In this document: positions 1 to 49,919 of the stretch, piece by piece | Position numbering within the stretch: the stretch's first letter is position 1 | How the letters are laid out: every line of letters begins with the position of its first letter | Origin: a bacterium BMS3Abin15 | GTDB taxonomy: Bacteria; Patescibacteriota; Minisyncoccia; Moranbacterales; 2-12-FULL-40-10 | NCBI GenBank assembly: GCA_002923195.1 | Contig: BDTH01000047.1 | Location: 1 to 49,919 of the forward strand | DNA length: 49,919 bases | Direction: 5' to 3' | The notes under the pieces: model-generated | What the model was told of the DNA's origin: nothing | The model's input: the letters and a program-made list of their open reading frames with translations, nothing else | Databases searched by the model: none | Program-made: the position numbers and the translations under genes

Positions 1-2
1 TG

Positions 3-224
3 CATCGGCATTCCAGAGTCAGGCAGCCCAATGACAATTCCTATCTGGAGAGATTCAATCGAACATTGCAGGAAGAATGCTTACAGAAAGTTAAAACTAA
101 TGTGAGGATATTCAATAGAGCCTTGCCGGTTTATCTGGAATACTACAACACTGAAAGACTGCATATGGGGATTGATTTTAAAACACCAATCCAATTAATT
201 AAGTGTTTCCAAGCTATTGGTTAG
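3..224 (+). mobile_element. 3' end of IS3/IS481-type transposase (integrase core), truncated by window start
   Basis: Manual translation from nt 3: HRHSRVRQPNDNSYLERFNRTLQEECL...YLEYYNTERLHMGIDFKTP...*, matching the DDE integrase-core C-terminal motifs (ERFNRTL, YYNxxRxH, TP). Confidence 0.85.
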
Positions 225-232
225 AGAACGCC

Positions 233-304
233 CCCCGCACTAAATTTGCACAACCCCGCTAAAGCGGGATAAGTCAGCTTCGCCAGTGCAAAATTAGTGC
301 GGGG
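233..304. repeat. CCCCG-terminated palindromic element (CCCCGCACTAA subfamily)
   Basis: CCCCGCACTAAATTTGCAC ... GTGCAAAATTAGTGCGGGG with an internal hairpin CCCGCTAAAGCGGG; similar termini at 37689-37756. Confidence 0.85.
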
Positions 305-366
305 CTAGCCCCTTAATATTTGCAAAAAGGCCTTTAAACTGATAATATTTTAGCAGGTAAGTATTT

Positions 367-381
367 TCCGCCAGAGGCGGA
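367..381. repeat. TCCGCCnnnGGCGGA mini-hairpin repeat
   Basis: TCCGCCAGAGGCGGA; related copies at 18702-18732, 28313-28341 and 48857-48903. Confidence 0.7.
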
Positions 382-451
382 CGAAGTAATACATATTAAA
401 ATAAGTATTTAAATATATATTAAAGTATATATTTAAATATATACTTTTGTA

Positions 452-1651
452 ATGTCGGATATAGAGAAGAAAATTGATGAGATTTTGACGAGGGGAGTGG
501 CAGAAGTGATTGATAAGGAGAATATTAAAAAACGACTTTTAGGTGGTGAAAGGTTGAGGGTTAAGTATGGGGCTGATCCGACGCGCCCCGACCTTCATCT
601 AGGCCATTCTGTGGGAATGAGAAAGCTTAAAGTTTTGCAAGAGCTGGGGCATCATATAATTTTTATAATAGGCGACTATACTTCGCTTATCGGGGATCCT
701 TCTGAAAAATCAAAAGCCCGTCCGATGATGACAGAAGAAGAAATTGAAGTTAATGCGAAGACATATTTCGATCAGGTCGGAAAAATTCTTGACGTAAATA
801 AAGTCGAGATTAAAAAAAATAGCGAGTGGTTTTCAAAAATGACTATGGCGGACGTGATAAAGCTGGAATCCAAATTTACTATCGCAAGGACACTGGAAAG
901 GGACGATTTTGACAAAAGATTAAAAGCAGGAACTGACATAGGAAATCATGAAATTTTATACCCCATGATGCAGGCTTATGACTCGTTTATTTTAAATATC
1001 GATTTGGAAGTTGAGGGCAATGACCAAAAATTTAACTGTCATGCGGGAAGGGAGTTACAAGGGAAAATGGGCAAACCCAAGCAGGATATTTTATTAGTTC
1101 CGCTTTTGATTGGCTTGGATGGAAAAGAAAAAATGAGTAAAAGTCTGGATAACTACATCGGCATTACCGAAGAGCCAAATTCAATGTTTGGGAAAGTGAT
1201 GTCTATTCCGGACACTTCAATTGCTAATTATTTCGAACTTTGCACAGATGTTCCGATGGATGAAATTAAAGAAATGGAAATGGACATAAAAACTGAAAAA
1301 AAGAATCCTCGCGATTTGAAAATTAAATTGGCGGAAGAAATTGTAAAAATTTATCACAGGAAAAAAGAAGCTCAAAAAGCCAAAGACTATTTCGTTGACA
1401 CATTTTCCAAAAAAGAAACTCCCGAAAATATTCCGGAAGTTAAGGTTAGCAAGGACAACATTAAATTAACTGAATTTTTAGTTTTTTCGGGGAACGCGGA
1501 CAGCTTAAGCGACGCGAGGAGGAAGATTGAACAGGGAGGAGTGGAAATAAATAATAAAAAAGAAACAGATTGGCAAAGGGTTTTAAATAAAAAGGATAAC
1601 GGCAGTACCTTAAAAATAGGCAAATACGGTTTTGTTAAAATAAAGTTTTGA
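452..1651 (+). CDS. tyrS: Tyrosine--tRNA ligase
   Basis: GADPTRPDLHLGH (HIGH-like), KMSKS, C-terminal S4-like domain. Confidence 0.97.
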   Translation: MSDIEKKIDEILTRGVAEVIDKENIKKRLLGGERLRVKYGADPTRPDLHLGHSVGMRKLKVLQELGHHIIFIIGDYTSLIGDPSEKSKARPMMTEEEIEVNAKTYFDQVGKILDVNKVEIKKNSEWFSKMTMADVIKLESKFTIARTLERDDFDKRLKAGTDIGNHEILYPMMQAYDSFILNIDLEVEGNDQKFNCHAGRELQGKMGKPKQDILLVPLLIGLDGKEKMSKSLDNYIGITEEPNSMFGKVMSIPDTSIANYFELCTDVPMDEIKEMEMDIKTEKKNPRDLKIKLAEEIVKIYHRKKEAQKAKDYFVDTFSKKETPENIPEVKVSKDNIKLTEFLVFSGNADSLSDARRKIEQGGVEINNKKETDWQRVLNKKDNGSTLKIGKYGFVKIKF

Positions 1652-1670
1652 TGAACAAAGGAGATCAGCT

Positions 1671-1766
1671 ATGTTAAAAAAGATTGGGAGATACTTAATT
1701 TTCTTATGGTTGTTTGTGTTACTTGTGATGAGCTTTGCTTCAACTGTTATTTTTTACGGAAATTAA
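1671..1766 (+). CDS. 31-aa hydrophobic microprotein (not in ORF track)
   Basis: AAAGGAG SD then ATG; MLKKIGRYLIFLWLFVLLVMSFASTVIFYGN*. Confidence 0.6.
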   Translation: MLKKIGRYLIFLWLFVLLVMSFASTVIFYGN

Positions 1767-1780
1767 ATGGAGGTGTGAAA

Positions 1781-2011
1781 ATGGGATTAAGAATGGGAGA
1801 TATTGTGATACCGATGGATCCAAGAAAAAGTAAGAAGTTTCTGAAAGAGTGCGGAATACCATTTCCGGAATACACTACGCTAGACGCTTTCATAGGGAAG
1901 AGATGCATAGTAGATGCATTGCCGGCAGATGGAACGGTGGGAATAAATAATCCTAACGGAATTCATTTGTTCTGGATAAGAAGCTATTTGAGAAAAGTGA
2001 GAAGGGGATAA
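1781..2011 (+). CDS. Hypothetical protein, 76 aa (start moved to MGLRM)
   Basis: GGAGGTG SD directly upstream of ATG 1781; 3' part of ORF 1706..2011. Confidence 0.7.
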   Translation: MGLRMGDIVIPMDPRKSKKFLKECGIPFPEYTTLDAFIGKRCIVDALPADGTVGINNPNGIHLFWIRSYLRKVRRG

Positions 2012-2016
2012 TTAAC

Positions 2017-2166
2017 GTGGGAAACTTAAATAATCCAGTTGTTCTACAAACAATTTTAATTTTATTGATAGTTTTATTTGTAATGGCAGCAGTGTTTGAT
2101 ATCTCAGATAGAAGTAGAGTAATAGGAGAGCTGAAAAGAATAGTTTCGAAATTAAAATTCAGGTAA
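2017..2166 (+). CDS. 49-aa membrane microprotein (not in ORF track)
   Basis: AAGGGG SD, GTG start; MGNLNNPVVLQTILILLIVLFVMAAVFDISDRSRVIGELKRIVSKLKFR*. Confidence 0.6.
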   Translation: MGNLNNPVVLQTILILLIVLFVMAAVFDISDRSRVIGELKRIVSKLKFR

Positions 2167-2190
2167 AACACTAGCTAAAAGGAGGGGATA

Positions 2191-2412
2191 ATGAAAACAA
2201 GCATATCGGAAAAGAAAAATACGATTGCGAAATTCATGATTATTATTTCATTTGTAGTATTGTGTGTGATCTCACCTCTCTTACTGTTGCTCGCGCTGTC
2301 ACTAGTATGTCTCGCAATAGTTATTTATATTATCTACATCTTCCTATTGGCGCGTCGGTTTTTAAATAACATGGATGAAGGAAAGCTTAGCAATTATTTA
2401 GACTATAGTTGA
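2191..2412 (+). CDS. Small membrane protein, 73 aa
   Basis: AAGGAGG SD; long hydrophobic stretch. Confidence 0.7.
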   Translation: MKTSISEKKNTIAKFMIIISFVVLCVISPLLLLLALSLVCLAIVIYIIYIFLLARRFLNNMDEGKLSNYLDYS

Positions 2413-2423
2413 TAAGGAGGTGA

Positions 2424-2729
2424 TTGCACTTGTCAGGGGTAAATAAAACTAATGGCGGTGTTATTGCGCATGCTCTTCAGCGCTTAAGAAATCAGTATGG
2501 ATTTAAGGGAAGTGATAAAGAGGCGAGAAGACTTCTGGGAATTTGCCGAAAGGTTGCTGGTAACACAGATAAAATTCTGATCTCCAGCAAGTCATTGAAG
2601 GCACATGGAATTTCGGCGGAAAAACTTAAGAAACTGGGCATACCCGACGGCAAATTGTTTGCAATAATATCTAGAGGAGTAGTTATTAGCGTTATGGAGG
2701 TCGCAGAATTCAGGAAACGAAATAAATAG
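2424..2729 (+). CDS. Hypothetical basic protein, 101 aa (TTG start)
   Basis: TAAGGAGGTGA SD upstream of TTG. Confidence 0.7.
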   Translation: MHLSGVNKTNGGVIAHALQRLRNQYGFKGSDKEARRLLGICRKVAGNTDKILISSKSLKAHGISAEKLKKLGIPDGKLFAIISRGVVISVMEVAEFRKRNK

Positions 2730-2745
2730 TGAAAGGAGGTGATTT

Positions 2746-2889
2746 ATGCCGGACTGGAGAATAATCACCGCGTGCTTGTTAATAGCGGGTATAGCAGTTT
2801 ATCCGTTTCGGTCGGTAATTAAGGGCAAAATAGACAGCCTGAGCTATACATTAAAAAATCTCCGAAATTGGCGGAGATTGGGACTCTAA
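2746..2889 (+). CDS. 47-aa membrane microprotein (not in ORF track)
   Basis: AAAGGAGGTGA SD; MPDWRIITACLLIAGIAVYPFRSVIKGKIDSLSYTLKNLRNWRRLGL*. Confidence 0.6.
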   Translation: MPDWRIITACLLIAGIAVYPFRSVIKGKIDSLSYTLKNLRNWRRLGL

Positions 2890-2928
2890 CAGCCAAAGGT
2901 AATTATAAAAAATAACATAGTACCTTCG

Positions 2929-2955
2929 GGGGACAGAAATGTCCCCTTTTTATTT
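2929..2955 (+). terminator. Rho-independent terminator of the microprotein operon
   Basis: GGGGAC-AGAAAT-GTCCCC followed by a T tract. Confidence 0.75.
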
Positions 2956-3003
2956 TCTAAATTTATTGAAAAAAATCTTAAAATGTGAGAGAATAAAGTA
3001 ATA

Positions 3004-4152
3004 ATGAAAATCTTATTTTTTAACTACGAGTATCCACCATTGGGCGGAGGCGCGGCTAACGCGACCTCCTATATTTTGCGCGAATTTTCTAAAATTCCAG
3101 ATTTGGAAGTCGATTTAGTTGCCTCATCCATTGACAGCGAATATCATTTAGAAGAAATAGGAAACACCATTAAAATTCATCGTCTGCCTATTGGAAAAAA
3201 TGAGAAAAATATTCACTTTCAGTCACAAAAAGATTTACTGGTTTATGCTTGGAGGGCCTATTGGTTTTCGCGAAAGCTAGCTAAGGAGAATAATTATAAT
3301 TTGAGTCATTCATTTTTTACCGTGCCCTGTGGATTCTTATCCCTGATGTTAAAAAGAAAATTCAAGATACCATACATAGTGTCATTGCGCGGATCGGACG
3401 TTCCTGGCTACAGCGAACGATTTACTTTTTTATATAAAATTATCTCTCCCCTTGTGAAATCAATTTGGAAAAATGCTTCGCGGGTGGTTTCTAATAGCGA
3501 GGGGTTGAAAAACTTAGCTCTAAAAACCAATCCCAATCAGGAGATCGGAATTATTTACAACGGGGTTAGCACCGAAGAGTTTAAACCATCTGAAAAAGAA
3601 CAGAGCAATGGCTTTAAGATTATTTGTGTTTCTCGCATAACCGCTCGCAAAGGAATAAATTATTTAATTGAAGCGATTGATCAATTGGTTAAGAAAAATT
3701 ATAATGTTGAATTGGATATAGTGGGGGAGGGAAATGACAAGAAAAAACTCGAAAGTGTGGTTGAGAAAATGGGACTGGAAGAGCAAGTGAAATTTTTAGG
3801 CATTATTCCGCACGAGGAATTGCCAGCCATTTATAGCCAAGCGGACATCTTTGTTTTGCCTTCACTTAATGAGGGAATGAGCAATACGATGCTGGAGGCT
3901 CTAGCCAGCGGGCTTCCAATTATTGCAACTGATACGGGAGGCACCAGGGAACTTTTAAGTGGCGGAGATAACGGATTTATTGTTAAAATGAAAGACAGCG
4001 AAGATTTAATAGTAAAGATAGGCAGAATTCTGAGAGATAGTGATCTTCAAAAAAGAATGTCACAGAGAAGCCGTGAGGTAGCGGAAAGTATGAGCTGGGG
4101 GAAAGTAGCGAATAAATATTACGATTCCTATAAGTCAGTCACTAATGACTAA
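3004..4152 (+). CDS. Glycosyltransferase family 4 (GT-B)
   Basis: N-terminal YEYPPLGGG; C-terminal FVLPSLNEGMSNTMLEALASGLPII (EX7E). Confidence 0.92.
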   Translation: MKILFFNYEYPPLGGGAANATSYILREFSKIPDLEVDLVASSIDSEYHLEEIGNTIKIHRLPIGKNEKNIHFQSQKDLLVYAWRAYWFSRKLAKENNYNLSHSFFTVPCGFLSLMLKRKFKIPYIVSLRGSDVPGYSERFTFLYKIISPLVKSIWKNASRVVSNSEGLKNLALKTNPNQEIGIIYNGVSTEEFKPSEKEQSNGFKIICVSRITARKGINYLIEAIDQLVKKNYNVELDIVGEGNDKKKLESVVEKMGLEEQVKFLGIIPHEELPAIYSQADIFVLPSLNEGMSNTMLEALASGLPIIATDTGGTRELLSGGDNGFIVKMKDSEDLIVKIGRILRDSDLQKRMSQRSREVAESMSWGKVANKYYDSYKSVTND

Positions 4153-5071
4153 AAAAACTCTAAAATTTTTATTGAAATTTGCCGTCAGTGTCGGGTTTGT
4201 GGCCTGGATTGTTTTTACAGTTAATTGGCACGAAGTTTGGACTTTTTTGAAAAAAGTAGAACTTTGGCAAGTGGGAATTTACGTCTTGCTTTATATGGCT
4301 GGGATTTTCATTTCTTCTTATAAATGGAAGTTTCTGGCCAACATTAAGGGCTTTAATCTTCCCCCAGGGGGATTCTTTAAGTTGTATTTTACCGGAACTT
4401 TTATAAATAATTTCATGCCTTCTTTTATAGGAGGAGACGCTTTTAAGGCATATCAAATTGGAAAAGAAGGAAAAAAATATCCCCGAGCATTATCGACCAT
4501 AGTTATTGATAGAGCTACGGGATTTTGGGGGGCAATGATACTAACTTTATTTTTCGCCGTATTGAATTTTAATGCGATTTTTACAAATCCTATATTAGCA
4601 AGCATTAATCTAGCGATTCTGGTTGTCTTAATCATATCCCTTATTGCTTTCAGATTTAAGAAAGCATTGTTCAGAAGTAGGTTTTCAAAATATCTTCCTG
4701 GCAGAATATTGGATTTTTATAAAGAATTTGGCGAGTATGGCAATAATTCAGGAATTATTACTAAATCTATAGGTTATTCCTTTTTATTCAGTTTAATCGG
4801 GATTGCTGCGGCCAATTATGCTCTTTTTTTAGCACTAGGCATTAAAATAGGCGTTCTTAATTATTTGTCGGTGGTTTTTCTTATTAGTATAATTTCCTCG
4901 ATTCCAGTCAGCATAAATAATATTGGTATTAAGGAGTGGGCTTATATAACTTTTTTCGGACTGTTCGGGGCAGGCTCTTCTGCAGTTGTAACGGTCGCAA
5001 TACTAAGCCGACTCCTTCAGATGCTTATTAGTTTCTTTGCTTTACCTATTTATTTGCGGAGTAAAAAATAA
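4145..5071 (+). CDS. Lysylphosphatidylglycerol-synthase TM-like / UPF0104 flippase-like membrane protein
   Basis: FINNFMPSFIGGDAFK, IDRATG and PVSINNIGIKE motifs; multi-pass. Confidence 0.85.
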   Translation: MTKKTLKFLLKFAVSVGFVAWIVFTVNWHEVWTFLKKVELWQVGIYVLLYMAGIFISSYKWKFLANIKGFNLPPGGFFKLYFTGTFINNFMPSFIGGDAFKAYQIGKEGKKYPRALSTIVIDRATGFWGAMILTLFFAVLNFNAIFTNPILASINLAILVVLIISLIAFRFKKALFRSRFSKYLPGRILDFYKEFGEYGNNSGIITKSIGYSFLFSLIGIAAANYALFLALGIKIGVLNYLSVVFLISIISSIPVSINNIGIKEWAYITFFGLFGAGSSAVVTVAILSRLLQMLISFFALPIYLRSKK

Positions 5072-5078
5072 ATAGTAT

Positions 5079-7019
5079 TTAATTGTCGACTTTCTTAAAC
5101 ACTTTTACGAAATTTCCCGGCCGATCGCCTATCTCAAGTTTCCATTCCGGCTCGGTTATTCCATCATAATATTTGTAAGCATCGATGAATCTTTCGCTGG
5201 TTCTATAACTTTTGTATTGGTAATAATATCTTATTTCTCCCCGGCGGGTCAGCACATAATAGTCGACGGGATATTGGTCCAGTTCAAAGCGGTATTTAGT
5301 GATGCATTTTCCCTTAAAAAATTCGCAGAATCCGTGGTAGTCCGTCCAGACCGTAAGATTTTCCGCATCGGGGAGTGAATTCAGATATTGCGCCGCCTCA
5401 TAGCCTCCGTAACCCCAGGCGCCAGTAATGAGATATTTTTTAGGAAGCAGGCTGTTGGTGTAATTAAAATAAAAAGGACTACACAACCAAAGACTAACTG
5501 TGCTTATAAGCATAACAACCGGAATCACTACTCGCCATCTTATCTTTTTGCGTAGCTTCGGCATTGATAAAAAGTCATAAATGCCAATGGCCGCCAGGAT
5601 CATAACTAAAGGATAAAGCATAATACTATATCTTACTGTAGCCAATAGGCCACTTTTTATCATAGCTGCTTGAAAGATGACTATAAACAAAGACAATGAA
5701 AAAATAACGAGTTCGTGCTTTGTCGGCTTAAAAACCGACTTAATCCAGATGTATAAAATTGAAATTAAAACAAGCGGTGTCAGAGAAAATATGAGTGGCT
5801 TATGTTCTAAGATTAACTTTTGATAAACAGGAAGAATATTAAAACTGGTAGCATCGCGTTTATCGAATTCAATATGTTCAAGATTGACTATGCTATTTCC
5901 ACTTATCCAGTTAGCCAAAACGAATAGGGTTAATATGATAAGAAGAGTATAAATAATACGAGGTAGAATATTTTTTAGAAATTTTAGCTTTTTTAACAAG
6001 AAGCTAATTATTTGACTGTTAAAATATAAGCTGTCCACTATTAAAAGAATGTTCAGGACAACTACTATCCAAAAAATATATCCCAATCCCTCATAACCTA
6101 TGGTGCCTTTCCAAAGGTGCTTGGATTTTATAAAAACGGCCGGCATCAAAAAGGAAAATACTGCCAGGGATCCGGCCACAATCGCAAAATATGCAACGGA
6201 AAGTTCCAGAATTTTCTTCTTTGATTTTTCAGTGTTCCCAATTTGATCGGACAGGGTGAGTAAAAAATAAAAAAGAATTACTAAAAACAAAAACGGGAAA
6301 AGTATTGCGGCAACATATTTTGTAAGAAGTGCCAGCCCCAAAAAAATAGAGGAAAGAATGGCAAACTTCCTTTTACCCCCACACCAATGTTGCTTATTCT
6401 TGTCGTGTAATTGTTCAGATATATTAATGTCGTTATTTTTTTCGTATTGGTGTGGGGGTGTACTTGTTTTAATGAAAGCTAGGAAAGCGAAAATTGACGC
6501 GGTAGAAAATCCCCACAAAAGAGAATCCGGGTTCACTATCTGCGATATCCCTAAAAGGATAGGGGATAAAAGCATTAAAACAGAGGACAGAAGGGCTATC
6601 CAGTCGTTTTCAGTCACTTTTTTGATTAGCCAAAATAGTACGAGAACGAAAAATCCATTAAAAATCAAAATAGGCAGGCGGAAAGTTAGGTTTAACTTCT
6701 CAGTTCGTTCTGAGTGATAAGCGCTTAATGTCGTATCATCTTTGATCATATGGTCGCGCGGCGTCTTGTCCCAGAGGAGTCCGATTCCGGAAACGTAAGC
6801 CAGTGTTATTCCTGGCTTATCATTTATTCTTGTTTTTTTCCATTTTCGATTAGATATTGCTTCCCAATATTGGGGAACCCTGTCATAGACCCAATAATGT
6901 TCATCAGAGGTTATAAATTTTGTCAGATGGTTAAATCCAAAAATAAAATAAATAATAACAGATACGGCCAGTAAAAATTTAATATAAAAATTATTTTTCC
7001 CTTTTTTTGTTTTTTCCAT
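5079..7019 (-). CDS. GT-C (PMT/ArnT-like) membrane glycosyltransferase with in-frame palindromic insertion
   Basis: Luminal DE motif (TSDEHYW), NPDSLLW, LALLTKY, many TM segments; paralog of the next gene. Confidence 0.8.
   Translation of the reverse strand: MEKTKKGKNNFYIKFLLAVSVIIYFIFGFNHLTKFITSDEHYWVYDRVPQYWEAISNRKWKKTRINDKPGITLAYVSGIGLLWDKTPRDHMIKDDTTLSAYHSERTEKLNLTFRLPILIFNGFFVLVLFWLIKKVTENDWIALLSSVLMLLSPILLGISQIVNPDSLLWGFSTASIFAFLAFIKTSTPPHQYEKNNDINISEQLHDKNKQHWCGGKRKFAILSSIFLGLALLTKYVAAILFPFLFLVILFYFLLTLSDQIGNTEKSKKKILELSVAYFAIVAGSLAVFSFLMPAVFIKSKHLWKGTIGYEGLGYIFWIVVVLNILLIVDSLYFNSQIISFLLKKLKFLKNILPRIIYTLLIILTLFVLANWISGNSIVNLEHIEFDKRDATSFNILPVYQKLILEHKPLIFSLTPLVLISILYIWIKSVFKPTKHELVIFSLSLFIVIFQAAMIKSGLLATVRYSIMLYPLVMILAAIGIYDFLSMPKLRKKIRWRVVIPVVMLISTVSLWLCSPFYFNYTNSLLPKKYLITGAWGYGGYEAAQYLNSLPDAENLTVWTDYHGFCEFFKGKCITKYRFELDQYPVDYYVLTRRGEIRYYYQYKSYRTSERFIDAYKYYDGITEPEWKLEIGDRPGNFVKVFKKVDN
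6376..6458. mobile_element. In-frame MITE-like element (CCCCCACACCAA termini) inside GT-C gene
   Basis: ACCCCCACACCAAT (6375-6388) and ATTGGTGTGGGGGT (6446-6459); flanks TTTA/TGTA; encodes PPHQ...HWCGG, absent from the adjacent paralog. Confidence 0.8.
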
Positions 7020-8916
7020 TTTTTACTTTATTGGGTTTATTGCTGTAGGAAACGTCAATCTTATCTGACTTAATTACTTTGACAAAGTTACTTTCTCTTC
7101 CTCCCAAATTTATCTGGAGGTCCGGATTTTCAAATGTATAAAGTTTATCAAATCGAATTAGATAATCAGGCTTCATTGCCATTTTAGATAAGACTTGGCG
7201 GGTATTCTGGGCGCGTTTCCCGGTTGTCGCGATGAAATAGTCGAAATTATTTTCTCCGCTGGTGATGTAGCGCTTGTAATCCAGAGTACTGGTACAGTGG
7301 CCTCTAAAGAAATAACACACTCCTCGCTTGTCAGTCCAGACGTAAAGGTTTTCGGCGCCCTCCAGGATATTAAGGTATTCCGCCGCTTCATAATTTCCAT
7401 CGCCCATGTCTTTCAGATTTAGAACGTATTGTGGAGGCAATAGATTACTGGCATAACTGAAATAAAAAGGCTTAATTTTATAGAGAGTGGTTATAAGCGT
7501 TAAAGATATTAAAATTAATAAAGTATAAATAATCAGGTTGTCTTTTTTATATTTTTTTATTAAAAAAGAAATTACAAAAGAAATTCCAGTAGCGGCAATA
7601 ATAAAATAAAGTGGGAAGAGGGCAATTTGATAGCGCACGGTTGTAGCCACGTCATTTACGGTTGATCCCAAATAGTAAAGCATGATAAAAATTATAAAAC
7701 AAAAAACAACCTGGTTACTTATTTTAGAAAAAGCATCTTTTTTAAAAATGTAGAAAGCGGCTATTAAGATAGCAATAACAACAACTATTGAGATGCCGAA
7801 TGTTGAAGAGTAAAAACCAGAAAGAAATACGGCCAAGAAACCATTTGAATTGTAGGCCGACTTAGGAGATGCAACTATGGACTCGAAATTAAACCAAGGC
7901 ATTTTGGCGTACACATTAACAATAGTGATTACAATGCTAGCGATAAATAACGAGGCAATCGCAATGCCGATAATTCTCCTGGCTTTCACCAACAGCGACA
8001 ATAGTCTTTCAAATATTTTACTTTTTAAGATAAGTAAATCGGCAACTAGCAGGACTATTAGACCCACGAAATATTGCCAGGTGCTTTCAAAGGCCTCACT
8101 CAATAAAGTTGCATCCAGCAATTTTTCCGGCTTAACCCAGACAGCTGGAAATAAAATAGTGAAAGTTACCAAGGCAATGATTACTATTTTTCCCAAATCC
8201 AATAAAGATCTTTTGACATATTGAGAAGCATCGCCTATTTTTTTGTTGTTTAAAAAGTAATCAAGAAATATCAAGCCAAGAAAAAATATAATCAAAATAT
8301 TAGAAACATATTTTGTAAGAAGTGATAGTCCTAGTAATATTCCAGTAGAATAAATGTAGCGTTTATCCTTACTTTTTATATAATTAAAATAACTTAAAAT
8401 TGTGAGTGGCATAAATATCCATAGCAGTGAGTCGGGATTGATGATGCGGGAAATTCCCAAAAGAATAGGGGAGAGCCCGATGAACAGAACAGAAAACATA
8501 GCCGTGAGGTTGCCAAGAAGGCGGCTGATAAAAAAATAAAAAACCGGTAGCATTAAGACGGTAAATATAAATAGAGGAAGGCGGAGGGCGAGAAACAGAT
8601 TTTCAATGTTTTTTTGCGGATTATAATGTCTGCTTTTAGTGTCATACTCTTCAGGATTTTCTTTAAGTAGACCGACTCCGGATACCAGAGCTGTGGTTAT
8701 TCCTGGCTTATCGCTGATTCTTGTGCCCTTAGGATCAAGTTCCTTTATATTTTTCCAATATTTTGGAATGCGATCAAGAGTCCATAGGGGCTCATCTACC
8801 GGGGCCTGTCTAGAGAGATTATATATTCCGAAACCGAAGTTTATAATCATTACCAAAACAACTACCGCTAGTGGTAGTATTTTTTTAAACTCAAAATTGT
8901 TTTTTATAGAACTCAT
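6991..8916 (-). CDS. GT-C (PMT/ArnT-like) membrane glycosyltransferase (start moved to MSSIK)
   Basis: PVDEPLW, RISDKPGIT, INPDSLLW, LSLLTKY; the ORF-track extension to 9006 reads through a palindromic repeat. Confidence 0.8.
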   Translation of the reverse strand: MSSIKNNFEFKKILPLAVVVLVMIINFGFGIYNLSRQAPVDEPLWTLDRIPKYWKNIKELDPKGTRISDKPGITTALVSGVGLLKENPEEYDTKSRHYNPQKNIENLFLALRLPLFIFTVLMLPVFYFFISRLLGNLTAMFSVLFIGLSPILLGISRIINPDSLLWIFMPLTILSYFNYIKSKDKRYIYSTGILLGLSLLTKYVSNILIIFFLGLIFLDYFLNNKKIGDASQYVKRSLLDLGKIVIIALVTFTILFPAVWVKPEKLLDATLLSEAFESTWQYFVGLIVLLVADLLILKSKIFERLLSLLVKARRIIGIAIASLFIASIVITIVNVYAKMPWFNFESIVASPKSAYNSNGFLAVFLSGFYSSTFGISIVVVIAILIAAFYIFKKDAFSKISNQVVFCFIIFIMLYYLGSTVNDVATTVRYQIALFPLYFIIAATGISFVISFLIKKYKKDNLIIYTLLILISLTLITTLYKIKPFYFSYASNLLPPQYVLNLKDMGDGNYEAAEYLNILEGAENLYVWTDKRGVCYFFRGHCTSTLDYKRYITSGENNFDYFIATTGKRAQNTRQVLSKMAMKPDYLIRFDKLYTFENPDLQINLGGRESNFVKVIKSDKIDVSYSNKPNKVKNGKNKKREK

Positions 8917-8966
8917 CGTATTGCTACGGTTTTTTAAGTTATAAAAAATGATTAATAAATTATGCG

Positions 8967-9015
8967 ACCCCCACTCTTTCTCCCCCTTACTAAGAAGGAG
9001 AAGCAAATAGGGGGT
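8967..9015. repeat. CCCCC/GGGGG-bounded imperfect palindrome with internal CTCCCCCTT-ACT-AAGAAGGAG hairpin
   Basis: Related to the repeat at 21063-21158; lies between divergent genes. Confidence 0.55.
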
Positions 9016-9101
9016 TAGGTTGCTTAATGCCGGTAAATATAATAAAATTAGGATTGTTACGCTATTCTACTGAATTGTAGCATAATAAGTTAAAAAATAA
9101 A

Positions 9102-10844
9102 GTGAAGGTATTTTTTAAAAAAGGAACTTTTATTGCCTTGCTGGTAGCTGTTATTGCCGTCGGAATTTTTTTGCGCGGCTATAATTTTTCCGACTGGATC
9201 CATTTTGAACTAGACCAGGCAAGAGACGTTTTGGTAATATCGGAAGCGGTTGATAATGGTATAGGCAATTTGCCCCTCTTGGGCCCAAGAGCGGCGGGCA
9301 CTTTTTTACGACTAGGCCCCGCATTTTATTATCTAGAATATATTAGCGCCAAAATATTTGGAAATACTCCTTTCGGAGTAGCTTTTATCATTTTGCTCTT
9401 TTCTATTCTTACACTGCCTCTTTTTTATTTAGTTTGTCGCCGATACTTTAACAAATGGAATTCTTTGGGTCTGCTGTCAATATTTTCTGTTTCAATTTTT
9501 CTCATAATGTATTCCCGCTTCGCCTGGAACCCCAATCTGATTCCTTTTTTTGTGCTGTTGATTTTTTACTCTCTCTTAAGAGTCGTTGACAAGGAAGAAA
9601 AAAAGAGGGATTTATGGATGTATATTTTCGCGGTCTCTCTTGCTATAGCCACCCAGCTTCACTTTCTGGTACTCCTAACTATTCCAGTGGTTTCGGTCGT
9701 ATTCCTGCTAGTTAAACGACCAAGGTTTAGTTGGAAAGTTTGGGCAAGTTCATTTTTAATTGTAATATTTTTCTACTCACCGGTTATAATCAACGAAATA
9801 AAAACGGGAGGCGATAATGCTAAGGAATTTGCTGAAGCGGTTTCGGGCAAGTCACAAAACGAAAAATACAGCGTTATAGAAAAAGCCATCAGAAATTATG
9901 AAGAAAACGCAATTGGAAGTTTTTTAATCTTGAGCGGAGTGGAAAAAGCAGAAGTTGTAAAAGTTAAGACCGCACTTAAGGTTTCCAATGCATTTGAATT
10001 TAAATGCGATAAAGACTGCAGAAAAAATTTACCCTGGAGTATCACGGCTTTTATTGTTTTTTCTCTGGGAATTGTTCTTTTAGTTGTAAGATTAATAAAA
10101 GAAAAGGATGTTAGTCGGAAAAACTTTTTACTCTTTTCATTTCTATGGCTCATTGTATCTTTTATTGTTTTTCTTCCGGTTGCATACGATATTTCTCCCA
10201 GATTCTTTCTTATCACTGCCCCGCTTCCTTTTATTTTTCTCGGACTCATTTTTAATTTTATAACCAAGCTTACAAATAAAGGAAAATGGATTATTATTGC
10301 AATAATAACCGCTTTAATTGTTTCAAATTCACTAGCCATTATGACTCGCTTTTCTCAGCTTAAAAAAGCGCCTCTTGAAAATGTAAAAATAAATCCAGAC
10401 AGAATACTAAAGGAAAGGGCGCGCGTTACGCTTGAACAGCAACAATTAATAGTAAGCTACATTAGCAAAATAGTTGAGAAAAATAATTATCCTGTTTTCT
10501 TGGACAGTGAATCTCAACATGATCGGGCGCTGAAATATATCATTAGAAAGGAAGGAATGGCCGCTAGCAGTGTGAAAACAAGCAAGGTATACAGGAATGG
10601 AAATTACTTTCTTGTTTTCAGAACATCGTCAAACCTTGAGGAAGAAATCGCAAAATATAGCATAGCTTATAAAGTAATAGAAAAGAAAGAATTTGGCACA
10701 CTGATAGTTTTTAGGCTTTTGCCCGAAGAGGAGTCCATAACAGATGTTGACTGGTATTTTTCAGAAGATGACGATAATGACAGATCAGCGCCCGGGGTTC
10801 CTGAGCGCTACAATTGGAATGAGATATTTAGTAAGCCCCGTTAG
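9102..10844 (+). CDS. GT-C (ArnT/PMT-like) membrane glycosyltransferase
   Basis: FELDQARD, PLLGP, YSRFAWNPNLIPFF, ATQLH; multi-TM; GTG start. Confidence 0.8.
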   Translation: MKVFFKKGTFIALLVAVIAVGIFLRGYNFSDWIHFELDQARDVLVISEAVDNGIGNLPLLGPRAAGTFLRLGPAFYYLEYISAKIFGNTPFGVAFIILLFSILTLPLFYLVCRRYFNKWNSLGLLSIFSVSIFLIMYSRFAWNPNLIPFFVLLIFYSLLRVVDKEEKKRDLWMYIFAVSLAIATQLHFLVLLTIPVVSVVFLLVKRPRFSWKVWASSFLIVIFFYSPVIINEIKTGGDNAKEFAEAVSGKSQNEKYSVIEKAIRNYEENAIGSFLILSGVEKAEVVKVKTALKVSNAFEFKCDKDCRKNLPWSITAFIVFSLGIVLLVVRLIKEKDVSRKNFLLFSFLWLIVSFIVFLPVAYDISPRFFLITAPLPFIFLGLIFNFITKLTNKGKWIIIAIITALIVSNSLAIMTRFSQLKKAPLENVKINPDRILKERARVTLEQQQLIVSYISKIVEKNNYPVFLDSESQHDRALKYIIRKEGMAASSVKTSKVYRNGNYFLVFRTSSNLEEEIAKYSIAYKVIEKKEFGTLIVFRLLPEEESITDVDWYFSEDDDNDRSAPGVPERYNWNEIFSKPR

Positions 10845-10941
10845 AAAAGTCTGCCTTTATAATAAAAGTCTGTAATTGAATATTGAGTTAAGTCCTGTAT
10901 TTGCTGTAATAAAATTCAAACCCCGGGCTATTCTAACGGGG
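10836..10941. mobile_element. MITE-like element (CCCCGTTAGA subfamily) overlapping the stop codon of the upstream gene
   Basis: CCCCGTTAGAA ... TTCTAACGGGG; flanks TAAG/TAAA. Confidence 0.75.
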
Positions 10942-10968
10942 TAAATAACGCGCACTCTGCAAATAAAA

Positions 10969-11595
10969 ATGACTAGAACGGAAAAAATATTACATTACAT
11001 ATCAATAGTACTGAAGGTCTTTATTGGAGTTTTGGTTTTGATTAGTGTATGGAGACAAGACTACTTTTTAGCTGTCGTGTCGCTGTTCATTTTATTTTTT
11101 ACTTTCCTTCCGGCAATTGTCAGTAGGAGCTTTAAAATTAATCTGCCGGTTGAAATTGATTTCTTATTAACAATTATTCTCTATACATCCTATGGACTGG
11201 GAGAATATGGCGGTTTTTATGTGAGGTTTTTTTGGTGGGATTTATTTTTACATGCTGGGTATAGCCTTATCCTTGGAATGGTGGGATTTATTTTTGCCTA
11301 CTCACTTTTAATAACCAGTCGGATTAAAGCCAAGCCATTATTCATTGCTTTATTTGCCGTATCATTTGCCGTATTCGCCGGAGTTGTATGGGAAATTTTT
11401 GAATTCAGTATGGATCAAGTTTTCGGGCTTACTATGCAGAAGAGTGGATTAGTGGACACAATGACCGACTTATTAGTTGATTCTATAGGAGCGATAACAA
11501 TCGGCTTAATTGGATTTTTCTATATAAAAAATCCCAAACCGGGAATTATTCACAGTATCGTTACTAAGTTTGTGGATATAAAAGACAGAGACTAG
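10969..11595 (+). CDS. Membrane protein, DUF2238/YjdF-like
   Basis: WWDLFLH, WEIFEF and DTMTDLL motif pattern; ~6 TM. Confidence 0.65.
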   Translation: MTRTEKILHYISIVLKVFIGVLVLISVWRQDYFLAVVSLFILFFTFLPAIVSRSFKINLPVEIDFLLTIILYTSYGLGEYGGFYVRFFWWDLFLHAGYSLILGMVGFIFAYSLLITSRIKAKPLFIALFAVSFAVFAGVVWEIFEFSMDQVFGLTMQKSGLVDTMTDLLVDSIGAITIGLIGFFYIKNPKPGIIHSIVTKFVDIKDRD

Positions 11596-11646
11596 GCACT
11601 CCCATGCTGATAATAAAAATGGCTCAAATAAGCTATTTAAACGCTA

Positions 11647-11675
11647 TTGACAGAAAAGTTATTATGCTATAGTAT
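11647..11675 (+). promoter_or_regulatory. Putative sigma70 promoter of the NYN gene
   Basis: TTGACA-17 nt-TAGTAT. Confidence 0.6.
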
Positions 11676-11689
11676 TACATTACAAAGTC

Positions 11690-11724
11690 TCCTGCGCCTG
11701 CTTCGGCAGTGTGCAGGATTTTTT
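11690..11724 (+). promoter_or_regulatory. Terminator-like C(UUCG)G hairpin in the 5' leader of the NYN gene
   Basis: TCCTGCGC-CTGC-TTCG-GCAG-T-GTGCAGGA followed by a T tract, between promoter and ATG 11745. Confidence 0.6.
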
Positions 11725-11744
11725 ATTTATGTTAAACTGATTTT

Positions 11745-12395
11745 ATGAAGAAAGAACGAGTGCAAATTTTTATTGATGGTGGCAATTTTTATCACCTTGC
11801 TTTAAAGAAGATTGGAACTAATGAAGTTGGTTTTTCGTTTGAAGATTTCGCTAGCTTTCTTGCTAATAACAGGGAAATTGTTAATTTAGGAAGGAGATAC
11901 TATATAGGAACAGTTAGGGAACAGGAAGGAGACCCTAGAAGCAAAAAAGCAATGTCGAAGCAGACAAAATTATTTACGATTCTCAAATCGACCGGCTGGG
12001 AAATAAAAACAAGTAAGTTGAGGTTTAGAACAGAAAGAATAAGAATAGATAACAGGGTAATTAATTATCAAGAACTTCAGAAAAAGGGGATAAAAGAAGT
12101 TGTGATAAGAACCAAAAGAGAAAAAGGAATAGATGTAAAACTCGCTACCGATTTAATAGTTGGGGCAGTGGACGATAAATATGACGTGGCAATTATTGTT
12201 AGTTCTGATAGCGATTTAGTCCCTGCGATAGACTGGGTTAGAGCTAGAAAAAATAAGAAAGTTGAATATATCGGCTTCTCGATGATTGATAATAAAAACA
12301 AAAAAGAGAACTCCAAGCCTTTGCAAACCATGATTGCTCGTACTGACGTTCAGAGAATATTAGTTGAATCAGATTTGAGAAAATTTATTAAATAA
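11745..12395 (+). CDS. NYN-domain (LabA/DUF88, PIN-like) ribonuclease
   Basis: IFIDGGN, EKGIDVKLATD and SSDSDLVP acidic motifs. Confidence 0.9.
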   Translation: MKKERVQIFIDGGNFYHLALKKIGTNEVGFSFEDFASFLANNREIVNLGRRYYIGTVREQEGDPRSKKAMSKQTKLFTILKSTGWEIKTSKLRFRTERIRIDNRVINYQELQKKGIKEVVIRTKREKGIDVKLATDLIVGAVDDKYDVAIIVSSDSDLVPAIDWVRARKNKKVEYIGFSMIDNKNKKENSKPLQTMIARTDVQRILVESDLRKFIK

Positions 12396-12404
12396 TTATT
12401 AATA

Positions 12405-12716
12405 ATGTATATATGTATGGAAAATAATCAAAACCATAAAAATCTTTCGTCGAATGATAAGTGGAGTAAAAAGAAAACTTGGTCTGTGTTGTTCGGGATT
12501 ATCATGGCGGTACCTTTTATAATAATTATATCTCAATTTATACCAATGGATAGCATAGATCAATACATGGAAGATCATCCGAAAACTGAAAAGACAATAT
12601 TAGGAGGAGTATCTCTTATGGTCTTATATGTAGGGCTGAGAATTATGGGATATTTCAAAAAACAGAGAGAATTTGAAGATTGGATAGATAAGGAAGCAAA
12701 AAAATATAAGAAATAA
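12405..12716 (+). CDS. Hypothetical membrane protein (2 TM; start may be 12417)
   Basis: ORF with two hydrophobic segments. Confidence 0.65.
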   Translation: MYICMENNQNHKNLSSNDKWSKKKTWSVLFGIIMAVPFIIIISQFIPMDSIDQYMEDHPKTEKTILGGVSLMVLYVGLRIMGYFKKQREFEDWIDKEAKKYKK

Positions 12717-12780
12717 TTTTATACAATTTTTAACACTTACCTGAATTTAATCTAACACAATGGCCGCTCTGCTATAGGTA

Positions 12781-14241
12781 CTATTTTTTAGAAGCTAGTT
12801 TTTTAAGAAGATCCAGGTCTTCTTTTTTTATTTCTTGAAGGATGTATAGGATCAAAAGATAGAAAGCAGTCAAAACAATGCTCCAAACAACGAACATCAA
12901 ATTTTGTGATGGGAAAAAGAAGGATAGCGAATACATCAGGAGTGTGGCAATTAGCATTTTAAGTAAGCTGGTTAATTTTATCAGGCCTTGAAAATGGCGG
13001 TGAATGTAGAAAAGCATTGTTGCCATTATAAAAACTGAAACAATGGAAGTGGCAATGGCTGATCCCATAATCCCATGTGTTTGGATTAAAACATAATTAA
13101 GCATAATCTTAGCTATCATTCCCACAAGCGCAATGTACATTGGAATTCTGACCAATCCTGCGCCATTAAAAACAAAACTCATTACGTAAAAGACAGTCAG
13201 AAATCCTACGCCGAAAACCAAGACTTGCATTGGCGGGACTGCTTGTTCATAGCCGGCTCCGTAAAAAATATTGATTATTGGTTCGGCATAAACAAACATA
13301 AGGATAGTTATGGGAAGCAGAAGCATTATCATGAATCGCAGTGACTGACTTATTACTTTTTTTGTTTCTTTTATGTCATTTTGAAACGTTGTTTTAGAAA
13401 TAGTTGGTAGGAGAACAATGGTCAGTGCGTAGAAAAGATAATAAGGTATTCGTCCGATAGTTAGCGCTCCATTATAAATTCCAGTCAAGAAATCGTTTTG
13501 AAGCATGGCTTTTACAAAATATAGGTCCACAGTAATTAATATTTCATAAAAAAGCATAAAAAGAGTGATTGGCCAGGCGTAGCTTATCAGTTTATGCCAG
13601 TCGAAATCGTAGTCCTTATTGTCAAAGAATTTTTTTGATATCCATACTTTATCAATAATCCAGGCGACAAAAAATACTAATAGGGGAGCGGCAATGTATC
13701 CGATAACAGATCCTTTTACTTTGAATAAATAAGCCAGTCCGATTATGAACATTATCTTAGCAACAGAACGGACGACTTTTAAAGCCGACTGCACATTAAA
13801 TCGGTGAATTCCGGTGTAATAATAAAAGTAAAATGAAGCGGCGGCAAAAGCGGGGATGATGAGGGATGATAATCTGAAAAGCGGAGTGAGAGTCGGGTCT
13901 TTCAAAGCCAGGGCTATCACCGGCGCCAATAAATAGAAAATAATCGTAATTGAGCTAATTAAAATTGTCTGGGCTATTATCGCTTGTTTCTTAATCAGCC
14001 TGACCAGTCCGGGCTTGGTGTCGGAAATCTCGCTGATGTACTTATTCATAGCCGAAGGGATTCCCCGGCCAATAAGCATTATAATCATCGTAGTAAGCGT
14101 TATTACCAGTCCGTAGCGGCCGTATTCGGCGGGACCTAAAATCCGTCCCACCCCGGAGTGGACGATATAGCCGGAAAGATTAAATATTATCTCGGCCGCT
14201 GTCAGCCAAAAAACCGATTTTACAATATGTTGTCTAGGCAT
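12781..14241 (-). CDS. Polysaccharide flippase (Wzx/MurJ-like MOP exporter)
   Basis: GRILGPAEYGRYG, YAWPI, GIYNGA and GIMGSAIAT pattern; multi-pass (12-14 TM expected for the family). Confidence 0.9.
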   Translation of the reverse strand: MPRQHIVKSVFWLTAAEIIFNLSGYIVHSGVGRILGPAEYGRYGLVITLTTMIIMLIGRGIPSAMNKYISEISDTKPGLVRLIKKQAIIAQTILISSITIIFYLLAPVIALALKDPTLTPLFRLSSLIIPAFAAASFYFYYYTGIHRFNVQSALKVVRSVAKIMFIIGLAYLFKVKGSVIGYIAAPLLVFFVAWIIDKVWISKKFFDNKDYDFDWHKLISYAWPITLFMLFYEILITVDLYFVKAMLQNDFLTGIYNGALTIGRIPYYLFYALTIVLLPTISKTTFQNDIKETKKVISQSLRFMIMLLLPITILMFVYAEPIINIFYGAGYEQAVPPMQVLVFGVGFLTVFYVMSFVFNGAGLVRIPMYIALVGMIAKIMLNYVLIQTHGIMGSAIATSIVSVFIMATMLFYIHRHFQGLIKLTSLLKMLIATLLMYSLSFFFPSQNLMFVVWSIVLTAFYLLILYILQEIKKEDLDLLKKLASKK

Positions 14242-14272
14242 AAAAAATGGTAACTAGTAATTAGTAACTGAT

Positions 14273-14896
14273 TTAGGATATTAAATTCTTAAGCTCATTG
14301 AAAATTTCTTCCTTAATCCTGTCCCCATTAATGACTTTAAGGTTATATTTTTCTATACTGCCGTCAAATAATTCCTTTTTCTTTTTCAGATAATTTAGTC
14401 CCTGATCAGGCACGCAGTCGCGCTGTATAATTTTATCCGGATCAGTTTGGAGATAGATAGCAAAGTCGGGCTTGATAACTTTCTTAACCCACCTGTCATC
14501 CTGAACTTGATTCAGGATCTCAGGAGATTCCGGATCAAGTCTGGAATGACACAAGGATAGATAATTTATATTTATAACCGTGTCATAAAAATATCGGTCG
14601 CTAAGCATATAGTCGTAATTTTTGTTACTTAACTTGTTCAGTAACATTTTAAATCTTAATAAGTCAATATGTAGGGCGATTTTGCGCAAAAATATTTTTA
14701 GCCAGCCGGCTTTCTTAATGCTTATTTCTCTTCCGCCAGAATCCTTCTTTTTTCCTAAAATTTTATTAGCAATACCAAAATCAATTGCATGGAAATAAAA
14801 AACCCGCTTTCCCTGCGATTCTAAATAATCTTTTAATAATTGTGCCTGGGTTGATTTTCCGGATCCGTCTATGCCCGATATGGTTATTAATTTCAT
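14273..14896 (-). CDS. Thymidylate-kinase-like P-loop kinase with in-frame palindromic insertion
   Basis: ISGIDGSGKSTQ P-loop, LSDRYFYD motif; insertion CHSRLDPESPEILNQVQDD. Confidence 0.8.
   Translation of the reverse strand: MKLITISGIDGSGKSTQAQLLKDYLESQGKRVFYFHAIDFGIANKILGKKKDSGGREISIKKAGWLKIFLRKIALHIDLLRFKMLLNKLSNKNYDYMLSDRYFYDTVININYLSLCHSRLDPESPEILNQVQDDRWVKKVIKPDFAIYLQTDPDKIIQRDCVPDQGLNYLKKKKELFDGSIEKYNLKVINGDRIKEEIFNELKNLIS
14494..14551. repeat. TGTCAT...ATGACA double-hairpin repeat, in frame in the kinase gene
   Basis: TGTCATCCTGAACTTGATTCAGGATCTC-AGGA-GATTCCGGATCAAGTCTGGAATGACA; intergenic relative at 21542-21596. Confidence 0.8.
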
Positions 14897-15099
14897 CAGC
14901 CTATGTTATAATGTATGTGTGAATAATATCAAATTTAATTAGCTTAATCAATACTTTAATCTTAATAAAAAAAACTAAGGTAGTGCTAAGAAAGACACGA
15001 GATTCAATAGAATTAAAATAAAAATAAAGCTAATTTGATAAAAACGAGTTAAATAGTGTTGTAGAGTAACTATAATACAATAATTAGTGAAATGCTTTT

Positions 15100-15573
15100 A
15101 TGACAGTCAATTTTACAACCGACGAGAAAAAATTAATTAAACATGCCAAAAAAGCAATCGTCAAATACAATAAAATGCGCCACAAAAAAGGAAGTGTTGA
15201 TACGCTATATTCTTTTTTGATGTCAGATAGCGGAAAAATACATAACGGTGCTTGCTTTGAGCCAAATATTGCACAGGCAACCATTTGCGGTGAGAGACAC
15301 GCAATAGCAAGTATGGTTTTAGATGAATCCTATAATGCCAAAATAAAATATATAGTTGTCGCAGACCCAGTTCCAGAAGTGCAAGAAAATAGCACTCCCC
15401 CTTGTGGTACATGCAGGCACATTATTTGGCAATTTGGCACATCCAAAACCTCGGTCATTTGTATGCAATATATACAACGCAAAAATGACTGGATTTTTCC
15501 TAAAGCAGAAAAATATTTTATTAAAGATCTGTATCCATATCCGTATGAGCCCAAAGAAGATTTATGGAAGTAA
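15100..15573 (+). CDS. cdd: Cytidine deaminase family protein
   Basis: ICGERHAI and PPCGTCR zinc-binding motifs of tetrameric CDA. Confidence 0.85.
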   Translation: MTVNFTTDEKKLIKHAKKAIVKYNKMRHKKGSVDTLYSFLMSDSGKIHNGACFEPNIAQATICGERHAIASMVLDESYNAKIKYIVVADPVPEVQENSTPPCGTCRHIIWQFGTSKTSVICMQYIQRKNDWIFPKAEKYFIKDLYPYPYEPKEDLWK

Positions 15574-15691
15574 ATTACTTGCCAGCATTATATATCCTAA
15601 AACGCTAGACAAAAATAAAAAAATCCTTGAATTCCCTCCAAGGGCGGGCAAAGAAAACAGTGATTTTTTTTAACACTCTAATATTTCGGAT

Positions 15692-15727
15692 ACTCCCACT
15701 TCAATCCTCTCCCAAGGGGAGAGAAGC
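15692..15727. repeat. CCTCTCCC/GGGGAGAG hairpin repeat just past the rtcB-like stop codon
   Basis: ACTCCCACTTCAATCCTCTCCCAAGGGGAGAGAAGC. Confidence 0.55.
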
Positions 15728-15728
15728 G

Positions 15729-17225
15729 CTAATACATCAGCACTGCTACCGGCTGCATCTTGGCTACCGACTTTATGATTTTATTAGCTTCCATCCCGGA
15801 AATTACTTCTTCAATATCCTTATAATACCCGCTGTCTTGCAAGATTACGCCTTTAGATTTAGCGTTGTATAATTTAACGTTGCTTTTCTCAACTCTCTCT
15901 CGCAACTCTTTCTTATTCCGGGGAACATCTTTTCCTGCATCTCTTTTCCTCCCCGTTCCGTGTCCGGCAGAGAAGAATGAAGAAGTATTTTGATCAGTCC
16001 CTACTCCTATATAGGCGGGAGTACTCATTGAAGAGGGAATAAAAACTGGTTCTCCTGTAGATGAAAATACCGGATGGTCACTCATCATTTTTGGTCCGTA
16101 GGCGCGAACCGCTCCGTTTCTATGAACCCATACATCCTCGTTGAAATGCTTTTCTTTGTTAATGGAAATGTGAGAAATATCATAGAGCAGATCCAGATTA
16201 ATTTGCTTTCCAAATACCTTTTCCAAGGTCTGGTCTAAATTGTGGGTTATTACAGCTCTATTGGCGAATCCAAAATTAGCCACCGCTTTGTGAGCTCTAA
16301 TAAACATTCTTCCTTCCAGGCTTTGATCGTCATAACCGAAAAATTCATCCTTATTTTGATAGTCTTTTATTTTTCCTGACAGATGATTGTACACAGGCTT
16401 CATCTGGCTTCCGAAAAAAGTCGTTCCGATTTTGAGCATTATCTTCTGGCTCAAATGTTCCTTAGTCTTAGGAGTGTACATGTAGGAAGCATATTGTCCT
16501 AAAAGACCGGAACCAGTATGGATCATGAAAATATACTGACCTTCCTTTACTCCAAGTTTTTCAGCGGTAACGGTGTCTTTTATTTCTGTTATTTTCATCA
16601 AGTCCAAAAAGTGATTGCCAGCGGCGCCCAAAATCCCCAGCCGATATCTGCCTATTTTGAAAAAGAATTTGGGAATTACGTCAAGAATTTCACGTCGAGT
16701 AGTTTCCGGATCAGAGAAATTTCCATTATGAGAAGTGTTTTCAATTTCATTTTGTATCCTAGTTTTAAAATGTTCTTTAAGCGGAGCAATCCCTTTTTGT
16801 CCGATATCAATCGCCAAATCATACGGTATTTTAGTGCCGACATACTTTTTGGTTGGTATTGCTTTAACGAGCTCCTGAAAAAGTTCGTCTATTTTTTCCG
16901 GACTCGTATTTTCGTCTAAGTCGGTTTTAATAAATCTCATTCCGCAATTGGGAGCGGTATCATTGATTTGAGGAAATAAGAAATTTTTGCTGGCCACGGC
17001 TGTTCCAGTAGGATTTTTGCGTCCCGGCTTAGGATGAACGTCACTCATAGCGGCAATGTGATGGAATAAACGATCATCTTTGGCTAGATTTTCCAACTGA
17101 CTGAAGGTTTCTTCATTAGGCAACAGTTCGTCAGAAGCATGGAAAACAACCGGCACTTTCATCTTGTCGGTCTTAAACTCTTTTTTATTTGGGGATATTG
17201 CGGATAACTCTTTTCGCATATTCAA
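15729..17225 (-). CDS. rtcB: Divergent RtcB-family (RNA-splicing ligase fold) protein
   Basis: SDVH, NCG, GNHFLD, HTGS, DISH, VHRNGA, PSSM, AGHGTGR and YKDI align in order with RtcB motifs. Confidence 0.85.
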   Translation of the reverse strand: MNMRKELSAISPNKKEFKTDKMKVPVVFHASDELLPNEETFSQLENLAKDDRLFHHIAAMSDVHPKPGRKNPTGTAVASKNFLFPQINDTAPNCGMRFIKTDLDENTSPEKIDELFQELVKAIPTKKYVGTKIPYDLAIDIGQKGIAPLKEHFKTRIQNEIENTSHNGNFSDPETTRREILDVIPKFFFKIGRYRLGILGAAGNHFLDLMKITEIKDTVTAEKLGVKEGQYIFMIHTGSGLLGQYASYMYTPKTKEHLSQKIMLKIGTTFFGSQMKPVYNHLSGKIKDYQNKDEFFGYDDQSLEGRMFIRAHKAVANFGFANRAVITHNLDQTLEKVFGKQINLDLLYDISHISINKEKHFNEDVWVHRNGAVRAYGPKMMSDHPVFSSTGEPVFIPSSMSTPAYIGVGTDQNTSSFFSAGHGTGRKRDAGKDVPRNKKELRERVEKSNVKLYNAKSKGVILQDSGYYKDIEEVISGMEANKIIKSVAKMQPVAVLMY

Positions 17226-17302
17226 AAACGTGGTATTATTATTATCAGTTCTTTGAATCTAAAAATAAATATAAAAATAAAATTTTTTACGGAGGTATGA
17301 TT

Positions 17303-17548
17303 ATGGCTAAGGATAAAGAATGTTGTGGAGAATGTGTTTTTCTGAAAGGAGAAAATCCAAGTCCTAAAAAAATTATTGAATGTGGAAATTGTGAAATTCT
17401 ACAGACCTTGGTTTTACCAAGATTCTGCGCTTTACGGGAAGATCCGCACAGATTGGAAATTTGCAAGTCTACAACTGAAAAGGGTGATATTGCAAAGTGT
17501 TTTGATTGTTGGGGAGCTTTTTTCAGAAGGGACCCAGTTGAAGCTTAA
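17303..17548 (+). CDS. Cys-rich 81-aa protein (start moved to MAKDK)
   Basis: GGAGGT SD; 9 Cys including CCGEC, CGNC and CFDC; own terminator. Confidence 0.7.
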   Translation: MAKDKECCGECVFLKGENPSPKKIIECGNCEILQTLVLPRFCALREDPHRLEICKSTTEKGDIAKCFDCWGAFFRRDPVEA

Positions 17549-17566
17549 TGAGTTTTATTTTTATCG

Positions 17567-17600
17567 GAGCCTGCAGATTTATCTGTCGGGCTCTTTTTTT
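17567..17600 (+). terminator. Rho-independent terminator
   Basis: GAGCCTGCAGAT-TT-ATCTGTCGGGCTC followed by T7. Confidence 0.7.
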
Positions 17601-18759
17601 ATAGACTCTCATAAATTTTTTTATATTCCTCAGCCACTTTCTTGATATCAAAATTCTCCTCTGCGTATTTTCTGGCATTCTTTCCAATTTCTTCTCGCTT
17701 ACTTTTATTTTTATAAAGATCTGAAGTTGCTTCAATTAATTGCTTTACATCTCCACTTTTTATTGTAACAGAATTGTGACTGTTTGCGAATTCTTTCAGA
17801 ACCGGTAAATCGGAAATAATAACTGGTTTTTCACAGGCCATAGCCTCAACAACCACCAGGGGCACATCAAATTTTCCCTTCATATCTTTAGCGGGAAAAA
17901 TGACAACATCAGAGAGGTTGTATAGCTTTGGCATATCAGAAAAAGTGTCAATAAATGTGATTTTAGATAGTAATCCCTTATCCTGCAATTTATTTTTTAT
18001 TTCTTTCTTTTTTTGTATATCCCCAGTGCCCTTTATGCGACAGGCAAAAATAAACTTGGCATTAGGAATAGATTTAAATATTTGTGGAAGAGATTTAGCT
18101 ATATCATCTGTCGCTCCGAGGCGTGTATATTCTCCGGGATAAACAATTACAAAATCATTTCCGGAAATGCCTAAATCGTTAATTAGTTTAATATTTTTTG
18201 GAGCAGAAGAATAATGACCTAGGTCAATGCCTGGGTAAATTCTTTTAGTATTTTTAAGACCTAGTTTCTCCAGTTTGTTTTTCGCATAATCAGAATAAGT
18301 GACAGCTAAATTTCCAAATATCAACTTCTTAATCTCTTCGTCAGAGAATAGATCTTCCCGTAATGTTGCGATTGTTTGGAGCGTTCCGACTTTATTATTC
18401 AACGCAAATTTTTTTATCAAGGCCGAACTTAACTTAGTGGGAGTAAAGACAAAGTGGGCAATATCAAACCTGCGTAGATATCTACGTAGATATCTCAGTA
18501 GATATAATTTTTGCAGAAAGCCGAAATTACTAGATGTGTATATTCTTTCCTGTTGTATATTTTCAGGGAGACCTTTAATTATTTTATTAACCAAAAGAGT
18601 AAACTGAAAACCATCTACGTTTTTAGCGAGATAATAAGCGAAATTTTTTGACGCTTCGTCCCAGGGAGGAGAAAGGGGGCGAGTGACTAAGAGTATCTTT
18701 TTTCCTCCAGAGGCGGATCCGCCTTTGGCGGACACATTCTTTTGATTTAGAGAATGCAT
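17599..18759 (-). CDS. Glycosyltransferase family 4 (start moved to MHSLN)
   Basis: KILLVTRPLSPPWDEASKN; DVPLVVVEAMACEKPVI; the ORF-track extension overlaps the upstream gene. Confidence 0.88.
   Translation of the reverse strand: MHSLNQKNVSAKGGSASGGKKILLVTRPLSPPWDEASKNFAYYLAKNVDGFQFTLLVNKIIKGLPENIQQERIYTSSNFGFLQKLYLLRYLRRYLRRFDIAHFVFTPTKLSSALIKKFALNNKVGTLQTIATLREDLFSDEEIKKLIFGNLAVTYSDYAKNKLEKLGLKNTKRIYPGIDLGHYSSAPKNIKLINDLGISGNDFVIVYPGEYTRLGATDDIAKSLPQIFKSIPNAKFIFACRIKGTGDIQKKKEIKNKLQDKGLLSKITFIDTFSDMPKLYNLSDVVIFPAKDMKGKFDVPLVVVEAMACEKPVIISDLPVLKEFANSHNSVTIKSGDVKQLIEATSDLYKNKSKREEIGKNARKYAEENFDIKKVAEEYKKIYESL
18702..18732. repeat. TCCGCC/GGCGGA double-hairpin repeat in frame in the GT4 N-terminus
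   Basis: Minus strand TCCGCCAAAGGCGGATCCGCCTCTGGAGGAA encodes SAKGGSASGG. Confidence 0.8.
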
Positions 18760-18763
18760 AGAC

Positions 18764-19129
18764 CTAATTATTAAAATCCTTATAAATTTCTTTCTTATCT
18801 TCATCATCTGAAACTCGGATGGTAATTTTTTTGTCCTCATATTCTGCGACATCAAGCTTTATGGTTCGTTTCTCACCTTTTCTGACTTCAATATCACCCT
18901 CAAGGGACGGCTTATTTTTACCTTTTATAATTGACCAGTGAAATTTATTTTTATCGCTGTGGTTTTCAATAACAAAATGCAAGTCGTCACTTTCGATGTC
19001 GTTAAAATATAAAACCCACCAGTTTTTATTATGGTCATAATCCCGCTGTCCTTGCTCAATAAATGACAAAAACATGAAACTGACCGCCAGTAATATTATT
19101 AGTGAATAAATTATAGTTTTATTGTTCAT
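18764..19129 (-). CDS. Hypothetical exported or membrane-anchored protein
   Basis: N-terminal TM then a beta-rich domain; 4-nt overlap with the upstream gene. Confidence 0.7.
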   Translation of the reverse strand: MNNKTIIYSLIILLAVSFMFLSFIEQGQRDYDHNKNWWVLYFNDIESDDLHFVIENHSDKNKFHWSIIKGKNKPSLEGDIEVRKGEKRTIKLDVAEYEDKKITIRVSDDEDKKEIYKDFNN

Positions 19130-21057
19130 ATATTTTTATAATATACTGCTATTTGTTCATTGCTATATATTTTCCAAAATTCTTTTGATTTCTCAAATTG
19201 GGAACCGTCAAAATCAGGATTGACCATTATGAAATTGGTTCCGGTTCCCTCAAAACATTTTTTGCCATTAACTGTGTTGGGAGTAGATATCATCCAAAGA
19301 GTGCACATCTCTCGCTTTTTGACCGGATCCTCATAGCGCTTGAAAAATCCGCGCGACAGAGGGTAACTGTAATCGCGCATGAAAAATAATTTAATCCAAG
19401 CATCGGCGATAATGTAATTATGGTCTTTTAAGATAACATCTTCGTTACCCGTATTATTTGCCAGGTAGTCGGAAGCATTAAAGGTTTGGACTGCTTTCTG
19501 ATACTCTCCTCTATCCTTTAATGATTGCGAATTGTCGTACAGTCCGCTTACGGCGGTAAAGGTAGCTAGAATCAAAAATAGAACATAAAGTACTCGTGCG
19601 TTTAGGTAATATTTTTTAAATTTTATATTTTTCACCTGATTGATTCCCCATACGAATGCGAAAGCACCAGCAATGGAAAGGGGATAAGAAATATAGTTGG
19701 CAATTCTATTTGATGGTATATCCAAATATAGCCACTGGGGCTTAAGAGACATTAGTAAAATTGCGACAACCCATCCTATTAAAATTGCAGAAGCGTAAGT
19801 TTTTCTTGTTCGCAATGCCAAAAGCATAAATAGTCCGATTATTCCCAGCACCATCCTAGCTTCACCAGCGGTGAATTTGAGTTGGGTAAACGTAAGTCCC
19901 GCGCGGGTGGCCTTTGAGGGTCCGCCCACGGCTGTTTCTACGGCACCAGTTTCTATATAACTGGGAGTATATACAAAGAGCGAAAAGATAAAAGTAAAAA
20001 GTAAAAAGATTATAACGGGCTTGGACCAGATGATATTCAGCCAATTGCGGGTGTATTTTATAATATTTTTTAGATTGAAAATTGTAAAAGTTAACAGTGC
20101 GAAAGCAAATACATAAACAAATACCAGGGCACTTAAGTGGTGTGTATAAAATATTCCGGCAGTGATGAATAAGGCCAGAGTTAAAAATGCAGAACTTTTT
20201 TCTTTAAGGGCGCGGAAGTAGAAATAAAGCGAAAGTGGAATAAGGAGGTTGCCCAGAATATTTCCTACTACGCCTCCACTTACGAACTTGGCCTGGGAAG
20301 AGGAGATAGTATAAAGAGGGCCTAATAGCAATAAGGCGAAAATGGAAATATTTTTCCCCTGTTCACAGTTTTTGAATAATCTAAGCGTCAGAATGAATGT
20401 TGCTAGTACTCCTAGTATATTTATCAGAAGGAGTACTAGTGAAGGAAAATAGGATATGAAGGGTATTCTAGAAATTAAATTAATGGCGGAAAATATCAGA
20501 TGTTCCCCGATAATGAAATCTGCTATTGGCTGTGGCTCACTAATTTGATAATCTCCATTATTTTCCGTAATCTCCATTTTTTCATATACTGGTAGCTCGC
20601 CAGTCTGGGAAATTTGTTTAGACCAGTACATGTGATGCCCCAAATCGGTAGAGGTGGGGAATATGGTGTTGGTTAGATAAATTGTTTTTATGAAAAGTGT
20701 GAGAAGTATAATTAAAATAATTAATATAATTTGATTTTTAGAAAAGGCCAGTTCTCTTTCTTCTCCTTCAACTATTTCTTTCTTAAATCTCTTTTTGTAG
20801 ATTCCGAAACAAGTCGCGGCGAATATTAAAATTAAAAGTAAAATAGTTACGATATTAAGAGAGATTCCAATTTTCCCTGCCAGGATCATCAGAAAGTCGA
20901 TAATAACAATGCTTAGACCAAATGATATTATGAACTTTTCCAAATCAGTAAATATTTTTCTTTTTCCCCAGGTAGCCAATATTAAAAAATATCCTGGAAC
21001 AAATAATACCAGAGCTATTGAGATGAAAAATAGAATTTGTTGAAATATAAAACTCAT
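19126..21057 (-). CDS. Large multi-pass membrane protein, probably GT-C type glycosyltransferase
   Basis: PTSTDLGHHMYWS loop motif, FYTHHLS, many TM segments, C-terminal soluble domain. Confidence 0.65.
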   Translation of the reverse strand: MSFIFQQILFFISIALVLFVPGYFLILATWGKRKIFTDLEKFIISFGLSIVIIDFLMILAGKIGISLNIVTILLLILIFAATCFGIYKKRFKKEIVEGEERELAFSKNQIILIILIILLTLFIKTIYLTNTIFPTSTDLGHHMYWSKQISQTGELPVYEKMEITENNGDYQISEPQPIADFIIGEHLIFSAINLISRIPFISYFPSLVLLLINILGVLATFILTLRLFKNCEQGKNISIFALLLLGPLYTISSSQAKFVSGGVVGNILGNLLIPLSLYFYFRALKEKSSAFLTLALFITAGIFYTHHLSALVFVYVFAFALLTFTIFNLKNIIKYTRNWLNIIWSKPVIIFLLFTFIFSLFVYTPSYIETGAVETAVGGPSKATRAGLTFTQLKFTAGEARMVLGIIGLFMLLALRTRKTYASAILIGWVVAILLMSLKPQWLYLDIPSNRIANYISYPLSIAGAFAFVWGINQVKNIKFKKYYLNARVLYVLFLILATFTAVSGLYDNSQSLKDRGEYQKAVQTFNASDYLANNTGNEDVILKDHNYIIADAWIKLFFMRDYSYPLSRGFFKRYEDPVKKREMCTLWMISTPNTVNGKKCFEGTGTNFIMVNPDFDGSQFEKSKEFWKIYSNEQIAVYYKNI

Positions 21058-21062
21058 ATTAA

Positions 21063-21158
21063 TCCTCTCCCTTTTTTAAAAGGGAGGTTAGGAGGGATTT
21101 TAGATTCTTTTTGGGCTTTCAAATCCCCCTTATACTCCCCCTTTTCTAAAGGGGGAGA
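21063..21158. repeat. CCCTTT/AAAGGG tandem-hairpin repeat
   Basis: CTCCCTTTTTTAAAAGGGAG ... CTCCCCCTTTTCTAAAGGGGGAG, with GGAGGGATTT/AAATCCCCC pairing. Confidence 0.7.
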
Positions 21159-21232
21159 CTTGCATTTAGTTGTTATAAAAATACCGTTTTTAGCTTGTTT
21201 AAGATATTTTGTTATACACCAGGCTCACACTA

Positions 21233-21261
21233 TTGACAAAAGCTTTATTATATGATAGCAT
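21233..21261 (+). promoter_or_regulatory. Putative sigma70 promoter
   Basis: TTGACA-17 nt-TAGCAT with a TG extended -10. Confidence 0.65.
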
Positions 21262-21269
21262 ACTGTAAC

Positions 21270-21376
21270 GGTGGAGTAAGGAGAGTAAAGACCCTTGCAG
21301 AGTTGTGGTGATATTTATTGCCATAGTAATGTGTGAGGCGCCATAGGCACTTCGTCAAAATTACAATCCTTCCACC
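21270..21376 (+). ncRNA. Putative structured RNA (leader or sRNA), family not recognised
   Basis: Closing helices GGTGG/CCACC and AAGGA/TCCTT; internal hairpin TGTGGTGATA/TATTGCCATA; GTAAT/ATTAC and GAGG/CTTC stems with a GCC-ATA-GGC cap; starts at the predicted +1. Confidence 0.45.
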
Positions 21377-21428
21377 AATAATTTATCTAAAGTTCCCCAT
21401 CACATATTATTTAAAGGAGGTAACTGCA

Positions 21429-21473
21429 ATGTACCGACAAGTCTTGCAAACTTGCCCAGCGGGTGGTACATAG
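21429..21473 (+). CDS. 14-aa peptide MYRQVLQTCPAGGT (not in ORF track)
   Basis: AAAGGAGGT SD 8 nt upstream of ATG, followed by a terminator. Confidence 0.45.
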   Translation: MYRQVLQTCPAGGT

Positions 21474-21483
21474 TACCGCCAGC

Positions 21484-21518
21484 CCCCTAGGTCGTAATGA
21501 TCTAGGGGATTTTCTTTT
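21484..21518 (+). terminator. Rho-independent terminator
   Basis: CCCCTAG-GTCGTAATGAT-CTAGGGG then a T-rich tail. Confidence 0.7.
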
Positions 21519-21541
21519 GTCAAAATTTCGATTTACATTAC

Positions 21542-21596
21542 TGTCATTCCGGATATAGATCCGGAATCTAGATTCTGAATTTAATTCAGAATGACA
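21542..21596. repeat. TGTCAT...ATGACA double-hairpin repeat (intergenic)
   Basis: TGTCATTCCGGATATAGATCCGGAATCTAGATTCTGAATTTAATTCAGAATGACA. Confidence 0.8.
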
Positions 21597-21619
21597 TAAT
21601 TCAATTTACTAGTTACAAG

Positions 21620-22735
21620 TTACTGATTACTAGTTATTTTCTGTATTTCCTCTAAATATCTTTTGGCAATCTTATCCCAGCTATAATTTTCAATTACAAA
21701 CTGCCGGGATTTTTCACCGAATTCTTTTCTAAAATTATCGTCGGCTAACAACTCGTTGATTTTATGAACGTAGACCTGCCTCGACGGTAGGCGGGTATCA
21801 ACATCATCCATTTCAATTAAAAATCCATTCTGTCCGTCTTTGATTGCATCTTGCAATCCCTCAAGCCGAGAAGCAATTACCGGAAGGCGGCAGGATCCGG
21901 CTTCGATTACTGAAATTCCGAAACCCTCCATATCTCCCTCGATTATTATATTGGGCTGAATGAATAAATCACAGGTGTTGAATAATATATTTCTGACTTT
22001 GTCGCTTACGTATCCAAGCATCTTAACTCTATCGGACAGATTATTTTTCTTGATAGCATTTTTAATGTTTTCTTTGTCGGGCCCGTCTCCGACAACAACA
22101 TAGGTTATGTTCTCGGGCAGCCCTGGCATTACATTACCAATAAACCAGGCCACGCCTTTTCTTTTAGCCAGCCGTCCGGATGTAAGCAATACTTTTCTGT
22201 TTTCTAAATTATCACTCAAAATTTTCTTTAAGTCATTTCTTGAATAATTTCCTAAATTTTTTTCTGTGTCTACGCCATTGGGGATAAAAACAAACTTATC
22301 TTCATAAATTCCTTTTTTTACCCCGACTCTTATGGTTTCGTTTCCCACGGCGATTAGCTTGTCGCATTTTTTAATAAATATTTCCACCCATAATTTTTGG
22401 AATAAGCTCATTTTATAGGTAAGGTCCAACCCGTGAACAATGGATACAACAGGTTTTTTGTAGAGCAATTTTACAAACCACCCTATAACACCTAACACGC
22501 CATCACCCAAAAGAAGCACATCGTATTTTCTGAACAAAAACAGCGCTCGAACAAGAGCGTAAGGAGCAAATATCGGAAGAAAAATCTTGCCACGGGTATT
22601 GGCTATGGTCTTAACATCGGCAATTTTCGAAAGCCACCTGGAAAGTTCATAATTCTGGCTTTCAATCCCGCCAACAGTAGGGGGATAAGCCCGGGAGATA
22701 AAAAGAATTTTTACCCTGTTAGATTTTTGCGCCAT
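21620..22735 (-). CDS. Glycosyltransferase family 4 (PimB-like)
   Basis: SRAYPPTVGGIE; DMEGFGISVIEAGSCRLPVIAS. Confidence 0.92.
   Translation of the reverse strand: MAQKSNRVKILFISRAYPPTVGGIESQNYELSRWLSKIADVKTIANTRGKIFLPIFAPYALVRALFLFRKYDVLLLGDGVLGVIGWFVKLLYKKPVVSIVHGLDLTYKMSLFQKLWVEIFIKKCDKLIAVGNETIRVGVKKGIYEDKFVFIPNGVDTEKNLGNYSRNDLKKILSDNLENRKVLLTSGRLAKRKGVAWFIGNVMPGLPENITYVVVGDGPDKENIKNAIKKNNLSDRVKMLGYVSDKVRNILFNTCDLFIQPNIIIEGDMEGFGISVIEAGSCRLPVIASRLEGLQDAIKDGQNGFLIEMDDVDTRLPSRQVYVHKINELLADDNFRKEFGEKSRQFVIENYSWDKIAKRYLEEIQKITSNQ
21774..21796. repeat. CCTGCC/GGCGGG hairpin repeat in frame in GT4
   Basis: ACCTGCCTCGACGGTAGGCGGGT; encodes TRLPSRQV on the minus strand. Confidence 0.6.
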
Positions 22736-22814
22736 TGATTATTGATTAAGTAACAACAAAAAATTATTAACTAAACTAAAACCCCGGATGTATAATCTGA
22801 AAAGTCTAACGGGG
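22714..22814. mobile_element. MITE-like element (CCCCGTTAGA subfamily) spanning the GT4 start codon
   Basis: CCCTGTTAGA ... TCTAACGGGG with exact TTTA/TTTA flanks (22710-13, 22815-18). Confidence 0.75.
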
Positions 22815-22822
22815 TTTATGGG

Positions 22823-23773
22823 TTATTTTTTATATTTCTGCTTTCTTAATAAATACATCTGATCTTCGGTAATTCTTCTGGTGTTTTTTACCATATCGGC
22901 TATGAAAGCGAAAATAATAAGCTGGATTCCAACAAGGAGCAAAGTTACTCCCAGCAGAATCAAGTTTCTGAACGGGGATATTTTAAAATCCTGAAAGTAG
23001 TTCCAAAAAAAGTAGGTAAACAATAACGCGGAAACACCAATTAAGAAAAGACCTGGCGCTCCAAAGAACTTCATGGGGCGTACATCCCGTACGGCTTTCA
23101 AGATTATTCTGGCAGAATTGTTTACATATTTATAAACACTTCTCACTACTCTAGAGTTTCGTTCAGCGAAATAAGTTACCTCCACAGGCACGAATGCTAC
23201 TTTTAGATTTTTTCCTACGGCGTCAATAATAACCTCCTGTGTATAGGTAAAATTTCCAGGAAGCGTAAGCCGAAGAAGGGTGTCTCTGCTGTAAGCCCGG
23301 AATCCGCAAGTTAAGTCATTAATCTTGCTGTTGAGAAATTTTCCAATTAATGAAGCGGCCAGTTTGTTTAAAAACTTTTTTGTCCAAGGAATATTTTTAG
23401 CCCTGTGTTTTCCAAATCTGTCAGCGCTTACTAGATCCGCTTCCTTATTGAGAATAGGCTTGATTATCTTAAGAATATCGTTGGGATCAAATTGTCCATC
23501 TGCGTCAATATTAACCATTAAGTCAGCGCCATTTCTGAGGGCTTTCCCTACGGCCGTTCTAAATGTTATGCCAATGCCACGGTTCATATTGTGGGAATAA
23601 ACAAAATCAGCACCTGCTTGCTTAGCTATTTCGGCGGTGCCATCTTTTGATCCATCGTCAATAACCTGTATGAAAACTTCATCGGCTCCTTCTATTTGCC
23701 GAGGTATTTTTTTTATTGTTTTTCCGATTCTTTCCGCCTCGTTGTAAGCGGGAAGATTTACTACTAATTTCAT
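22823..23773 (-). CDS. Glycosyltransferase family 2 (DPM/polyprenol-phosphate glycosyltransferase-like)
   Basis: LPAYNE, VIDDGSKD, IDADGQF (DxD), DLTCGFRAY; two C-terminal TM. Confidence 0.92.
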   Translation of the reverse strand: MKLVVNLPAYNEAERIGKTIKKIPRQIEGADEVFIQVIDDGSKDGTAEIAKQAGADFVYSHNMNRGIGITFRTAVGKALRNGADLMVNIDADGQFDPNDILKIIKPILNKEADLVSADRFGKHRAKNIPWTKKFLNKLAASLIGKFLNSKINDLTCGFRAYSRDTLLRLTLPGNFTYTQEVIIDAVGKNLKVAFVPVEVTYFAERNSRVVRSVYKYVNNSARIILKAVRDVRPMKFFGAPGLFLIGVSALLFTYFFWNYFQDFKISPFRNLILLGVTLLLVGIQLIIFAFIADMVKNTRRITEDQMYLLRKQKYKK

Positions 23774-23895
23774 AACATTAATTATTTATCAGCATCTTAT
23801 AATACAATATTATCGCAGTTTTATCAACTTGACAAATACTTTTTGATAATAAAATAACCCCACAAAAGCGGGGTGATTTTATTATTACAATAAGT

Positions 23896-24126
23896 CTATT
23901 TCCTCTTGATAATTAGTTCGGGATTAACACAATTAATATCACACTTGGCATTTTTAGTCCCTTGCTCTACCAATTCTTTGGTGCATTTCTCAATGCGTTT
24001 CTGACAGTTGGCCTTGTTTTGTTCGAAATAACTTGTATTAACTTTGTATCCAAAATAGTTAAGAACAAAGTTTCCTACAACTATAATTCCCGCTATCCAA
24101 ATTATAAATTTTAGTATCTTCCACAT
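23896..24126 (-). CDS. Small membrane-anchored protein with 4 Cys
   Basis: N-terminal TM, CxxxxxxC...CxxxC. Confidence 0.65.
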   Translation of the reverse strand: MWKILKFIIWIAGIIVVGNFVLNYFGYKVNTSYFEQNKANCQKRIEKCTKELVEQGTKNAKCDINCVNPELIIKRK

Positions 24127-24152
24127 TTTATTTTGCGCTTTTAATTTTTAGA

Positions 24153-25598
24153 CTACCGCCCTATCCCTCTGTATATTATACCATACTTTTGAATAGCATC
24201 TTTGTCCAGGCAATTTTTTCCGTCGACAATAGCTTTAATGGAATATTTTTTAAATATGCTTGGATCAAGTTTCTTAAATTCATCGTGGTCAGTGACAAGA
24301 ATAACCGCTTTGGATTTCCTTAATAGTTCCTCTATGTTTTTCACATCTGACATATGCGGAACGTGAGGATCAAACATTATTACATCCGCATCGTGTTTTT
24401 GTAAATGCTCCAATATTTTGAAAACTGGAGATTCTCTAAGGTCTGCAACGTTAGCCTTATATGATATGCCCAGAATCCCTATGGGAGTTCCCTTCATTGG
24501 CATTTTAATACTATTTAAAGAATGTTGAAGAATATTAACTGTGTATTCTGGCATTGAGTTATTTATTTTTCTGGCAATTTTTAAAAACTCGTGGTCAAAT
24601 CCGCTAGCCTTAGCTCTTTCTATAAGATAATAAGGATCAACCGGGATACAATGACCACCAACGCCGCAACCGGGAAAATGAGGCATAAAAGCGAATGGCT
24701 TAGTAGACGCGCCTCTTATTACGTCGTCAATGTCTATATTCATTCGGTCAAACGATTTTGCTAACTCATTGACGAAAGCAATATTAACATCCCTGAATGA
24801 ATTCTCTACGATTTTAACAGCCTCAGCTTCACGAATTGATTTCATCGGATAGATTTCGGCATCAAGAATTTTTTTATAAAACTTCACAGCCAAAGATAAT
24901 CCCTTTTTACTGAAGGCGCCGACTACGCGGGGAATATTAACCACATTCCAATTAGCATCTCCTGGGTTTATTCTTTCTGGGCAGTGAGCTAGGTAATAGT
25001 CTTTTCCTACTTTGTATCCGGCCTTGGCGAATATTGGCTCAACAACCTCTTCGCATACTCCGGGATTAACAGTAGATTCTATTACTACCAGTTGTCCTTT
25101 TTTAAAATTCTTTACAATTGAAGTTACGGCTTTCTTGACCGGACTTAAATCGGGATAATATTTTTCATCTACGGGAGTAGGAACGCAAACCAAAACTATA
25201 TCTGATTTTTTAATAACCTTGGCATCGGCAGTAGCTTCTATTTTTACCCCGACACCAATTTTAGCAGAATCTTTCGAAGATATATTGGTAGAGCTGATAG
25301 ATGACTTCGTCTTGCGGTTATTATTTTTTTCAGAGCCTGTCTTGGGATTGGTGTTGGGGTTTACTTTAGGCAAGTTGTTCTCTAAAAAATCCTCCTTTAT
25401 AGGGCTTTTTCCGGAATTAATTTTCTTAATCTTTTTTCGATCATTTTCCAATCCAAAAACCCTAAACCCACTTAAGGCAGATTGTACAGCCAATGGAAGA
25501 CCAACATAACCCATTCCGATTACGCAAACCGTTTGTTTTAACCTGTTTTTCCCTTTATTTTTCATAGTTATATTGAATTTATCAACATTTTTCATCAT
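24153..25598 (-). CDS. Nucleotide-sugar (UDP-GlcNAc/ManNAc-type) dehydrogenase with in-frame palindromic insertion
   Basis: IGMGYVGLP, CVPTP, IESTVNPG, CPERINPG, ENSFRDVNIAF, GVGGHCIPVDP, DLRESP. Confidence 0.93.
   Translation of the reverse strand: MMKNVDKFNITMKNKGKNRLKQTVCVIGMGYVGLPLAVQSALSGFRVFGLENDRKKIKKINSGKSPIKEDFLENNLPKVNPNTNPKTGSEKNNNRKTKSSISSTNISSKDSAKIGVGVKIEATADAKVIKKSDIVLVCVPTPVDEKYYPDLSPVKKAVTSIVKNFKKGQLVVIESTVNPGVCEEVVEPIFAKAGYKVGKDYYLAHCPERINPGDANWNVVNIPRVVGAFSKKGLSLAVKFYKKILDAEIYPMKSIREAEAVKIVENSFRDVNIAFVNELAKSFDRMNIDIDDVIRGASTKPFAFMPHFPGCGVGGHCIPVDPYYLIERAKASGFDHEFLKIARKINNSMPEYTVNILQHSLNSIKMPMKGTPIGILGISYKANVADLRESPVFKILEHLQKHDADVIMFDPHVPHMSDVKNIEELLRKSKAVILVTDHDEFKKLDPSIFKKYSIKAIVDGKNCLDKDAIQKYGIIYRGIGR
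25247..25359. mobile_element. In-frame MITE-like element inside the dehydrogenase gene
   Basis: ACCCCGACACCAAT (25246-59) and ATTGGTGTTGGGGT (25347-60); exact TTTA/TTTA flanks; encodes PNTNPK...KIGVGV. Confidence 0.85.
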
Positions 25599-25700
25599 AC
25601 ATCATTTAGTTGAATTTGGCAATGCTATCAAGTAGGGATTCTTGTAATATATATCGCAAGGCCTTTTTATTTTTACCTAAGTTTAGGTTATAATAATAGA

Positions 25701-35434: not shown

Positions 35435-37075
35435 ATGAAGAATAATAAAAAGTACATATTTGTCATTGGGGGAGTAATGAGCGGCGTCGGGAAGGGCGTC
35501 ACCACTTCTTCGGTTGGAACAATTCTCAAAGCCAGAGGATTTAACGTTACGGCTCTTAAAATTGATCCCTATATAAATGTTGATGCCGGAACAATGAATC
35601 CGACAGAACATGGAGAAGTTTTTGTTTTGGATGATGGAGATGAAACTGATCAGGATATGGGGAATTATGAGCGCTTTATGAACGTAACTTTGCCGAGAAT
35701 GAACTATATGACCACTGGTAGAGTATACGAGTCAGTAATTCACCGTGAAAGAAACTTAGAATATGAAGGAAAATGCGTTGAGGTTGTTCCTCATATTCCA
35801 TTGGAAGTAATAGGCCGGATTGAAAAGGCCACCAAAAAAGCCAAAGCCGATATCGCCATTATTGAAATTGGCGGAACAGTAGGTGAATATCAAAACATTC
35901 TCTTTCTTGAAGCAGCCAGGATGATGAAAATAAAACATCCCGACAACGTTTTGTTTGTCCTGGTGAGTTACCTTCCGATTCCGTCAAAAGTGGGGGAGAT
36001 GAAAACAAAACCGACCCAGCATGCGGTGAGGACATTAAACAGCGCAGGTATCCAGCCGGACGTAATAATTGCCAGGAGCGACACTTTTCTGGACCAGAAG
36101 AGGAAGGAAAAGATTGCTATGTTCTGCAATATTCCTGAACGCTATGTGATATCCGCGCCGGACATTGAATCAATCTATGAGGTACCCCTAAATTTTGAAC
36201 GTGATGATTTGAGCCGGCTCATTCTTAAGAAACTCGGGCTTAAGTATAAAAAAACCAATTTGAAAGAGTGGTATGGTTTGGTAGATAAGGTCAAGAAAGC
36301 CAAAAAAGAATTAAGAATAGGAGTGGTTGGAAAATATTTCGGAACAGGAGATTTTATCTTGAAAGACTCTTATATAAGCGTGCTGGAGGCAATTAAGCAT
36401 GCTTGCTTTAAACTTAACTTAAAGCCAAAAATAGATTGGATTAACAGCGAGCAGTTTGAAAAAGAGCCGCGAGAAATAGGAGAAATAAGCGAATATGATG
36501 GAATAATAATCCCGGGCGGTTTTGGCTCGCGGGGCATTGAGGGAAAAATAAAGGTGATTAATTACTGTCGCAAGAATAAAATTCCATTCTTCGGGCTTTG
36601 CTACGGAATGCAATTAGCGGTTATTGAATATGCGAGAAACGTTTTGAAATTGAAAGATGCCAATTCTACGGAAGTGAATAGGAAAACAAAACACCCGGTT
36701 ATAGATATAATGCCAGAGCAAAAGAAGAACTTAGAAGATAAGAATTACGGAGCAACCATGCGCTTGGGTGCTTATCCGGCAAATTTAAAAAAAGAAAGTA
36801 TAGCCTACGATGCTTACGGAAAAAGAAGAATATCGGAGCGACATAGGCACCGTTGGGAGGTAAATCCTGATTATGTAAAAAGGTTGGAAAAGGAAGGTCT
36901 TGTGTTTTCTGGCGTGTCACCAGACAGGCGATTAATGGAGATCGTCGAGCTTCCAAGAAAAAATCATCCGTTTTTCCTAGCTACTCAGTTTCATCCGGAG
37001 TTTAAGTCATCTCCATTGCGATCGCATCCGTTGTTTTTTGAATTTATTAAGGCTTGCAAGAAAAGGAAAAAATAA
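35435..37075 (+). CDS. pyrG: CTP synthase
   Basis: GGVMSGVGKG, DPYINVDAGTMNPTEHGEVFV, GLCYGMQ, ERHRHR, QFHPE. Confidence 0.98.
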   Translation: MKNNKKYIFVIGGVMSGVGKGVTTSSVGTILKARGFNVTALKIDPYINVDAGTMNPTEHGEVFVLDDGDETDQDMGNYERFMNVTLPRMNYMTTGRVYESVIHRERNLEYEGKCVEVVPHIPLEVIGRIEKATKKAKADIAIIEIGGTVGEYQNILFLEAARMMKIKHPDNVLFVLVSYLPIPSKVGEMKTKPTQHAVRTLNSAGIQPDVIIARSDTFLDQKRKEKIAMFCNIPERYVISAPDIESIYEVPLNFERDDLSRLILKKLGLKYKKTNLKEWYGLVDKVKKAKKELRIGVVGKYFGTGDFILKDSYISVLEAIKHACFKLNLKPKIDWINSEQFEKEPREIGEISEYDGIIIPGGFGSRGIEGKIKVINYCRKNKIPFFGLCYGMQLAVIEYARNVLKLKDANSTEVNRKTKHPVIDIMPEQKKNLEDKNYGATMRLGAYPANLKKESIAYDAYGKRRISERHRHRWEVNPDYVKRLEKEGLVFSGVSPDRRLMEIVELPRKNHPFFLATQFHPEFKSSPLRSHPLFFEFIKACKKRKK

Positions 37076-37129
37076 ATCCCCGCAAACTTTCATATACGGA
37101 TAAAAAATATTTATGATAGCGGAAATATT

Positions 37130-37159
37130 AAAAGCGACTTATAACTTAAGTCGCTTTTT
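37130..37159. terminator. Bidirectional terminator between pyrG and rpmA
   Basis: AAAAGCGACTTA-TAACT-TAAGTCGCTTTT. Confidence 0.75.
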
Positions 37160-37182
37160 GCTATAATATAAAAGTATCACAA

Positions 37183-37485
37183 TTATTTTTTGATTGCAGT
37201 TTTAACCATTTTTTCTTCCACGCTGACAAACCTTCTTTTTACCAGTTTTCCGGTATAGTTCCTAACCTTTTTAGCTGTAAATTTTACAAATCCGTTTTTT
37301 AGGGCGAACAGAGTGTCGTCTTCTCCGCGTTTAACATTTTCTCCGGGATGAAATTTTGTTCCGCGCTGGCGAACTATAATGTTTCCCGTGCTAACTTTTT
37401 GATTACCAAAAATCTTAACGCCCAAGCGCTTTGATATTGAATCTCGTCCTAATTGCGTTGACCCGCCGGCTTTACGATGTGCCAT
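37183..37485 (-). CDS. rpmA: 50S ribosomal protein L27 (start moved to MAHRK)
   Basis: [16 protein letters not shown]; [13 protein letters not shown]. Confidence 0.97.
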
Positions 37486-37524
37486 TTTTGTCTGCGAGGC
37501 ACGAGTAGCTGCAAAAATGAGCAT

Positions 37525-37636
37525 CCCGCACCAATTCCCTGTAGTTAATTTATTATTTAATTTAGGCTAAGCCGCAGGCGATTCCGTGGTACAATTTATA
37601 AATCATTAATGACTTCATTCGGAATTTGGTGCGGGG
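37525..37636. repeat. CCCGCACCAA-terminated palindromic element in the rpmA leader
   Basis: CCCGCACCAATTCC ... GGAATTTGGTGCGGGG. Confidence 0.7.
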
Positions 37637-37659
37637 AACCATACTAATATACGCAACTT

Positions 37660-37688
37660 AATATATCAAAAACAAAACAAATCGTCAA
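37660..37688 (-). promoter_or_regulatory. Putative sigma70 promoter of rpmA; -35 abuts a MITE-like element
   Basis: Minus strand TTGACG-17 nt-TATATT. Confidence 0.65.
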
Positions 37689-37756
37689 CCCCGCACTAAC
37701 TTGACATTTACAGAGCCAAAATTAGCGCTTTGCGCTAATGCCAAGTTAGTGCGGGG
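37689..37756. mobile_element. MITE-like element (CCCCGCACTAA subfamily)
   Basis: 15-bp IR CCCCGCACTAACTTG/CAAGTTAGTGCGGGG; exact TCAA/TCAA flanks; internal ATTAGCGC/GCGCTAAT hairpin. Confidence 0.85.
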
Positions 37757-37766
37757 TCAAGGATAA

Positions 37767-38264
37767 ATGGAAAATAAAGACAAAAAAGCCCTTAGATTTC
37801 ATCTGGGGAAGGCAAAAATCAAAGACTTTTTTACGAAATACGAGGCTAAAATAGCGTTGGCTATCGGGCTTGTTTTAGTGGCTGTAATATCCTTTGAGGT
37901 GGGGACTCTGCAGGGGCAAAATTGGCAACAAAAACCGCTAATTATAGAGAAGCCAATACAGGCGGAAAATAGCTCAGAAACAGCAGAAAACCTCTTAAAA
38001 ACGCAAAAATTAGCCTCTGAGAGCGTATCTCAGGAACTTGTAGCTGGAGATATTACTCAGAAAGACCCGTCTAAATCTGAGGTAAACCCGTCCAATTTAG
38101 CCGAGGCAGGTTGCGTTTTTGTAGGGAGTAAAAATTCCGATAAATATCATAAGACCAGTTGTTCATGGGCTACTAGGATAAAGCCGGAAAATAGGGTGTG
38201 TTTTAAGGATATGGAAGGTGCTAAAAATAAAGGATATGTCCCGGCCAGTTGTATGAAAAAATAA
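37767..38264 (+). CDS. Membrane-anchored protein with C-terminal Ada-type metal-binding domain
   Basis: TM at ~30-47; FVGSKNSDKYHKTSC...CF...A...GYVPASC. Confidence 0.75.
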   Translation: MENKDKKALRFHLGKAKIKDFFTKYEAKIALAIGLVLVAVISFEVGTLQGQNWQQKPLIIEKPIQAENSSETAENLLKTQKLASESVSQELVAGDITQKDPSKSEVNPSNLAEAGCVFVGSKNSDKYHKTSCSWATRIKPENRVCFKDMEGAKNKGYVPASCMKK

Positions 38265-38284
38265 ACCACGTAGATAAAAAATAC

Positions 38285-38313
38285 TTGATTTTTTAACTGG
38301 TGGATGCTATAAA
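38285..38313 (+). promoter_or_regulatory. Putative sigma70 promoter of purE-purC
   Basis: TTGATT-17 nt-TATAAA with a TG extension. Confidence 0.55.
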
Positions 38314-38354
38314 TCTATCAAAGGAGGTAACCTAAAAAAGGGTTACTTTTATTT

Positions 38355-38376
38355 ATCCTGAGCATAGTCGAAGGAT
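38355..38376. repeat. CCTGAGC...GTCGAAGG hairpin repeat in the purE leader
   Basis: ATCCTGAGCATAGTCGAAGGAT. Confidence 0.45.
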
Positions 38377-38438
38377 TATTTAATAGGTTCATTGAAAATA
38401 TAAATAACTTAAACCAAAACTGAAAAGGAGGAAATGAG

Positions 38439-38990
38439 ATGAGAAAGATTGTAGTGATGATAGGGTCGGACAGTGACTTGCCGCAGTGTGAAGCCGGATT
38501 CAATTATCTTCTGGAAGCAGAAAAAAAGGGAATGGCAAAAGTTGTTAATGTCATTACAAATAGTATTCATCGCAATACGATGGACACTATCATGAATTTA
38601 AATGACCTGGCTGGACGGAGTGAGTGTTGCGCAGATGTTCTAATAGCCGGAGCCGGAATGGCAAATCATTTAACAGGAACTGCTGATGCTTATCTGCGAA
38701 ACTACCTTAAAAATGACGAAATAAAAGTCATAGGTGTGGCCTTTAAGGGCAAGACGGGAGAGGATACTCTAGCTGCTGTTTTGAGCATCGAGAAGATTCC
38801 GGGTACCCAGGTTATCTTCGATAGAAGAGATATGGTAGGGTCAGATGGATTTCTTAAAGCATGTGAGTTGGCAGTTATAGGGAATTTGCCTGAAATAAAA
38901 ATTCCGGAGGGGAAAAGCTGGAATAGAAGATCTCTTGAACGTGCAATTGAGAAGATGAAAGAAATAAAAAAAGAAAAGGGGGTGAAATAA
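38439..38990 (+). CDS. purE: Divergent PurE (AIR carboxylase / N5-CAIR mutase) family protein
   Basis: MIGSDSDLP, SIHRN, IAGAGMANHL; translationally coupled to purC. Confidence 0.8.
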   Translation: MRKIVVMIGSDSDLPQCEAGFNYLLEAEKKGMAKVVNVITNSIHRNTMDTIMNLNDLAGRSECCADVLIAGAGMANHLTGTADAYLRNYLKNDEIKVIGVAFKGKTGEDTLAAVLSIEKIPGTQVIFDRRDMVGSDGFLKACELAVIGNLPEIKIPEGKSWNRRSLERAIEKMKEIKKEKGVK

Positions 38991-39904
38991 TGGTAAAACG
39001 CGAGCCGTATGTTGATTGTCTGGAACTGTCTCATCAAGGCAAAGTAAGAGACACCTATCTTGTCCCGATTCATGACAAGTTGCTTCTAATGGTTGCTACT
39101 GATGCCATTAGTACTCATAACATAGTCCACGAGAACATGATTACCGGCAAGGGACATGTTCTTACTGCACTATCCATCTTTTTCGCAATGAAGATCATGC
39201 CTCTCAATGTTGATAACCACATAGTGGCCTTCGGTAAAAAAATATATGACTATTTGCCTAAGGACAGGACATATCCGGAAGATCTTCATTTGCGAGCACT
39301 GGTAATAAAGAAGTTAGAGATGATTGATGTCGAGTTCATCTGGCGGGCGTATATGGCGGGTAGCCTATGGAAGAAATACTACTCAAAGGGAAAGCCTAGT
39401 CCTTATGGATTAACACTTCCCCCGAATCTCTTACTGATGAGCCGCTTTGAAAATCCGATTTTTACCCCTACCGATAAATCTGAAGATGATGACCCGCTAA
39501 ACAACAAGCAGATTGAAGAAGACTATCCTAAAGCAACTGCTCTCAGTCTGGCAGTCTATAATGCCGGAAGAAAACACGCGAACAAATGTGGGATCGAGAT
39601 TATCGATTTCAAATGTGAGATTGGCAAAGATGAAGACGGATCCCTGGTACTGGGCGATGAATGGCTGAATGGGGATTGCTGCCGGTTTGTAGAGAAAGAC
39701 AAAATTGTTCTGGGACAGAATCCACCGTGGATGGACAAAGAGATTTTCAGAAAAGCTGCCGAAGAACAGTGGGGTGGCGGAGCTAAGATTCCAATTAAGT
39801 TTTCTCCAGAAGTCGTAGAGGAGGGGATCAAGGTATATCTTAAAGTCTTTGAGATTCTATCCAAGCTTCCACTGGAGCAGTTTCAAAAAGAATACCTTTC
39901 GTAA
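38990..39904 (+). CDS. purC: Divergent SAICAR synthetase
   Basis: HQGKVRD, GKG, PIFTPTDK, DFKCEIG, LGDE, RF, DKE. Confidence 0.85.
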   Translation: MVKREPYVDCLELSHQGKVRDTYLVPIHDKLLLMVATDAISTHNIVHENMITGKGHVLTALSIFFAMKIMPLNVDNHIVAFGKKIYDYLPKDRTYPEDLHLRALVIKKLEMIDVEFIWRAYMAGSLWKKYYSKGKPSPYGLTLPPNLLLMSRFENPIFTPTDKSEDDDPLNNKQIEEDYPKATALSLAVYNAGRKHANKCGIEIIDFKCEIGKDEDGSLVLGDEWLNGDCCRFVEKDKIVLGQNPPWMDKEIFRKAAEEQWGGGAKIPIKFSPEVVEEGIKVYLKVFEILSKLPLEQFQKEYLS

Positions 39905-39910
39905 TAAATC

Positions 39911-39944
39911 AAAAACCCTTTGGGAAATTTCCCAAAGGGTTTTT
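39911..39944. terminator. Bidirectional terminator, perfect 34-bp palindrome
   Basis: AAAAACCCTTTGGGAAA|TTTCCCAAAGGGTTTTT. Confidence 0.75.
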
Positions 39945-39955
39945 TGTCGCAAATG

Positions 39956-40072
39956 TTATTGCGAGACAAGCTTGATGAGCAAGGGGCTCTCGGCAATACT
40001 TGCGCCAAGACTCTCTACTGCAATTGCCTCCTTCTCTATAAATTTATCAATGTCCGATTCAGTTTTTTCCAT
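39956..40072 (-). CDS. 38-aa acidic microprotein (not in ORF track)
   Basis: AAGGGGGG SD-like; MEKTESDIDKFIEKEAIAVESLGASIAESPLLIKLVSQ*; own promoter and terminator. Confidence 0.55.
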   Translation of the reverse strand: MEKTESDIDKFIEKEAIAVESLGASIAESPLLIKLVSQ

Positions 40073-40132
40073 CCTTGTACAACCCCCCTTCTGTTTGTTT
40101 TATGTTTTTATCATTAAATTGTCACAAAGAAC

Positions 40133-40161
40133 AGCTTATCATAATGGGAAAATATTGTCAA
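40133..40161 (-). promoter_or_regulatory. Putative sigma70 promoter of the 38-aa ORF
   Basis: Minus strand TTGACA-17 nt-TAAGCT with a TG extension. Confidence 0.6.
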
Positions 40162-40225
40162 TCCCGGCGGCTGGCTCAGGCGTACTGCGCAGAACAATGA
40201 TCTTGCCCAGCTCCTGCCGCCGGGA
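40162..40225. repeat. GC-rich palindromic element flanked by GTCAA direct repeats
   Basis: GTCAA|TCCCGGCGGC ... GCCGCCGGGA|GTCAA. Confidence 0.7.
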
Positions 40226-40271
40226 GTCAAGCATCATTTAATACTGCCTAATTTCGCTAATATTTCAAAAT

Positions 40272-40305
40272 AAGAATCCCTTGGAAATTTTTCCAAGGGA
40301 TTCTT
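40272..40305. terminator. Terminator, near-copy of 39911-39944
   Basis: AAGAATCCCTTGGAAA-TT-TTTCCAAGGGATTCTT. Confidence 0.7.
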
Positions 40306-40310
40306 GTTGT

Positions 40311-40502
40311 CTAATTTGATGTTACTATTTTTTTAGCTTCGTTCCATGCTTTTTCTACATCAGATCCACTAAGACCGAGAACCTCTTCCACCGCCTTAAA
40401 TGTTGCAAGCTCTTCAACCTCTTGAGGACTACCGGGTTGAAGCATGGATAAGGCAAGTTTGTTCACATAATTATCAAATCCTTGTTCAACAGTTGCGATC
40501 AT
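40311..40502 (-). CDS. Hypothetical protein, 63 aa
   Basis: AAGGGGGTG SD upstream; helical, acidic sequence; terminator downstream. Confidence 0.65.
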   Translation of the reverse strand: MIATVEQGFDNYVNKLALSMLQPGSPQEVEELATFKAVEEVLGLSGSDVEKAWNEAKKIVTSN

Positions 40503-40767
40503 AAAAAAACACCCCCTTGTTTTTAAATTATTTTTATTTTAATGCTTCCGGTTTTATAGTAATGGGGTAAAGTAATATATATTACACGTCTAGCGTCTGT
40601 GATATTTCAAAAGCATTGTCGTTTGTGCAGGAGCTAGCTCCCTCCAAAGGCGGGCGGGCCTGCACGGGCTAAAGTGTTTGACAATGGACTAATTTTGCTT
40701 TAATATAATTCATTAACGACAACTTGTTATTTTAAATAAAAAATATCAAAAAAGAAAAGGGGGTATT

Positions 40768-41076
40768 ATGCAGAAGTGGAAGCTGACAGTATCTATTGGC
40801 ATTTATATATTCCACAAAAACTCACTATCCAAGGAAAGCAAGGACAGGTTGAAGAAAAAAGTCAGCAATATTTGTAAAAGGATAAATTCAAATTCAAAGC
40901 TGGTAATGAGAGGAGGTGGCGACTCTATTTGGGCGGAAGCCAAGTGGATGTTTTCATCCAAGAGCAAAACAAAGGCAACTGCTGAAAGAAAAAGGCTGAT
41001 AAATAGATACGTCATTCCTGCTATTAGAGGAAATGGTCTGCGCATAATGAGTCATGAATTGAGAAAAATAAAATAG
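40768..41076 (+). CDS. Hypothetical basic protein, 102 aa
   Basis: AAGGGGG SD; TTGACA-17-TAATAT at 40678-40706. Confidence 0.65.
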   Translation: MQKWKLTVSIGIYIFHKNSLSKESKDRLKKKVSNICKRINSNSKLVMRGGGDSIWAEAKWMFSSKSKTKATAERKRLINRYVIPAIRGNGLRIMSHELRKIK

Positions 41077-41167
41077 AAATATCATCGAGCTCTGTTAAAT
41101 AACAGAGCTCTTATTTTCTGTGCTATAATTTAAATACTTATTTTAATACCTATTTCAAAAATATATG

Positions 41168-41317
41168 CCCCGTAGTGAAAATTCAAAAGATTATATAAAC
41201 TTGCATAGCTTATAGCATAAAATTACGCGGGCAGATAAATTAACACAGGATAACAAAAACTAAACAACTTATCAGAAATCATTTCGGGCTATGCCCATTT
41301 GAATTTCTACTACGGGG
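41168..41317. mobile_element. MITE-like element (CCCCGTAGT subfamily) abutting the NUDIX start codon
   Basis: CCCCGTAGTGAAAATTCAAA ... TTTGAATTTCTACTACGGGG; same termini as 45735-45802. Confidence 0.8.
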
Positions 41318-41834
41318 ATGCCGGCGGAAAAAATTAGCATTGATAATGCGAAAAAAGAAAAACTTTTTTATTTTGTGGCTAACGTGGTTATTTACCGTGA
41401 AAGCGATAAACGCTGTTTGATTTTGAAAAGAGATGAACGGGAAAAAGTTCATCCGGGAAGATATGGCGTTCCGGGGGGGCAAGCTAGAATGGAAAGACAT
41501 GGATATTACCAAGCCGACCAGAATTAACGGCGATGTTTTGGACTTTGAAGACGCAGTGGAAGATTTATTAAAAAGAGAAGCTATGGAGGAAGCGGGAGTG
41601 GAAATTGAAGGTGATTTGAAATATATAAACAGCGTGGCTTTTGTCCGGCCGGATGAAACACCGGTAATCCTGGTTAAGCTCGCCGCTAAATATAAAAGTG
41701 GGGAAGTGAAGCTGGAAAAAGACGCTTTCACTGATCATGTCTGGGTGAATGAGGAAGAGGTGAAAAGCTACGAATGCATTGACGGAATAAAAAAGGAAAT
41801 AGCCAGAACTATAAATTTATATAAATTTATATAA
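41318..41834 (+). pseudogene. NUDIX hydrolase split by a +1 frameshift in a G7 tract
   Basis: Frame 1 ...LILKR...HPGRYGVPGG, frame 2 GGKLE...REAMEEAG (Nudix box); G run 41473-41479 is one base too long. Confidence 0.8.
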
Positions 41835-41877
41835 AAATTAAATTGATTAAAGTTTTAAAATCTGCTAGAATTATTAT

Positions 41878-42417
41878 ATGAAAAATTTCAGAAGCGATAT
41901 TTTTCAATATCTGGGACCTCTTACTTGGAAAGAGGTTTTTGATATGTGGAAAAAAGATGATACTAGCCAAGCGAGCATTGAAACTTATTATCAAAGCAAA
42001 GGATTTCATTCCTGGGAAGATTGGTCTAATACTTACACACAACCGCTCAAATGCTCCGAAGCTAATTGGCATTTGTATGAAATTTTTAGGCCTGAAAAAA
42101 ATGTTCCTAATTTTTATGGAGGGCCTTTCAGGGAATGGGTTGATAATTTTTATGAGGGAAAGAGTATTGTTGAATTCTCAGAGCTTATTAAGTCGCCGTC
42201 AATCAGAAAAAATAAAATAATAAGTGATTTAGTAAATGATTTTCCCAAGAGCACAGTGTTGACTGGGTTGATAATTGACGGAAAGATCGTGATACTTGAA
42301 GGAATGCACCGCTGTTGTGCTCTGGCTTTGATAAATGAAAAGAAAGATGTGATCAGCGGAAAAATTAGTATTGCTTTAGCCGAATATACAGGAAAAGGAT
42401 TGCCAATTGTTGGGTAG
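41878..42417 (+). CDS. Hypothetical protein with a ParB/Srx-like (D/E)GxHR motif
   Basis: IVILEGMHRCCALA near the C-terminus. Confidence 0.6.
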   Translation: MKNFRSDIFQYLGPLTWKEVFDMWKKDDTSQASIETYYQSKGFHSWEDWSNTYTQPLKCSEANWHLYEIFRPEKNVPNFYGGPFREWVDNFYEGKSIVEFSELIKSPSIRKNKIISDLVNDFPKSTVLTGLIIDGKIVILEGMHRCCALALINEKKDVISGKISIALAEYTGKGLPIVG

Positions 42418-42423
42418 AAAATC

Positions 42424-42460
42424 AAAAAGAGCTTACTTAGACTTCTAAGTAAGCTCTTTT
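42424..42460. terminator. Bidirectional terminator
   Basis: AAAAGAGCTTACTTAGA-CT-TCTAAGTAAGCTCTTTT. Confidence 0.75.
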
Positions 42461-42477
42461 ATTTTTTAGCAACATCG

Positions 42478-43527
42478 TTAGTTGCTGTCAGGCAGAGTAA
42501 ACACGAACTCCGGATGGTCGTCGAGTGAGTTTTGGTACCATATCTTGCCGCCATGCCTTTCAATGAGCTTTCTGGCAACATACAGGCCAATACCAGTGCT
42601 GTTTTTACTGTGGAACTTTTCGAAAATTTTATCCTTTTCTTTGTCGGATATAACAGGTCCGTCATTCCAAACAATTATTAGTATCTCGTTGTGTCCGCGT
42701 TCGTATCCTATTGCAATCTTACCGCCCTTTCCACCGTGCTTTATTCCGTTTCCAATAAGGGTTTTGAGGACGGCCTTAAGCCAAGTTTTATTGGCTTCTA
42801 CAGTAATCACGTTGCCGGGAATACTCCCAAGCTTGTTGTCTATAGTGATTTGGTTTTCTATAATTTCCGGGTTAACTTCTTCAAGTACACGGTCAATAAT
42901 GTCTTGGCGCAGATCAAGCTTTTCTTTCTTAGGAATCTTCGCGTCAATAAGCGACGACTTACTCAAATAGTCAGTCACAACATTTATCAAGGTTCCGATA
43001 CGGTGAAACAACTCTTCTACCGTCTTCCTTGCGCTTTCGTCTATCTTACCATACGCTCCACGTTGAAGTAATTTTAGCACAAATTGAATCGACACGAGAG
43101 GTCCTCTTATTTCGTGAGTCGCAGTGCTTAACATATCAAGGATGCCTTTTTCAATAGCAATTCTTTCGGTGATGTCGCGCGAAATTCCAATTAATCCGAT
43201 AATTTCTCCGGTATCGTTTTTCCAGGGCGTTTTTGATACTGACACATAGACTTCACTTCTGTCCGGGCGGGTTATTTTTTCAATCTTGTCCTTAATAGGG
43301 GTTCCGGTTTCCATTACTTTTTTGTCATCAGAATGAGCTATTTCCGCCTGGTCCATTGGCAAGAAATCAAAATCAGTTTTACCTATCATTTCTTTGTAAT
43401 CAACCCCGTACTTTTCAGCCTTAGCCTCGCTTACCATCAAAAATCTGCCCTCGCGGTCCTTGAAATATACGGAATCCGGAGTGTTTCCCATGAGAGCAAG
43501 CAACATCTCGTCATATCTATCTTTCAT
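42478..43527 (-). CDS. Soluble PAS-domain sensor histidine kinase
   Basis: PAS (PDSVYFKDREGRF, GKTDFDF, GLIGISRDITE), H-box ATHEIRGPL, N-box IGNGIKH, DGP, TGIGL. Confidence 0.9.
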   Translation of the reverse strand: MKDRYDEMLLALMGNTPDSVYFKDREGRFLMVSEAKAEKYGVDYKEMIGKTDFDFLPMDQAEIAHSDDKKVMETGTPIKDKIEKITRPDRSEVYVSVSKTPWKNDTGEIIGLIGISRDITERIAIEKGILDMLSTATHEIRGPLVSIQFVLKLLQRGAYGKIDESARKTVEELFHRIGTLINVVTDYLSKSSLIDAKIPKKEKLDLRQDIIDRVLEEVNPEIIENQITIDNKLGSIPGNVITVEANKTWLKAVLKTLIGNGIKHGGKGGKIAIGYERGHNEILIIVWNDGPVISDKEKDKIFEKFHSKNSTGIGLYVARKLIERHGGKIWYQNSLDDHPEFVFTLPDSN

Positions 43528-43620
43528 AACCGCCTCCTTTTTTTAATGAACTAAAAGATTAATACTACAACAGTTTTTTTATTTGTCAAGTTTAAGAGGC
43601 TAAATTGTCTGTCCCCATAA

Positions 43621-43660
43621 TGACGTACATACGAATGAACGTACGTCCGTATGTACGTCA
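43621..43660. repeat. ACGT-rich palindrome
   Basis: TGACGTACATACG-14 nt-CGTATGTACGTCA (perfect 13-bp arms). Confidence 0.75.
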
Positions 43661-43663
43661 AAT

Positions 43664-43699
43664 AAAAAAGCTCGGAATAATTTCTATCCCGAGCTTTTT
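43664..43699. terminator. Terminator downstream of the 35-aa ORF
   Basis: AAAAAAGCTCGG...CCGAGCTTTTT. Confidence 0.7.
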
Positions 43700-43700
43700 A

Positions 43701-43808
43701 TTATTTTACTGATTTAATTTTCGCGCGAAAGAATTTTAACAAAAGGGCAAACAATACGAAAAATACTGCAGAAGACAATATATCAGTAATGAGTATTATT
43801 AAATCCAT
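43701..43808 (-). CDS. 35-aa single-TM microprotein (not in ORF track)
   Basis: AAGGAGG SD; MDLIILITDILSSAVFFVLFALLLKFFRAKIKSVK*. Confidence 0.6.
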   Translation of the reverse strand: MDLIILITDILSSAVFFVLFALLLKFFRAKIKSVK

Positions 43809-43845
43809 TGTGCCTCCTTTAGTTCATTGTTAAATTACAAGTTTA

Positions 43846-44970
43846 TTATTTTTTCTTCACTATAAAACTTTTTGATTCCTTGTCAATTGTTTTTGTTTTT
43901 TCCGCATCTTTCCTCACTGGGTAGGGGAGAGAGCCAAGGATATTTCTCAATGCGACGCCGTTGACTTTCAAAACGTCATTCCATTTTCCCAGTGGCTCAA
44001 GAATGGCCTTTAATTTATCCTCATCATACTTATAAGTCTTACGCAGAGTGCGGGCGATAATTCCATCCTCGCCAAAAACCCTCTCTACTCCTTCCTGATC
44101 CATATATTGCGAAATTTTTCCCTGTAGCTCGGCCAATTTGTTTTTGGAAACGCCCAAGGCGGATTTTATATTCAAATATTCTTCTATCGTTTTATTTATT
44201 TCTTCGCTGTCTATTTTCCGCTGTTCTTTAAATTTATGCTTCCACATCGGACACCTGTCTTGATAACCGCACCAGCCACAAAGAGGGGAGACGACGGGTT
44301 CAAATTTTCCTGATTCTATTTCTTTTATAACATCTAAAAACAATTGCTCACTTTTTTGTAGTTGTTCCCTAGTTCTTTGTGAGCTTAGCTTTACCCCGTG
44401 TTTCAAGTAATATAAGCTGACATTTATTTTATCCAAACGCTCAGCTTCTTTAGGATATCTTTTTAGAAATCCCTGAAGGTAAATTGAAAGCTGAAGATCA
44501 TTATCCACTTTTTCCTGTGAGGGCATTTTTTTGGTGGTTTTGTAATCAATAACTTCATAACCGTCTTCTGTTTTATCAATGCGGTCAATAATGCCTGGCA
44601 CATCATGCTTATTATCATCAGGGCCTATTTCTATTTCAAATCTGGACTCCAAATCTACGATATTGGATTTAGCCGGATCATTTTTTTGATAATAATTTTG
44701 AATTATCTGAACTCCCTGGGAAAACGCTGCTCGCTCTTCTGCTTCATCTTTGAAAATTTCACTGTTCCAATTTTTGGAAAAATAATCCAAGGCTTGCTCT
44801 AAAGTGGGGGAGAGAATGCCGGGAGTATGGATGAATTTCATTGTAGCGTGAATCACACTGCCAAAAACAGCTTCCTTTGATTTAGGCTCCTTAATTTTAT
44901 CAATTTCTTTAAACTTGTACTTTAGAGGACAAGTCTGATAGGTGTTTAATGCGGAGTAAGATATGCGCAT
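43846..44970 (-). CDS. PD-(D/E)XK nuclease (RecB/AddB C-terminal type) with Fe-S staple and C-terminal helical extension
   Basis: SYSALNTYQTCPLKY, GIIDRID, IDYKT, QLSIY, CGWCGYQDRC. Confidence 0.88.
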   Translation of the reverse strand: MRISYSALNTYQTCPLKYKFKEIDKIKEPKSKEAVFGSVIHATMKFIHTPGILSPTLEQALDYFSKNWNSEIFKDEAEERAAFSQGVQIIQNYYQKNDPAKSNIVDLESRFEIEIGPDDNKHDVPGIIDRIDKTEDGYEVIDYKTTKKMPSQEKVDNDLQLSIYLQGFLKRYPKEAERLDKINVSLYYLKHGVKLSSQRTREQLQKSEQLFLDVIKEIESGKFEPVVSPLCGWCGYQDRCPMWKHKFKEQRKIDSEEINKTIEEYLNIKSALGVSKNKLAELQGKISQYMDQEGVERVFGEDGIIARTLRKTYKYDEDKLKAILEPLGKWNDVLKVNGVALRNILGSLPYPVRKDAEKTKTIDKESKSFIVKKK

Positions 44971-45039
44971 AATATTAGTATAAAGTATAAAGTAGAATGT
45001 ATAAAGTATAGTATATCTTAATAAAGGAAAAAGCGACCA

Positions 45040-45378
45040 TTAATTCATGGTCGCTTTTGCCGCTTCTGTAATTTCTATGGGGTTACCATTTTCTGTAACG
45101 TGAAAGACTCGCGTTGCGTCGTTACTTATCTTCTTGATTATTTCTTCCGCCTTTTCCGTGACTACCATGCAGTGAGCTTTTTTGACATTTTTGTCTTCGA
45201 CGATTGCCCAGTTATACTCCTTGCTTAGCTCTTCTGCTATCTGCCAGGAATAGATATAAAGGTAAGTTAGATACTTTCCAAGTGTCAACGGTTTCCATGT
45301 CCACAGAATAGCTACATTTTCATCAACGTCTTCATTTGAACGGAAAAGTCCCTTTGTTACAAATATACGAGAAATCAT
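45040..45378 (-). CDS. Hypothetical protein, 112 aa
   Basis: AAGGAGGG SD; normal globular composition. Confidence 0.7.
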   Translation of the reverse strand: MISRIFVTKGLFRSNEDVDENVAILWTWKPLTLGKYLTYLYIYSWQIAEELSKEYNWAIVEDKNVKKAHCMVVTEKAEEIIKKISNDATRVFHVTENGNPIEITEAAKATMN

Positions 45379-45470
45379 ATTCCCCTCCTTATATGTTGTT
45401 TTTAAATTAACTATTATAACCTAGGCATTATATATTAAAATTAAGGTTTTGTTAATAGCTAAAATTAATT

Positions 45471-45510
45471 AAATATAAGGGTGTTCTGAATTCAGAACAC
45501 CCTTATATTT
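45471..45510. repeat. Perfect 40-bp palindrome (possible terminator)
   Basis: AAATATAAGGGTGTTCTGAA|TTCAGAACACCCTTATATTT. Confidence 0.85.
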
Positions 45511-45524
45511 TTGCGACTTTCTTT

Positions 45525-45602
45525 TTAGCGCTTTATCCTTTTGTGACCTTCTATTGTCTTACGGTCACATTTCTTTGTAGCGGCTTTTTTCTTGGCGGCC
45601 AT
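45525..45602 (-). CDS. Putative 25-aa basic micropeptide (not in ORF track)
   Basis: MAAKKKAATKKCDRKTIEGHKRIKR*; AGGGG upstream but spacing is long. Confidence 0.35.
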   Translation of the reverse strand: MAAKKKAATKKCDRKTIEGHKRIKR

Positions 45603-45734
45603 TCTTTTTCATATCCCCCTATAGTAGATTTTTTTTAATATCCACTTATGTAGATATTACCCAGTAAAGGTACCACAATCCAGGATGATTTAATTATAAC
45701 ACATATGAAGAAATTGCATAGCGGTCACACTTGA

Positions 45735-45802
45735 CCCCATAGTGAAAATTTGAATAATTTTATTATCTTTGGGCAGGGCCCGTTCAAATTTCTACTACGG
45801 GG
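45735..45802. mobile_element. MITE-like element (CCCCGTAGT subfamily) in the -35 box of the Rrf2 operon promoter
   Basis: CCCCATAGTGAAAATTTGAA ... TTCAAATTTCTACTACGGGG; exact TTGA/TTGA flanks. Confidence 0.85.
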
Positions 45803-45831
45803 TTGACGTGTTTTCAAAGTATGTGTATAAT
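45803..45831 (+). promoter_or_regulatory. Sigma70 promoter of Rrf2-iscS-iscU
   Basis: TTGACG-17 nt-TATAAT. Confidence 0.75.
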
Positions 45832-45869
45832 CCTAATACATACTAATTTAGTAGGAGATAACCAATATT

Positions 45870-46250
45870 ATGAAATTTTCCACCAAAGCTGAATACGGAC
45901 TTCGAGCTATGGTCAATCTGGCCTCTGCTTTTCCTGGCGTAAAAAATGTTAAGGAAATTTCCGAAGAGGAAGGAATTTCGTTGAAATATCTTGAGCGCCT
46001 TGTAGGAGTCTTGAGAAAAAACAAACTGATAAAAAGCTTTAAGGGAAAGCAAGGCGGGTATGTTTTAGTCAGGAAGCCGGAAAGCATAAAAGTAGGGGAG
46101 ATTATAGAAATCTTGGAAGGTCCGATTGCTCCGACGAAATGCGAGTCATGTTGCATTGAGAACAAGTGCTCGTCCAGTTTTGTCTGGATTAAGTTGGGTA
46201 AGGAAATAAAAAAAACCCTGGATGGCATTAGGTTAAGCAATTTAATGTAA
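45870..46250 (+). CDS. Rrf2-family (IscR/CymR-like) transcriptional regulator
   Basis: STKAEYGLRAM, ISLKYLERL, GKQGGY, EILEGP; CESCC cluster. Confidence 0.92.
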   Translation: MKFSTKAEYGLRAMVNLASAFPGVKNVKEISEEEGISLKYLERLVGVLRKNKLIKSFKGKQGGYVLVRKPESIKVGEIIEILEGPIAPTKCESCCIENKCSSSFVWIKLGKEIKKTLDGIRLSNLM

Positions 46251-46251
46251 C

Positions 46252-46327
46252 TACGAAATTACAAAACAATACAAAAATACAAAAATTTGCGAGATTTGTA
46301 AATTTGTAAAAGATTTGTAAGTTTGTA
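46252..46327. repeat. TACAAAT/ATTTGTA heptamer inverted array
   Basis: Several TAC(A/G)AA(A/T) units followed by (A/G)TTTGTA units; also at 46620-46671 and 47585-47666. Confidence 0.75.
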
Positions 46328-46344
46328 GGGGAATAACTTTAGTT

Positions 46345-47580
46345 ATGAATAAGCGAATATATTTAGACTATGCGGCTACGACACCGGTAGATTCAAAGGT
46401 GTTTCAGGCTATGAAGCCGTATTTTATGGAAAAATATGGCAATCCTATGTCAGTCCACGGATTCGGGCAAGAATCCTTAGAGGCTATGGATAAAGCGCGA
46501 ACTCAAGTGGCGGAATTTCTTAATTGTTCTCCATCGGAGGTAATTTTTACCTCTGGCGCCACGGAAAGCAATAACTTGGTGGTTAAAGGCGTCATCAGAT
46601 CTTATTATTCAAAATTCCCTACAAATTACAAATCTGGCACAAATATACAAATTACGAATAAAAAATTTGTAATACCACATATAATCACTACCAGATTTGA
46701 ACATCATTGTGTGCTTGATGCCTGCAAAAGAATGGAAAATGATAAGTTGGCCGAAATAACTTATTTGACGGTTAGCAAAGACGGAGTAATACGAGTAGAA
46801 GATGTTAAGAAAGCTATCAGGCCGAATACGATTTTAATTTCCATGATGTATGTAAATAACGAGATAGGAACTGTCCAGCCGATTGCCGAAATAGGGAAGT
46901 TAATTAAAAAATATTATCCGCGATTAATTTTTCATACGGATGCTACTCAGGGAGCGAACTATTTTGACTGCGACGTGAATAATCTGGGGGTTGATTTATT
47001 GTCAATGTCAGCCCATAAAATCTACGGACCTAAAGGAATAGGCATGCTTTATGTCAAGACCAATACTCCTATTCGGCGCGTTCAGGACGGCGGAGACCAG
47101 GAGTATAAAATGCGCTCTGGCACTCATAATGTTCCCGGAATAGTGGGGCTAGGAAAGGCAGTTTCAATGATTAGTGAGCAAAGGCCAAAGAATAAAGAAA
47201 TATTAAAACTACGTGATTATTTAATAAAAAGAGTTTTAGACGAAGTGTCTCATTCTCATCTCAATGGATCTAAGGCAAAAAGATCGCCCAATAATGCTAA
47301 CTTTAGATTTGATGATGTAGAAGGAGAAGGACTAGTGTTGTCTCTTGATATGGAGGGGATTGCAGCTTCTACCGGCTCCGCTTGTTCTTCAGGAGCACTA
47401 GAGCCGTCCCACGTTCTTCTATCACTAGGACTTAAACCAGAACAGGCTCACGGAAGCTTAAGATTGACTTTAGGCAAATATACCACTAAAAAAGATGTGG
47501 ATACCGCAATTGGTAAATTAAAAGAAATAATTAAGCGCCTCCGGAAAATTTCCGGAGGAGTAATGAAAGAATTCAATTAA
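46345..47580 (+). CDS. iscS: Cysteine desulfurase
   Basis: YLDYAATTP, FTSGATE, HTDATQ, SAHKIYGPKG, RSGTHN, STGSACSS. Confidence 0.95.
   Translation: MNKRIYLDYAATTPVDSKVFQAMKPYFMEKYGNPMSVHGFGQESLEAMDKARTQVAEFLNCSPSEVIFTSGATESNNLVVKGVIRSYYSKFPTNYKSGTNIQITNKKFVIPHIITTRFEHHCVLDACKRMENDKLAEITYLTVSKDGVIRVEDVKKAIRPNTILISMMYVNNEIGTVQPIAEIGKLIKKYYPRLIFHTDATQGANYFDCDVNNLGVDLLSMSAHKIYGPKGIGMLYVKTNTPIRRVQDGGDQEYKMRSGTHNVPGIVGLGKAVSMISEQRPKNKEILKLRDYLIKRVLDEVSHSHLNGSKAKRSPNNANFRFDDVEGEGLVLSLDMEGIAASTGSACSSGALEPSHVLLSLGLKPEQAHGSLRLTLGKYTTKKDVDTAIGKLKEIIKRLRKISGGVMKEFN
46620..46671. repeat. TACAAAT heptamer array inserted in frame in iscS
   Basis: Encodes TNYKSGTNIQITNKKFV between FTSGATESNN and HIITT. 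Confidence 0.7.
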
Positions 47581-47584
47581 CCCG

Positions 47585-47666
47585 CGAATTTACAAATCTT
47601 TTACAAATCTACAAATATTTCGCTAAAAGGAGTTTAAAATTTGTAAATTTGTATTCTAATTTGTAG
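47585..47666. repeat. TACAAAT/ATTTGTA heptamer inverted array between iscS and iscU
   Basis: TTTACAAATC x3 ... ATTTGTA x3. Confidence 0.75.
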
Positions 47667-47684
47667 ATTAGTGGGAGATATTAT

Positions 47685-48080
47685 ATGAAATATTCAAAAA
47701 AAGTTCTAGAGCATTTTACTCACCCGCGCAATCAGGGAAGAATAAGAAATGCCGATGGGGTAGCCACTGTCGGTAATCCTGTTTGCGGTGACATAATGAA
47801 AATTTACATCAAAATTGGAGAAAATAAAAAAGGAGAAAAAATTCTGGAAGATATAAAATTTGAGACTTTGGGCTGTGGAGCGGCTGTAGCCACCTCTTCA
47901 ATGGTGACAGATCTGGCGAAAGGGGAGACTATTGAAAAAGCGCTGAAAATTAGCCGCCAGGATGTTTCCAAGGAGCTTCAAGGGCTTCCGCCGACTAAGG
48001 AACACTGCAGCAACTTAGCTGCTATAGCCTTACATGATGCTGTAAAAAATTATAAAGATAAATTAAAAAAGAAGAAATAA
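47685..48080 (+). CDS. iscU: Fe-S cluster scaffold (IscU/NifU N-terminal)
   Basis: YSKKVLEHF, GNPVCGD, FETLGCG, KEHCSNLA. Confidence 0.93.
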   Translation: MKYSKKVLEHFTHPRNQGRIRNADGVATVGNPVCGDIMKIYIKIGENKKGEKILEDIKFETLGCGAAVATSSMVTDLAKGETIEKALKISRQDVSKELQGLPPTKEHCSNLAAIALHDAVKNYKDKLKKKK

Positions 48081-48081
48081 A

Positions 48082-48128
48082 AAACACCGCTCTTGTTTGC
48101 TAGGGAATAGCGGAAAGGGCGGTATTTT
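48082..48128. terminator. Imperfect bidirectional terminator
   Basis: AAAACACCGCTC ... GGGCGGTATTTT between convergent genes. Confidence 0.5.
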
Positions 48129-48193
48129 AATATATTTAGTACGTCGCACATTGTATATTATGCGACGTTGTATGTTTTCCTTATACAGAGCCA

Positions 48194-48802
48194 CTATATG
48201 GCCTTGTAATTGTAATAATTATTTAATTCCTCCTTAAATTCGCTTTCGTTTATAATTTTCCAGTTAGTAGGCATTTTACCAACACCTTCCCTTCTGTTAT
48301 TCCAGTTGTTAAATTTTTTCGAATCAATCTTATTGTATTTCTTTTCCTTTAAGTTTATATTTTTAATAAGAGTTCTGACATCATTTGTCTTTACGACATC
48401 AATAGCGAAATTATGCGGCTTAGCATATACATAGAAATCATACCTGCTCTTTGAATTGTAGTTTATGTTATAAGTATCAACGGGTCTCTCGATGTGGATA
48501 AATTTTTCATCAAATTTTTCTAACAATATATTAAGGACTTCTGTTTCGTATTTTCTCGCGTTTATATTTGATTGAGTCGCTATTTTCGAGCGATTATCCC
48601 CTATTGAATAATTGTCAATTGAAAGTCCTAATCTCTTGCGTAATTTAATTAATCCGCCAAACCTTCTTTGTATTTGTCTTGCGGACGGTAAAAATTCAAA
48701 ATCATCAACATCGTATGCTGTTGGATAACGACCATGAATTTCAAAAAACTTTTCAAAACCTTCTTTGATTTTTTCAATTGTCCATTTTTCTTTTTGTGGC
48801 AT
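48194..48802 (-). CDS. Putative endonuclease: homing-endonuclease-associated-repeat-like N-terminus plus PD-(D/E)XK-like C-terminus
   Basis: GRYPT...LPSARQIQRRFGG resembles HNH-associated repeats; RYDFYVY...FAIDV resembles a restriction-fold catalytic motif. Confidence 0.5.
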   Translation of the reverse strand: MPQKEKWTIEKIKEGFEKFFEIHGRYPTAYDVDDFEFLPSARQIQRRFGGLIKLRKRLGLSIDNYSIGDNRSKIATQSNINARKYETEVLNILLEKFDEKFIHIERPVDTYNINYNSKSRYDFYVYAKPHNFAIDVVKTNDVRTLIKNINLKEKKYNKIDSKKFNNWNNRREGVGKMPTNWKIINESEFKEELNNYYNYKAI

Positions 48803-48856
48803 GCTTGATTATAGTCGATTCGCAAAATCTACTTTATTTCCGGTAAGTAATTTTTA

Positions 48857-48903
48857 CCCGCCTTGGGCGGGAAATAAGTAATTCTTGTCCGCCTTAGGCG
48901 GGA
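48857..48903. repeat. Tandem CCGCCnnnGGCGG hairpins in an AATAAGTA-repeat context
   Basis: CCCGCCTTGGGCGGG-AAATAAGTAATTCTTG-TCCGCCTTAGGCGGGA; same context as 355-410. Confidence 0.7.
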
Positions 48904-48936
48904 AATAAGTATTTTAATAAGTATTATAATACTTAC

Positions 48937-49917
48937 CTAGGGTAAATAGTAATAAGGATTAATACTACCGCCCGTAGGGATTTCTAATCCATTAATGTAT
49001 GATATTCCAAATGTATTCTCTGCAAATACGGTAAAATGCAAGTGTGGTCCAGTTGAGGATCCAGCATTGGGATCCCCCATTCTTCCTCCAGATGTTGCGA
49101 TTTTTTTTCCCCTTTTTACCTTTTCTCCTTCAGAAGCTGATATTTTACTTAAATGAGCATATAAAGTAGCTAGTCCATCTCCATGATCAATTACCATCCA
49201 TTTACCATAAGCCCATGTTCCATTATTTCCTGTTGCCAATACCTTTCCTGATTTTGGTGCGTATACTTTTTCATAATTAATTCCAAAATCAACTCCATTA
49301 TGAAAATCGTACCAATCTGTCCATGTGGCCTCGCCATATCCTTGCGTAATACGAACATTTTTTACCGGGTACTCTAGATAGCCATTCTTGAATTTAGGTA
49401 ATTTACTGAAATCTATATCCCCTAGCTTACCATATTCAATATCTTTAATTTTTCGCAGGATTTCCATTTGTTGTGCTTTGACCTTCTGAAGTCGAGCTTG
49501 GTATCTGGCCTCATCCCCCTGAGTCTGAACCAGTAATAGGTTTTTTTGCGCTTTACCAGCTTCTAAGTCAGCGTTGCTTTCTTTAAGTTGATATTTTAAG
49601 TCAGTTACTCCACTTTTCTTTTCTTCAACTTCTTTTTTATTGTTCTCCATTTCGGTTTTTATGGCTATGATGCTGGATAACATTTCCCGCACCCCGTCGC
49701 CTACTTGAACAATTCGATCCTCTTCTGACATAAACTGGGAAAATCCGCTGTCCTTCATCATAGTATTGAAAACATTCTGCTTATTGTATTCATAGTAGGC
49801 CCTTATCAATTCCGATAAGACCTTTTTTTGGACGACGATTAACTCTTCCTTTTCTTTAATTTTATTCTCTAAATCACCTATTTTATTAGTAAAGCTTTCT
49901 ATTTTTCCTTCGCTAAC
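48937..49917 (-). CDS. M23 peptidase with N-terminal coiled coil (EnvC-like); 5' end beyond window
   Basis: FHNGVDFG, TLYAHLS, STGPHLHF; frame stays open to the window edge. Confidence 0.9.
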   Translation of the reverse strand, partial: VSEGKIESFTNKIGDLENKIKEKEELIVVQKKVLSELIRAYYEYNKQNVFNTMMKDSGFSQFMSEEDRIVQVGDGVREMLSSIIAIKTEMENNKKEVEEKKSGVTDLKYQLKESNADLEAGKAQKNLLLVQTQGDEARYQARLQKVKAQQMEILRKIKDIEYGKLGDIDFSKLPKFKNGYLEYPVKNVRITQGYGEATWTDWYDFHNGVDFGINYEKVYAPKSGKVLATGNNGTWAYGKWMVIDHGDGLATLYAHLSKISASEGEKVKRGKKIATSGGRMGDPNAGSSTGPHLHFTVFAENTFGISYINGLEIPTGGSINPYYYLP

Positions 49918-49919
49918 CT

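Follow-up and report, generated by a model that had tools for sequence, protein, structure and literature searches.

Short hairpin elements of an ultra-small bacterium are insertions that share their ends with units encoding a small GIY-YIG nuclease

The IS200/IS605 and REP/RAYT systems use an HUH Y1 transposase, have as their hallmark a tetranucleotide beside a hairpin stem and, to our knowledge, make no target duplication. IS1380-family transposons have termini starting with CC and duplications of 4-5 bp. Rickettsia palindromic elements (RPEs) have a conserved consensus of 100-150 bp; these palindromic sequences lie in frame within protein-coding genes and are kept as extra peptide segments, and we know of no coding partner for them. 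Of the systems described so far, Ssn/SRM comes closest (Chenal et al. 2025, PMC11893778): in it, GIY-YIG enzymes of the Ssn family, whose domain class is CDD cd10448 (GIY-YIG_unchar_3), cleave only single-stranded DNA (ssDNA), at specific sites immediately upstream of the hairpin repeats cognate to them. Its authors, who also discuss the stem-adjacent tetranucleotides of IS200/IS605 and REP/RAYT, remarked on the IS-like NTS-ssnA-NTS layout without showing mobility, and only 2% of the NTS lie inside genes in N. meningitidis 8013 (PMC11893778).

The window analysed here is a 49,919-nt stretch of DNA from bacterium BMS3Abin15, an ultra-small bacterium (Patescibacteria, Moranbacteria-like) whose 1.22-Mb genome holds about 100 elements with inverted CCCC...GGGG ends and termini of several families. 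The elements are non-coding and 39-150 bp long, with inverted-repeat arms of 10-20 nt. Counts of their core terminal motifs are 7-35 per strand, where base composition predicts 0.1-1.7 (for the weakest, CCCTGTTAA, 10 and 14 against 4-5), and most occurrences are paired in inverted orientation 30-330 nt apart. A first-pass annotation of the window had described eleven such elements, all of which were recovered at the same places and with the same termini. Its tally of the flanks was likewise reproduced, with exact repeats at 22714, 25247, 37689 and 45735 and repeats with one mismatch at 6376, 28920 and 10836.

Several of the window copies lie inside genes. An F1 element at 6376..6458 (83 bp, ends CCCCCACACCAA...TTGGTGTGGGGG, flanks TTTA/TGTA) is in frame within a PMT-like glycosyltransferase gene (5079-7019, minus strand); its 83 bp and a further 4 make 87, or 29 stop-free codons. 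An F1 variant at 25247..25359 (113 bp, CCCCGACACCAA...TTGGTGTTGGGG, exact TTTA/TTTA) occupies an in-frame position in a minus-strand gene of the UDP-glucose/GDP-mannose dehydrogenase family (24153-25598), within the part that encodes the NAD-binding domain. Two in-frame copies share a single GT4 gene (28594-29904): an F1 copy at 28920..28999 (80 bp, flanks TAAA/TGAA) whose left end (CCACCACACC) has decayed, and an F1 element at 29175..29257 (83 bp), whose perfect 18-nt inverted repeat includes the flanks TTTA/TAAA and whose DNA fold has z = -6.5. The F2 element at 10836..10941 (106 bp, CCCCGTTAGAA...TTCTAACGGGG, flanks TAAG/TAAA) covers the stop and the final two codons of the ORF 9102-10844, and an F2 variant at 22714..22814 (101 bp, CCCTGTTAGA...TCTAACGGGG, exact TTTA/TTTA) lies at the 5' end of another GT4 gene (21620-22735, minus strand).

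Other copies are found at promoters. The F7 element at 37525..37635 (111 bp, CCCGCACCAATTC...GAATTTGGTGCGGG) sits between the L27 start codon and the L27 promoter. Close to it, an F3 element at 37689..37756 (68 bp, exact TCAA/TCAA, fold z = -7.5) has a left flank that serves as the -35 box of a promoter pointing left (TTGACG-17 nt-TATATT). Since these two elements and the intervening DNA are base-identical across four independent assemblies, they are not an assembly artefact; the 37689 element is mostly replaced by an IS in sample DRR093004. At a short F4-like element (45735..45802, 68 bp, exact TTGA/TTGA) it is the right flank that forms a -35 box, in a promoter (TTGACG-17 nt-TATAAT) that precedes the gene at 45870. 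Altogether, 11 element ends adjoin -35 boxes. The F3 element at 233..304 (72 bp, CCCCGCACTAA...TTAGTGCGGGG, flanking repeat absent) has an interior with 90% identity to a copy at C49:127-198, and its terminus meets the terminal part of an ordinary multi-copy IS (1..232, plus strand), which is outside the family. The F4 element at 41168..41317 (150 bp, CCCCGTAGTGAAAA...TTTCTACTACGGGG, flanks TATG/ATGC) matches a gene-bearing unit, C16:647-955 (see below), without a difference over 27 nt at the start and 21 nt at the end. A GC-rich hairpin at 40163..40224 (62 bp, CCCGGCGGCTGG...CCGCCGGG, flanks GTCAAT/AGTCAA) is additional to the eleven.

The elements are true insertions. Five of the window copies (25247, 28920, 29175, 37525 and 37689) are absent from syntenic relatives. 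The 25247 copy corresponds to a 39-aa insert that is missing from the dehydrogenase orthologue in 40/40 relatives, and base-level alignment with four relatives shows a single TAAA at the empty site in three of them (G028, G036 and G040). In the syntenic relative L059/L060, the empty sites of the 28920 and 29175 copies read GAAAAA-TTAA-GGTAG and CAAAA-TAGA-CCC, respectively. Upstream of L27 the spacer is 70 nt in relative L061, which lacks both the 37525 and the 37689 element, compared with 242 nt in the window; across the 8 kb of synteny shared with L059/L061, this relative has no such element at all. All three base-level empty sites hold one T-N-N-A (TAAA, TTAA or TAGA) and not both copies of the 4-mer, so that each insertion has added the element and 4 bp. 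The length plus 4 is divisible by three, and the insert stop-free, in 16/16 F1/F2/F7 copies inside long ORFs, against 30/89 elsewhere; such in-frame inserts are presumably translated as extra protein loops.

Across the genome, an exact 4-bp direct repeat flanks 33/84 F1-F4 copies. When flanks are shuffled within each family 5.5 are expected, and 0/5000 shuffles reach 33; flank duplication is thus about six times above the chance level, and flanks of the inverted type show no enrichment in the same test. An exact repeat is absent in about 60% of copies, including 11/16 of those in genes. With empty sites in relatives and duplicated flanks, the proposal made at first pass, of a non-autonomous mobile family in genes and at promoters, survives. 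The T-N-N-A target preference that it proposed is likewise supported, but does not extend to the F4 copies, which are flanked by (T)ATG instead. In the CCCTGTTAAATAA sub-family, the combination of TTCA at one end with TAAA at the other recurs in several copies and species, a pattern that does not look like simple duplication, and in one sub-family the T-N-N-A positions behave as if they belonged to an extended inverted repeat, CATTYA...TRAATG.

The picture of conserved termini enclosing unrelated interiors is accurate for most of the family, with just 21 similar pairs among about 100 elements, but not for the F7 (37525), F4 (41168) and CCCTGTTAAATAA sub-families, in which interiors are conserved; F7 has at least 8 copies, and its left flank AAAAATGAGCAT is conserved too. 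For most short copies the genome contains no siblings, and hence no sign of recent copy-and-paste activity. The copies in genes appear to be old, because drift has changed their flanks, in part at synonymous codon positions. Short copies differ in their sub-terminal sequence, and these variants match distinct gene-bearing lineages in other species. Given this drift and these matches, age and multiple source lineages provide a more economical account of the unrelated interiors than the rapid remodelling that had been suggested, which was not demonstrated.

A search for long copies around an IS1380-like DDE or HUH transposase had been suggested at first pass; what the long copies enclose is a small GIY-YIG nuclease. 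The genome contains six such units of 278-309 bp, with F1, F2, F4 or GC-rich termini (no F3-type unit was found in this genome), each with one GIY-YIG ORF whose start lies immediately inward of the terminus. They are the only full-length relatives of the short elements and encode nothing else; the similarity between short copies and units is mostly confined to 19-59 nt of the ends. The proteins are single-domain, 84-98 aa in length, and match Pfam PF01541 with E = 1e-13 to 2e-19. Their alignment shows invariant Tyr3, Tyr5, Tyr16, Gly18, Arg26, His30 and Glu62, and among proteins of solved structure the best matches are 1ywl and 1zg2, both of the UPF0213 group (E about 1e-5).

Such genes are present in 132/151 genomes of the order, with CCC...GGG inverted repeats around the gene at about 9 of the 15 loci inspected. 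Among close relatives of the nuclease in other species, 51/80 lie in inverted-repeat units of 275-326 bp, and 25 of these 51 units are flanked by direct repeats that are 4 nt or longer and variable in sequence, compared with 2.9% in the null. Duplication length varies by sub-family, from 4 nt to the 9-11 nt of each host tRNA gene that are duplicated by one of them. In one clade, of roughly twelve related nucleases, the search criteria used revealed no inverted repeats. Terminus and nuclease have evolved together: terminus class clusters on the nuclease tree with 26 changes, against a shuffled mean of 46 (0/200 shuffles as low). Moreover, a 15-nt end is identical to DNA beside other species' GIY-YIG genes in 25/84 short copies, against 3/2000 random 15-mers in the control.

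We consider it probable that the elements are miniature non-coding transposable elements that share their ends with the GIY-YIG units, with the nuclease as their putative mobiliser; this small protein may be an unrecognised kind of transposase. In the reaction that we infer, the two element ends, which are inverted repeats, would fold back on each other in single-stranded DNA, and an Ssn-like nuclease would recognise the terminal stem and cut beside it at T-N-N-A. The cut element would then be joined into another T-N-N-A site, with host repair or ligation functions finishing the reaction. GIY-YIG enzymes hydrolyse DNA, and because we know of no strand transfer by them the joining step must be assumed. 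The net gain of the element and 4 bp could represent either a 4-bp target duplication or an element-borne 4-mer placed beside the host 4-mer. Persisting copies would fall into two classes: in-frame, stop-free inserts in tolerant regions of proteins, and inserts at promoters whose duplicated TTGA recreates the -35 box.

It is possible, but unlikely, that the elements are moved by another enzyme, the candidates being a DDE transposase missing from the assembly and the six HUH proteins of the Y1/RAYT-like kind. The nuclease gene would then be a selfish passenger or homing-type gene lodged in hairpin elements; homing endonuclease activity is a classic role of GIY-YIG enzymes. The genome does have six PF01797 (Y1_Tnp) genes, the tetranucleotides lie beside stems as in IS200/IS605 and REP/RAYT, and exact duplications are missing from many copies, as that mechanism predicts. 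However, none of the six has a CCCC...GGGG element within 1.5 kb, which leaves the HUH connection raised at first pass unsupported, and several Y1 genes have short flanking hairpins whose sequence differs (CTTGGAAGC...GCTTCCAAG, with variants). The position of the nuclease gene exactly between family termini, in six units here and 51 elsewhere, and the tracking of the nuclease tree by terminus type also speak against this reading, and the host duplications of 4-11 nt around gene-bearing units are not made by IS200/IS605.

A domesticated host system of the Ssn/SRM type is more doubtful still. The hairpins would be functional sites, for control of ssDNA uptake or recombination or as regulatory structures near promoters, and would have spread mainly via recombination rather than transposition. 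NTS hairpins have such a role in Neisseria transformation (PMC11893778), and conserved stems with variable loops, the ends adjoining -35 boxes and the nuclease genes that are intact in most genomes of the order are all consistent with it. Nevertheless, copies occur inside conserved enzymes whose relatives have none, and a functional site is not expected in the NAD-binding domain of a dehydrogenase. The variable host duplications around copies, the location of the nuclease gene inside the repeat unit, and the presence of close nuclease relatives in MAGs labelled as other phyla also argue against this reading.

Removal of the in-gene copies at the RNA or translation level, as intron-like or bypassed and hence untranslated segments, is very improbable: the terminal stems are strong and bypassed hairpin inserts are known from yeast mitochondria, yet all 16 copies keep the frame free of stops, which would be needless if they were spliced or bypassed. 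MITEs moved by an IS1380-family DDE transposase, a link drawn at first pass from a resemblance in CC-starting termini and 4-bp flanking repeats, are effectively refuted for the present assembly, which has no such transposase (best score with model NF033539 25.8 bits, against a cut-off of 180 bits), no long copy with family termini around a DDE gene, and different ends on the sole IS seen at contig ends.

The miniature elements proposed here thus resemble several known systems in part. With IS200/IS605 and REP/RAYT they have in common hairpin ends whose stem adjoins a specific tetranucleotide and, probably, passage through a single-stranded intermediate; they differ in the 4-11 nt duplications and in being unlinked to the Y1 genes of the genome. 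In-frame insertion into ORFs is shared with RPEs, but here only the ends are conserved, there is no full-length consensus, and a cognate nuclease unit exists. The elements are like MITEs in size (under about 500 bp) and in being non-coding, in their terminal inverted repeats and flanking duplications, in the many copies present, and in having a coding partner with the same ends. In contrast to MITEs, interiors are unrelated in most copies, internal sequence being shared only in F7, F4 and CCCTGTTAAATAA, and the partner, of about 300 bp, encodes a GIY-YIG nuclease rather than a DDE transposase.

The likeness to Ssn lies in a stand-alone, single-domain GIY-YIG protein (about 90 aa in Ssn), in repeats on either side of the gene, stem-forming in ssDNA and present in many copies per genome, and in a conserved short sequence outside the stem (CGTCATTCCCGCG...GCGGGAATCYRG in the NTS; GTCAA-CCCCGC...GCGGGG-TCAAG in F3). 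The SRM pattern HGTCWY..RNCYNB has 7 hits genome-wide, compared with 1-4 in shuffles, and none in F1-F4; three of the 7 are true NTS-like hairpins, on C99 and C67. Cleavage by the present nucleases is a prediction. Ssn has two separate small hairpins, whereas here both ends pair across the whole unit and the elements lie inside genes, with target duplications and empty sites documented.

The assembly that holds the window (1.22 Mb in 114 contigs, here given C-numbers, with 37% G+C) contains about 100 inverted-repeat elements of the CCCC...GGGG type according to a genome-wide scan. The window itself, contig C47, whose protein neighbours bear the names Candidatus Moranbacteria or Patescibacteria, carries housekeeping and cell-envelope genes (TyrRS, several glycosyltransferases, a UDP-glucose/GDP-mannose dehydrogenase family enzyme, CTP synthase and L27) and holds eleven elements, named by start coordinate from 233 to 45735; all eleven had been claimed in the first-pass annotation, and were found with the termini and flanks reported there. 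Element 28920 ends at 28999, giving a length of 80 nt. By terminus, the elements were sorted into F1 (CCCCCACACC, about 40 copies), F2 (CCCCGTTAGA, with the variant CCCTGTTAAATAA, about 30), F3 (CCCCGCACTAA, 10), F4 (CCCCGTAGT(A/G)GAAA, 9), F7 (CCCGCACCAATTC, at least 8), F8 (CCCCGTCACTTAT and similar, 3) and F5/F6, which are GC-rich hairpins of 41-55 nt (about 14). The core motifs are seen 7-35 times per strand, compared with 0.1-1.7 expected from base composition, the least enriched being CCCTGTTAA (10 and 14 per strand versus 4-5 expected), and they are paired mostly as inverted copies. The terminal stem is the dominant structure when the single strand is folded, and the interiors of the in-gene copies are largely unstructured. 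An Rfam search of the window gave zero matches. Elements 37525 and 37689 are base-identical in four independent assemblies and so are not artefacts; strain-level contigs retrieved via L27 are identical to the window except for one variant that bears an insertion sequence (IS).

Sites at which they are missing indicate that these elements are insertions. The dehydrogenase gene (24153-25598, minus strand) carries element 25247, and the corresponding 39-aa segment is missing from the orthologue in 40 of 40 relatives searched. On the coding strand the window reads AAAG-TAAA-[element]-TAAA-AATAGAA, compared with AAAGTAAAAATTGAA in one relative's locus (G028); two further relatives (G036 and G040) likewise have a single TAAA. 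In the closest relative found, a syntenic JGI contig (L059/L061) with DNA about 85% identical, the GT4 protein (gene 28594-29904 in the window, carrying 28920 and 29175) has 380 residues versus 436, neither insert being present. Where the window has TAAA[element]TGAA and TTTA[element]TAAA, the empty sites of this contig are GAAAAA-TTAA-GGTAG and CAAAA-TAGA-CCC, respectively. The spacer between L27 and the next gene measures 70 nt in the same contig and 242 nt in the window, and from this difference in length 37525 and 37689 are also taken to be absent there. No element was found in the 8 kb of synteny that this contig shares with the window.

Two further regularities point the same way. Among F1, F2 and F7 copies inside long open frames, all 16 are stop-free with a length that, increased by four, is divisible by three, versus 30 of 89 copies elsewhere; this rule implies that the site holds exactly one T-N-N-A before insertion and gains four bases with the element. 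Exact 4-bp direct repeats surround 33 of 84 copies, where shuffling within families predicts 5.5, and inverted-type flanks are not enriched in the same test. The proposal of insertion at T-N-N-A, made in the first-pass annotation, is thus upheld by empty sites, length rule and flank repeats, and the elements are very probably genuine insertions of a mobile family. Several flank mismatches of in-gene copies fall at third codon positions of Ile or Val, and the termini of 28920 and 25247 are mutated too, which indicates that the in-gene insertions are old and their flanks have drifted. That termini seem better preserved than flanks is partly due to the detection, which demanded near-intact termini.

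Genes and promoters are both occupied. In the window, four copies lie in frame within three genes, one overlaps a stop codon, one is at a gene start, one is in the L27 leader and two adjoin -35 boxes. Over the whole genome, an outward TTGA flank is found at 12 element ends and reads on as TTGAC in 11 of them, versus 15% of all genomic TTGA; in 9 of these 11 a TANNNT hexamer follows exactly 17 nt further on. The TTGA duplicated at insertion restores the -35 box, and the survival of such insertions may be due to this. Some of the extra protein segments and promoter-proximal repeats of Patescibacteria genomes would be explained in this way, and annotators and modellers of these proteins should recognise such inserts.

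An ordinary IS, present in multiple copies, occupies contig ends (window 1-232; C85:1-123 and the end of C85; C31:1-230; C104:1-258; C38:1-355; and L058:1-65), and its gene product is an integrase-like transposase. At most of its junctions one side has the sequence ...ATTACG|(C)GGGG-TTGACA and the other ...GAGAACG|CCCCGCAC; from these sequences, its insertion site appears to be the CCCCG at the end of F3-type elements, about 5 bp being duplicated. Most of element 37689-37756 is replaced by the IS in sample DRR093004. Elements are also located 110-160 nt from several contig starts (C28:121, C35:112, C39:131, C49:127, C85:124, C71:147 and C81:155), which suggests that assembly breaks are due in part to such elements or to the IS that inserts into them.

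As to how the elements move, a phage vector was rejected on a lone weak match of 41% identity, and the earlier lead to IS1380 failed, its transposase being absent from the genome. Linkage to a HUH Y1 transposase was likewise rejected: the genome has six Y1_Tnp (RAYT-like) genes (C87:1-656, C23:4212-5222, C58:3982-4650, C32:1619-2380, C24:7901-8584 and C110:1-177), none of them near any CCCC...GGGG element. A distinct short hairpin repeat of other sequence (e.g. ACTTGGAAGCTTAGCTTCCAAGT) borders the genes on C58, C24 and C32 and looks like a second repeat system, of REP/RAYT type, in the same genome. The cognate coding element is instead a GIY-YIG unit. Six gene-bearing copies of 278-309 bp, with F1, F2, F2-variant, F4 and GC-rich termini, each contain a single ORF of 84-98 aa, the start of which is set back from the terminus by about 12-25 nt. 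All match Pfam GIY-YIG with E = 1e-13 to 2e-19 and retain Tyr, Tyr, Gly, Arg, His and Glu at the invariant positions; among solved structures, the UPF0213 proteins 1ywl and 1zg2 come nearest. The F1 nuclease is encoded at C24:16043-16291 (minus strand) and the F2 nuclease at C93:2933-3190. The units occupy tight spacers between housekeeping genes, such as TypA-Obg, S20-RuvA and FtsX-FolD. The genome has 14-15 small GIY-YIG genes, and those outside units adjoin tRNA genes or GC-rich hairpins. A divergent GIY-YIG gene with a tRNA gene behind it has three tandem 28-nt GC-rich hairpins (CCCGCCTTGATGAGCAACGCGAGGCAGG) immediately upstream, at C91:72-160.

Of 151 genomes of the order, 132 have small GIY-YIG genes of this kind, in 1-18 copies each, and CCC...GGG inverted repeats surround the gene at about 9 of 15 loci inspected. 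A scan with a single F1 nuclease protein, taking one genome per species, gave 307 close relatives, of which the best 80 were analysed; these come mostly from many Patescibacteria lineages, with some MAGs labelled Bdellovibrionales, Planctomycetota, Cloacimonadota or Pseudomonadota, where mis-binning is possible. Inverted-repeat units of 275-326 bp were found for 51 of the best 80, and direct repeats of 4 nt or more flank 25 of these 51 units, versus 2.9% in a shuffled null. The repeats vary in sequence (TTTA, TAAA, TAGA, TTCA, CCTA, GCAGG and others). Units of the GCCCCTCAC sub-family (L113, L119, L121, L124-L126, L128, L132, L137 and L138) lie within tRNA-Ala or tRNA-Val genes, in the 5' portion, and duplicate 9-11 nt of the tRNA of the respective host, which thus keeps an intact copy; this is an unambiguous duplication of host sequence. 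In the genome studied here, the GIY-YIG genes at C70:794-1024 and C88:309-551 are likewise preceded by an incomplete duplicate of the 5' end of the tRNA that follows.

Termini and nucleases also co-evolve. Terminus class clusters on the nuclease tree (26 changes versus a shuffled mean of 46, with none of 200 shuffles as low), and for 25 of the 84 short copies in this genome the 15 nt at an end recur unchanged next to GIY-YIG genes of other species, versus 3 of 2000 random 15-mers. About a dozen close relatives of the nuclease (L098-L103, L108, L109, L111, L114-L116, L120 and L134) form a well-supported clade in which no inverted repeats were detected at a score of at least 12 and a unit length of 270-330 bp; this clade may be domesticated or of a different architecture. 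Judged from these comparisons, the GIY-YIG unit is widespread and shows the behaviour of a mobile element.

The interiors are mostly unrelated, as the first-pass annotation had stated, and most short copies have no sibling in the genome; only 19-59 nt at the ends are common to most short copies and gene-bearing units. Capture of host DNA was rejected, the interiors having no matches elsewhere in the genome except in sibling copies, as was simple internal deletion of the nuclease gene, of which no remnants were found. The rapid remodelling proposed earlier fares less well than old age combined with many independent source lineages: the F1 sub-terminal variants AATT, AACTT, AAAT, CCTAAT, CCTTT and CCTATG are each matched by a gene-bearing variant in another species, and this, together with the drift of old copies, favours the latter reading. 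Conserved interiors are found, as exceptions, in F7, F4 and the CCCTGTTAAATAA group. F7 is represented at 37486-37635 in the window and at C24:1300-1469, C55:31915-32085, C55:26055-26200, C29:33188-33330, C79:7388-7560, C22:1824-1990 and C71:8640-8830. Beside the conserved interior these copies have a conserved left flank, (A)AAAATGAGCAT, whose opposite strand, ATGCTCATTTTT, opens short ORFs (MLIF...). Nested GC-rich repeats occur in three of the copies. The window copy, in the L27 leader, leads ORF finders to add 13 spurious codons to L27.

A simple mechanism can be proposed, in which the two termini would pair into a stem, the nuclease would cut at the T-N-N-A adjoining it, and the element would be joined at another T-N-N-A by host functions, with a net gain of 4 bp. 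Counting against such simplicity, about 60% of copies have imperfect flanks, and the length of the duplication differs between sub-families. In one sub-family TTCA/TAAA recurs, and the flank there looks like part of a longer inverted repeat. No strand-transfer chemistry is known for GIY-YIG enzymes. On balance we lean towards the combined statement that the elements are mobile, non-autonomous and mobilised by GIY-YIG units. More tentatively, and with some doubt prevailing, the 280-310-bp units with CCC...GGG ends and an 84-98 aa GIY-YIG gene could be autonomous transposons, with the short elements as their non-autonomous riders. If true, GIY-YIG nucleases would be an unrecognised class of prokaryotic transposase, beside the DDE, HUH, serine and tyrosine enzymes, acting probably on a fold-back stem in ssDNA; the units would be the smallest self-mobilising DNA elements known, lowering the autonomous minimum to about 300 bp; and targets would have diverged between lineages, T-N-N-A sites in some and -35 boxes or the 5' portion of tRNA genes in others. 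Pairs of nuclease and terminus with differing specificity could serve as ssDNA tools.

The closest described system is Ssn/SRM, in which Ssn-family GIY-YIG proteins bind an ssDNA hairpin and cleave on its immediate upstream side, provided that a conserved sequence lies upstream (PMC11893778). The elements described here differ in that they do not match the published SRM pattern. The NTS-ssnA-NTS layout, NTS being the Neisseria repeat of that system, was called IS-like by its authors; mobility was not shown there, and the paper leaves two questions, why Ssn genes have their own hairpins on either side and by what route those hairpins increase in number (PMC11893778). Three hairpins nearly identical to the NTS consensus (TGTCATTCCCGCGG...GGGCGGGAATCCAG) occur at C99:1431-1464, C99:4305-4338 and on C67 (minus strand, reverse-complement position 235). 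These two contigs are small and rich in toxin-antitoxin-like ORFs, no GIY-YIG genes were detected on them, and they may represent a plasmid-like region or contamination. A GC-rich 62-nt hairpin at 40163-40224 in the window (CCCGGCGGCTGG...CCGCCGGG), absent from the earlier list, has flanks GTCAAT and AGTCAA that resemble the NTS GTCA box.

The elements work like MITEs but without a conserved interior, and in genes they behave like Rickettsia palindromic elements, again with the conserved interior missing. The literature searched contains no report of prokaryotic GIY-YIG elements with inverted-repeat ends and target duplications, and a GIY-YIG partner of a MITE-like family is unprecedented. The present analysis contributes cross-species duplication statistics, terminus-nuclease co-evolution, base-level empty sites and promoter targeting; the variable target duplications, empty sites and co-evolving termini provide concrete assay substrates for the questions left by the Ssn work (PMC11893778).

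Follow-up and report, generated by a model that had tools for sequence, protein, structure and literature searches.

An 83-bp sequence at positions 6376–6458 of the window (the whole 49,919-nucleotide stretch of DNA analysed here) lies in frame within a gene for a GT-C glycosyltransferase of an ultra-small bacterium (Patescibacteria). Our analysis indicates that it is very probably a gene-less, MITE-like copy of a mobile hairpin element, and that units carrying a small GIY-YIG nuclease gene are probably the coding members of the same family.

The Element and Its Host Gene

Measured from its first C to its last G, the element is 83 bp long (3n+2) and ends in a perfect 14-bp inverted repeat, ACCCCCACACCAAT on one side and ATTGGTGTGGGGGT on the other. 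The left repeat occupies positions 6375–6388 on the forward strand, and the right repeat (6446–6459) reads ACCCCCACACCAAT on the reverse strand; neither contains a mismatch. Beyond them are the 4-bp flanks TTTA (6372–6375), of the T-W-W-A class, and TGTA (6459–6462), which has one mismatch relative to TTTA; the two may be copies of a target-site duplication, albeit not an exact one. The interval proposed in an earlier note on this DNA, 6372–6462, corresponds to the core from C to G plus 4 bp per side. As judged by sequence comparison, the insertion took place at a T-N-N-A site within the GT-C gene. The element is gene-less, with no open reading frame of its own, and its 57-nt interior is unlike that of any other copy. 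When folded as a single strand it forms a 14-bp stem closing a 57-nt open loop (–23.6 kcal/mol as RNA, z = –4.8). A search of the region against Rfam gave no match at E ≤ 1, and the interior had no matches in JGI metagenome contigs.

The host gene (5079–7019, reverse strand) is intact and encodes a lipid-carrier-dependent glycosyltransferase of the GT-C (PMT/PMT_2) type, 646 aa in length. The product matches the Pfam PMT/PMT_2 family (PF02366), and its top Foldseek matches are all GT-C enzymes (AglB, STT3, DPY19, Pmt4, and ArnT); the GT-C signature after the first transmembrane helix is also present, with Asp39 invariant and Glu40 near-invariant. The element contributes exactly 29 codons (TPPHQ...HWCGG, approximately residues 187–215), corresponding to 87 nt, or 83 plus 4. 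The reading frame is free of stops across these 87 bp, and the host gene has therefore stayed open. The earlier description of an in-frame element in a GT-C gene is thus borne out, and the extra residues, put there at about 28–29, number exactly 29 and coincide with the boundaries of the inverted repeat.

The AlphaFold model of the host protein is of high overall confidence (mean pLDDT 90, pTM 0.92). The insert is its sole internal stretch of low confidence (pLDDT about 52–54) and is placed between the transmembrane helices H165–186 and H204–233, in agreement with the suggestion that it occupies a loop between helices. This loop, between TM4 and TM5, is short, flanked by lysine and arginine, and probably cytoplasmic. 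The element would be read as a 29-residue extension of the TM4–TM5 loop that includes the insert peptide YEKNNDINISEQLHDK, and the model suggests that the glycosyltransferase tolerates the addition.

Empty Sites

A tandem paralog without the insert (6991–8916, reverse strand) is 33% identical to the host protein. BLASTP alignment of the two gives a single 29-residue gap at the position of the element, with gap boundaries that are those of the inverted repeat; once the 29 residues are removed, the host protein reads FLAFIKTSKRKFAILSSIFLGLALLTKY and aligns gap-free with YFNYIKSKDKRYIYSTGILLGLSLLTKY of the paralog. The paralog had been proposed as an internal empty-site control, and the exact 29-aa gap upholds that use, but at 33% identity it is a weak control when taken alone.

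The real control is provided by the spacing across the wider set of homologs. Homologs were found in 33 of the 40 related genomes searched; most of them do not contain the 29 residues, and most matches break at query positions 184–187 and 214–223. The distance from the NPD motif to the TKY motif was measured in 121 proteins, made up of the top 120 homologs from the database and one relative (P0001), and is 44 aa in 114 of them, compared with 73 aa in the query and in a 92%-identical ortholog. This distance of 44 aa, invariant in over 100 homologs, carries more weight than the paralog. The 92%-identical protein (P0002/L013) is the sole ortholog above 50% identity. It comes from a separately deposited assembly (GCA_011051095.1) in which the same element is found base for base, and no empty allele of the GT-C gene was found at the DNA level. 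The predicted empty junction, ...AAAACAAGTA(A/C)AAGGAAG..., had no matches in JGI metagenome contigs.

The presence of an identical insert in this second assembly, in which the downstream sequence has diverged, could also mean that the insert has been co-opted, its cytoplasmic loop or mRNA hairpin serving the host (e.g., through a regulatory role, through binding of a partner, or through a pause in translation) and being kept by selection. Two distant homologs (L004 and L005) have unrelated inserts of about 22–25 aa in the same loop, a further point in favor; inverted repeats were sought in both inserts, and none was convincing. We consider co-option improbable. From one copy shared with a near-identical strain, little can be concluded about selection; the short loop is kept in 114 other homologs, the insert is without confident structure, and the interiors of the family have no peptide in common.

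The window holds four copies of the family, each of them intragenic. A sibling of 113 bp (25247–25359) lies in frame in a UDP-glucose/GDP-mannose dehydrogenase gene (24153–25598) between the flanks TTTA and TTTA; the ortholog from a genome of the same family (G001), 75% identical, lacks exactly the corresponding 39 aa. Two more siblings, of 80 bp (28920–28999) and 83 bp (29175–29257), are in frame in one GT4 gene (28594–29904), and the G001 ortholog has exact gaps of 28 and 29 aa at these positions; the flanks of the copy at 29175 (TTTA and TAAA) are compatible with other junction models as well. The empty sites are exact for all three siblings.

A Genome-Wide Family of Inverted Ends

The motif ACCCCCACACCAAT, with up to two mismatches allowed, occurs 8 times in the window, compared with 0.25 expected, and none of 100 shuffled sequences reached 8. 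Across the 1.22-Mb genome we identified 42 copies, defined as pairs of inverted ends, with lengths of 44–297 bp. The conserved part of the family consists of the 12–16-bp inverted ends only (CCCCCACACCAA...TTGGTGTGGGGG). Among 201 genomes of the order, 10, representing five families, contain the exact ends, and a reversed control pattern was found in none. An alternative in which nothing has moved supposes that the loop lengthened within this lineage and that the inverted repeat is a chance match or a palindrome generated locally; it can draw on the variation in loop length seen in a few homologs. It is effectively refuted, and we give it almost no weight, in view of the excess of the motif in the window, the 42 pairs across the genome, the same ends in other families of the order, and the exact empty sites of the three siblings.

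The interiors of the copies are unrelated. Similarity was detected in 3 of 861 pairs, one of which consists of the two nuclease units described below; comparison of the interiors with the nuclease gene, in search of remnants, gave no significant matches beyond words of 11–15 nt. Perfect ends around unrelated interiors are odd for MITEs, and simple copying followed by decay does not explain them. The consensus of the flanks is T-W-W-A. Exact 4-bp direct repeats flank 10 of the 42 copies (2.3 expected), and inverted 4-bp flanks are found at the expected level (3 copies versus 3.0).

Measured from C to G, each of the 14 intragenic copies has a length of 3n+2, which becomes 3n with the additional 4 bp, and all 14 are stop-free. 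Lengths of the 28 other copies are spread over the three classes without bias (11, 9, and 8), and just 17% of the frames through non-genic copies are free of stops. This pattern probably arises because insertions into genes survive only when the frame is kept and no stop is introduced. The rule that holds for the 14 intragenic copies, set against the 28 unbiased ones, therefore suggests that the copies are translated and not spliced out. It bears directly on the alternative that the element is removed before translation, through mRNA cleavage at the 14-bp stem, followed by religation, or through excision from the DNA, leaving a protein without the 29 residues. The stem is strong and brings both flanks together, but removal would impose no constraint on frame, and the constraint seen in all 14 intragenic copies, with only 17% of the others open, argues against it. 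The lack of any Rfam family matching the region and the length of 83 bp, far below the size of a self-splicing intron, point the same way, and we regard removal as very unlikely.

GIY-YIG Nuclease Units

Two copies of the family contain a gene. At C24:16011–16305 and C35:60474–60770 (295 and 297 bp), the same ends enclose a gene for an 84-aa GIY-YIG nuclease, with an ATG that abuts the repeat; the protein matches PF01541 over residues 1–71 of 84 (E = 3e-18). The nearest PDB chains are the UPF0213 proteins EF2693 and BH0048 (E of about 1e-5), and NCBIfam gave weak, sub-threshold matches only. At least four more GIY-YIG genes in the genome lie between CCC...GGG ends of their own (spans of 280–310 bp), and eight intact units with the same junction of end and ATG were found in metagenome-assembled genomes of Moranbacteria, Woesebacteria, Falkowbacteria, and Parcubacteria. 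In 10 units the GIY and YIG tyrosines, Arg26, His30-Asn31, and Glu50 are invariant, and Asn64 is replaced by Arg in three; we take these conserved positions to be the GIY-YIG catalytic residues. A 121-bp derivative (L019), the single deletion derivative that we identified, retains codons 1–19 of the nuclease gene. No element with these ends exceeds 400 bp, and no gene other than GIY-YIG is enclosed by them. These observations suggest that the 295- and 297-bp units are the coding members of the family. Neither the GIY-YIG connection nor the 42-copy family had been seen in the earlier note, and searches of the literature on Patescibacteria turned up no account of GIY-YIG units with inverted repeats at their ends or of hairpin elements lying in frame.

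The link between the element family and the nuclease is nevertheless loose. Small GIY-YIG genes are present in 17 of 18 related genomes, with or without these ends, so that their co-occurrence is uninformative; nuclease identity does not exceed 56% in any relative that bears the ends, and one genome (G180) has five exact-end copies yet only one nuclease match, at 37% identity. An alternative is that the element is mobile but is moved by another enzyme, either a Y1 (RAYT/IS200-like) transposase acting in trans on the hairpins or the single DDE transposase of the genome. In that case the GIY-YIG gene would ride along as a passenger or else encode a selfish nuclease, one that has colonized hairpins of this kind itself. 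The genome has six matches to PF01797 (Y1_Tnp) and one to PF01609, and REPINs are likewise hairpin pairs mobilized by an enzyme encoded in a single copy. GIY-YIG enzymes are hydrolytic nucleases, and we know of no transposase with this fold; this, together with the lack of a strict association, is to the advantage of another mover. The distribution of the motif is not: CCCCCACACCAA is found within 1 kb of none of the six Y1 genes, at least two of which are flanked by different hairpins of their own, and it is absent from the contig that carries the DDE gene, while GIY-YIG genes are the sole genes enclosed by these ends, here and in eight other genomes. We regard another mover as a real but secondary possibility. 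The reading that we prefer, by analogy with the Ssn nucleases, is that the enclosed nuclease may itself move the element.

Proposed Mechanism and Significance

If the nuclease is the mover, the two ends would pair as a stem on single-stranded DNA, and the small nuclease would recognize the CCCCCACACCAAT stem and, in the manner of Ssn nucleases acting on their own hairpins, cleave it at the base. Excision or insertion would then be finished by the repair or ligation machinery of the host. Whatever sits between two ends would travel along, and the interiors would therefore be free to shrink by deletion and to drift.

We put forward more tentatively, and as a doubtful proposition at present, that the 295-bp units, composed of 14–21-bp inverted ends and an 84-aa GIY-YIG gene, are autonomous transposons whose nuclease fold falls outside the recognized transposase classes. 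They would then rank as the smallest known autonomous mobile elements and would move as folded single strands recognized by the stem alone; as any loop content would travel with them, their gene-less derivatives could generate novel peptide loops in patescibacterial proteins. Recognition of the stem alone, if true, would explain why perfect ends surround unrelated interiors.

The colonization of genes, in frame, by selfish palindromes has been a curiosity of Rickettsia for 25 years. The same behavior is now seen in another phylum with tiny genomes, where the frame signature (14 of 14 intragenic copies, against a random spread in the others) supports translation of the inserts and where a candidate parent can be delimited physically as a unit some 295 bp long with a small GIY-YIG nuclease as its sole gene. 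Three threads are thereby tied together: protein remodeling of the kind attributed to Rickettsia palindromic elements (RPEs), the pairs of Ssn hairpins and nucleases reported in 2025, and the puzzling number of tiny GIY-YIG genes that Patescibacteria carry. Should the nuclease prove to be the mobilizing enzyme, these units would constitute a new and extremely small class of transposon. Inserts of this type also swell and break protein alignments in these genomes, and masking them during annotation is advisable.

Comparison with Known Systems

Like bacterial MITEs (e.g., Correia/NEMIS of Neisseria), the elements are short and gene-less, have terminal inverted repeats, and occur in many copies, with short putative target duplications at AT-rich sites and longer relatives that share the ends and carry a gene. 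The copies are dispersed and vary in presence between genomes, as seen for the three siblings relative to G001 and for the 114 homologs without the GT-C insert. Two features are unlike MITEs: the interior is not common to the copies (3 of 861 pairs), and the partners that have the same ends carry just a gene for a GIY-YIG nuclease, which is not a known class of transposase, whereas the partner of a MITE encodes a recognized transposase.

The REP/REPIN-RAYT systems likewise combine hairpin repeats with a small enzyme gene flanked by cognate repeats, and a single-strand mechanism is suspected there as well. In this genome, however, the Y1 genes are not beside the repeats and the enzyme fold differs; moreover, REPs are extragenic by definition, whereas copies of the present family are also found within genes.

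The elements described here share three traits with the mobile GC clusters of yeast mitochondrial DNA: a GC-rich palindrome set in an AT-rich genome, the capacity to sit in frame within a protein gene (var1 in yeast), and short flanking AT duplications, putative in the present family. The yeast clusters differ in being organellar, in enclosing no nuclease gene, and in having an unrelated sequence.

The RPEs are palindromic repeats inserted in frame in Rickettsia genes (Ogata et al. 2000, 2002; cited in PMC10969869). As with RPEs, short palindromes lie here in frame in genes of unrelated housekeeping and metabolic function within a small, AT-rich genome, and the fold probably tolerates the extra peptide segments, translation in the present case being deduced from the frame rule. 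RPEs are about 150 bp long with a conserved peptide in each family, whereas only the ends are conserved here and lengths range from 28 to 131 bp. The host phylum is Patescibacteria rather than that of Rickettsia, and whereas no coding partner of RPEs is described in the review (PMC10969869), the 295-bp GIY-YIG units of this genome have the same ends as the elements.

The Ssn proteins are single-domain GIY-YIG nucleases of single-stranded DNA that are associated with NTS/SRM hairpin repeats (Chenal et al. 2025; PMC11893778), in a layout that the authors liken to an insertion sequence. Both systems involve a single-domain GIY-YIG protein of about 84–94 aa without a DNA-binding domain, and in both the gene is bracketed by inverted-repeat sequences that recur at many other sites across the genome. 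The two differ in repeat sequence, however, and in place of separate flanking hairpins of 20–50 nt, the gene described here lies within the loop of a single large hairpin. Only 2% of NTS are intragenic (PMC11893778), whereas 14 of the 42 copies in this genome lie within genes, in frame.

An Insertion Relative to All Homologs

The GT-C gene at 5079–7019 (minus strand, 646 aa) carries an insertion relative to the homologs of its product. The element has an 83-bp C-to-G core (6376–6458), and the open reading frame passes through it without a stop. On the plus strand, positions 6372–6462 read TTTA CCCCCACACCAATG ... TATTGGTGTGGGGG TGTA; the left inverted end is the 14-mer ACCCCCACACCAAT (6375–6388, plus strand) and the right end (6446–6459) is its perfect reverse complement. 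At two or fewer mismatches, the window has eight occurrences of ACCCCCACACCAAT in four inverted pairs (0.25 occurrences expected from shuffling). The single strand is predicted to fold as a 14-bp stem closing an unstructured loop of 57 nt (−23.6 kcal/mol and z = −4.8 as RNA; z = −4.5 as DNA).

Alignment with the tandem paralog 6991–8916 (BLASTP, 33% identity) leaves one 29-residue gap at the element. Once TPPHQYEKNNDINISEQLHDKNKQHWCGG is removed (87 nt, the core and 4 more), the two proteins line up at every residue from FLAFIK/YFNYIK to LLTKY, so the gap coincides with the repeat boundaries. This confirms the observation of the earlier note, which had mapped in-frame extra residues onto a 14-bp inverted-repeat element, and supports its interpretation. 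Homologs match the protein in 33 of 40 related genomes, and most alignments break where the insert sits, at residues 184–187 and 214–223. The distance from an invariant NPD motif to an invariant TKY lysine was measured in 121 proteins (the 120 best matches from a 5.8-billion-protein database and a relative, P0001); 114 of these share an exact 44-residue spacing with the paralog. Among the proteins measured, a spacing of 73 (44 + 29) is found only in the query and P0002, a partial ortholog with 92% identity. The source of P0002 is an assembly deposited separately (GCA_011051095.1, contig DREM01000125.1), and its element DNA is identical to that of the window; this excludes an assembly artefact and makes the insert older than the split of these two strains. 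A search of ortholog DNA and metagenome contigs found no DNA-level empty allele of the gene.

The GT-C assignment made from sequence holds: Pfam matches are PMT for the host protein and PMT plus PMT_2 for the paralog, and the best Foldseek matches of the host protein are all GT-C enzymes (AglB, STT3, DPY19, Pmt4, ArnT, and ALG9/12). In an AlphaFold2 model built from an alignment of 53 sequences (mean pLDDT 90.3, pTM 0.92), residues ~187–215 form the only internal low-confidence stretch (10-residue blocks at 52 and 54). The first helix (3–30) is followed by a long loop with invariant Asp39 and near-invariant Glu40; helices 103–136 and 139–158 precede invariant Asn163 and Asp165, with Pro164 near-invariant; and the insert lies between helices 165–186 and 204–233, the latter followed by invariant Lys234. 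The structure prediction thus agrees with the earlier placement of the insert in a loop between transmembrane helices. The Asp-Glu loop of GT-C enzymes is on the extracellular side; counting helices from it would place NPD and Lys234 outside the cell and the insert loop in the cytoplasm, a location that fits the flanking Lys/Arg residues (IKTS...KRKF). In two distant GT-C homologs (L004 in G035 and L005 in G019), the same TM4-TM5 loop has unrelated inserts of ~22–25 aa, and neither insert shows a detectable inverted repeat; they may mark a permissive site, or they may be insertions that have decayed. In most related genomes, GT-C genes like those at 5079–9006 form tandem arrays of two to four paralogs.

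A Repeat Family Defined by Its Ends

The element is one member of a family of repeats whose defining feature is their ends. In the 1.22-Mb genome (G000; 37% GC, 114 contigs, including the window as C47), the core CCCCCACACCAA forms 42 inverted pairs (two or fewer mismatches), spanning 44–297 bp. The names of the best-matching database proteins indicate Candidatus Moranbacteria (Patescibacteria/CPR). Conservation is confined to the ends, where perfect pairing mostly extends over 13–16 bp; end positions 11–16 vary among copies yet remain complementary (AATT/AATT, AACT/AGTT, AAAG/CTTT, CTAT/ATAG, and others). The interiors are unrelated, with BLAST similarity of any kind in only 3 of 861 pairs. 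Stem-only palindromes also occur (C22:2010–2037, C35:57819, and C59:1737), the first being a 28-nt perfect palindrome, CCCCCACACCTATG/CATAGGTGTGGGGG, that lacks a loop; the family therefore spans bare hairpins to 297-bp coding units.

The four flanking bases on each side have the consensus T-W-W-A. Exact 4-bp direct repeats flank 10 of the 42 copies (2.3 expected from flank composition) and inverted flanks are no commoner than by chance (3 versus 3.0 expected), a pattern best fitted by a 4-bp target duplication with later erosion. Of 201 genomes of the order, 10, including G000, have exact ends with 20–50 nt spacers; these 10 are scattered in five families, and the reversed control pattern gave no match in any of the 201. 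One of the order, G180, has five exact-end copies, two with related interiors (C3:5489 and C3:6971).

For three sibling copies in the window, orthologs in the same-family genome G001 provide exact empty sites: 25247–25359, in a UDP-glucose/GDP-mannose dehydrogenase gene (39-aa gap, 75% ortholog identity), and 28920–28999 and 29175–29257, in a GT4 gene (28- and 29-aa gaps, 58–76% identity). The GT4 ortholog without these two elements (L015, G001:C45) has an 8-aa in-frame insert of its own, peptide SLSLNPSPKGRGRN, whose coding DNA, CCCTCTCCCAAAGGGCGAGGG, is a short imperfect palindrome rich in GC.

Copies within genes are subject to constraints on frame and stops. All 14 copies inside long ORFs have C-to-G lengths of 3n+2, versus 11, 9, and 8 of the remaining 28 in the three length classes, and of the strand/frame combinations that cross non-genic copies, just 17% lack a stop. 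This contrast is the mark of a filter in which genic insertions persist only with the frame kept open, and it implies that genic copies are translated, not removed.

GIY-YIG Genes within the Family's Ends

The family's ends physically enclose GIY-YIG genes. Two units, C24:16011–16305 (295 bp) and C35:60474–60770 (297 bp), each enclose an 84-aa ORF whose ATG directly adjoins the inverted repeat. The product is a GIY-YIG domain (PF01541, E = 3e-18) with UPF0213 proteins EF2693 and BH0048 as its nearest solved structures. Both units directly precede a same-strand host gene, whose start codon takes its A from the final base of the 4-bp flank (GGGGA|TATA|TGG before a GT2-like gene; GGGGG|TGTA|TGG before a translation GTPase gene), and their G-rich end is where a ribosome-binding site would be. 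Besides these, at least four of the 15 PF01541 matches in the genome lie inside their own CCC...GGG inverted ends (spans of 280–310 bp). A second hairpin family, with ends CCCCGTAGTGAAAATTCAAA...TTTGAATTTCTACTACGGGG, has gene-less elements in the window (41168–41317 and 45735–45802); the CCCCGTAGTGAAAATTCAAA ends also enclose a GIY-YIG unit at C16:647–955.

When a collection of species-representative genomes was searched for the end-plus-ATG junction, 11 loci emerged in MAGs of Moranbacteria, Woesebacteria, Falkowbacteria, and Parcubacteria, eight of them intact units of 279–343 bp. The presumed catalytic residues are invariant over ten aligned units, save one Asn (Arg in three). The same ends bound a 121-bp element (L019; JAKQLJ010000051.1, ~457–577, minus strand) that retains only the first 19 nuclease codons and looks like a deletion intermediate between coding and gene-less forms.

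None of the elements with these ends is longer than 400 bp, and they enclose no other gene. In G000 the motif adjoins neither the sole DDE transposase nor any of the six Y1 transposase genes. Hairpins of another kind accompany at least two of the Y1 genes: Y1 (RAYT/IS200-like) genes at C58:3964–4677 and C32:2058–2086 are flanked by REP-like hairpins (ACTTGGAAGCTTAGCTTCCAAGT in three copies, and GGCTTCCGAAGGCTCAACCTTCGGAAGCC), which make up a hairpin system distinct from the present family. Across genomes the nuclease association is loose: small GIY-YIG genes occur in 17 of 18 relatives irrespective of these ends, and the sole GIY-YIG match in G180 is 37% identical to the cognate nuclease, despite the five exact-end copies there.

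Proposed Mechanism and Comparison with Known Systems

Simple copy-and-decay does not account for perfect ends around unrelated interiors. The nuclease is probably the family's mobilising enzyme. The ends would pair on single-stranded DNA, and the small GIY-YIG nuclease would recognise the stem and cut at its base. GIY-YIG enzymes are hydrolases, and we know of no strand-transfer chemistry for them; joining at T-N-N-A sites would be finished by host functions. Loop content would be free to shrink and drift because recognition would be limited to the stem.

Ssn proteins, single-domain GIY-YIG ssDNA nucleases with hairpin repeats, bind their own hairpins and cut single-stranded DNA at a fixed distance (PMC11893778). 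The layout of a nuclease gene plus repeats is the same in the present family, and the Ssn authors remark that theirs resembles an insertion sequence (PMC11893778); Ssn repeats, however, are separate small hairpins that are seldom intragenic. Rickettsia palindromic elements (RPEs), like the present family, are in-frame, translated, tolerated insertions (PMC10969869), but RPE families have a common conserved peptide whereas the interiors here are unrelated; that review describes no coding partner for RPEs. Full-text literature searches found no description in Patescibacteria of GIY-YIG units with inverted-repeat bounds or of in-frame hairpin elements. The present case is an RPE-like in-frame palindromic insertion, here linked to an Ssn-like GIY-YIG mini-element.

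Follow-up and report, generated by a model that had tools for sequence, protein, structure and literature searches.

RtcB enzymes are known for the ligation and capping of nucleic acids, and a 2023 review lists no other class of substrate (PMC10630183). In RtcB the M1 metal site is formed by Cys98, His234 and His329 and the M2 site by Asp95, Cys98 and His203; guanine is read by Lys480 and Glu206, and the gamma-phosphate is contacted by Asn330 (PMC9745838). In a solved complex, Arg238, Arg190, Gln194 and His242 form the contacts to the 5'-OH strand, and the Arg189Ala variant of E. coli RtcB, which is altered at the equivalent of Arg238, still formed RNAppG and was only 3-fold slower (PMC8051266). 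RtcB3 of Myxococcus xanthus and E. coli RtcB reportedly also cap DNA, transferring GMP to its phosphate ends (PMC10630183). In the full-text literature searched, RtcB was nowhere connected with glycan genes.

Sugar-phosphate-sugar and alditol-phosphate linkages of cell walls are made by the glycerophosphotransferases TagF/TagB, CDP-alcohol phosphotransferases, LicD and LCP ligases. The folds of these enzymes are unrelated to that of RtcB, and they use pre-made donors activated by CDP or polyprenyl-PP. The RtcB-like enzyme described here is proposed as a functional analogue only, one that would activate a phosphomonoester in situ via a His-NMP intermediate.

The window analysed here is a stretch of 49,919 nucleotides from the Moranbacteria genome BMS3Abin15 (contig BDTH01000047.1), and the genes of interest are listed in the table below. 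The RtcB-like ORF is open over all 498 residues from its TTG start, but translation likelier begins at the ATG at 17219, giving 496 residues, since the database copy (P0002) has that length. The protein matches the Pfam family RtcB (PF01139) from end to end: its residues 43-496 cover positions 1-424 of the 426-position model (238.7 bits, E 1.9e-70, cut-off 27). An AF2 model computed from a 146-sequence alignment reached pLDDT 96.2 and pTM 0.95; a single-sequence AF2 model (pLDDT 33.6) was set aside. In a Foldseek search with the former, only RtcB structures gave significant E-values (TM 0.75-0.84, and 0.80-0.84 for 4dwq and 8odo). The fold, the Pfam family, the nucleophile and the M1 ligands are common to the window protein and to canonical RtcB ligases, such as P. 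horikoshii PH1602, E. coli RtcB and human RTCB. The NCBIfam equivalog models are failed by a wide margin, with 121.4 bits against a cut-off of 407 for NF007153 and 85.7 against 271.8 for TIGR03073. Unlike canonical RtcB, which is partnered by RtcA/RtcR, archease or PrfH, the window protein has a kinase and a GT4 glycosyltransferase as partners. It is the only RtcB copy in its genome, in which no archease was found and nothing scored above the cut-off for RtcA.

Table. Genes around the RtcB-like gene of the window (positions are those of the whole stretch)
Feature	Position	Strand	Details
Wzx/MurJ-type flippase	12781..14241	-	Polysacc_synt 2.1e-26, plus MurJ and MatE
Tmk-like P-loop kinase	14273..14896	-	Thymidylate_kin 40.3 bits, residues 6-46 only
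Cytidine-deaminase-like gene	15100..15573	+	between rtcB and kinase
Non-canonical RtcB-like enzyme	15729..17225	-	498 aa from TTG; PF01139, AF2/Foldseek
83-aa Cys-rich ORF	17297..17548	+	GGAGG ribosome-binding site; inside 374-bp GT4-rtcB gap
GT4 glycosyltransferase 'GT4b'	17599..18855	-	Glycos_transf_1 2e-22
Conserved 121-aa protein	18764..19129	-	no Pfam or NCBIfam match
643-aa polytopic membrane protein	19126..21057	-	DUF6541 5.9e-9, DUF1616 9.2e-8
GT4 glycosyltransferase 'GT4a'	21620..22735	-	Glycos_transf_1 1.9e-32
GT2 glycosyltransferase, hydrophobic C-terminal tail	22823..23773	-	Glycos_transf_2 6.2e-21
UDP-glucose/GDP-mannose dehydrogenase family enzyme	24153..25598	-	all three UDPG_MGDP_dh Pfam domains

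The original prediction, made from this DNA, placed a divergent rtcB with a set of altered motifs in a minus-strand glycan operon. The ORF and every motif change listed in it proved real when compared with P. horikoshii RtcB and 33 other RtcBs, and Pfam searches bore out the minus-strand neighbours (GT2, GT4, GT4, RtcB, P-loop kinase and flippase). DUF6541 and DUF1616 were the only Pfam matches of the 643-aa membrane protein, which the prediction had labelled GT-C and which is at most a putative member of that class. The annotated TTG start of GT4b is probably too far upstream, because its orthologues have about 371 residues. The minus-strand genes are co-oriented as claimed, but a single operon in the window did not hold up, as two plus-strand genes flank rtcB and interrupt the run. 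With these two opposite-strand insertions separating GT4b, rtcB and the kinase gene, rtcB of the window is probably transcribed alone.

Residues are numbered here as in P. horikoshii RtcB. Conservation was assessed in 65 canonical RtcBs, in 71 non-canonical representatives and in 121 close homologues with at least 61% identity to the window protein. The signature of the RtcB-like protein is DHANCIRNHFDHGQHIRNHRYKM, and that of canonical RtcB is DHDNCRQNHFEHRHHNRKHRYKK. The guanylylated nucleophile His404 is kept as window His422 (GHGTGR). The M1 triad Cys98/His234/His329 is likewise kept as window Cys94/His236/His352, within the motifs NCG, HTGS and DISH respectively, as are the Asn202-His203 pair (GNHF) and Asp65. 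All of these residues are invariant in the 121 close homologues. Arg408 is also common to the RtcB-like protein and canonical RtcB. At the M2 site, Cys98 and His203 are present and Asp95, which is Asp in 100% of the canonical set, is replaced by Ala91 (DINC to APNC) in 121 of 121 close homologues; the site is not uniform, as L038-L041, which form part of the Moranbacteria clade, retain Asp at this position. The contacts to the 5'-OH strand are also changed, Arg238, His242, Arg190 and Gln194 being Gly, Gln, Ile and Arg in the window protein. Arg238 is found in 100% of the canonical set and is Gly in 41 of the 71 non-canonical representatives; in the window protein its loss turns HTGSRG into HTGSGL. 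Further replacements are Asn330 to Ile (AHN to SHI), Lys351 to Asn (HRKG to HRNG), EAPxAYK to DSGYYK, and the C-terminal KG to MY. Glu206 and Lys480, which read guanine, have given way to Asp208 and Met497 in the window protein, and neither replacement varies among the 121 close homologues; most other non-canonical subclades retain the original Glu and Lys. Overall, five positions that are invariant or near-invariant in the 65 canonical RtcBs (Asp95, Arg238, His242, Arg190 and Lys351) are all replaced; a role for Lys351 was not found in the RtcB literature searched. The branch has also gained an invariant lysine, Lys66 in window numbering (DxHxK motif), where canonical RtcBs have Gly, and the segment after the HTGS motif is about 27 residues longer than in canonical RtcB.

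The catalytic positions and the substitutions alike are fixed across the 121 homologues, which indicates purifying selection. Asp95 is an M2 ligand and touches the beta and gamma phosphates of GTP, so that self-nucleotidylation with an NTP could be impaired by its loss. Since the Glu206 and Lys480 contacts have become Asp and Met, the enzyme may use a base other than guanine.

Non-canonical RtcBs were monophyletic and separate from canonical ones in trees that covered RtcBs other than the M. xanthus paralogues (SH-aLRT 100 with IQ-TREE LG+C20; FastTree support 100). Of the best 150 cluster representatives, taken after clustering at 50% identity, 71 belong to the branch. Within the branch, the Moranbacteria clade, with its Tmk-like partner, is sister to a clade with an HprK-like partner (support 98). 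The window-type gene was found in 137 of 151 genomes and in 69 of 76 genera of the order. Canonical and non-canonical copies occur together in G250 and in about eight genomes of the order.

The gene neighbourhood was examined in 20 Moranbacteria loci, namely 19 fetched loci and the window, in which RtcB identity falls as low as 48%. The order GT4b, RtcB-like gene, Tmk-like gene was found in all 20. Wherever the contig extends that far, GT4b is the gene immediately upstream of the RtcB-like one. The Tmk-like gene follows the RtcB-like gene in all 19 fetched loci and in the four loci of subclade A, where the two are 1-22 bp apart. In 18 of the 19 fetched loci the Tmk-like gene is followed in turn by a flippase gene; L057 gave no flippase match although its contig runs on. 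The gene for the DUF6541 membrane protein is colinear in every Moranbacteria locus that is long enough, the 121-aa gene is colinear between it and GT4b, and in related loci GT4a is colinear and GT2 is 58-74% identical. The dehydrogenase gene, also colinear, heads the cluster. The nearby NYN nuclease was considered as an RNA-damage partner and was rejected, as it is not conserved in related loci.

Synteny inside Moranbacteria is by itself a weak argument, because in compact CPR genomes even genes with no functional relation are packed in the same orientation. The case for linkage therefore rests on distant subclades and on gene fusions. In other subclades (Omnitrophota and others), the RtcB-like gene is paired with either a Tmk-like gene or a gene for an unrelated HprK-like P-loop kinase. 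The HprK-like gene lies directly upstream in four loci (L059, L075, L095 and L141) and one gene away in L060. GT4b and the RtcB-like protein form a single in-frame polypeptide in G464 (887 aa) and in G537 (974 aa). Other fusions join the HprK-like kinase to the RtcB-like protein (P0211 and P0302) and a GT4 to the HprK-like kinase (L139 and L140). A metagenome scan with the non-canonical alignment used GNHF[LI]E.., a pattern that canonical RtcBs share, and 76 of the 80 loci obtained were canonical and served as a negative control; neither a Tmk-like nor an HprK-like kinase was present within 4 kb in any of the 76. TagF-like, CDP-OH_P_transf and LCP genes are present in the same clusters as the module. 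In the subclade of L095, L141 and L059, where histidine kinases and efflux components stand beside GT4 and APH genes, the link to glycans is less clear.

The Tmk-like protein shares with thymidylate kinases the P-loop GxDGSGKST, a DRY motif and the overall NMP-kinase layout, and thymidylate kinases were its best matches in a profile search of the PDB (E 7e-14). Pfam Thymidylate_kin aligns with its P-loop only, and it fails the dTMP kinase equivalog TIGR00041 (39.2 bits, cut-off 83.25). Judging by the alignment, it lacks the AYQG-type base-binding motif of thymidylate kinases and the region after the P-loop. It was dismissed as the housekeeping tmk, since a better-scoring tmk (81 bits) is found elsewhere in the genome, on contig C29. 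Also unlike thymidylate kinase, this partner is exchanged in sister clades for the unrelated HprK-like kinase, and a role in recycling released NMP was discarded because it leaves that replacement unexplained. The HprK-like partner gave weak matches to TIGR04352, TIGR04355 and ScmC (36 bits, cut-off 200); in the full-text literature, 'ScmC' retrieved only unrelated acronyms.

A divergent RtcB clade persistently linked to glycosyltransferase, kinase and flippase genes, as originally predicted, is thus borne out by the 20 Moranbacteria loci, the distant subclades and the fusions, with 0 of 76 among canonical loci. Of the interpretation then attached to it, the single minus-strand operon falls away, and the part that stands is a predicted non-RNA role coupled to a kinase, which is well supported by comparative genomics and agrees with the replacement of Arg238, His242 and Arg190. 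We consider it somewhat probable that the window protein is catalytically active and belongs to a distinct, ancient RtcB branch that has moved off RNA ends and acts, with the P-loop kinase and the GT4, in the synthesis of an envelope glycan or glycolipid. The specific chemistry of the original interpretation, a phosphodiester-linked or GMP-capped glycan, is putative, as are the substrate and the nucleotide. The partner kinase, Tmk-like in the window, would phosphorylate a hydroxyl of a sugar, an alditol or a lipid-linked glycan intermediate. The RtcB-like histidine would be charged with NMP from NTP and would pass it to the phosphomonoester made by the kinase, giving X-O-P-P-N. In the preferred final step, the hydroxyl of a second glycan unit would attack, forming a phosphodiester and releasing NMP; the sequence as a whole up to this outcome is offered tentatively. 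Alternatively, the NDP-activated product would be handed to the adjacent GT4 as a donor, which seems rather unlikely. RtcB chemistry reportedly need not proceed beyond the nucleotidylation of a phosphomonoester and can act on ends other than RNA 3'-phosphates, as in M. xanthus RtcB3 and E. coli RtcB. Unlike in the proposal made here, the substrates of those capping reactions remain nucleic acids.

More broadly, an interchangeable kinase (Tmk-like, HprK-like or possibly APH), a GT4 and this RtcB branch might, though this is doubtful, constitute an unrecognised 'phosphorylate, nucleotidylate, ligate' route. Such a route would supply phosphodiester links or NDP-activated donors for envelope glycans of Patescibacteria, Omnitrophota and others, and would need no CDP- or polyprenyl-PP-activated precursors. 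The genome also encodes conventional means of activating sugars and of making phosphodiester polymers (five NTP_transferase matches and a TagF-like enzyme), so there is no metabolic gap that demands a new enzyme. The idea that the module compensates for missing TagF or sugar nucleotidyltransferases was accordingly rejected, both being present. A known anti-phage system was likewise set aside, as none of the RtcB-like, GT4b and HprK-like proteins had a PADLOC defence match.

The protein could still join or cap nucleic-acid ends (RNA or DNA 3'-phosphates), with the P-loop partner acting as an end-healing polynucleotide kinase and the position among glycan genes reflecting packing or co-regulation. 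Pairs of kinase and ligase are the classic layout of RNA repair, and the RtcB fold, the Pfam score far above threshold, the intact nucleophile, M1 site and Asn-His pair, and the status of sole RtcB in the genome all agree with such a function; capping could even survive the loss of Arg238, as it does in E. coli Arg189Ala (PMC8051266). However, the five canonical positions named above are all replaced, and RtcB requires a 3'-phosphate and a 5'-OH, ends that a conventional 5'-kinase destroys. Moreover, fusions of GT4 to the RtcB-like protein and to the kinase have no RNA-repair rationale, a canonical RtcB coexists in several genomes, and archease, RtcA and PADLOC defence matches are all missing here, which together make this explanation improbable.

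A protein or peptide target is more improbable still. Here the kinase would phosphorylate Ser/Thr, and the RtcB-like enzyme would either nucleotidylate the resulting phosphate or link it with the hydroxyl of a sugar, as a form of surface-protein phosphoglycosylation. In most subclades outside Moranbacteria the partner does resemble, through weak matches, HprK-related protein or peptide Ser kinases, and PMT-like GT-C enzymes of the protein-O-mannosyltransferase family are present in the clusters. Those matches are nevertheless far under the family cut-offs (36 against 200 bits), and Moranbacteria and subclade A have a Tmk-like partner, whose fold is that of small-molecule kinases. No conserved gene for a candidate substrate peptide was seen beside the module, the 121-aa gene being two genes away. 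A catalytically dead protein that serves the GT4/flippase machinery as a scaffold or regulatory subunit would have a precedent within the family, where a degenerate sub-branch (P0124, P0126-P0131) lacks Asn202 and Glu206, and P0128 also His203 and His404, so that non-catalytic retention does occur. For the window subclade it is very improbable, because the catalytic residues are invariant in 121 proteins down to 61% identity, as expected of an active enzyme.

If the enzyme does act on sugar or lipid phosphates in the envelope, it would represent new enzymology of phosphodiester bonds and would account for a gene that is nearly core in an uncultured CPR order. The compact kinase/ligase pair might also find use in chemoenzymatic synthesis of phosphoglycans. 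In addition, a function would be provided for dozens of database clusters annotated 'tRNA-splicing ligase', a label that non-canonical clusters now receive automatically.

The RtcB-like protein lies on contig BDTH01000047.1 of a 1.22-Mb genome that is roughly 89% complete, and its close homologues carry the names Moranbacteria or Parcubacteria (within Patescibacteria). The ORF is open from TTG for 498 aa; the identical database protein has 496 aa, so that the ATG at 17219 is the likelier start. The protein matches the Pfam RtcB model along its entire length (238.7 bits) and misses the NCBI RtcB equivalog cut-offs by far (121 versus 407 bits). An AlphaFold2 model from a 146-sequence alignment (pLDDT 96.2, pTM 0.95) retrieved only RtcB structures with Foldseek, at TM scores of 0.80–0.84 to Pyrococcus horikoshii and human RTCB. 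This is the only RtcB copy in the genome, where no archease, and nothing above the cut-off for RtcA, was found.

The motif differences listed in the original prediction were all correct when checked against P. horikoshii RtcB and other RtcBs. Twenty-three positions with assigned function were compared (P. horikoshii numbering). All 65 canonical RtcBs (3'-phosphate/5'-OH RNA ligases) in the set share the near-invariant string DHDNCRQNHFEHRHHNRKHRYKK; the window protein has DHANCIRNHFDHGQHIRNHRYKM. It keeps Asp65, His67, the bridging Cys98, Asn202, His203, Phe204, the M1 ligands His234 and His329, Arg350, the nucleophile His404, Arg408, Tyr451 and Lys452. Asp95, an M2 ligand that contacts the beta and gamma phosphates of GTP, is replaced by Ala, the gamma-phosphate contact Asn330 by Ile, and the guanine contacts Glu206 (N1/N2) and Lys480 (O6) by Asp and Met respectively (PMC9745838). 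Arg238, His242 and Arg190, which bind the 5'-OH strand at its base and first phosphodiesters (PMC8051266), are Gly, Gln and Ile respectively, and Lys351 is Asn. That the kept residues and the substitutions are all fixed across 121 homologues (at least 61% identity) suggests a working enzyme whose site has been remodelled, and speaks against a copy in decay. Self-nucleotidylation with an NTP may be impaired by the absence of Asp95; four Moranbacteria loci (L038–L041) still carry Asp at this position.

An exhaustive search of 50%-identity cluster representatives yielded 1809 relatives, and the loss pattern is common to 71 full-length proteins among the best 150 of these. The 71 proteins group together in a clade of their own, separate from canonical RtcBs (FastTree support 100), a split also seen with IQ-TREE under LG+C20 (SH-aLRT 100, branch 0.46). 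By column statistics, this non-canonical branch lacks Asp95, Arg238 and Lys351, invariant in canonical RtcBs, and the near-invariant Arg190, Gly239, His242 and Gln243. Window position 66 (motif DxHxK) is Lys in 97% of the branch and Gly in 97% of canonical sequences; Lys66 might plausibly substitute for a lost metal or lysine at a phosphate-binding site. Genome G250 and some eight genomes of the window's order contain both types, which are paralogues. Inside the Moranbacteria-type clade, a further-degenerated sub-branch (P0124, P0126–P0131) is without Asn202, Glu206, Tyr451 and Lys452, and P0128 additionally lacks His203 and His404; the sub-branch may consist of pseudoenzymes derived from the glycan-linked RtcB.

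A window-type gene was found in 137 of 151 genomes and 69 of 76 genera of the order Moranbacterales; any RtcB occurs in only 47 of 401 Patescibacteria genomes. In 19 non-redundant Moranbacteria loci (RtcB identity 48–72%), the gene order is UDP-sugar dehydrogenase (UGDH), (small), GT2, GT4a, DUF6541 membrane protein, 121-aa protein, GT4b, RtcB-like, Tmk-like kinase and flippase wherever the contig extends, except at L057, which has no flippase match downstream. The spacing of GT4b, RtcB-like and kinase genes is often 3–10 bp, and two Moranbacteria, from separate families, have GT4b and RtcB-like in a single open frame (887 and 974 aa). Thymidylate kinases are the nearest solved relatives in a profile of the Tmk-like family. 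A housekeeping role for this kinase was rejected, as a better-scoring tmk is present on contig C29 and Pfam matches only the P-loop. The window copy carries a roughly 20-aa insertion, HSRLDPESPEILNQVQDDRW, at residues ~117–136, seen in no aligned orthologue. Locus L147 (G487:C23:9800-14568) holds two tandem full-length RtcB-like copies of equal score with a GT4b fragment between them, the result of a recent duplication or of a repeat in the assembly. Three records labelled 'uncultured Bdellovibrionales' (L048, L049, L055) contain the complete Moranbacteria-type cluster (53–65% identity), and these bins are probably mislabelled taxonomically.

Because synteny within the CPR alone could be inheritance, the argument gains force outside Moranbacteria. 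In subclade A (mostly Omnitrophota plus G250; 31–35% identical to the window protein), RtcB-like is followed by Tmk-like at 1–22 bp in four of four loci, in clusters with GT2, GT4, B12-radical-SAM, LPG_synthase_TM, PMT-like GT-C, ArnA/ArnD-like, UGDH, flippase or capsule genes. Subclade F (Omnitrophota) has the order NTP_transferase, CDP-alcohol phosphotransferase, methyltransferases, GT2, a 747–766-aa GT4, LPG_synthase_TM, RtcB-like, PMT-like and GT2; the C-terminal half of its long GT4 is an HprK-like P-loop domain. In subclades C/E, a 350–380-aa P-loop protein (G[LP]GGxGK[ST]) with weak matches to HprK-related kinases and ScmC adjoins RtcB-like upstream at four loci (L059, L075, L095, L141) and lies one gene away at L060; the proteins P0211 (885 aa) and P0302 (828 aa) each combine this HprK-like P-loop domain with an RtcB-like one. 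Subclade C has APH-family phosphotransferases as further neighbours, and two-component and efflux genes too. On at least one occasion the kinase partner has been replaced by one of unrelated fold, since the Moranbacteria clade, with its Tmk-like partner, is sister to subclade F with an HprK-like one (IQ-TREE support 98), and Tmk-like subclade A is placed elsewhere. The control comprised 76 canonical RtcB loci of metagenomic origin, with about 4.5 kb of flank each. No Tmk-like or HprK-like gene lay within 4 kb in any of them; only six matched any of nine cluster-protein models (five GT or UGDH, one deaminase), mostly several kb from RtcB. The predicted linkage of divergent RtcB to GT, kinase and flippase genes is thus borne out by the Moranbacteria loci, and that to kinase and GT genes by the distant subclades.

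Features of the window around the RtcB-like gene
Feature	Position	Strand	Remarks
NYN-domain nuclease-like protein	11745-12395	+	Pfam 3e-17; PADLOC candidate defence model HEC-09 1.5e-17
Tmk-like kinase	14273-14896	-
Cytidine-deaminase-like gene	15100-15573	+	Pfam dCMP_cyt_deam_1 4e-7; below NCBIfam cut-offs; between rtcB and Tmk-like
Terminator-like hairpin	15643-15625	rtcB's strand	after rtcB; consensus match only
RtcB-like gene	15729-17225	-
Promoter-like hexamers	17263-17235	rtcB's strand	upstream of rtcB; consensus matches only
83-aa Cys-rich ORF (MIMAKDKECCGECVF...CFDCWGAFF)	17297-17548	+	GGAGG 5 nt upstream; in GT4b-rtcB gap, antisense to glycan run
GT4b	17599-18855	-	418 aa from TTG; ~45 aa longer N-terminally than orthologues (about 371 aa)
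UDP-sugar dehydrogenase	24153-25598	-	residues ~70-115: Asn/Ser/Lys-rich low-complexity insertion in N-terminal NAD-binding domain

The window's glycan genes had been described as an operon. In this genome they are a conserved gene order and probably not one transcript, because two plus-strand genes interrupt the run, one on each side of rtcB, and rtcB has promoter- and terminator-like signals of its own. No other Moranbacteria locus has the cytidine-deaminase-like gene at this site; the Cys-rich ORF matches nothing in Pfam or PADLOC and recurs in none of the related loci compared, and an NYN-domain gene beside the module is not a conserved feature of related loci. GT4b as listed shares 92 nt with the 121-aa gene upstream of it, and its extension contains SAKGGSASGG; the true start is probably downstream of the listed TTG. 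Pfam gives the N-terminal domain of the UDP-sugar dehydrogenase as two stretches.

The need for a kinase of whatever fold and the fusions to kinase and GT4 sit poorly with RNA repair: the ends that RtcB requires, 3'-phosphate and 5'-OH, are not those that ordinary polynucleotide kinases provide. The same features fit a scheme in which the partner kinase produces a phosphomonoester, which the RtcB-like enzyme would activate via His-NMP and either join to a hydroxyl, forming a phosphodiester, or hand over as an NDP-linked donor. Gene context would place this chemistry in wall-polymer or glycolipid assembly, since the window also encodes an LCP ligase, a Wzy_C-type protein, three PMT-like GT-Cs and LPG_synthase_TM, and relatives have TagF-like and CDP-alcohol transferases. 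Conventional activation routes are present in the window genome. The feature is real, and the original prediction is borne out in part: a kinase- and GT-linked role outside RNA fits the conserved neighbours and fusions, a phosphodiester-linked or GMP-capped glycan is a candidate product, and the single operon does not hold in this window. A full-text literature search found nothing tying RtcB to glycosyltransferases, HPr-kinase-like proteins or Patescibacteria glycan loci, and in a review of 2023 RtcB features solely as an enzyme of nucleic acids (PMC10630183). Judged by sequence and gene context, the window protein probably has a function new to the RtcB family, and its glycan-linked reading is directly testable.

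Among canonical RtcBs of Patescibacteria, those at five loci (L015, L016, L025, L027, L031) carry paired substitutions at the two guanine-reading positions (Glu206 to Asp, Lys480 to Ile), which hints at altered nucleotide specificity in otherwise canonical enzymes.

Follow-up and report, generated by a model that had tools for sequence, protein, structure and literature searches.

A putative small RNA gene lying opposite a surface-glycan operon in a Moranbacteria-type bacterium

Results

The largest non-coding gap (positions 21058-21619, 562 nt) of the window, which is the whole 49,919-nt stretch of DNA that was analyzed, houses a promoter, a structured 5' domain, a linker and a terminator that together resemble a small RNA gene. 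We give about an even chance to the reading that this unit is an independent non-coding RNA gene of about 250 nt (about 21268-21518, plus strand), that it belongs to a lineage-restricted family lying antisense in a surface-glycan operon of a Moranbacteria-type clade, and that its product acts in cis, the last suggested by its position. The preliminary description of this DNA had proposed a self-contained transcription unit with a structured small RNA, and the recurrence of the promoter, the 5' helix and the terminator in six related lineages agrees with that proposal.

The window belongs to contig C47 of a 1.22-Mb genome that is 89% complete. The gap lies between two minus-strand genes of a surface-glycan cluster, which encode a GT4 glycosyltransferase and a DUF6541/DUF1616 membrane protein, and nearby genes include a GT2 gene, a UDP-sugar dehydrogenase gene, further GT4 genes and an RtcB-like gene. 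The unit is on the plus strand, antisense to the surrounding minus-strand operon, and runs head-on into the GT4 gene. The next plus-strand open reading frame (ORF) of at least 90 aa begins at 25701, 4 kb away, and no plus-strand gene that the unit could control was found downstream of it. The following features were recognized.

19126-21057, minus strand: gene for a DUF6541/DUF1616 membrane protein of 643 aa, in the surface-glycan cluster, flanking the gap
21211-21239, minus strand: putative divergent promoter directed toward the DUF6541-like gene, with a -35 TTGTCA (reverse complement of 21234-21239), a 17-nt spacer and a -10 TATAAC (reverse complement of 21211-21216)
21233-21261, plus strand: predicted sigma-70-type promoter of the RNA gene, with TTGACA (21233-21238), a 17-nt spacer, TAGCAT (21256-21261) and an extended -10 TG
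21270-21376, plus strand: 5' domain of 107 nt, closed by helix P1, GGUGGAG (21270-21276) with UUCCACC (21370-21376)
21377-21412, plus strand: A/U-rich, mostly unpaired linker (AAUAAUUUAUCUAAAGUUCCCCAUCAC...), containing AAAGUUC
21413-21421, plus strand: SD-like word AAAGGAGGU (DNA AAAGGAGGT), paired in the minimum-energy fold
21429-21473, plus strand: 14-codon ORF, from ATG (21429) to TAG (ending at 21473), product MYRQVLQTCPAGGT, with the SD-like word 7 nt before the ATG
21462-21480, plus strand: hairpin GGUGGUAC-AUA-GUACCGCC, directly before the terminator
21484-21518, plus strand: intrinsic terminator, with an 11-bp stem (21484-21508) of CCCCUAGGUC / GAUCUAGGGG, followed by the U run AUUUUCUUUU
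21514-21523, without strand: CTTTTGTCAA, which repeats TTGACAAAAG (21233-21242) perfectly in inverted orientation over 10 nt, the two copies bracketing the unit exactly
21620-22735, minus strand: GT4 glycosyltransferase gene, in the surface-glycan cluster, flanking the gap

The unit is single-copy in its own genome (G000), and a search of that genome revealed no extra copy of it or of the combination of its promoter and motif. On either side of the unit (21121-21156 and 21542-21596) lie repeated palindromic elements, and the genome is full of palindromic mini-elements. Stretches complementary to the unit elsewhere in the genome did not exceed 13-17 nt, as chance would predict. A gene for RNase III is present in the genome, and no minus-strand terminator was detected within the gap (21058-21619).

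The promoter TTGACA-17-TAGCAT was present where the preliminary description had placed it and was the best promoter-like site in 20800-22000. It matches at 10 of 12 positions, has an upstream TG and predicts a transcription start near 21268. The pattern TTGACA-N14-TGnTAnnWT occurs at 25 sites in the 1.22-Mb genome, the one at 21233 included, and is evidently the canonical strong gene promoter of the organism, since an ORF of at least 50 aa lies within about 300 nt downstream of 23 of the 25 sites, roughly half with a clear SD. At the 21233 site, no ORF of at least 50 aa was found within 600 nt. Alignment on the -35 showed that TTGACA-17-TGnTAnnAT was kept in all seven lineages that carry the unit. 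The promoter block was the sole significant similarity between the unit studied here and that of G001, which is the only family-mate among the species representatives.

A scan of 20800-22000 detected no minus-strand promoter-like site. The sole minus-strand candidate, spotted by hand at 21239-21211, is directed away from the unit. The -35 base pairs of this putative divergent promoter are common with those of the plus-strand promoter (back-to-back, TTGACAA/TTGTCAA), and the two predicted starts are about 65 bp apart. The minus promoter reads TTGTCA-17-TGaTACAAT in G001 and L175 and TTGTCA-17-TGaTAGGCT in L178 and L180; in this genome it is weak, its TATAAC having no final T of the -10. The seventh base of TTGACAA, an A that only the minus-strand -35 needs, was kept in all seven units at the GT4/DUF6541 junction, and is G in four units that have no adjoining divergent gene. 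In L181, which has no RNA unit, the minus-promoter half was retained almost letter for letter and the plus-strand elements had decayed to TTGCCA and TTTGCTTTAGG, suggesting that the plus promoter is maintained only where there is an RNA to be made.

The 107-nt multi-stem fold that had been described at the predicted start occupies exactly 21270-21376, with a predicted energy of -37 kcal/mol (z = -3.6) that none of 200 shuffles equaled. Folding of the reverse complement of the domain was weaker, at -26.6 kcal/mol (z = -1.6), and in one hairpin the opposite strand would have C-A mismatches in place of three G-U pairs; for these reasons we take the plus strand to be the RNA strand. Helix P1 starts 2-3 nt past the predicted transcription start, which would tuck the 5' end into a stem, and encloses a local hairpin and two further hairpins in a predicted multi-way junction. 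The related units have a purine-rich block with an invariant GUGG a few nucleotides past the predicted start (28 nt in L176 and about 190 nt in L177). The consensus of this block is UUGARRGUGGRG in five of seven units, and it pairs with a downstream CCAC block, closing a domain of 70-200 nt.

P1 was assessed in an alignment of nine units, comprising the seven at the GT4/DUF6541 junction and two tandem units of L175 at the next junction. The 7-bp core of P1 was paired in 62 of 63 cells of this alignment, which was anchored by hand on GUGG and CCAC and thus favors the helix. The pair preceding GUGG was AU in four units, GC in three, GU in one and UA in one, and the pair following it was GC in four, AU in three and CG in two. 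The covariation score of P1 was 0.387, compared with 0.215 +/- 0.038 for shuffles (0 of 500 reached 0.387) and 0.167 or less for controls with slid partners, and is supportive rather than conclusive because of the hand anchoring and because three of the nine units come from one contig. P1 thus appears to be held by compensatory changes on both sides. The domain of every relative folded with P1 closed, usually as a three-way junction, with z from -2.6 to -6.7. The interior of the domain could not be aligned between relatives, though it was strongly structured throughout; between L178 and L180 it was wholly unalignable despite 84% identity in the neighboring gene and 82% in a 3' extension. The conserved inverted repeat GUGG/CCAC could equally be a feature of the DNA, such as the ends of an element or a recombination site.

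The AAAGUUC of the linker resembles a AAAAAGUUCUUUA block kept in L175, L178 and L180, and no conserved block beyond P1 and AAAGUUC was found among the units of the relatives. The SD-like word, the 14-codon ORF and the strong terminator were all found as first described. The frame extends an ORF begun at GTG 21333 and stops at UAG 21471-21473, and the terminator stem begins 10 nt past the stop. The genome has 45 copies of the word AAAGGAGGT, 10 of them ahead of ORFs shorter than 30 aa and 13 without a start codon, and given these counts the SD with its tiny ORF carries little weight. G001, L175a, L176, L178 and L180 have no SD and ORF at a comparable place and no peptide like MYRQVLQTCPAGGT, which itself has no hydrophobic stretch and none of the repeated or rare residues of attenuator leaders. 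Most likely, this 14-codon frame arose by chance, and it is probably not a gene. The preliminary description had counted on relatives with either compensatory changes or a conserved ORF; the former were found in P1, but the ORF was not conserved. By eye, SD-like words were also seen in the linkers of several relatives. A unit in the second gap of L175 has AGGAG, 5 nt and an ATG that opens a 27-codon frame running through its terminator.

The terminator is one-directional, the minus strand having no T run. All related units terminate in a hairpin and a T run, and the terminators of L178 and L180 begin with (A)GCCCC, as in this genome. The hairpin that precedes the terminator has an analog with an AUA loop in G001 (GGAUGU-AUA-ACAUCC), as judged by eye from the two sequences. 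No perfect counterpart of the bracketing 10-nt repeat was found in G001, and the repeat may be due to chance or be a trace of cassette ends. A miniature mobile element (a MITE-like cassette) would be expected to have terminal inverted repeats, a target-site duplication and more than one copy in the genome; this unit has the bracketing repeat and a single copy. The RNA had also been suggested to switch between alternative pairings. The pairings named, ATGTACC/GGTACAT, GGTGGTAC-ATA-GTACCGCC and TTGCAG/CTGCAA, are all present in the sequence, but pairings of 6-7 nt are at the chance level (by our own estimate, about two such complementarities are expected per 250 nt) and were absent from the relatives, and switching was left unsupported.

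The RNA had been said to match no known family, and the searches concurred. Rfam 15 gave no match at the gathering score in the window and none of relevance in G001 and eight related loci, and with E values up to 10 gave only chance-level matches to miRNA or sRNA families in 21050-21650. A covariance model (R1) made from the single sequence and fold of the 5' domain yielded only chance matches among 319 genomes of the order and all syntenic loci and recovered no relative; two weak matches lay within an ORF (L003) and over an unrelated terminator (L004). A tRNA or tmRNA was rejected, as ARAGORN found none in any gap, and so was a pseudogene remnant, as long frames in the gaps had no Pfam match. 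The tmRNA of the genome is at C35:39229-39667 and the RNase P RNA at C96:16970-17368. Neither bacterial model detected SRP RNA in G000 or G001, and a look-alike on contig C24 was unconfirmed. The unit was rejected as the missing SRP RNA, since no domain IV motif was found in it by eye and the family is absent from nearly the whole order.

Throughout the order, the DUF6541 gene is conserved as a single copy, and a GT4 gene normally lies directly upstream of it. The gap between the two genes is -8 to 135 nt in 21 of the 23 other relatives examined and long (238-990 nt) in G000 (562 nt), G001 (387 nt), L175 (562 nt), L176 (238 nt), L177 (620 nt), L178 (more than 900 nt) and L180 (about 990 nt). 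All of these long-gap lineages have a plus-oriented unit at this junction, antisense to the operon. The closer relatives, found by protein search, are labelled Patescibacteria or Candidatus Moranbacteria. The unit was absent from the close relatives L179, L181 and L182, whose gaps are 4-103 nt, and appears to be a clade-specific insertion at the GT4/DUF6541 junction. Of the 319 genomes of the order, 317 had no match to the promoter-plus-motif pattern of the unit; the two matches were the known unit of G001 and one in G224 that looks like chance. A metagenome scan with the DUF6541 protein revealed no relative above 59% identity and the gap only in a duplicate of G001. The promoter pattern matched more than 120 times in a scan of wider genome contigs, mostly in Clostridia; these matches were generic strong promoters, some before tRNAs or a lysine riboswitch, and were uninformative on homology.

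L178 and L180 share a 560-nt 3' extension of the RNA, which is 82% identical between them compared with 84% for the neighboring coding DNA. This extension has no intact shared ORF (that of L180 has a frameshift and a stop) and no Pfam match, and pair-preserving changes were seen in it by eye; the extension, at least, is apparently constrained RNA. L178 has in addition a 100-nt hairpin insert that is missing from L180. Further antisense units with a promoter, an RNA and a terminator were found in G001, L175, L178 and L180 at a second junction of the same cluster, between the gene for a protein of about 120 aa (123 aa in L175) and a GT4 gene, where L175 has two tandem units with the GUGG/CCAC frame. 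A different kind of unit (type B), with a GGUUCAAAUCC hairpin like a tRNA T-arm, occurs at this second junction in G001 and at the GT4/DUF6541 junction in L180. The second-junction units share with the unit of this genome the gene cluster, the antisense orientation and the framing of a fast-changing body by promoter and terminator; the latter unit is distinguished by its GT4/DUF6541 location, its GUGG/CCAC closing helix and its shared -35. The relatives carry two or three units per cluster and this genome one, and all known units are antisense within the same gene cluster.

Discussion

On present evidence, the unit is nothing out of the ordinary: an orphan gene for a small RNA, from a new and narrow family. 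GadY of Escherichia coli, a cis-encoded antisense sRNA in the gadX-gadW intergenic region, offers a comparison. Like GadY, the unit has its own promoter and terminator on the strand opposite the spacer between co-directional genes, and in the majority of relatives the GT4 gene directly adjoins or overlaps the DUF6541 gene on the same strand. As read from sequence, a promoter and an intrinsic terminator of its own are present and a protein product is not. The unit is also fully complementary to any mRNA that reads through the spacer, and RNase III is encoded in this genome. It differs from GadY in having no sequence or Rfam relationship to it, in its length of about 250 nt, in its large 5' junction domain and in a -35 that is common with the promoter of the downstream gene. 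Leader-peptide attenuators such as pyrBI and the trp leaders have a short ORF that ends just before an intrinsic terminator, as does the short ORF of the unit; unlike them, the unit controls no downstream gene and its ORF is not conserved and has no regulatory codons. In the bidirectional promoters that have been described, the symmetry reportedly lies in overlapping -10 elements, whereas the two promoters here are back-to-back and share a -35 in place of overlapping -10 elements. Work on bidirectional bacterial promoters describes pseudo-symmetrical DNA from which transcription starts both ways, with RNA polymerase bound for one direction excluding the other (Warman et al., bioRxiv 10.1101/2020.01.31.928960; PMC12825309).

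The RNA probably acts in cis on the opposed operon, possibly with promoter competition. Cis action is suggested by the position opposite the spacer of normally co-transcribed genes, the lack of a minus-strand terminator, the presence of RNase III and the shared -35. As the search of the gap revealed no terminator on the minus strand, an operon transcript extending from GT4 into DUF6541 would contain the perfect complement of the RNA. RNase III would cut the duplex of sRNA and mRNA, and the cutting would uncouple the two halves of the operon in the manner of GadY. Because the promoters share one -35, the two directions would compete for RNA polymerase; polymerase bound there in one direction would exclude the other, and DUF6541 expression would thereby be coupled to the RNA promoter. 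The one-way terminator would halt the transcript short of the converging GT4 gene. A body that changes freely fits a cis-antisense RNA, and it also fits a functionless transcript.

A functionless transcript would arise if the bidirectional promoter were what matters, giving DUF6541 a start of its own after an insertion had split the operon, and if the plus-strand transcript were a graveyard of hairpin elements that is terminated to avoid collision with GT4. We regard this as possible but fairly unlikely. It would account for the lack of conservation in the RNA body, and it is in keeping with the abundance of palindromic mini-elements in the genome (two flank the unit), the hairpin insert of L178 that L180 does not have, the perfect 10-nt inverted repeat around the unit, the loss of the unit in L181 and its absence from close relatives. 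However, the plus promoter exceeds the minus promoter both in its match to consensus and in its conservation, and it is the plus promoter that decays after loss of the RNA in L181, the opposite of what this explanation predicts. The covariation of P1 and the coding-like conservation of the L178/L180 extension also speak against it, as does the single-copy body, which is thus not built of known repeats. Another possibility is a regulatory or protein-binding sRNA that works in trans, its Y-shaped 5' domain and A/U-rich linker, with SD-like or C-rich words, binding a protein or distant mRNAs, so that its position in the operon would be incidental. A strong promoter, a 5' stem, a terminator and an unpaired linker would suit such an RNA, a junction-like architecture recurs despite turnover of the sequence, and the linkers of several relatives have SD-like words by eye. 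Nevertheless, complementarity elsewhere in the genome stays within the 13-17 nt expected by chance, a seed would be expected to be conserved and nothing beyond P1 and AAAGUUC is, and all known units lie antisense in one gene cluster, making action in trans quite improbable.

Two explanations involve the 3' part of the RNA more directly. If the 14-codon ORF were translated, a ribosome at UAG 21471-21473 would cover the 5' half of the terminator stem and cause read-through into the GT4, GT2 and dehydrogenase genes, with the frequency set by the leader fold or by pairing of the SD. The geometry fits: 7 nt separate the SD from the ATG, and 10 nt separate the stop codon from the terminator stem. 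Access to the SD could be regulated, as this word is paired in the minimum-energy fold, and the second-gap unit of L175 (AGGAG-5-ATG) has its 27-codon frame through the terminator. Such a switch is nonetheless highly improbable, given that SD and ORF are absent from G001, L175a, L176, L178 and L180, that the peptide has none of the repeated or rare residues typical of attenuator leaders and that the SD word often occurs by chance in this genome. The preliminary description had likened the RNA to a riboswitch or a type I toxin mRNA, and neither likeness was supported. A ligand-sensing riboswitch, a T-box-like leader or a toxin mRNA might likewise combine a 5' domain of several stems with alternative short pairings and a terminator, and GGGUGGUAC (21461-21469) resembles the T-box sequence; this word is part of a simple hairpin. 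A riboswitch is disfavored because no core is conserved in the seven lineages, R1 recovers no relative, Rfam gives no match even at E = 10 and the next plus-strand gene is 4 kb off. A T-box leader is disfavored for want of a match to RF00230 at E values up to 10 and of a downstream gene, and a type I toxin because the peptide has no hydrophobic stretch and is not conserved, the relatives have no conserved SD and ORF, and the scan of 20800-22000 gave no antisense promoter-like site on the minus strand. We give almost no credence to any of the three.

Cis action of an antisense RNA gene remains our preferred reading, and the units found at several junctions in the relatives suggest a further idea, that of exchangeable cassettes. 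These would be of a previously undescribed kind, in which a conserved frame of outward promoter, GUGG/CCAC helix, linker and terminator surrounds an exchangeable, hypervariable RNA cargo. The cassettes would duplicate, move between junctions and swap cargo by recombination in the frame, and diversifying selection would act on the cargo and not only on its being transcribed, for instance through a conflict with phages that have the glycan as their receptor. We consider this idea speculative and rather improbable.

Patescibacteria have tiny genomes in which gene regulation and non-coding RNAs are almost unexplored, and the unit provides a concrete case that can be tested. It is unusual for a conserved helix to enclose an interior that changes freely; this arrangement ties the unit to those at the second junction and hints at a family of exchangeable RNA cassettes. 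If cis-antisense action or promoter competition proved true, a minimal genome would have a means to divide an operon and adjust its expression with no regulatory protein.

Elements flanking the RNA unit and related loci

The predicted antisense small-RNA gene (RNA unit) of the window lies between a glycosyltransferase (GT4) gene and a membrane-protein (DUF6541) gene, and palindromic elements were found on both sides of it. Related loci from other genomes carry further RNA units, a 3' extension of the RNA or, in L181, the junction without a unit, and all of these features are listed below.

Features at the GT4/DUF6541 junction and at related loci
Window 21058-21165; L175 2395-2500: nested pair of palindromic elements (CCCTTTTTTAAAAGGGAGG... 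/ CTCCCCCTTTTCTAAAGGGGGAG) within the DUF6541 5' untranslated region
Window 21542-21596: double-hairpin element TGTCATTC...GAATGACA between the terminator of the RNA unit and the stop codon of GT4
L181 2357-2459: GT4/DUF6541 promoter region without an RNA unit
L175 4990-5560 (-): tandem pair of units, each closed by the same GUGG/CCAC helix, at the junction of a 123-aa gene and GT4
L178 98-640 (-) and L180 397-935 (-): 3' extension of the RNA, roughly 560 nt and GC-richer
L007 890-1110 (+), in the family-mate genome G001, and L180 349 to about 140 (-): second-type antisense promoter-RNA-terminator unit

The purine-rich stretch directly 5' of the DUF6541 ATG in the window is contributed by the nested palindromic elements. 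The same palindromic insertion is present in the related locus L175 at 76% identity and is hence old and common to both loci. On the other side of the unit, the GT4 stop codon directly adjoins the RNA terminator in relatives, and it is the double-hairpin element, copies of which are carried by contigs C35 and C79 of the source genome (G000), that intervenes in the window. The relative L181 is a natural deletion control for the RNA unit: the DUF6541-side half of its promoter region is kept and the RNA-side -35 and -10 are decayed (TTGCCA, TTTGCTTTAGG).

The first of the tandem units in L175 contains AGGAG-5-ATG followed by a 27-codon frame that extends through the unit's own terminator. In the second type of antisense unit, a GGUAUUGAAGUUC...GCAAGCGCUUGC hairpin is followed by a tRNA T-arm-like CUUGGUUCAAAUCCAAG between CCCUG and CAGGG, and the gene junction that it occupies differs between G001 and L180. 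ARAGORN called no tRNA in this unit, and Rfam gave no match in the searched regions (L007, the part 3400-3850, and the L180 locus).

The 3' extensions of L178 and L180 are 82% identical, on par with the adjoining coding DNA. An 82-aa frame within the extension is open in L178; in L180, both a frameshift and a stop codon disrupt it. The extension is likely a larger structured RNA outside any known family.

Genome-wide promoters and housekeeping RNAs

The sole other strong consensus promoter in G000 without an ORF of at least 50 aa within 600 nt downstream was at C17:5566 (+); by eye, it may sit within a coding region.

The bacterial SRP RNA models (RF00169, small; RF01854, large) gave no match at E <= 0.001 in the whole of G000 or G001; in contrast, tmRNA and RNase P RNA were found. 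An SRP RNA look-alike in G000, GGAAGGCAGCA at C24:~16593, was unconfirmed by Rfam. The G000 tmRNA lies at C35:39229-39667 and scored 125 bits with the Rfam tmRNA model, and ARAGORN reported no tmRNA over the entire G000 genome. The tmRNA of this bacterium is present, yet atypical enough for ARAGORN to miss.

Follow-up and report, generated by a model that had tools for sequence, protein, structure and literature searches.

The window, a stretch of 49,919 nucleotides, is one of the 114 contigs (C47) of a 1.22 Mb patescibacterial genome with a GC content of 37%, which the names of homologs assign to Moranbacteria/Patescibacteria. It contains a gene for a nucleotide-sugar dehydrogenase that is interrupted in frame by a short palindromic element, and three further elements of the same kind lie in two glycosyltransferase genes of the window (Table 1). 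The dehydrogenase has the three-domain architecture of the UDP-glucose/GDP-mannose dehydrogenase family, comprising an NAD-binding Rossmann domain, a central domain and a UDP-binding C-terminal domain (Pfam UDPG_MGDP_dh profiles PF03721, PF00984 and PF03720, all above their cut-offs), and matches the nucleotide sugar dehydrogenase profile TIGR03026 with E = 9e-123 (410 bits). When 43 homologs were aligned, the motifs GVGGHCIPVDP, which includes the catalytic cysteine of GGxC, CVPTP and RESP were invariant. The catalytic motifs are therefore intact, as the initial annotation of this DNA had stated. The best relative in the PDB is 4r16, in which a connector of about five residues occupies the position of the insert.

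Table 1. Location of the inserted element, its parts and its relatives. Positions are those of the window, except for the long unit, for which contig and position are given.
Feature	Position	Strand	Basis
Host gene: nucleotide-sugar (UDP-N-acetyl-hexosamine type) dehydrogenase, 481 aa including the insert	24153..25598	-	ORF and profiles
113-nt core of the inserted palindromic element; with 4 flanking nt, a 117-bp (39-codon) net insertion	25247..25359	.	Empty site, alignment gap, family termini
Left terminal inverted repeat CCCCGACACCAAT, one change from the family consensus CCCCCACACC	25247..25259	.	
Right terminal inverted repeat ATTGGTGTTGGGG, one change from the consensus GGTGTGGGGG	25347..25359	.	
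Left flanking TTTA (T-N-N-A)	25243..25246	.	Sequence; family flank consensus
Right flanking TTTA (T-N-N-A)	25360..25363	.	Sequence; ortholog empty site
Sibling element, 83 nt, perfect termini, in frame in a PMT-like membrane glycosyltransferase ORF (5079-7019, minus strand), other frame (PPHQ...WCGG)	6376..6458	.	
Sibling element, 80 nt, left end decayed to CCACCACACC, in frame in a GT4 glycosyltransferase (28594-29904, plus strand), site A	28920..28999	.	
Sibling element, 83 nt, perfect termini, in frame in the GT4 gene (28594-29904, plus strand), site B	29175..29257	.	
Long unit, copies of 295-297 nt with the family ends, each filled by an 84-aa ORF	C35:60474-60770 and C24:16011-16305		Genome scan

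The initial annotation had placed in this gene a 39-codon insertion, namely an element with inverted ends between two exact TTTA repeats. Both repeats were found where they had been claimed; the segment between them is 113 nt long, and its inverted-repeat arms (25246-25259 and 25347-25360) measure 14 nt and are 93% complementary. The insertion itself appears as an exact gap of 39 columns in protein alignments and as a gain of 117 bp relative to ortholog DNA, so that the peptide as then spelled out, with 38 residues, does not match its length. A homolog search returned thousands of matches, and lengths were examined for the best 120, most of which have 425-430 residues. In alignments of 13 and 43 sequences the 39 extra columns, located between ...NNLPK and KIEAT, are filled only in the window protein and in two orthologs, P0002 (80% identity) and P0003 (83%). 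All other aligned orthologs, from P0004 on (73% identity in the search and 80% over aligned columns), lack the insert. A similar long loop in orthologs without the inverted repeat had been proposed as the observation that would overturn the claim; the aligned orthologs have a short connector instead. The lengths of four other long homologs that were aligned (P0023, P0078, P0095 and P0117) are explained by N-terminal extensions. Recurrent occupation of the dehydrogenase site was not seen among the best 120 homologs, of which only the two closest carry the insert.

Ortholog DNA at the insertion site was compared for P0002, P0003 and P0004. The site is empty in P0004, which reads CCTAAAGTAAAAATAGAAGC (GTA|AAA at the junction) where the window reads CCTAAAGTAAA, the 113-nt core and TAAAAATAGAAGC, and the net gain of 117 bp corresponds to the core plus 4 nt. 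Thus, 117 bp, which fit a composition of N-A, core and T-N, entered a T-A|A-A site in the helix-to-strand connector of the Rossmann domain. Within the repeated TAAA, the 39-codon insert cannot be delimited exactly. The assemblies of P0002 and P0003 are independent and derive from other samples; both orthologs carry the same insert at the same site, with further-decayed ends (CCCCTCTATCAAT...ATTGGCGTTGGAG and CCCCAACACTAAT...ATTGGTGTCGGGA, respectively). An assembly artefact is therefore ruled out, and the data point to a single insertion in the common ancestor of the source genome and the two related lineages. The gene stayed open because the core plus four nucleotides is a multiple of three and contains no stop codon in the host frame.

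In comparisons of the three orthologs that bear the insert, the host gene has a dN/dS of 0.07-0.09 and the insert one of 0.30-0.40. The dehydrogenase has therefore been under strong purifying selection ever since the insertion, with the insert in place, and the insert itself is weakly constrained. Between the window and its two relatives, pS is lower in the insert (0.33-0.37) than in the host gene (0.60-0.62), a comparison based on only 27 synonymous sites. In an AlphaFold2 model built from the alignment of 43 sequences (mean pLDDT 77), residues 80-116 have pLDDT values below 50 and no secondary structure, and are located between a helix (residues 70-75) and a strand (residues 120-123). The alignments, the 4r16 structure and this model agree in placing the low-complexity Ser/Lys/Asn peptide in a short connector before the CVPTP strand, as originally described. 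If translated, as the frame rule described below suggests, the insert would form a hydrophilic loop on the surface, disordered and tolerated by the enzyme. For the dehydrogenase it is a tolerated, decaying passenger in a surface connector, an ordinary conclusion as far as this enzyme is concerned. Folded as single-stranded DNA, the stem of this copy is no better than shuffled sequence (z = -1.45), whereas perfect siblings reach z = -4.3 and -7.8. Lacking perfect ends, the dehydrogenase copy is probably no longer mobile and looks like a fossil.

The insert is one member of a genome-wide family. A scan of the source genome detected about 38 short paired elements of 44-131 nt that share the ends CCCCCACACC...GGTGTGGGGG, in addition to two copies of 295-297 nt. 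Unpaired terminus matches were about as numerous as estimated for chance, and the real copies are therefore essentially all paired. The exact pattern of paired termini has two matches in the window and none in 100 shuffles of it; genome-wide, 22 exact perfect pairs are present in the source genome and 0-5 in each of 40 related genomes, and a reversed control pattern gave none. Within the arms, positions 1-10 are nearly invariant, and positions 11-13 vary between copies and are complementary within the copy in 38-39 of 40 cases, a co-variation which implies that a 13-bp stem is maintained. No interior sequence shared between copies, or with the long unit, rose above the shuffled background; the two long units match only each other. 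The short elements therefore did not arise simply by deletion from the long units as they are today. The possibility that the interiors are captured host DNA was also considered and rejected, as the source genome holds no second copy of them and only chance matches of 16-23 nt.

Outside the core, T is found at position -4 in 71 of 80 flanks and A at position -1 in 69 of 80, and the two inner positions are variable. The two flanking 4-mers are identical in 12 of 40 copies, including the rare TCAA and CTTG, against five expected (permutation, p = 5e-5), and unequal flanks differ only at the two inner positions. Both flanks are thus T-N-N-A, in a pattern unlike a clean target duplication and unlike one that has decayed at random. 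A 4-bp repeat alone is meaningless in DNA with 37% GC; it is real here in view of the empty site, the shared termini and the excess of identical flanking 4-mers. Of the TTTA duplication perceived earlier, the repeats consequently stand, whereas a simple target duplication is improbable, since the family flanks are identical in only about 30% of copies. The net gain equals the core plus 4 nt at all three known empty sites (dehydrogenase, GT4 site A and GT4 site B). Judged from these few sites, all of which it fits, the host would offer T-W|W-A and receive N-A-core-T-N. Two other models, a 2-bp duplication with an A-core-T element and a net gain of 1 nt, fail against the empty sites; only a net gain of 4 nt fits.

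Long ORFs contain 15 of the 38 short copies. The core length of every one of these is 2 mod 3, and none has a stop codon in the host frame; the chance of such agreement in length is (1/3)^15, or about 7e-8. The 23 intergenic copies are split 8/8/7 over the three length classes. When the core and four nucleotides were deleted from the non-genic copies and the merged ORFs were inspected, no clear split gene emerged (the best case joined 62 and 53 aa). The frame rule is not circular, because this deletion joins no two substantial ORFs. According to Pfam, the host genes encode WecG/TagA, TatD, ValRS, YchF, PheT, YebC, ThiI (two copies), UppS, an NAD-dependent epimerase and PriA, and within the window the PMT-like transferase, the dehydrogenase and the GT4 transferase (two copies). 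The termini are read in all three frames, as HPHT...GVGV, PPHQ...WCGG or TPTP..., and the only peptides that recur between copies are the tetra- and pentapeptides encoded by the ends (PHTK...GVGV, PPHQ...WCGG and TPTP...). The frame rule leads us to infer that the inserts are translated and not spliced out.

Site A of the GT4 gene shows an odd pattern of occupation. It is occupied in at least six other orthologs with 57-63% identity (P0123, P0125, P0126, P0141, P0161 and P0178) and empty in the closest ortholog, P0122 (78%), and in most others. The occupied genes are scattered on a maximum-likelihood tree, on whose well-supported branches five gains or losses are the minimum required. DNA was read for four of the occupied orthologs; they agree in all 26 terminal nucleotides, their interiors are 44-64% identical and the fourfold-degenerate sites of the host gene are saturated (23-54% identity). 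Two readings are possible, namely that the ends have been constrained at the DNA level for long periods with occasional precise loss, or that the site has been invaded repeatedly. Both would be unusual, and both hint at a seamless, enzyme-driven cycle of insertion and excision.

The long unit of about 297 bp has the 84-aa ORF as its sole gene, located at C35:60505-60756 in one of the two copies. The encoded protein is recognized by the Pfam GIY-YIG profile at E = 1.5e-17, with the domain covering residues 1-71, and its nearest solved relatives are the UPF0213 proteins 1zg2 and 1ywl. The CCCCCACACC arm is situated 3-4 nt ahead of the ATG and the GGTGTGGGGG arm about 20 nt past the stop codon. 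A scan of 319 genomes of the order revealed six further genomes, from six other genera, that contain units of 284-303 nt with perfect ends and a homologous protein. The units of the seven genomes and genera are 62-81% identical in DNA, and no similarity was found between the flanks of units from different genomes. As the contexts are unrelated, the whole unit has evidently moved. The unit is present in both of the genomes in which short copies have expanded most (22 and 11). Short copies are present in four of the seven genomes with the unit, compared with six of the 40 without it; perfect short copies are missing from three of the seven genomes that have a perfect long unit, and a perfect long unit is missing from six genomes that have short copies. 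The association of the long unit with the short copies is thus modest. On the basis of the shared ends, the 84-aa GIY-YIG protein is a candidate, and a likely one, for the mobilizing partner of the short elements.

[quoted passage not shown] In the mechanism that we propose, the family would be mobilized in trans by the stand-alone 84-aa GIY-YIG nuclease encoded between the same CCCCCACACC/GGTGTGGGGG ends in the unit of about 297 bp. The structure recognized would be the 13-bp stem of the paired ends, probably as a hairpin of single-stranded DNA, and the cut would be made within the flanking T-N-N-A. Selection would then purge insertions that shift the frame or bear stops, which would explain why only frame-preserving copies remain inside genes. 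A more far-reaching version regards the units of about 297 bp as autonomous transposable elements, with the GIY-YIG nuclease acting as the transposase and the elements of 44-131 nt as non-autonomous partners, inserting and excising seamlessly at T-W|W-A. We hold this version to be tentative and rather doubtful at present. If it is true, the seamless cycle would explain the persistence of the elements in essential genes, the scattered occupancy of GT4 site A with its five or more changes and the preservation of identical ends despite synonymous saturation, and the GIY-YIG units would represent a class of minimal mobile element in prokaryotes that has not been described before and that adds new loops to proteins.

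The hairpin pairs might instead be kept by the host for a function, either as marks for an Ssn-like nuclease that controls incoming DNA in transformation or as a structural or replication signal, in which case the GIY-YIG protein would be domesticated and the dehydrogenase copy incidental. The identical ends at GT4 site A in four orthologs with saturated sites do look like constraint at the DNA level, and in Neisseria hairpin repeats are the targets of the Ssn nucleases, which modulate transformation (PMC11893778). However, end decay is under way in the dehydrogenase copy and in both of its orthologous copies, the copies are few and patchily distributed among related genomes (22 perfect copies here compared with 0-5 in relatives), the GIY-YIG unit is found in an unrelated context in each genome and the copies are insertions relative to orthologs. 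Decay, patchiness, contexts and insertions fit selfish spread better, and we consider retention for a host function improbable.

The enzyme could also be made without the additional residues if the insert were removed after transcription or translation in the manner of an intron or intein, and the 13-bp stem that the ends are able to form is conceivable as a processing mark. A spliced element needs no frame, yet all 15 intragenic copies are multiples of three (core plus four nucleotides) and stop-free, and no clear gene interrupted by an out-of-frame copy was found. Moreover, peptides of 15-39 residues are far too short for an intein fold, which makes removal very unlikely. Even less credence can be given to a lineage-specific loop generated by local duplication or slippage, or to an assembly artefact, with a likeness to mobile elements that arose by chance. 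The peptide is indeed of low complexity and rich in Ser, Lys and Asn; nevertheless, the same ends of 10-13 nt bound dozens of other insertions, the insert is seen in three independent assemblies and no tandem or local source sequence was found. This last explanation is already contradicted by the family, the empty site and the control pattern. We therefore retain the reading of the insert as a fossil mobile element.

Several known systems share features with the family described here. REP and REPIN sequences are associated with RAYT transposases of the Y1 type resembling those of the IS200/IS605 family, and they would provide a parallel in that palindromes are read as hairpins by the product of a single-copy, repeat-flanked partner gene. 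That partner is an HUH/Y1 enzyme, whereas the partner here would be a GIY-YIG nuclease. In the IS200/IS605 family the tetranucleotide beside the hairpin is important. REPs are almost always extragenic, and REPIN spacers are conserved within a family. Prokaryotic MITEs (PMC10969869) are likewise small, non-coding and AT-rich in their short target, occur in many copies with terminal inverted repeats and are accompanied by a longer element with the same ends. The present elements have such repeats (arms of 13-14 nt in the dehydrogenase copy; ten invariant and three co-varying positions in the family) and a longer coding element with the same ends (units of 284-303 bp in seven genomes). They differ from MITEs in that they have no shared internal sequence, and their interiors do not resemble the long unit. 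In addition, the flanks are T-N-N-A on both sides and usually not identical, and the putative autonomous element encodes a GIY-YIG nuclease and not a known transposase.

RPE-1 to RPE-10 are translated in frame in housekeeping genes (Ogata et al. 2000/2002, as summarised in PMC10969869). As far as that summary describes them, the resemblance lies in short palindromes in frame in unrelated housekeeping genes, an additional peptide compatible with the fold (which is predicted in our case) and a large intragenic share. The compatibility of the in-frame palindrome with the host protein is reflected here in 15 intragenic copies of 38, in a loop modelled as disordered and in the dN/dS of 0.07-0.09. 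RPE families share internal sequence and a conserved encoded peptide according to the same summary (PMC10969869), whereas only the ends of 10-13 nt are shared among the present elements, the interiors being unrelated between copies and only the short peptides encoded by the ends recurring. RPEs are hosted by Alphaproteobacteria and the elements described here by Patescibacteria. Unlike RPEs, the latter have sizes of 44-131 nt and a visible candidate for an autonomous partner, the GIY-YIG unit.

The Ssn nucleases cleave single-stranded DNA site-specifically beside a hairpin (PMC11893778). Their genes are bracketed by hairpin repeats (NTS/SRM), an architecture that the authors liken to that of an insertion sequence (Chenal et al. 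2025; PMC11893778), and the spread of the repeats is a question that the same authors raise and leave open (PMC11893778). The GIY-YIG unit of the present genome is similar in that a small, stand-alone, single-domain GIY-YIG protein (84 aa, compared with 94 aa for SsnA and within the range of about 80-150 aa) is encoded by a gene flanked on both sides by an inverted-repeat motif that is dispersed in the genome. The Ssn repeats are compact hairpins of 20-50 nt, whereas the arms here are 20-110 nt apart or flank a gene. A search of the text of PMC11893778 found no mention of Patescibacteria or of intragenic copies.

As a system, the elements of this patescibacterial genome form a family of in-frame palindromes that resembles the RPEs and has a plausible GIY-YIG partner. 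Literature searches for MITEs or GIY-YIG repeats in Patescibacteria and the candidate phyla radiation returned no account of these elements in the literature consulted. Most documented cases of translated, in-frame selfish DNA in essential genes are from Rickettsia, and the phenomenon would now extend to a Moranbacteria-like patescibacterial genome of 1.2 Mb, in which the affected genes include those of aminoacyl-tRNA synthetases, PriA, UppS and cell-envelope enzymes. In proteins of the candidate phyla radiation, such elements would supply new surface loops and would also cause artefacts in annotations and alignments. The candidate machinery, an 84-aa GIY-YIG protein and a 13-bp stem, is very small. 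Conservation of the ends at the DNA level and repeated occupancy of a site are both beyond what ordinary transposon decay explains. About 12 small GIY-YIG genes are present in the source genome, several of them bracketed by their own inverted ends beginning with CCC, and the window also contains short elements that start with CCC(C) and have other termini, one of which shares the start CCCCGTTAGAAA with one such GIY-YIG gene.

Only the 10-13-nt ends are common to the roughly 38 short elements of the genome (contigs C1-C114). Element interiors show no relation among these copies or to the ~297-bp unit that carries family ends around a GIY-YIG nuclease gene, and none has a second genomic copy in C1-C114. 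Within each element copy, arm positions 11-13 co-vary.

The insert in the dehydrogenase gene (25247-25359) differs from those of the two closest relatives, L002 and L003, at a synonymous proportion (pS) of 0.33-0.37 over 27 sites, below the 0.60-0.62 of the surrounding gene, and the three sequences share two runs, of 18 and 22 nt, without any difference. Possible reasons are constraint at the nucleotide level, exchange at a later time or sampling noise.

At site A of the GT4 glycosyltransferase gene, a CCCCCACACC element occupies the identical codon position in at least six distant orthologues (57-63% identity) and is absent from the closest one (78% identity); the supported branches of the gene tree require at least five gains or losses. 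Its 26 terminal nucleotides are identical across four GT4 orthologues, in which the synonymous sites of the host gene are saturated.

At L027, a locus from another genus, a whole tRNA-Arg(GCG) gene (locus 243-316) lies between termini of the same family, and a partial duplicate of this tRNA (TCTGGTTGCGGTCCAGAAGGCCGC) lies directly outside the left end of the element. The arrangement resembles the outcome of an insertion into a tRNA gene by an element that brought a replacement tRNA with it.

Locations of the elements and small GIY-YIG genes
Feature	Location	Remark
Element with family termini, another genus	L027 (G099:C5:13500-14050), locus 221-345	Encloses tRNA-Arg(GCG)
CCCCCACACC element, GT4 gene 28594-29904, site A	Window 28920-28999	Also loci L013-L016, L011
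Small GIY-YIG genes	Contigs C16, C24, C35, C70, C85, C88, C93, C95, C17	
Sister-subfamily short elements	Window 233-304, 10836-10941, 37525-37635, 37689-37756	CCC(C)... inverted ends

About 12 stand-alone small GIY-YIG genes (46-87 amino acids) are present in the 1.2-Mb genome; several have a GC-rich hairpin or a tRNA gene next to them, and truncated forms occur as well. The window also holds short elements of sister subfamilies, the inverted ends of which are of other types (CCCCGCACTAA, CCCCGTTAGAAA and CCCGCACCAATT). The element at 37689-37756 is flanked by exact TCAA/TCAA repeats, and the CCCCGTTAGAAA ends match those that enclose a further small GIY-YIG gene, at about 2912-3193 of contig C93.
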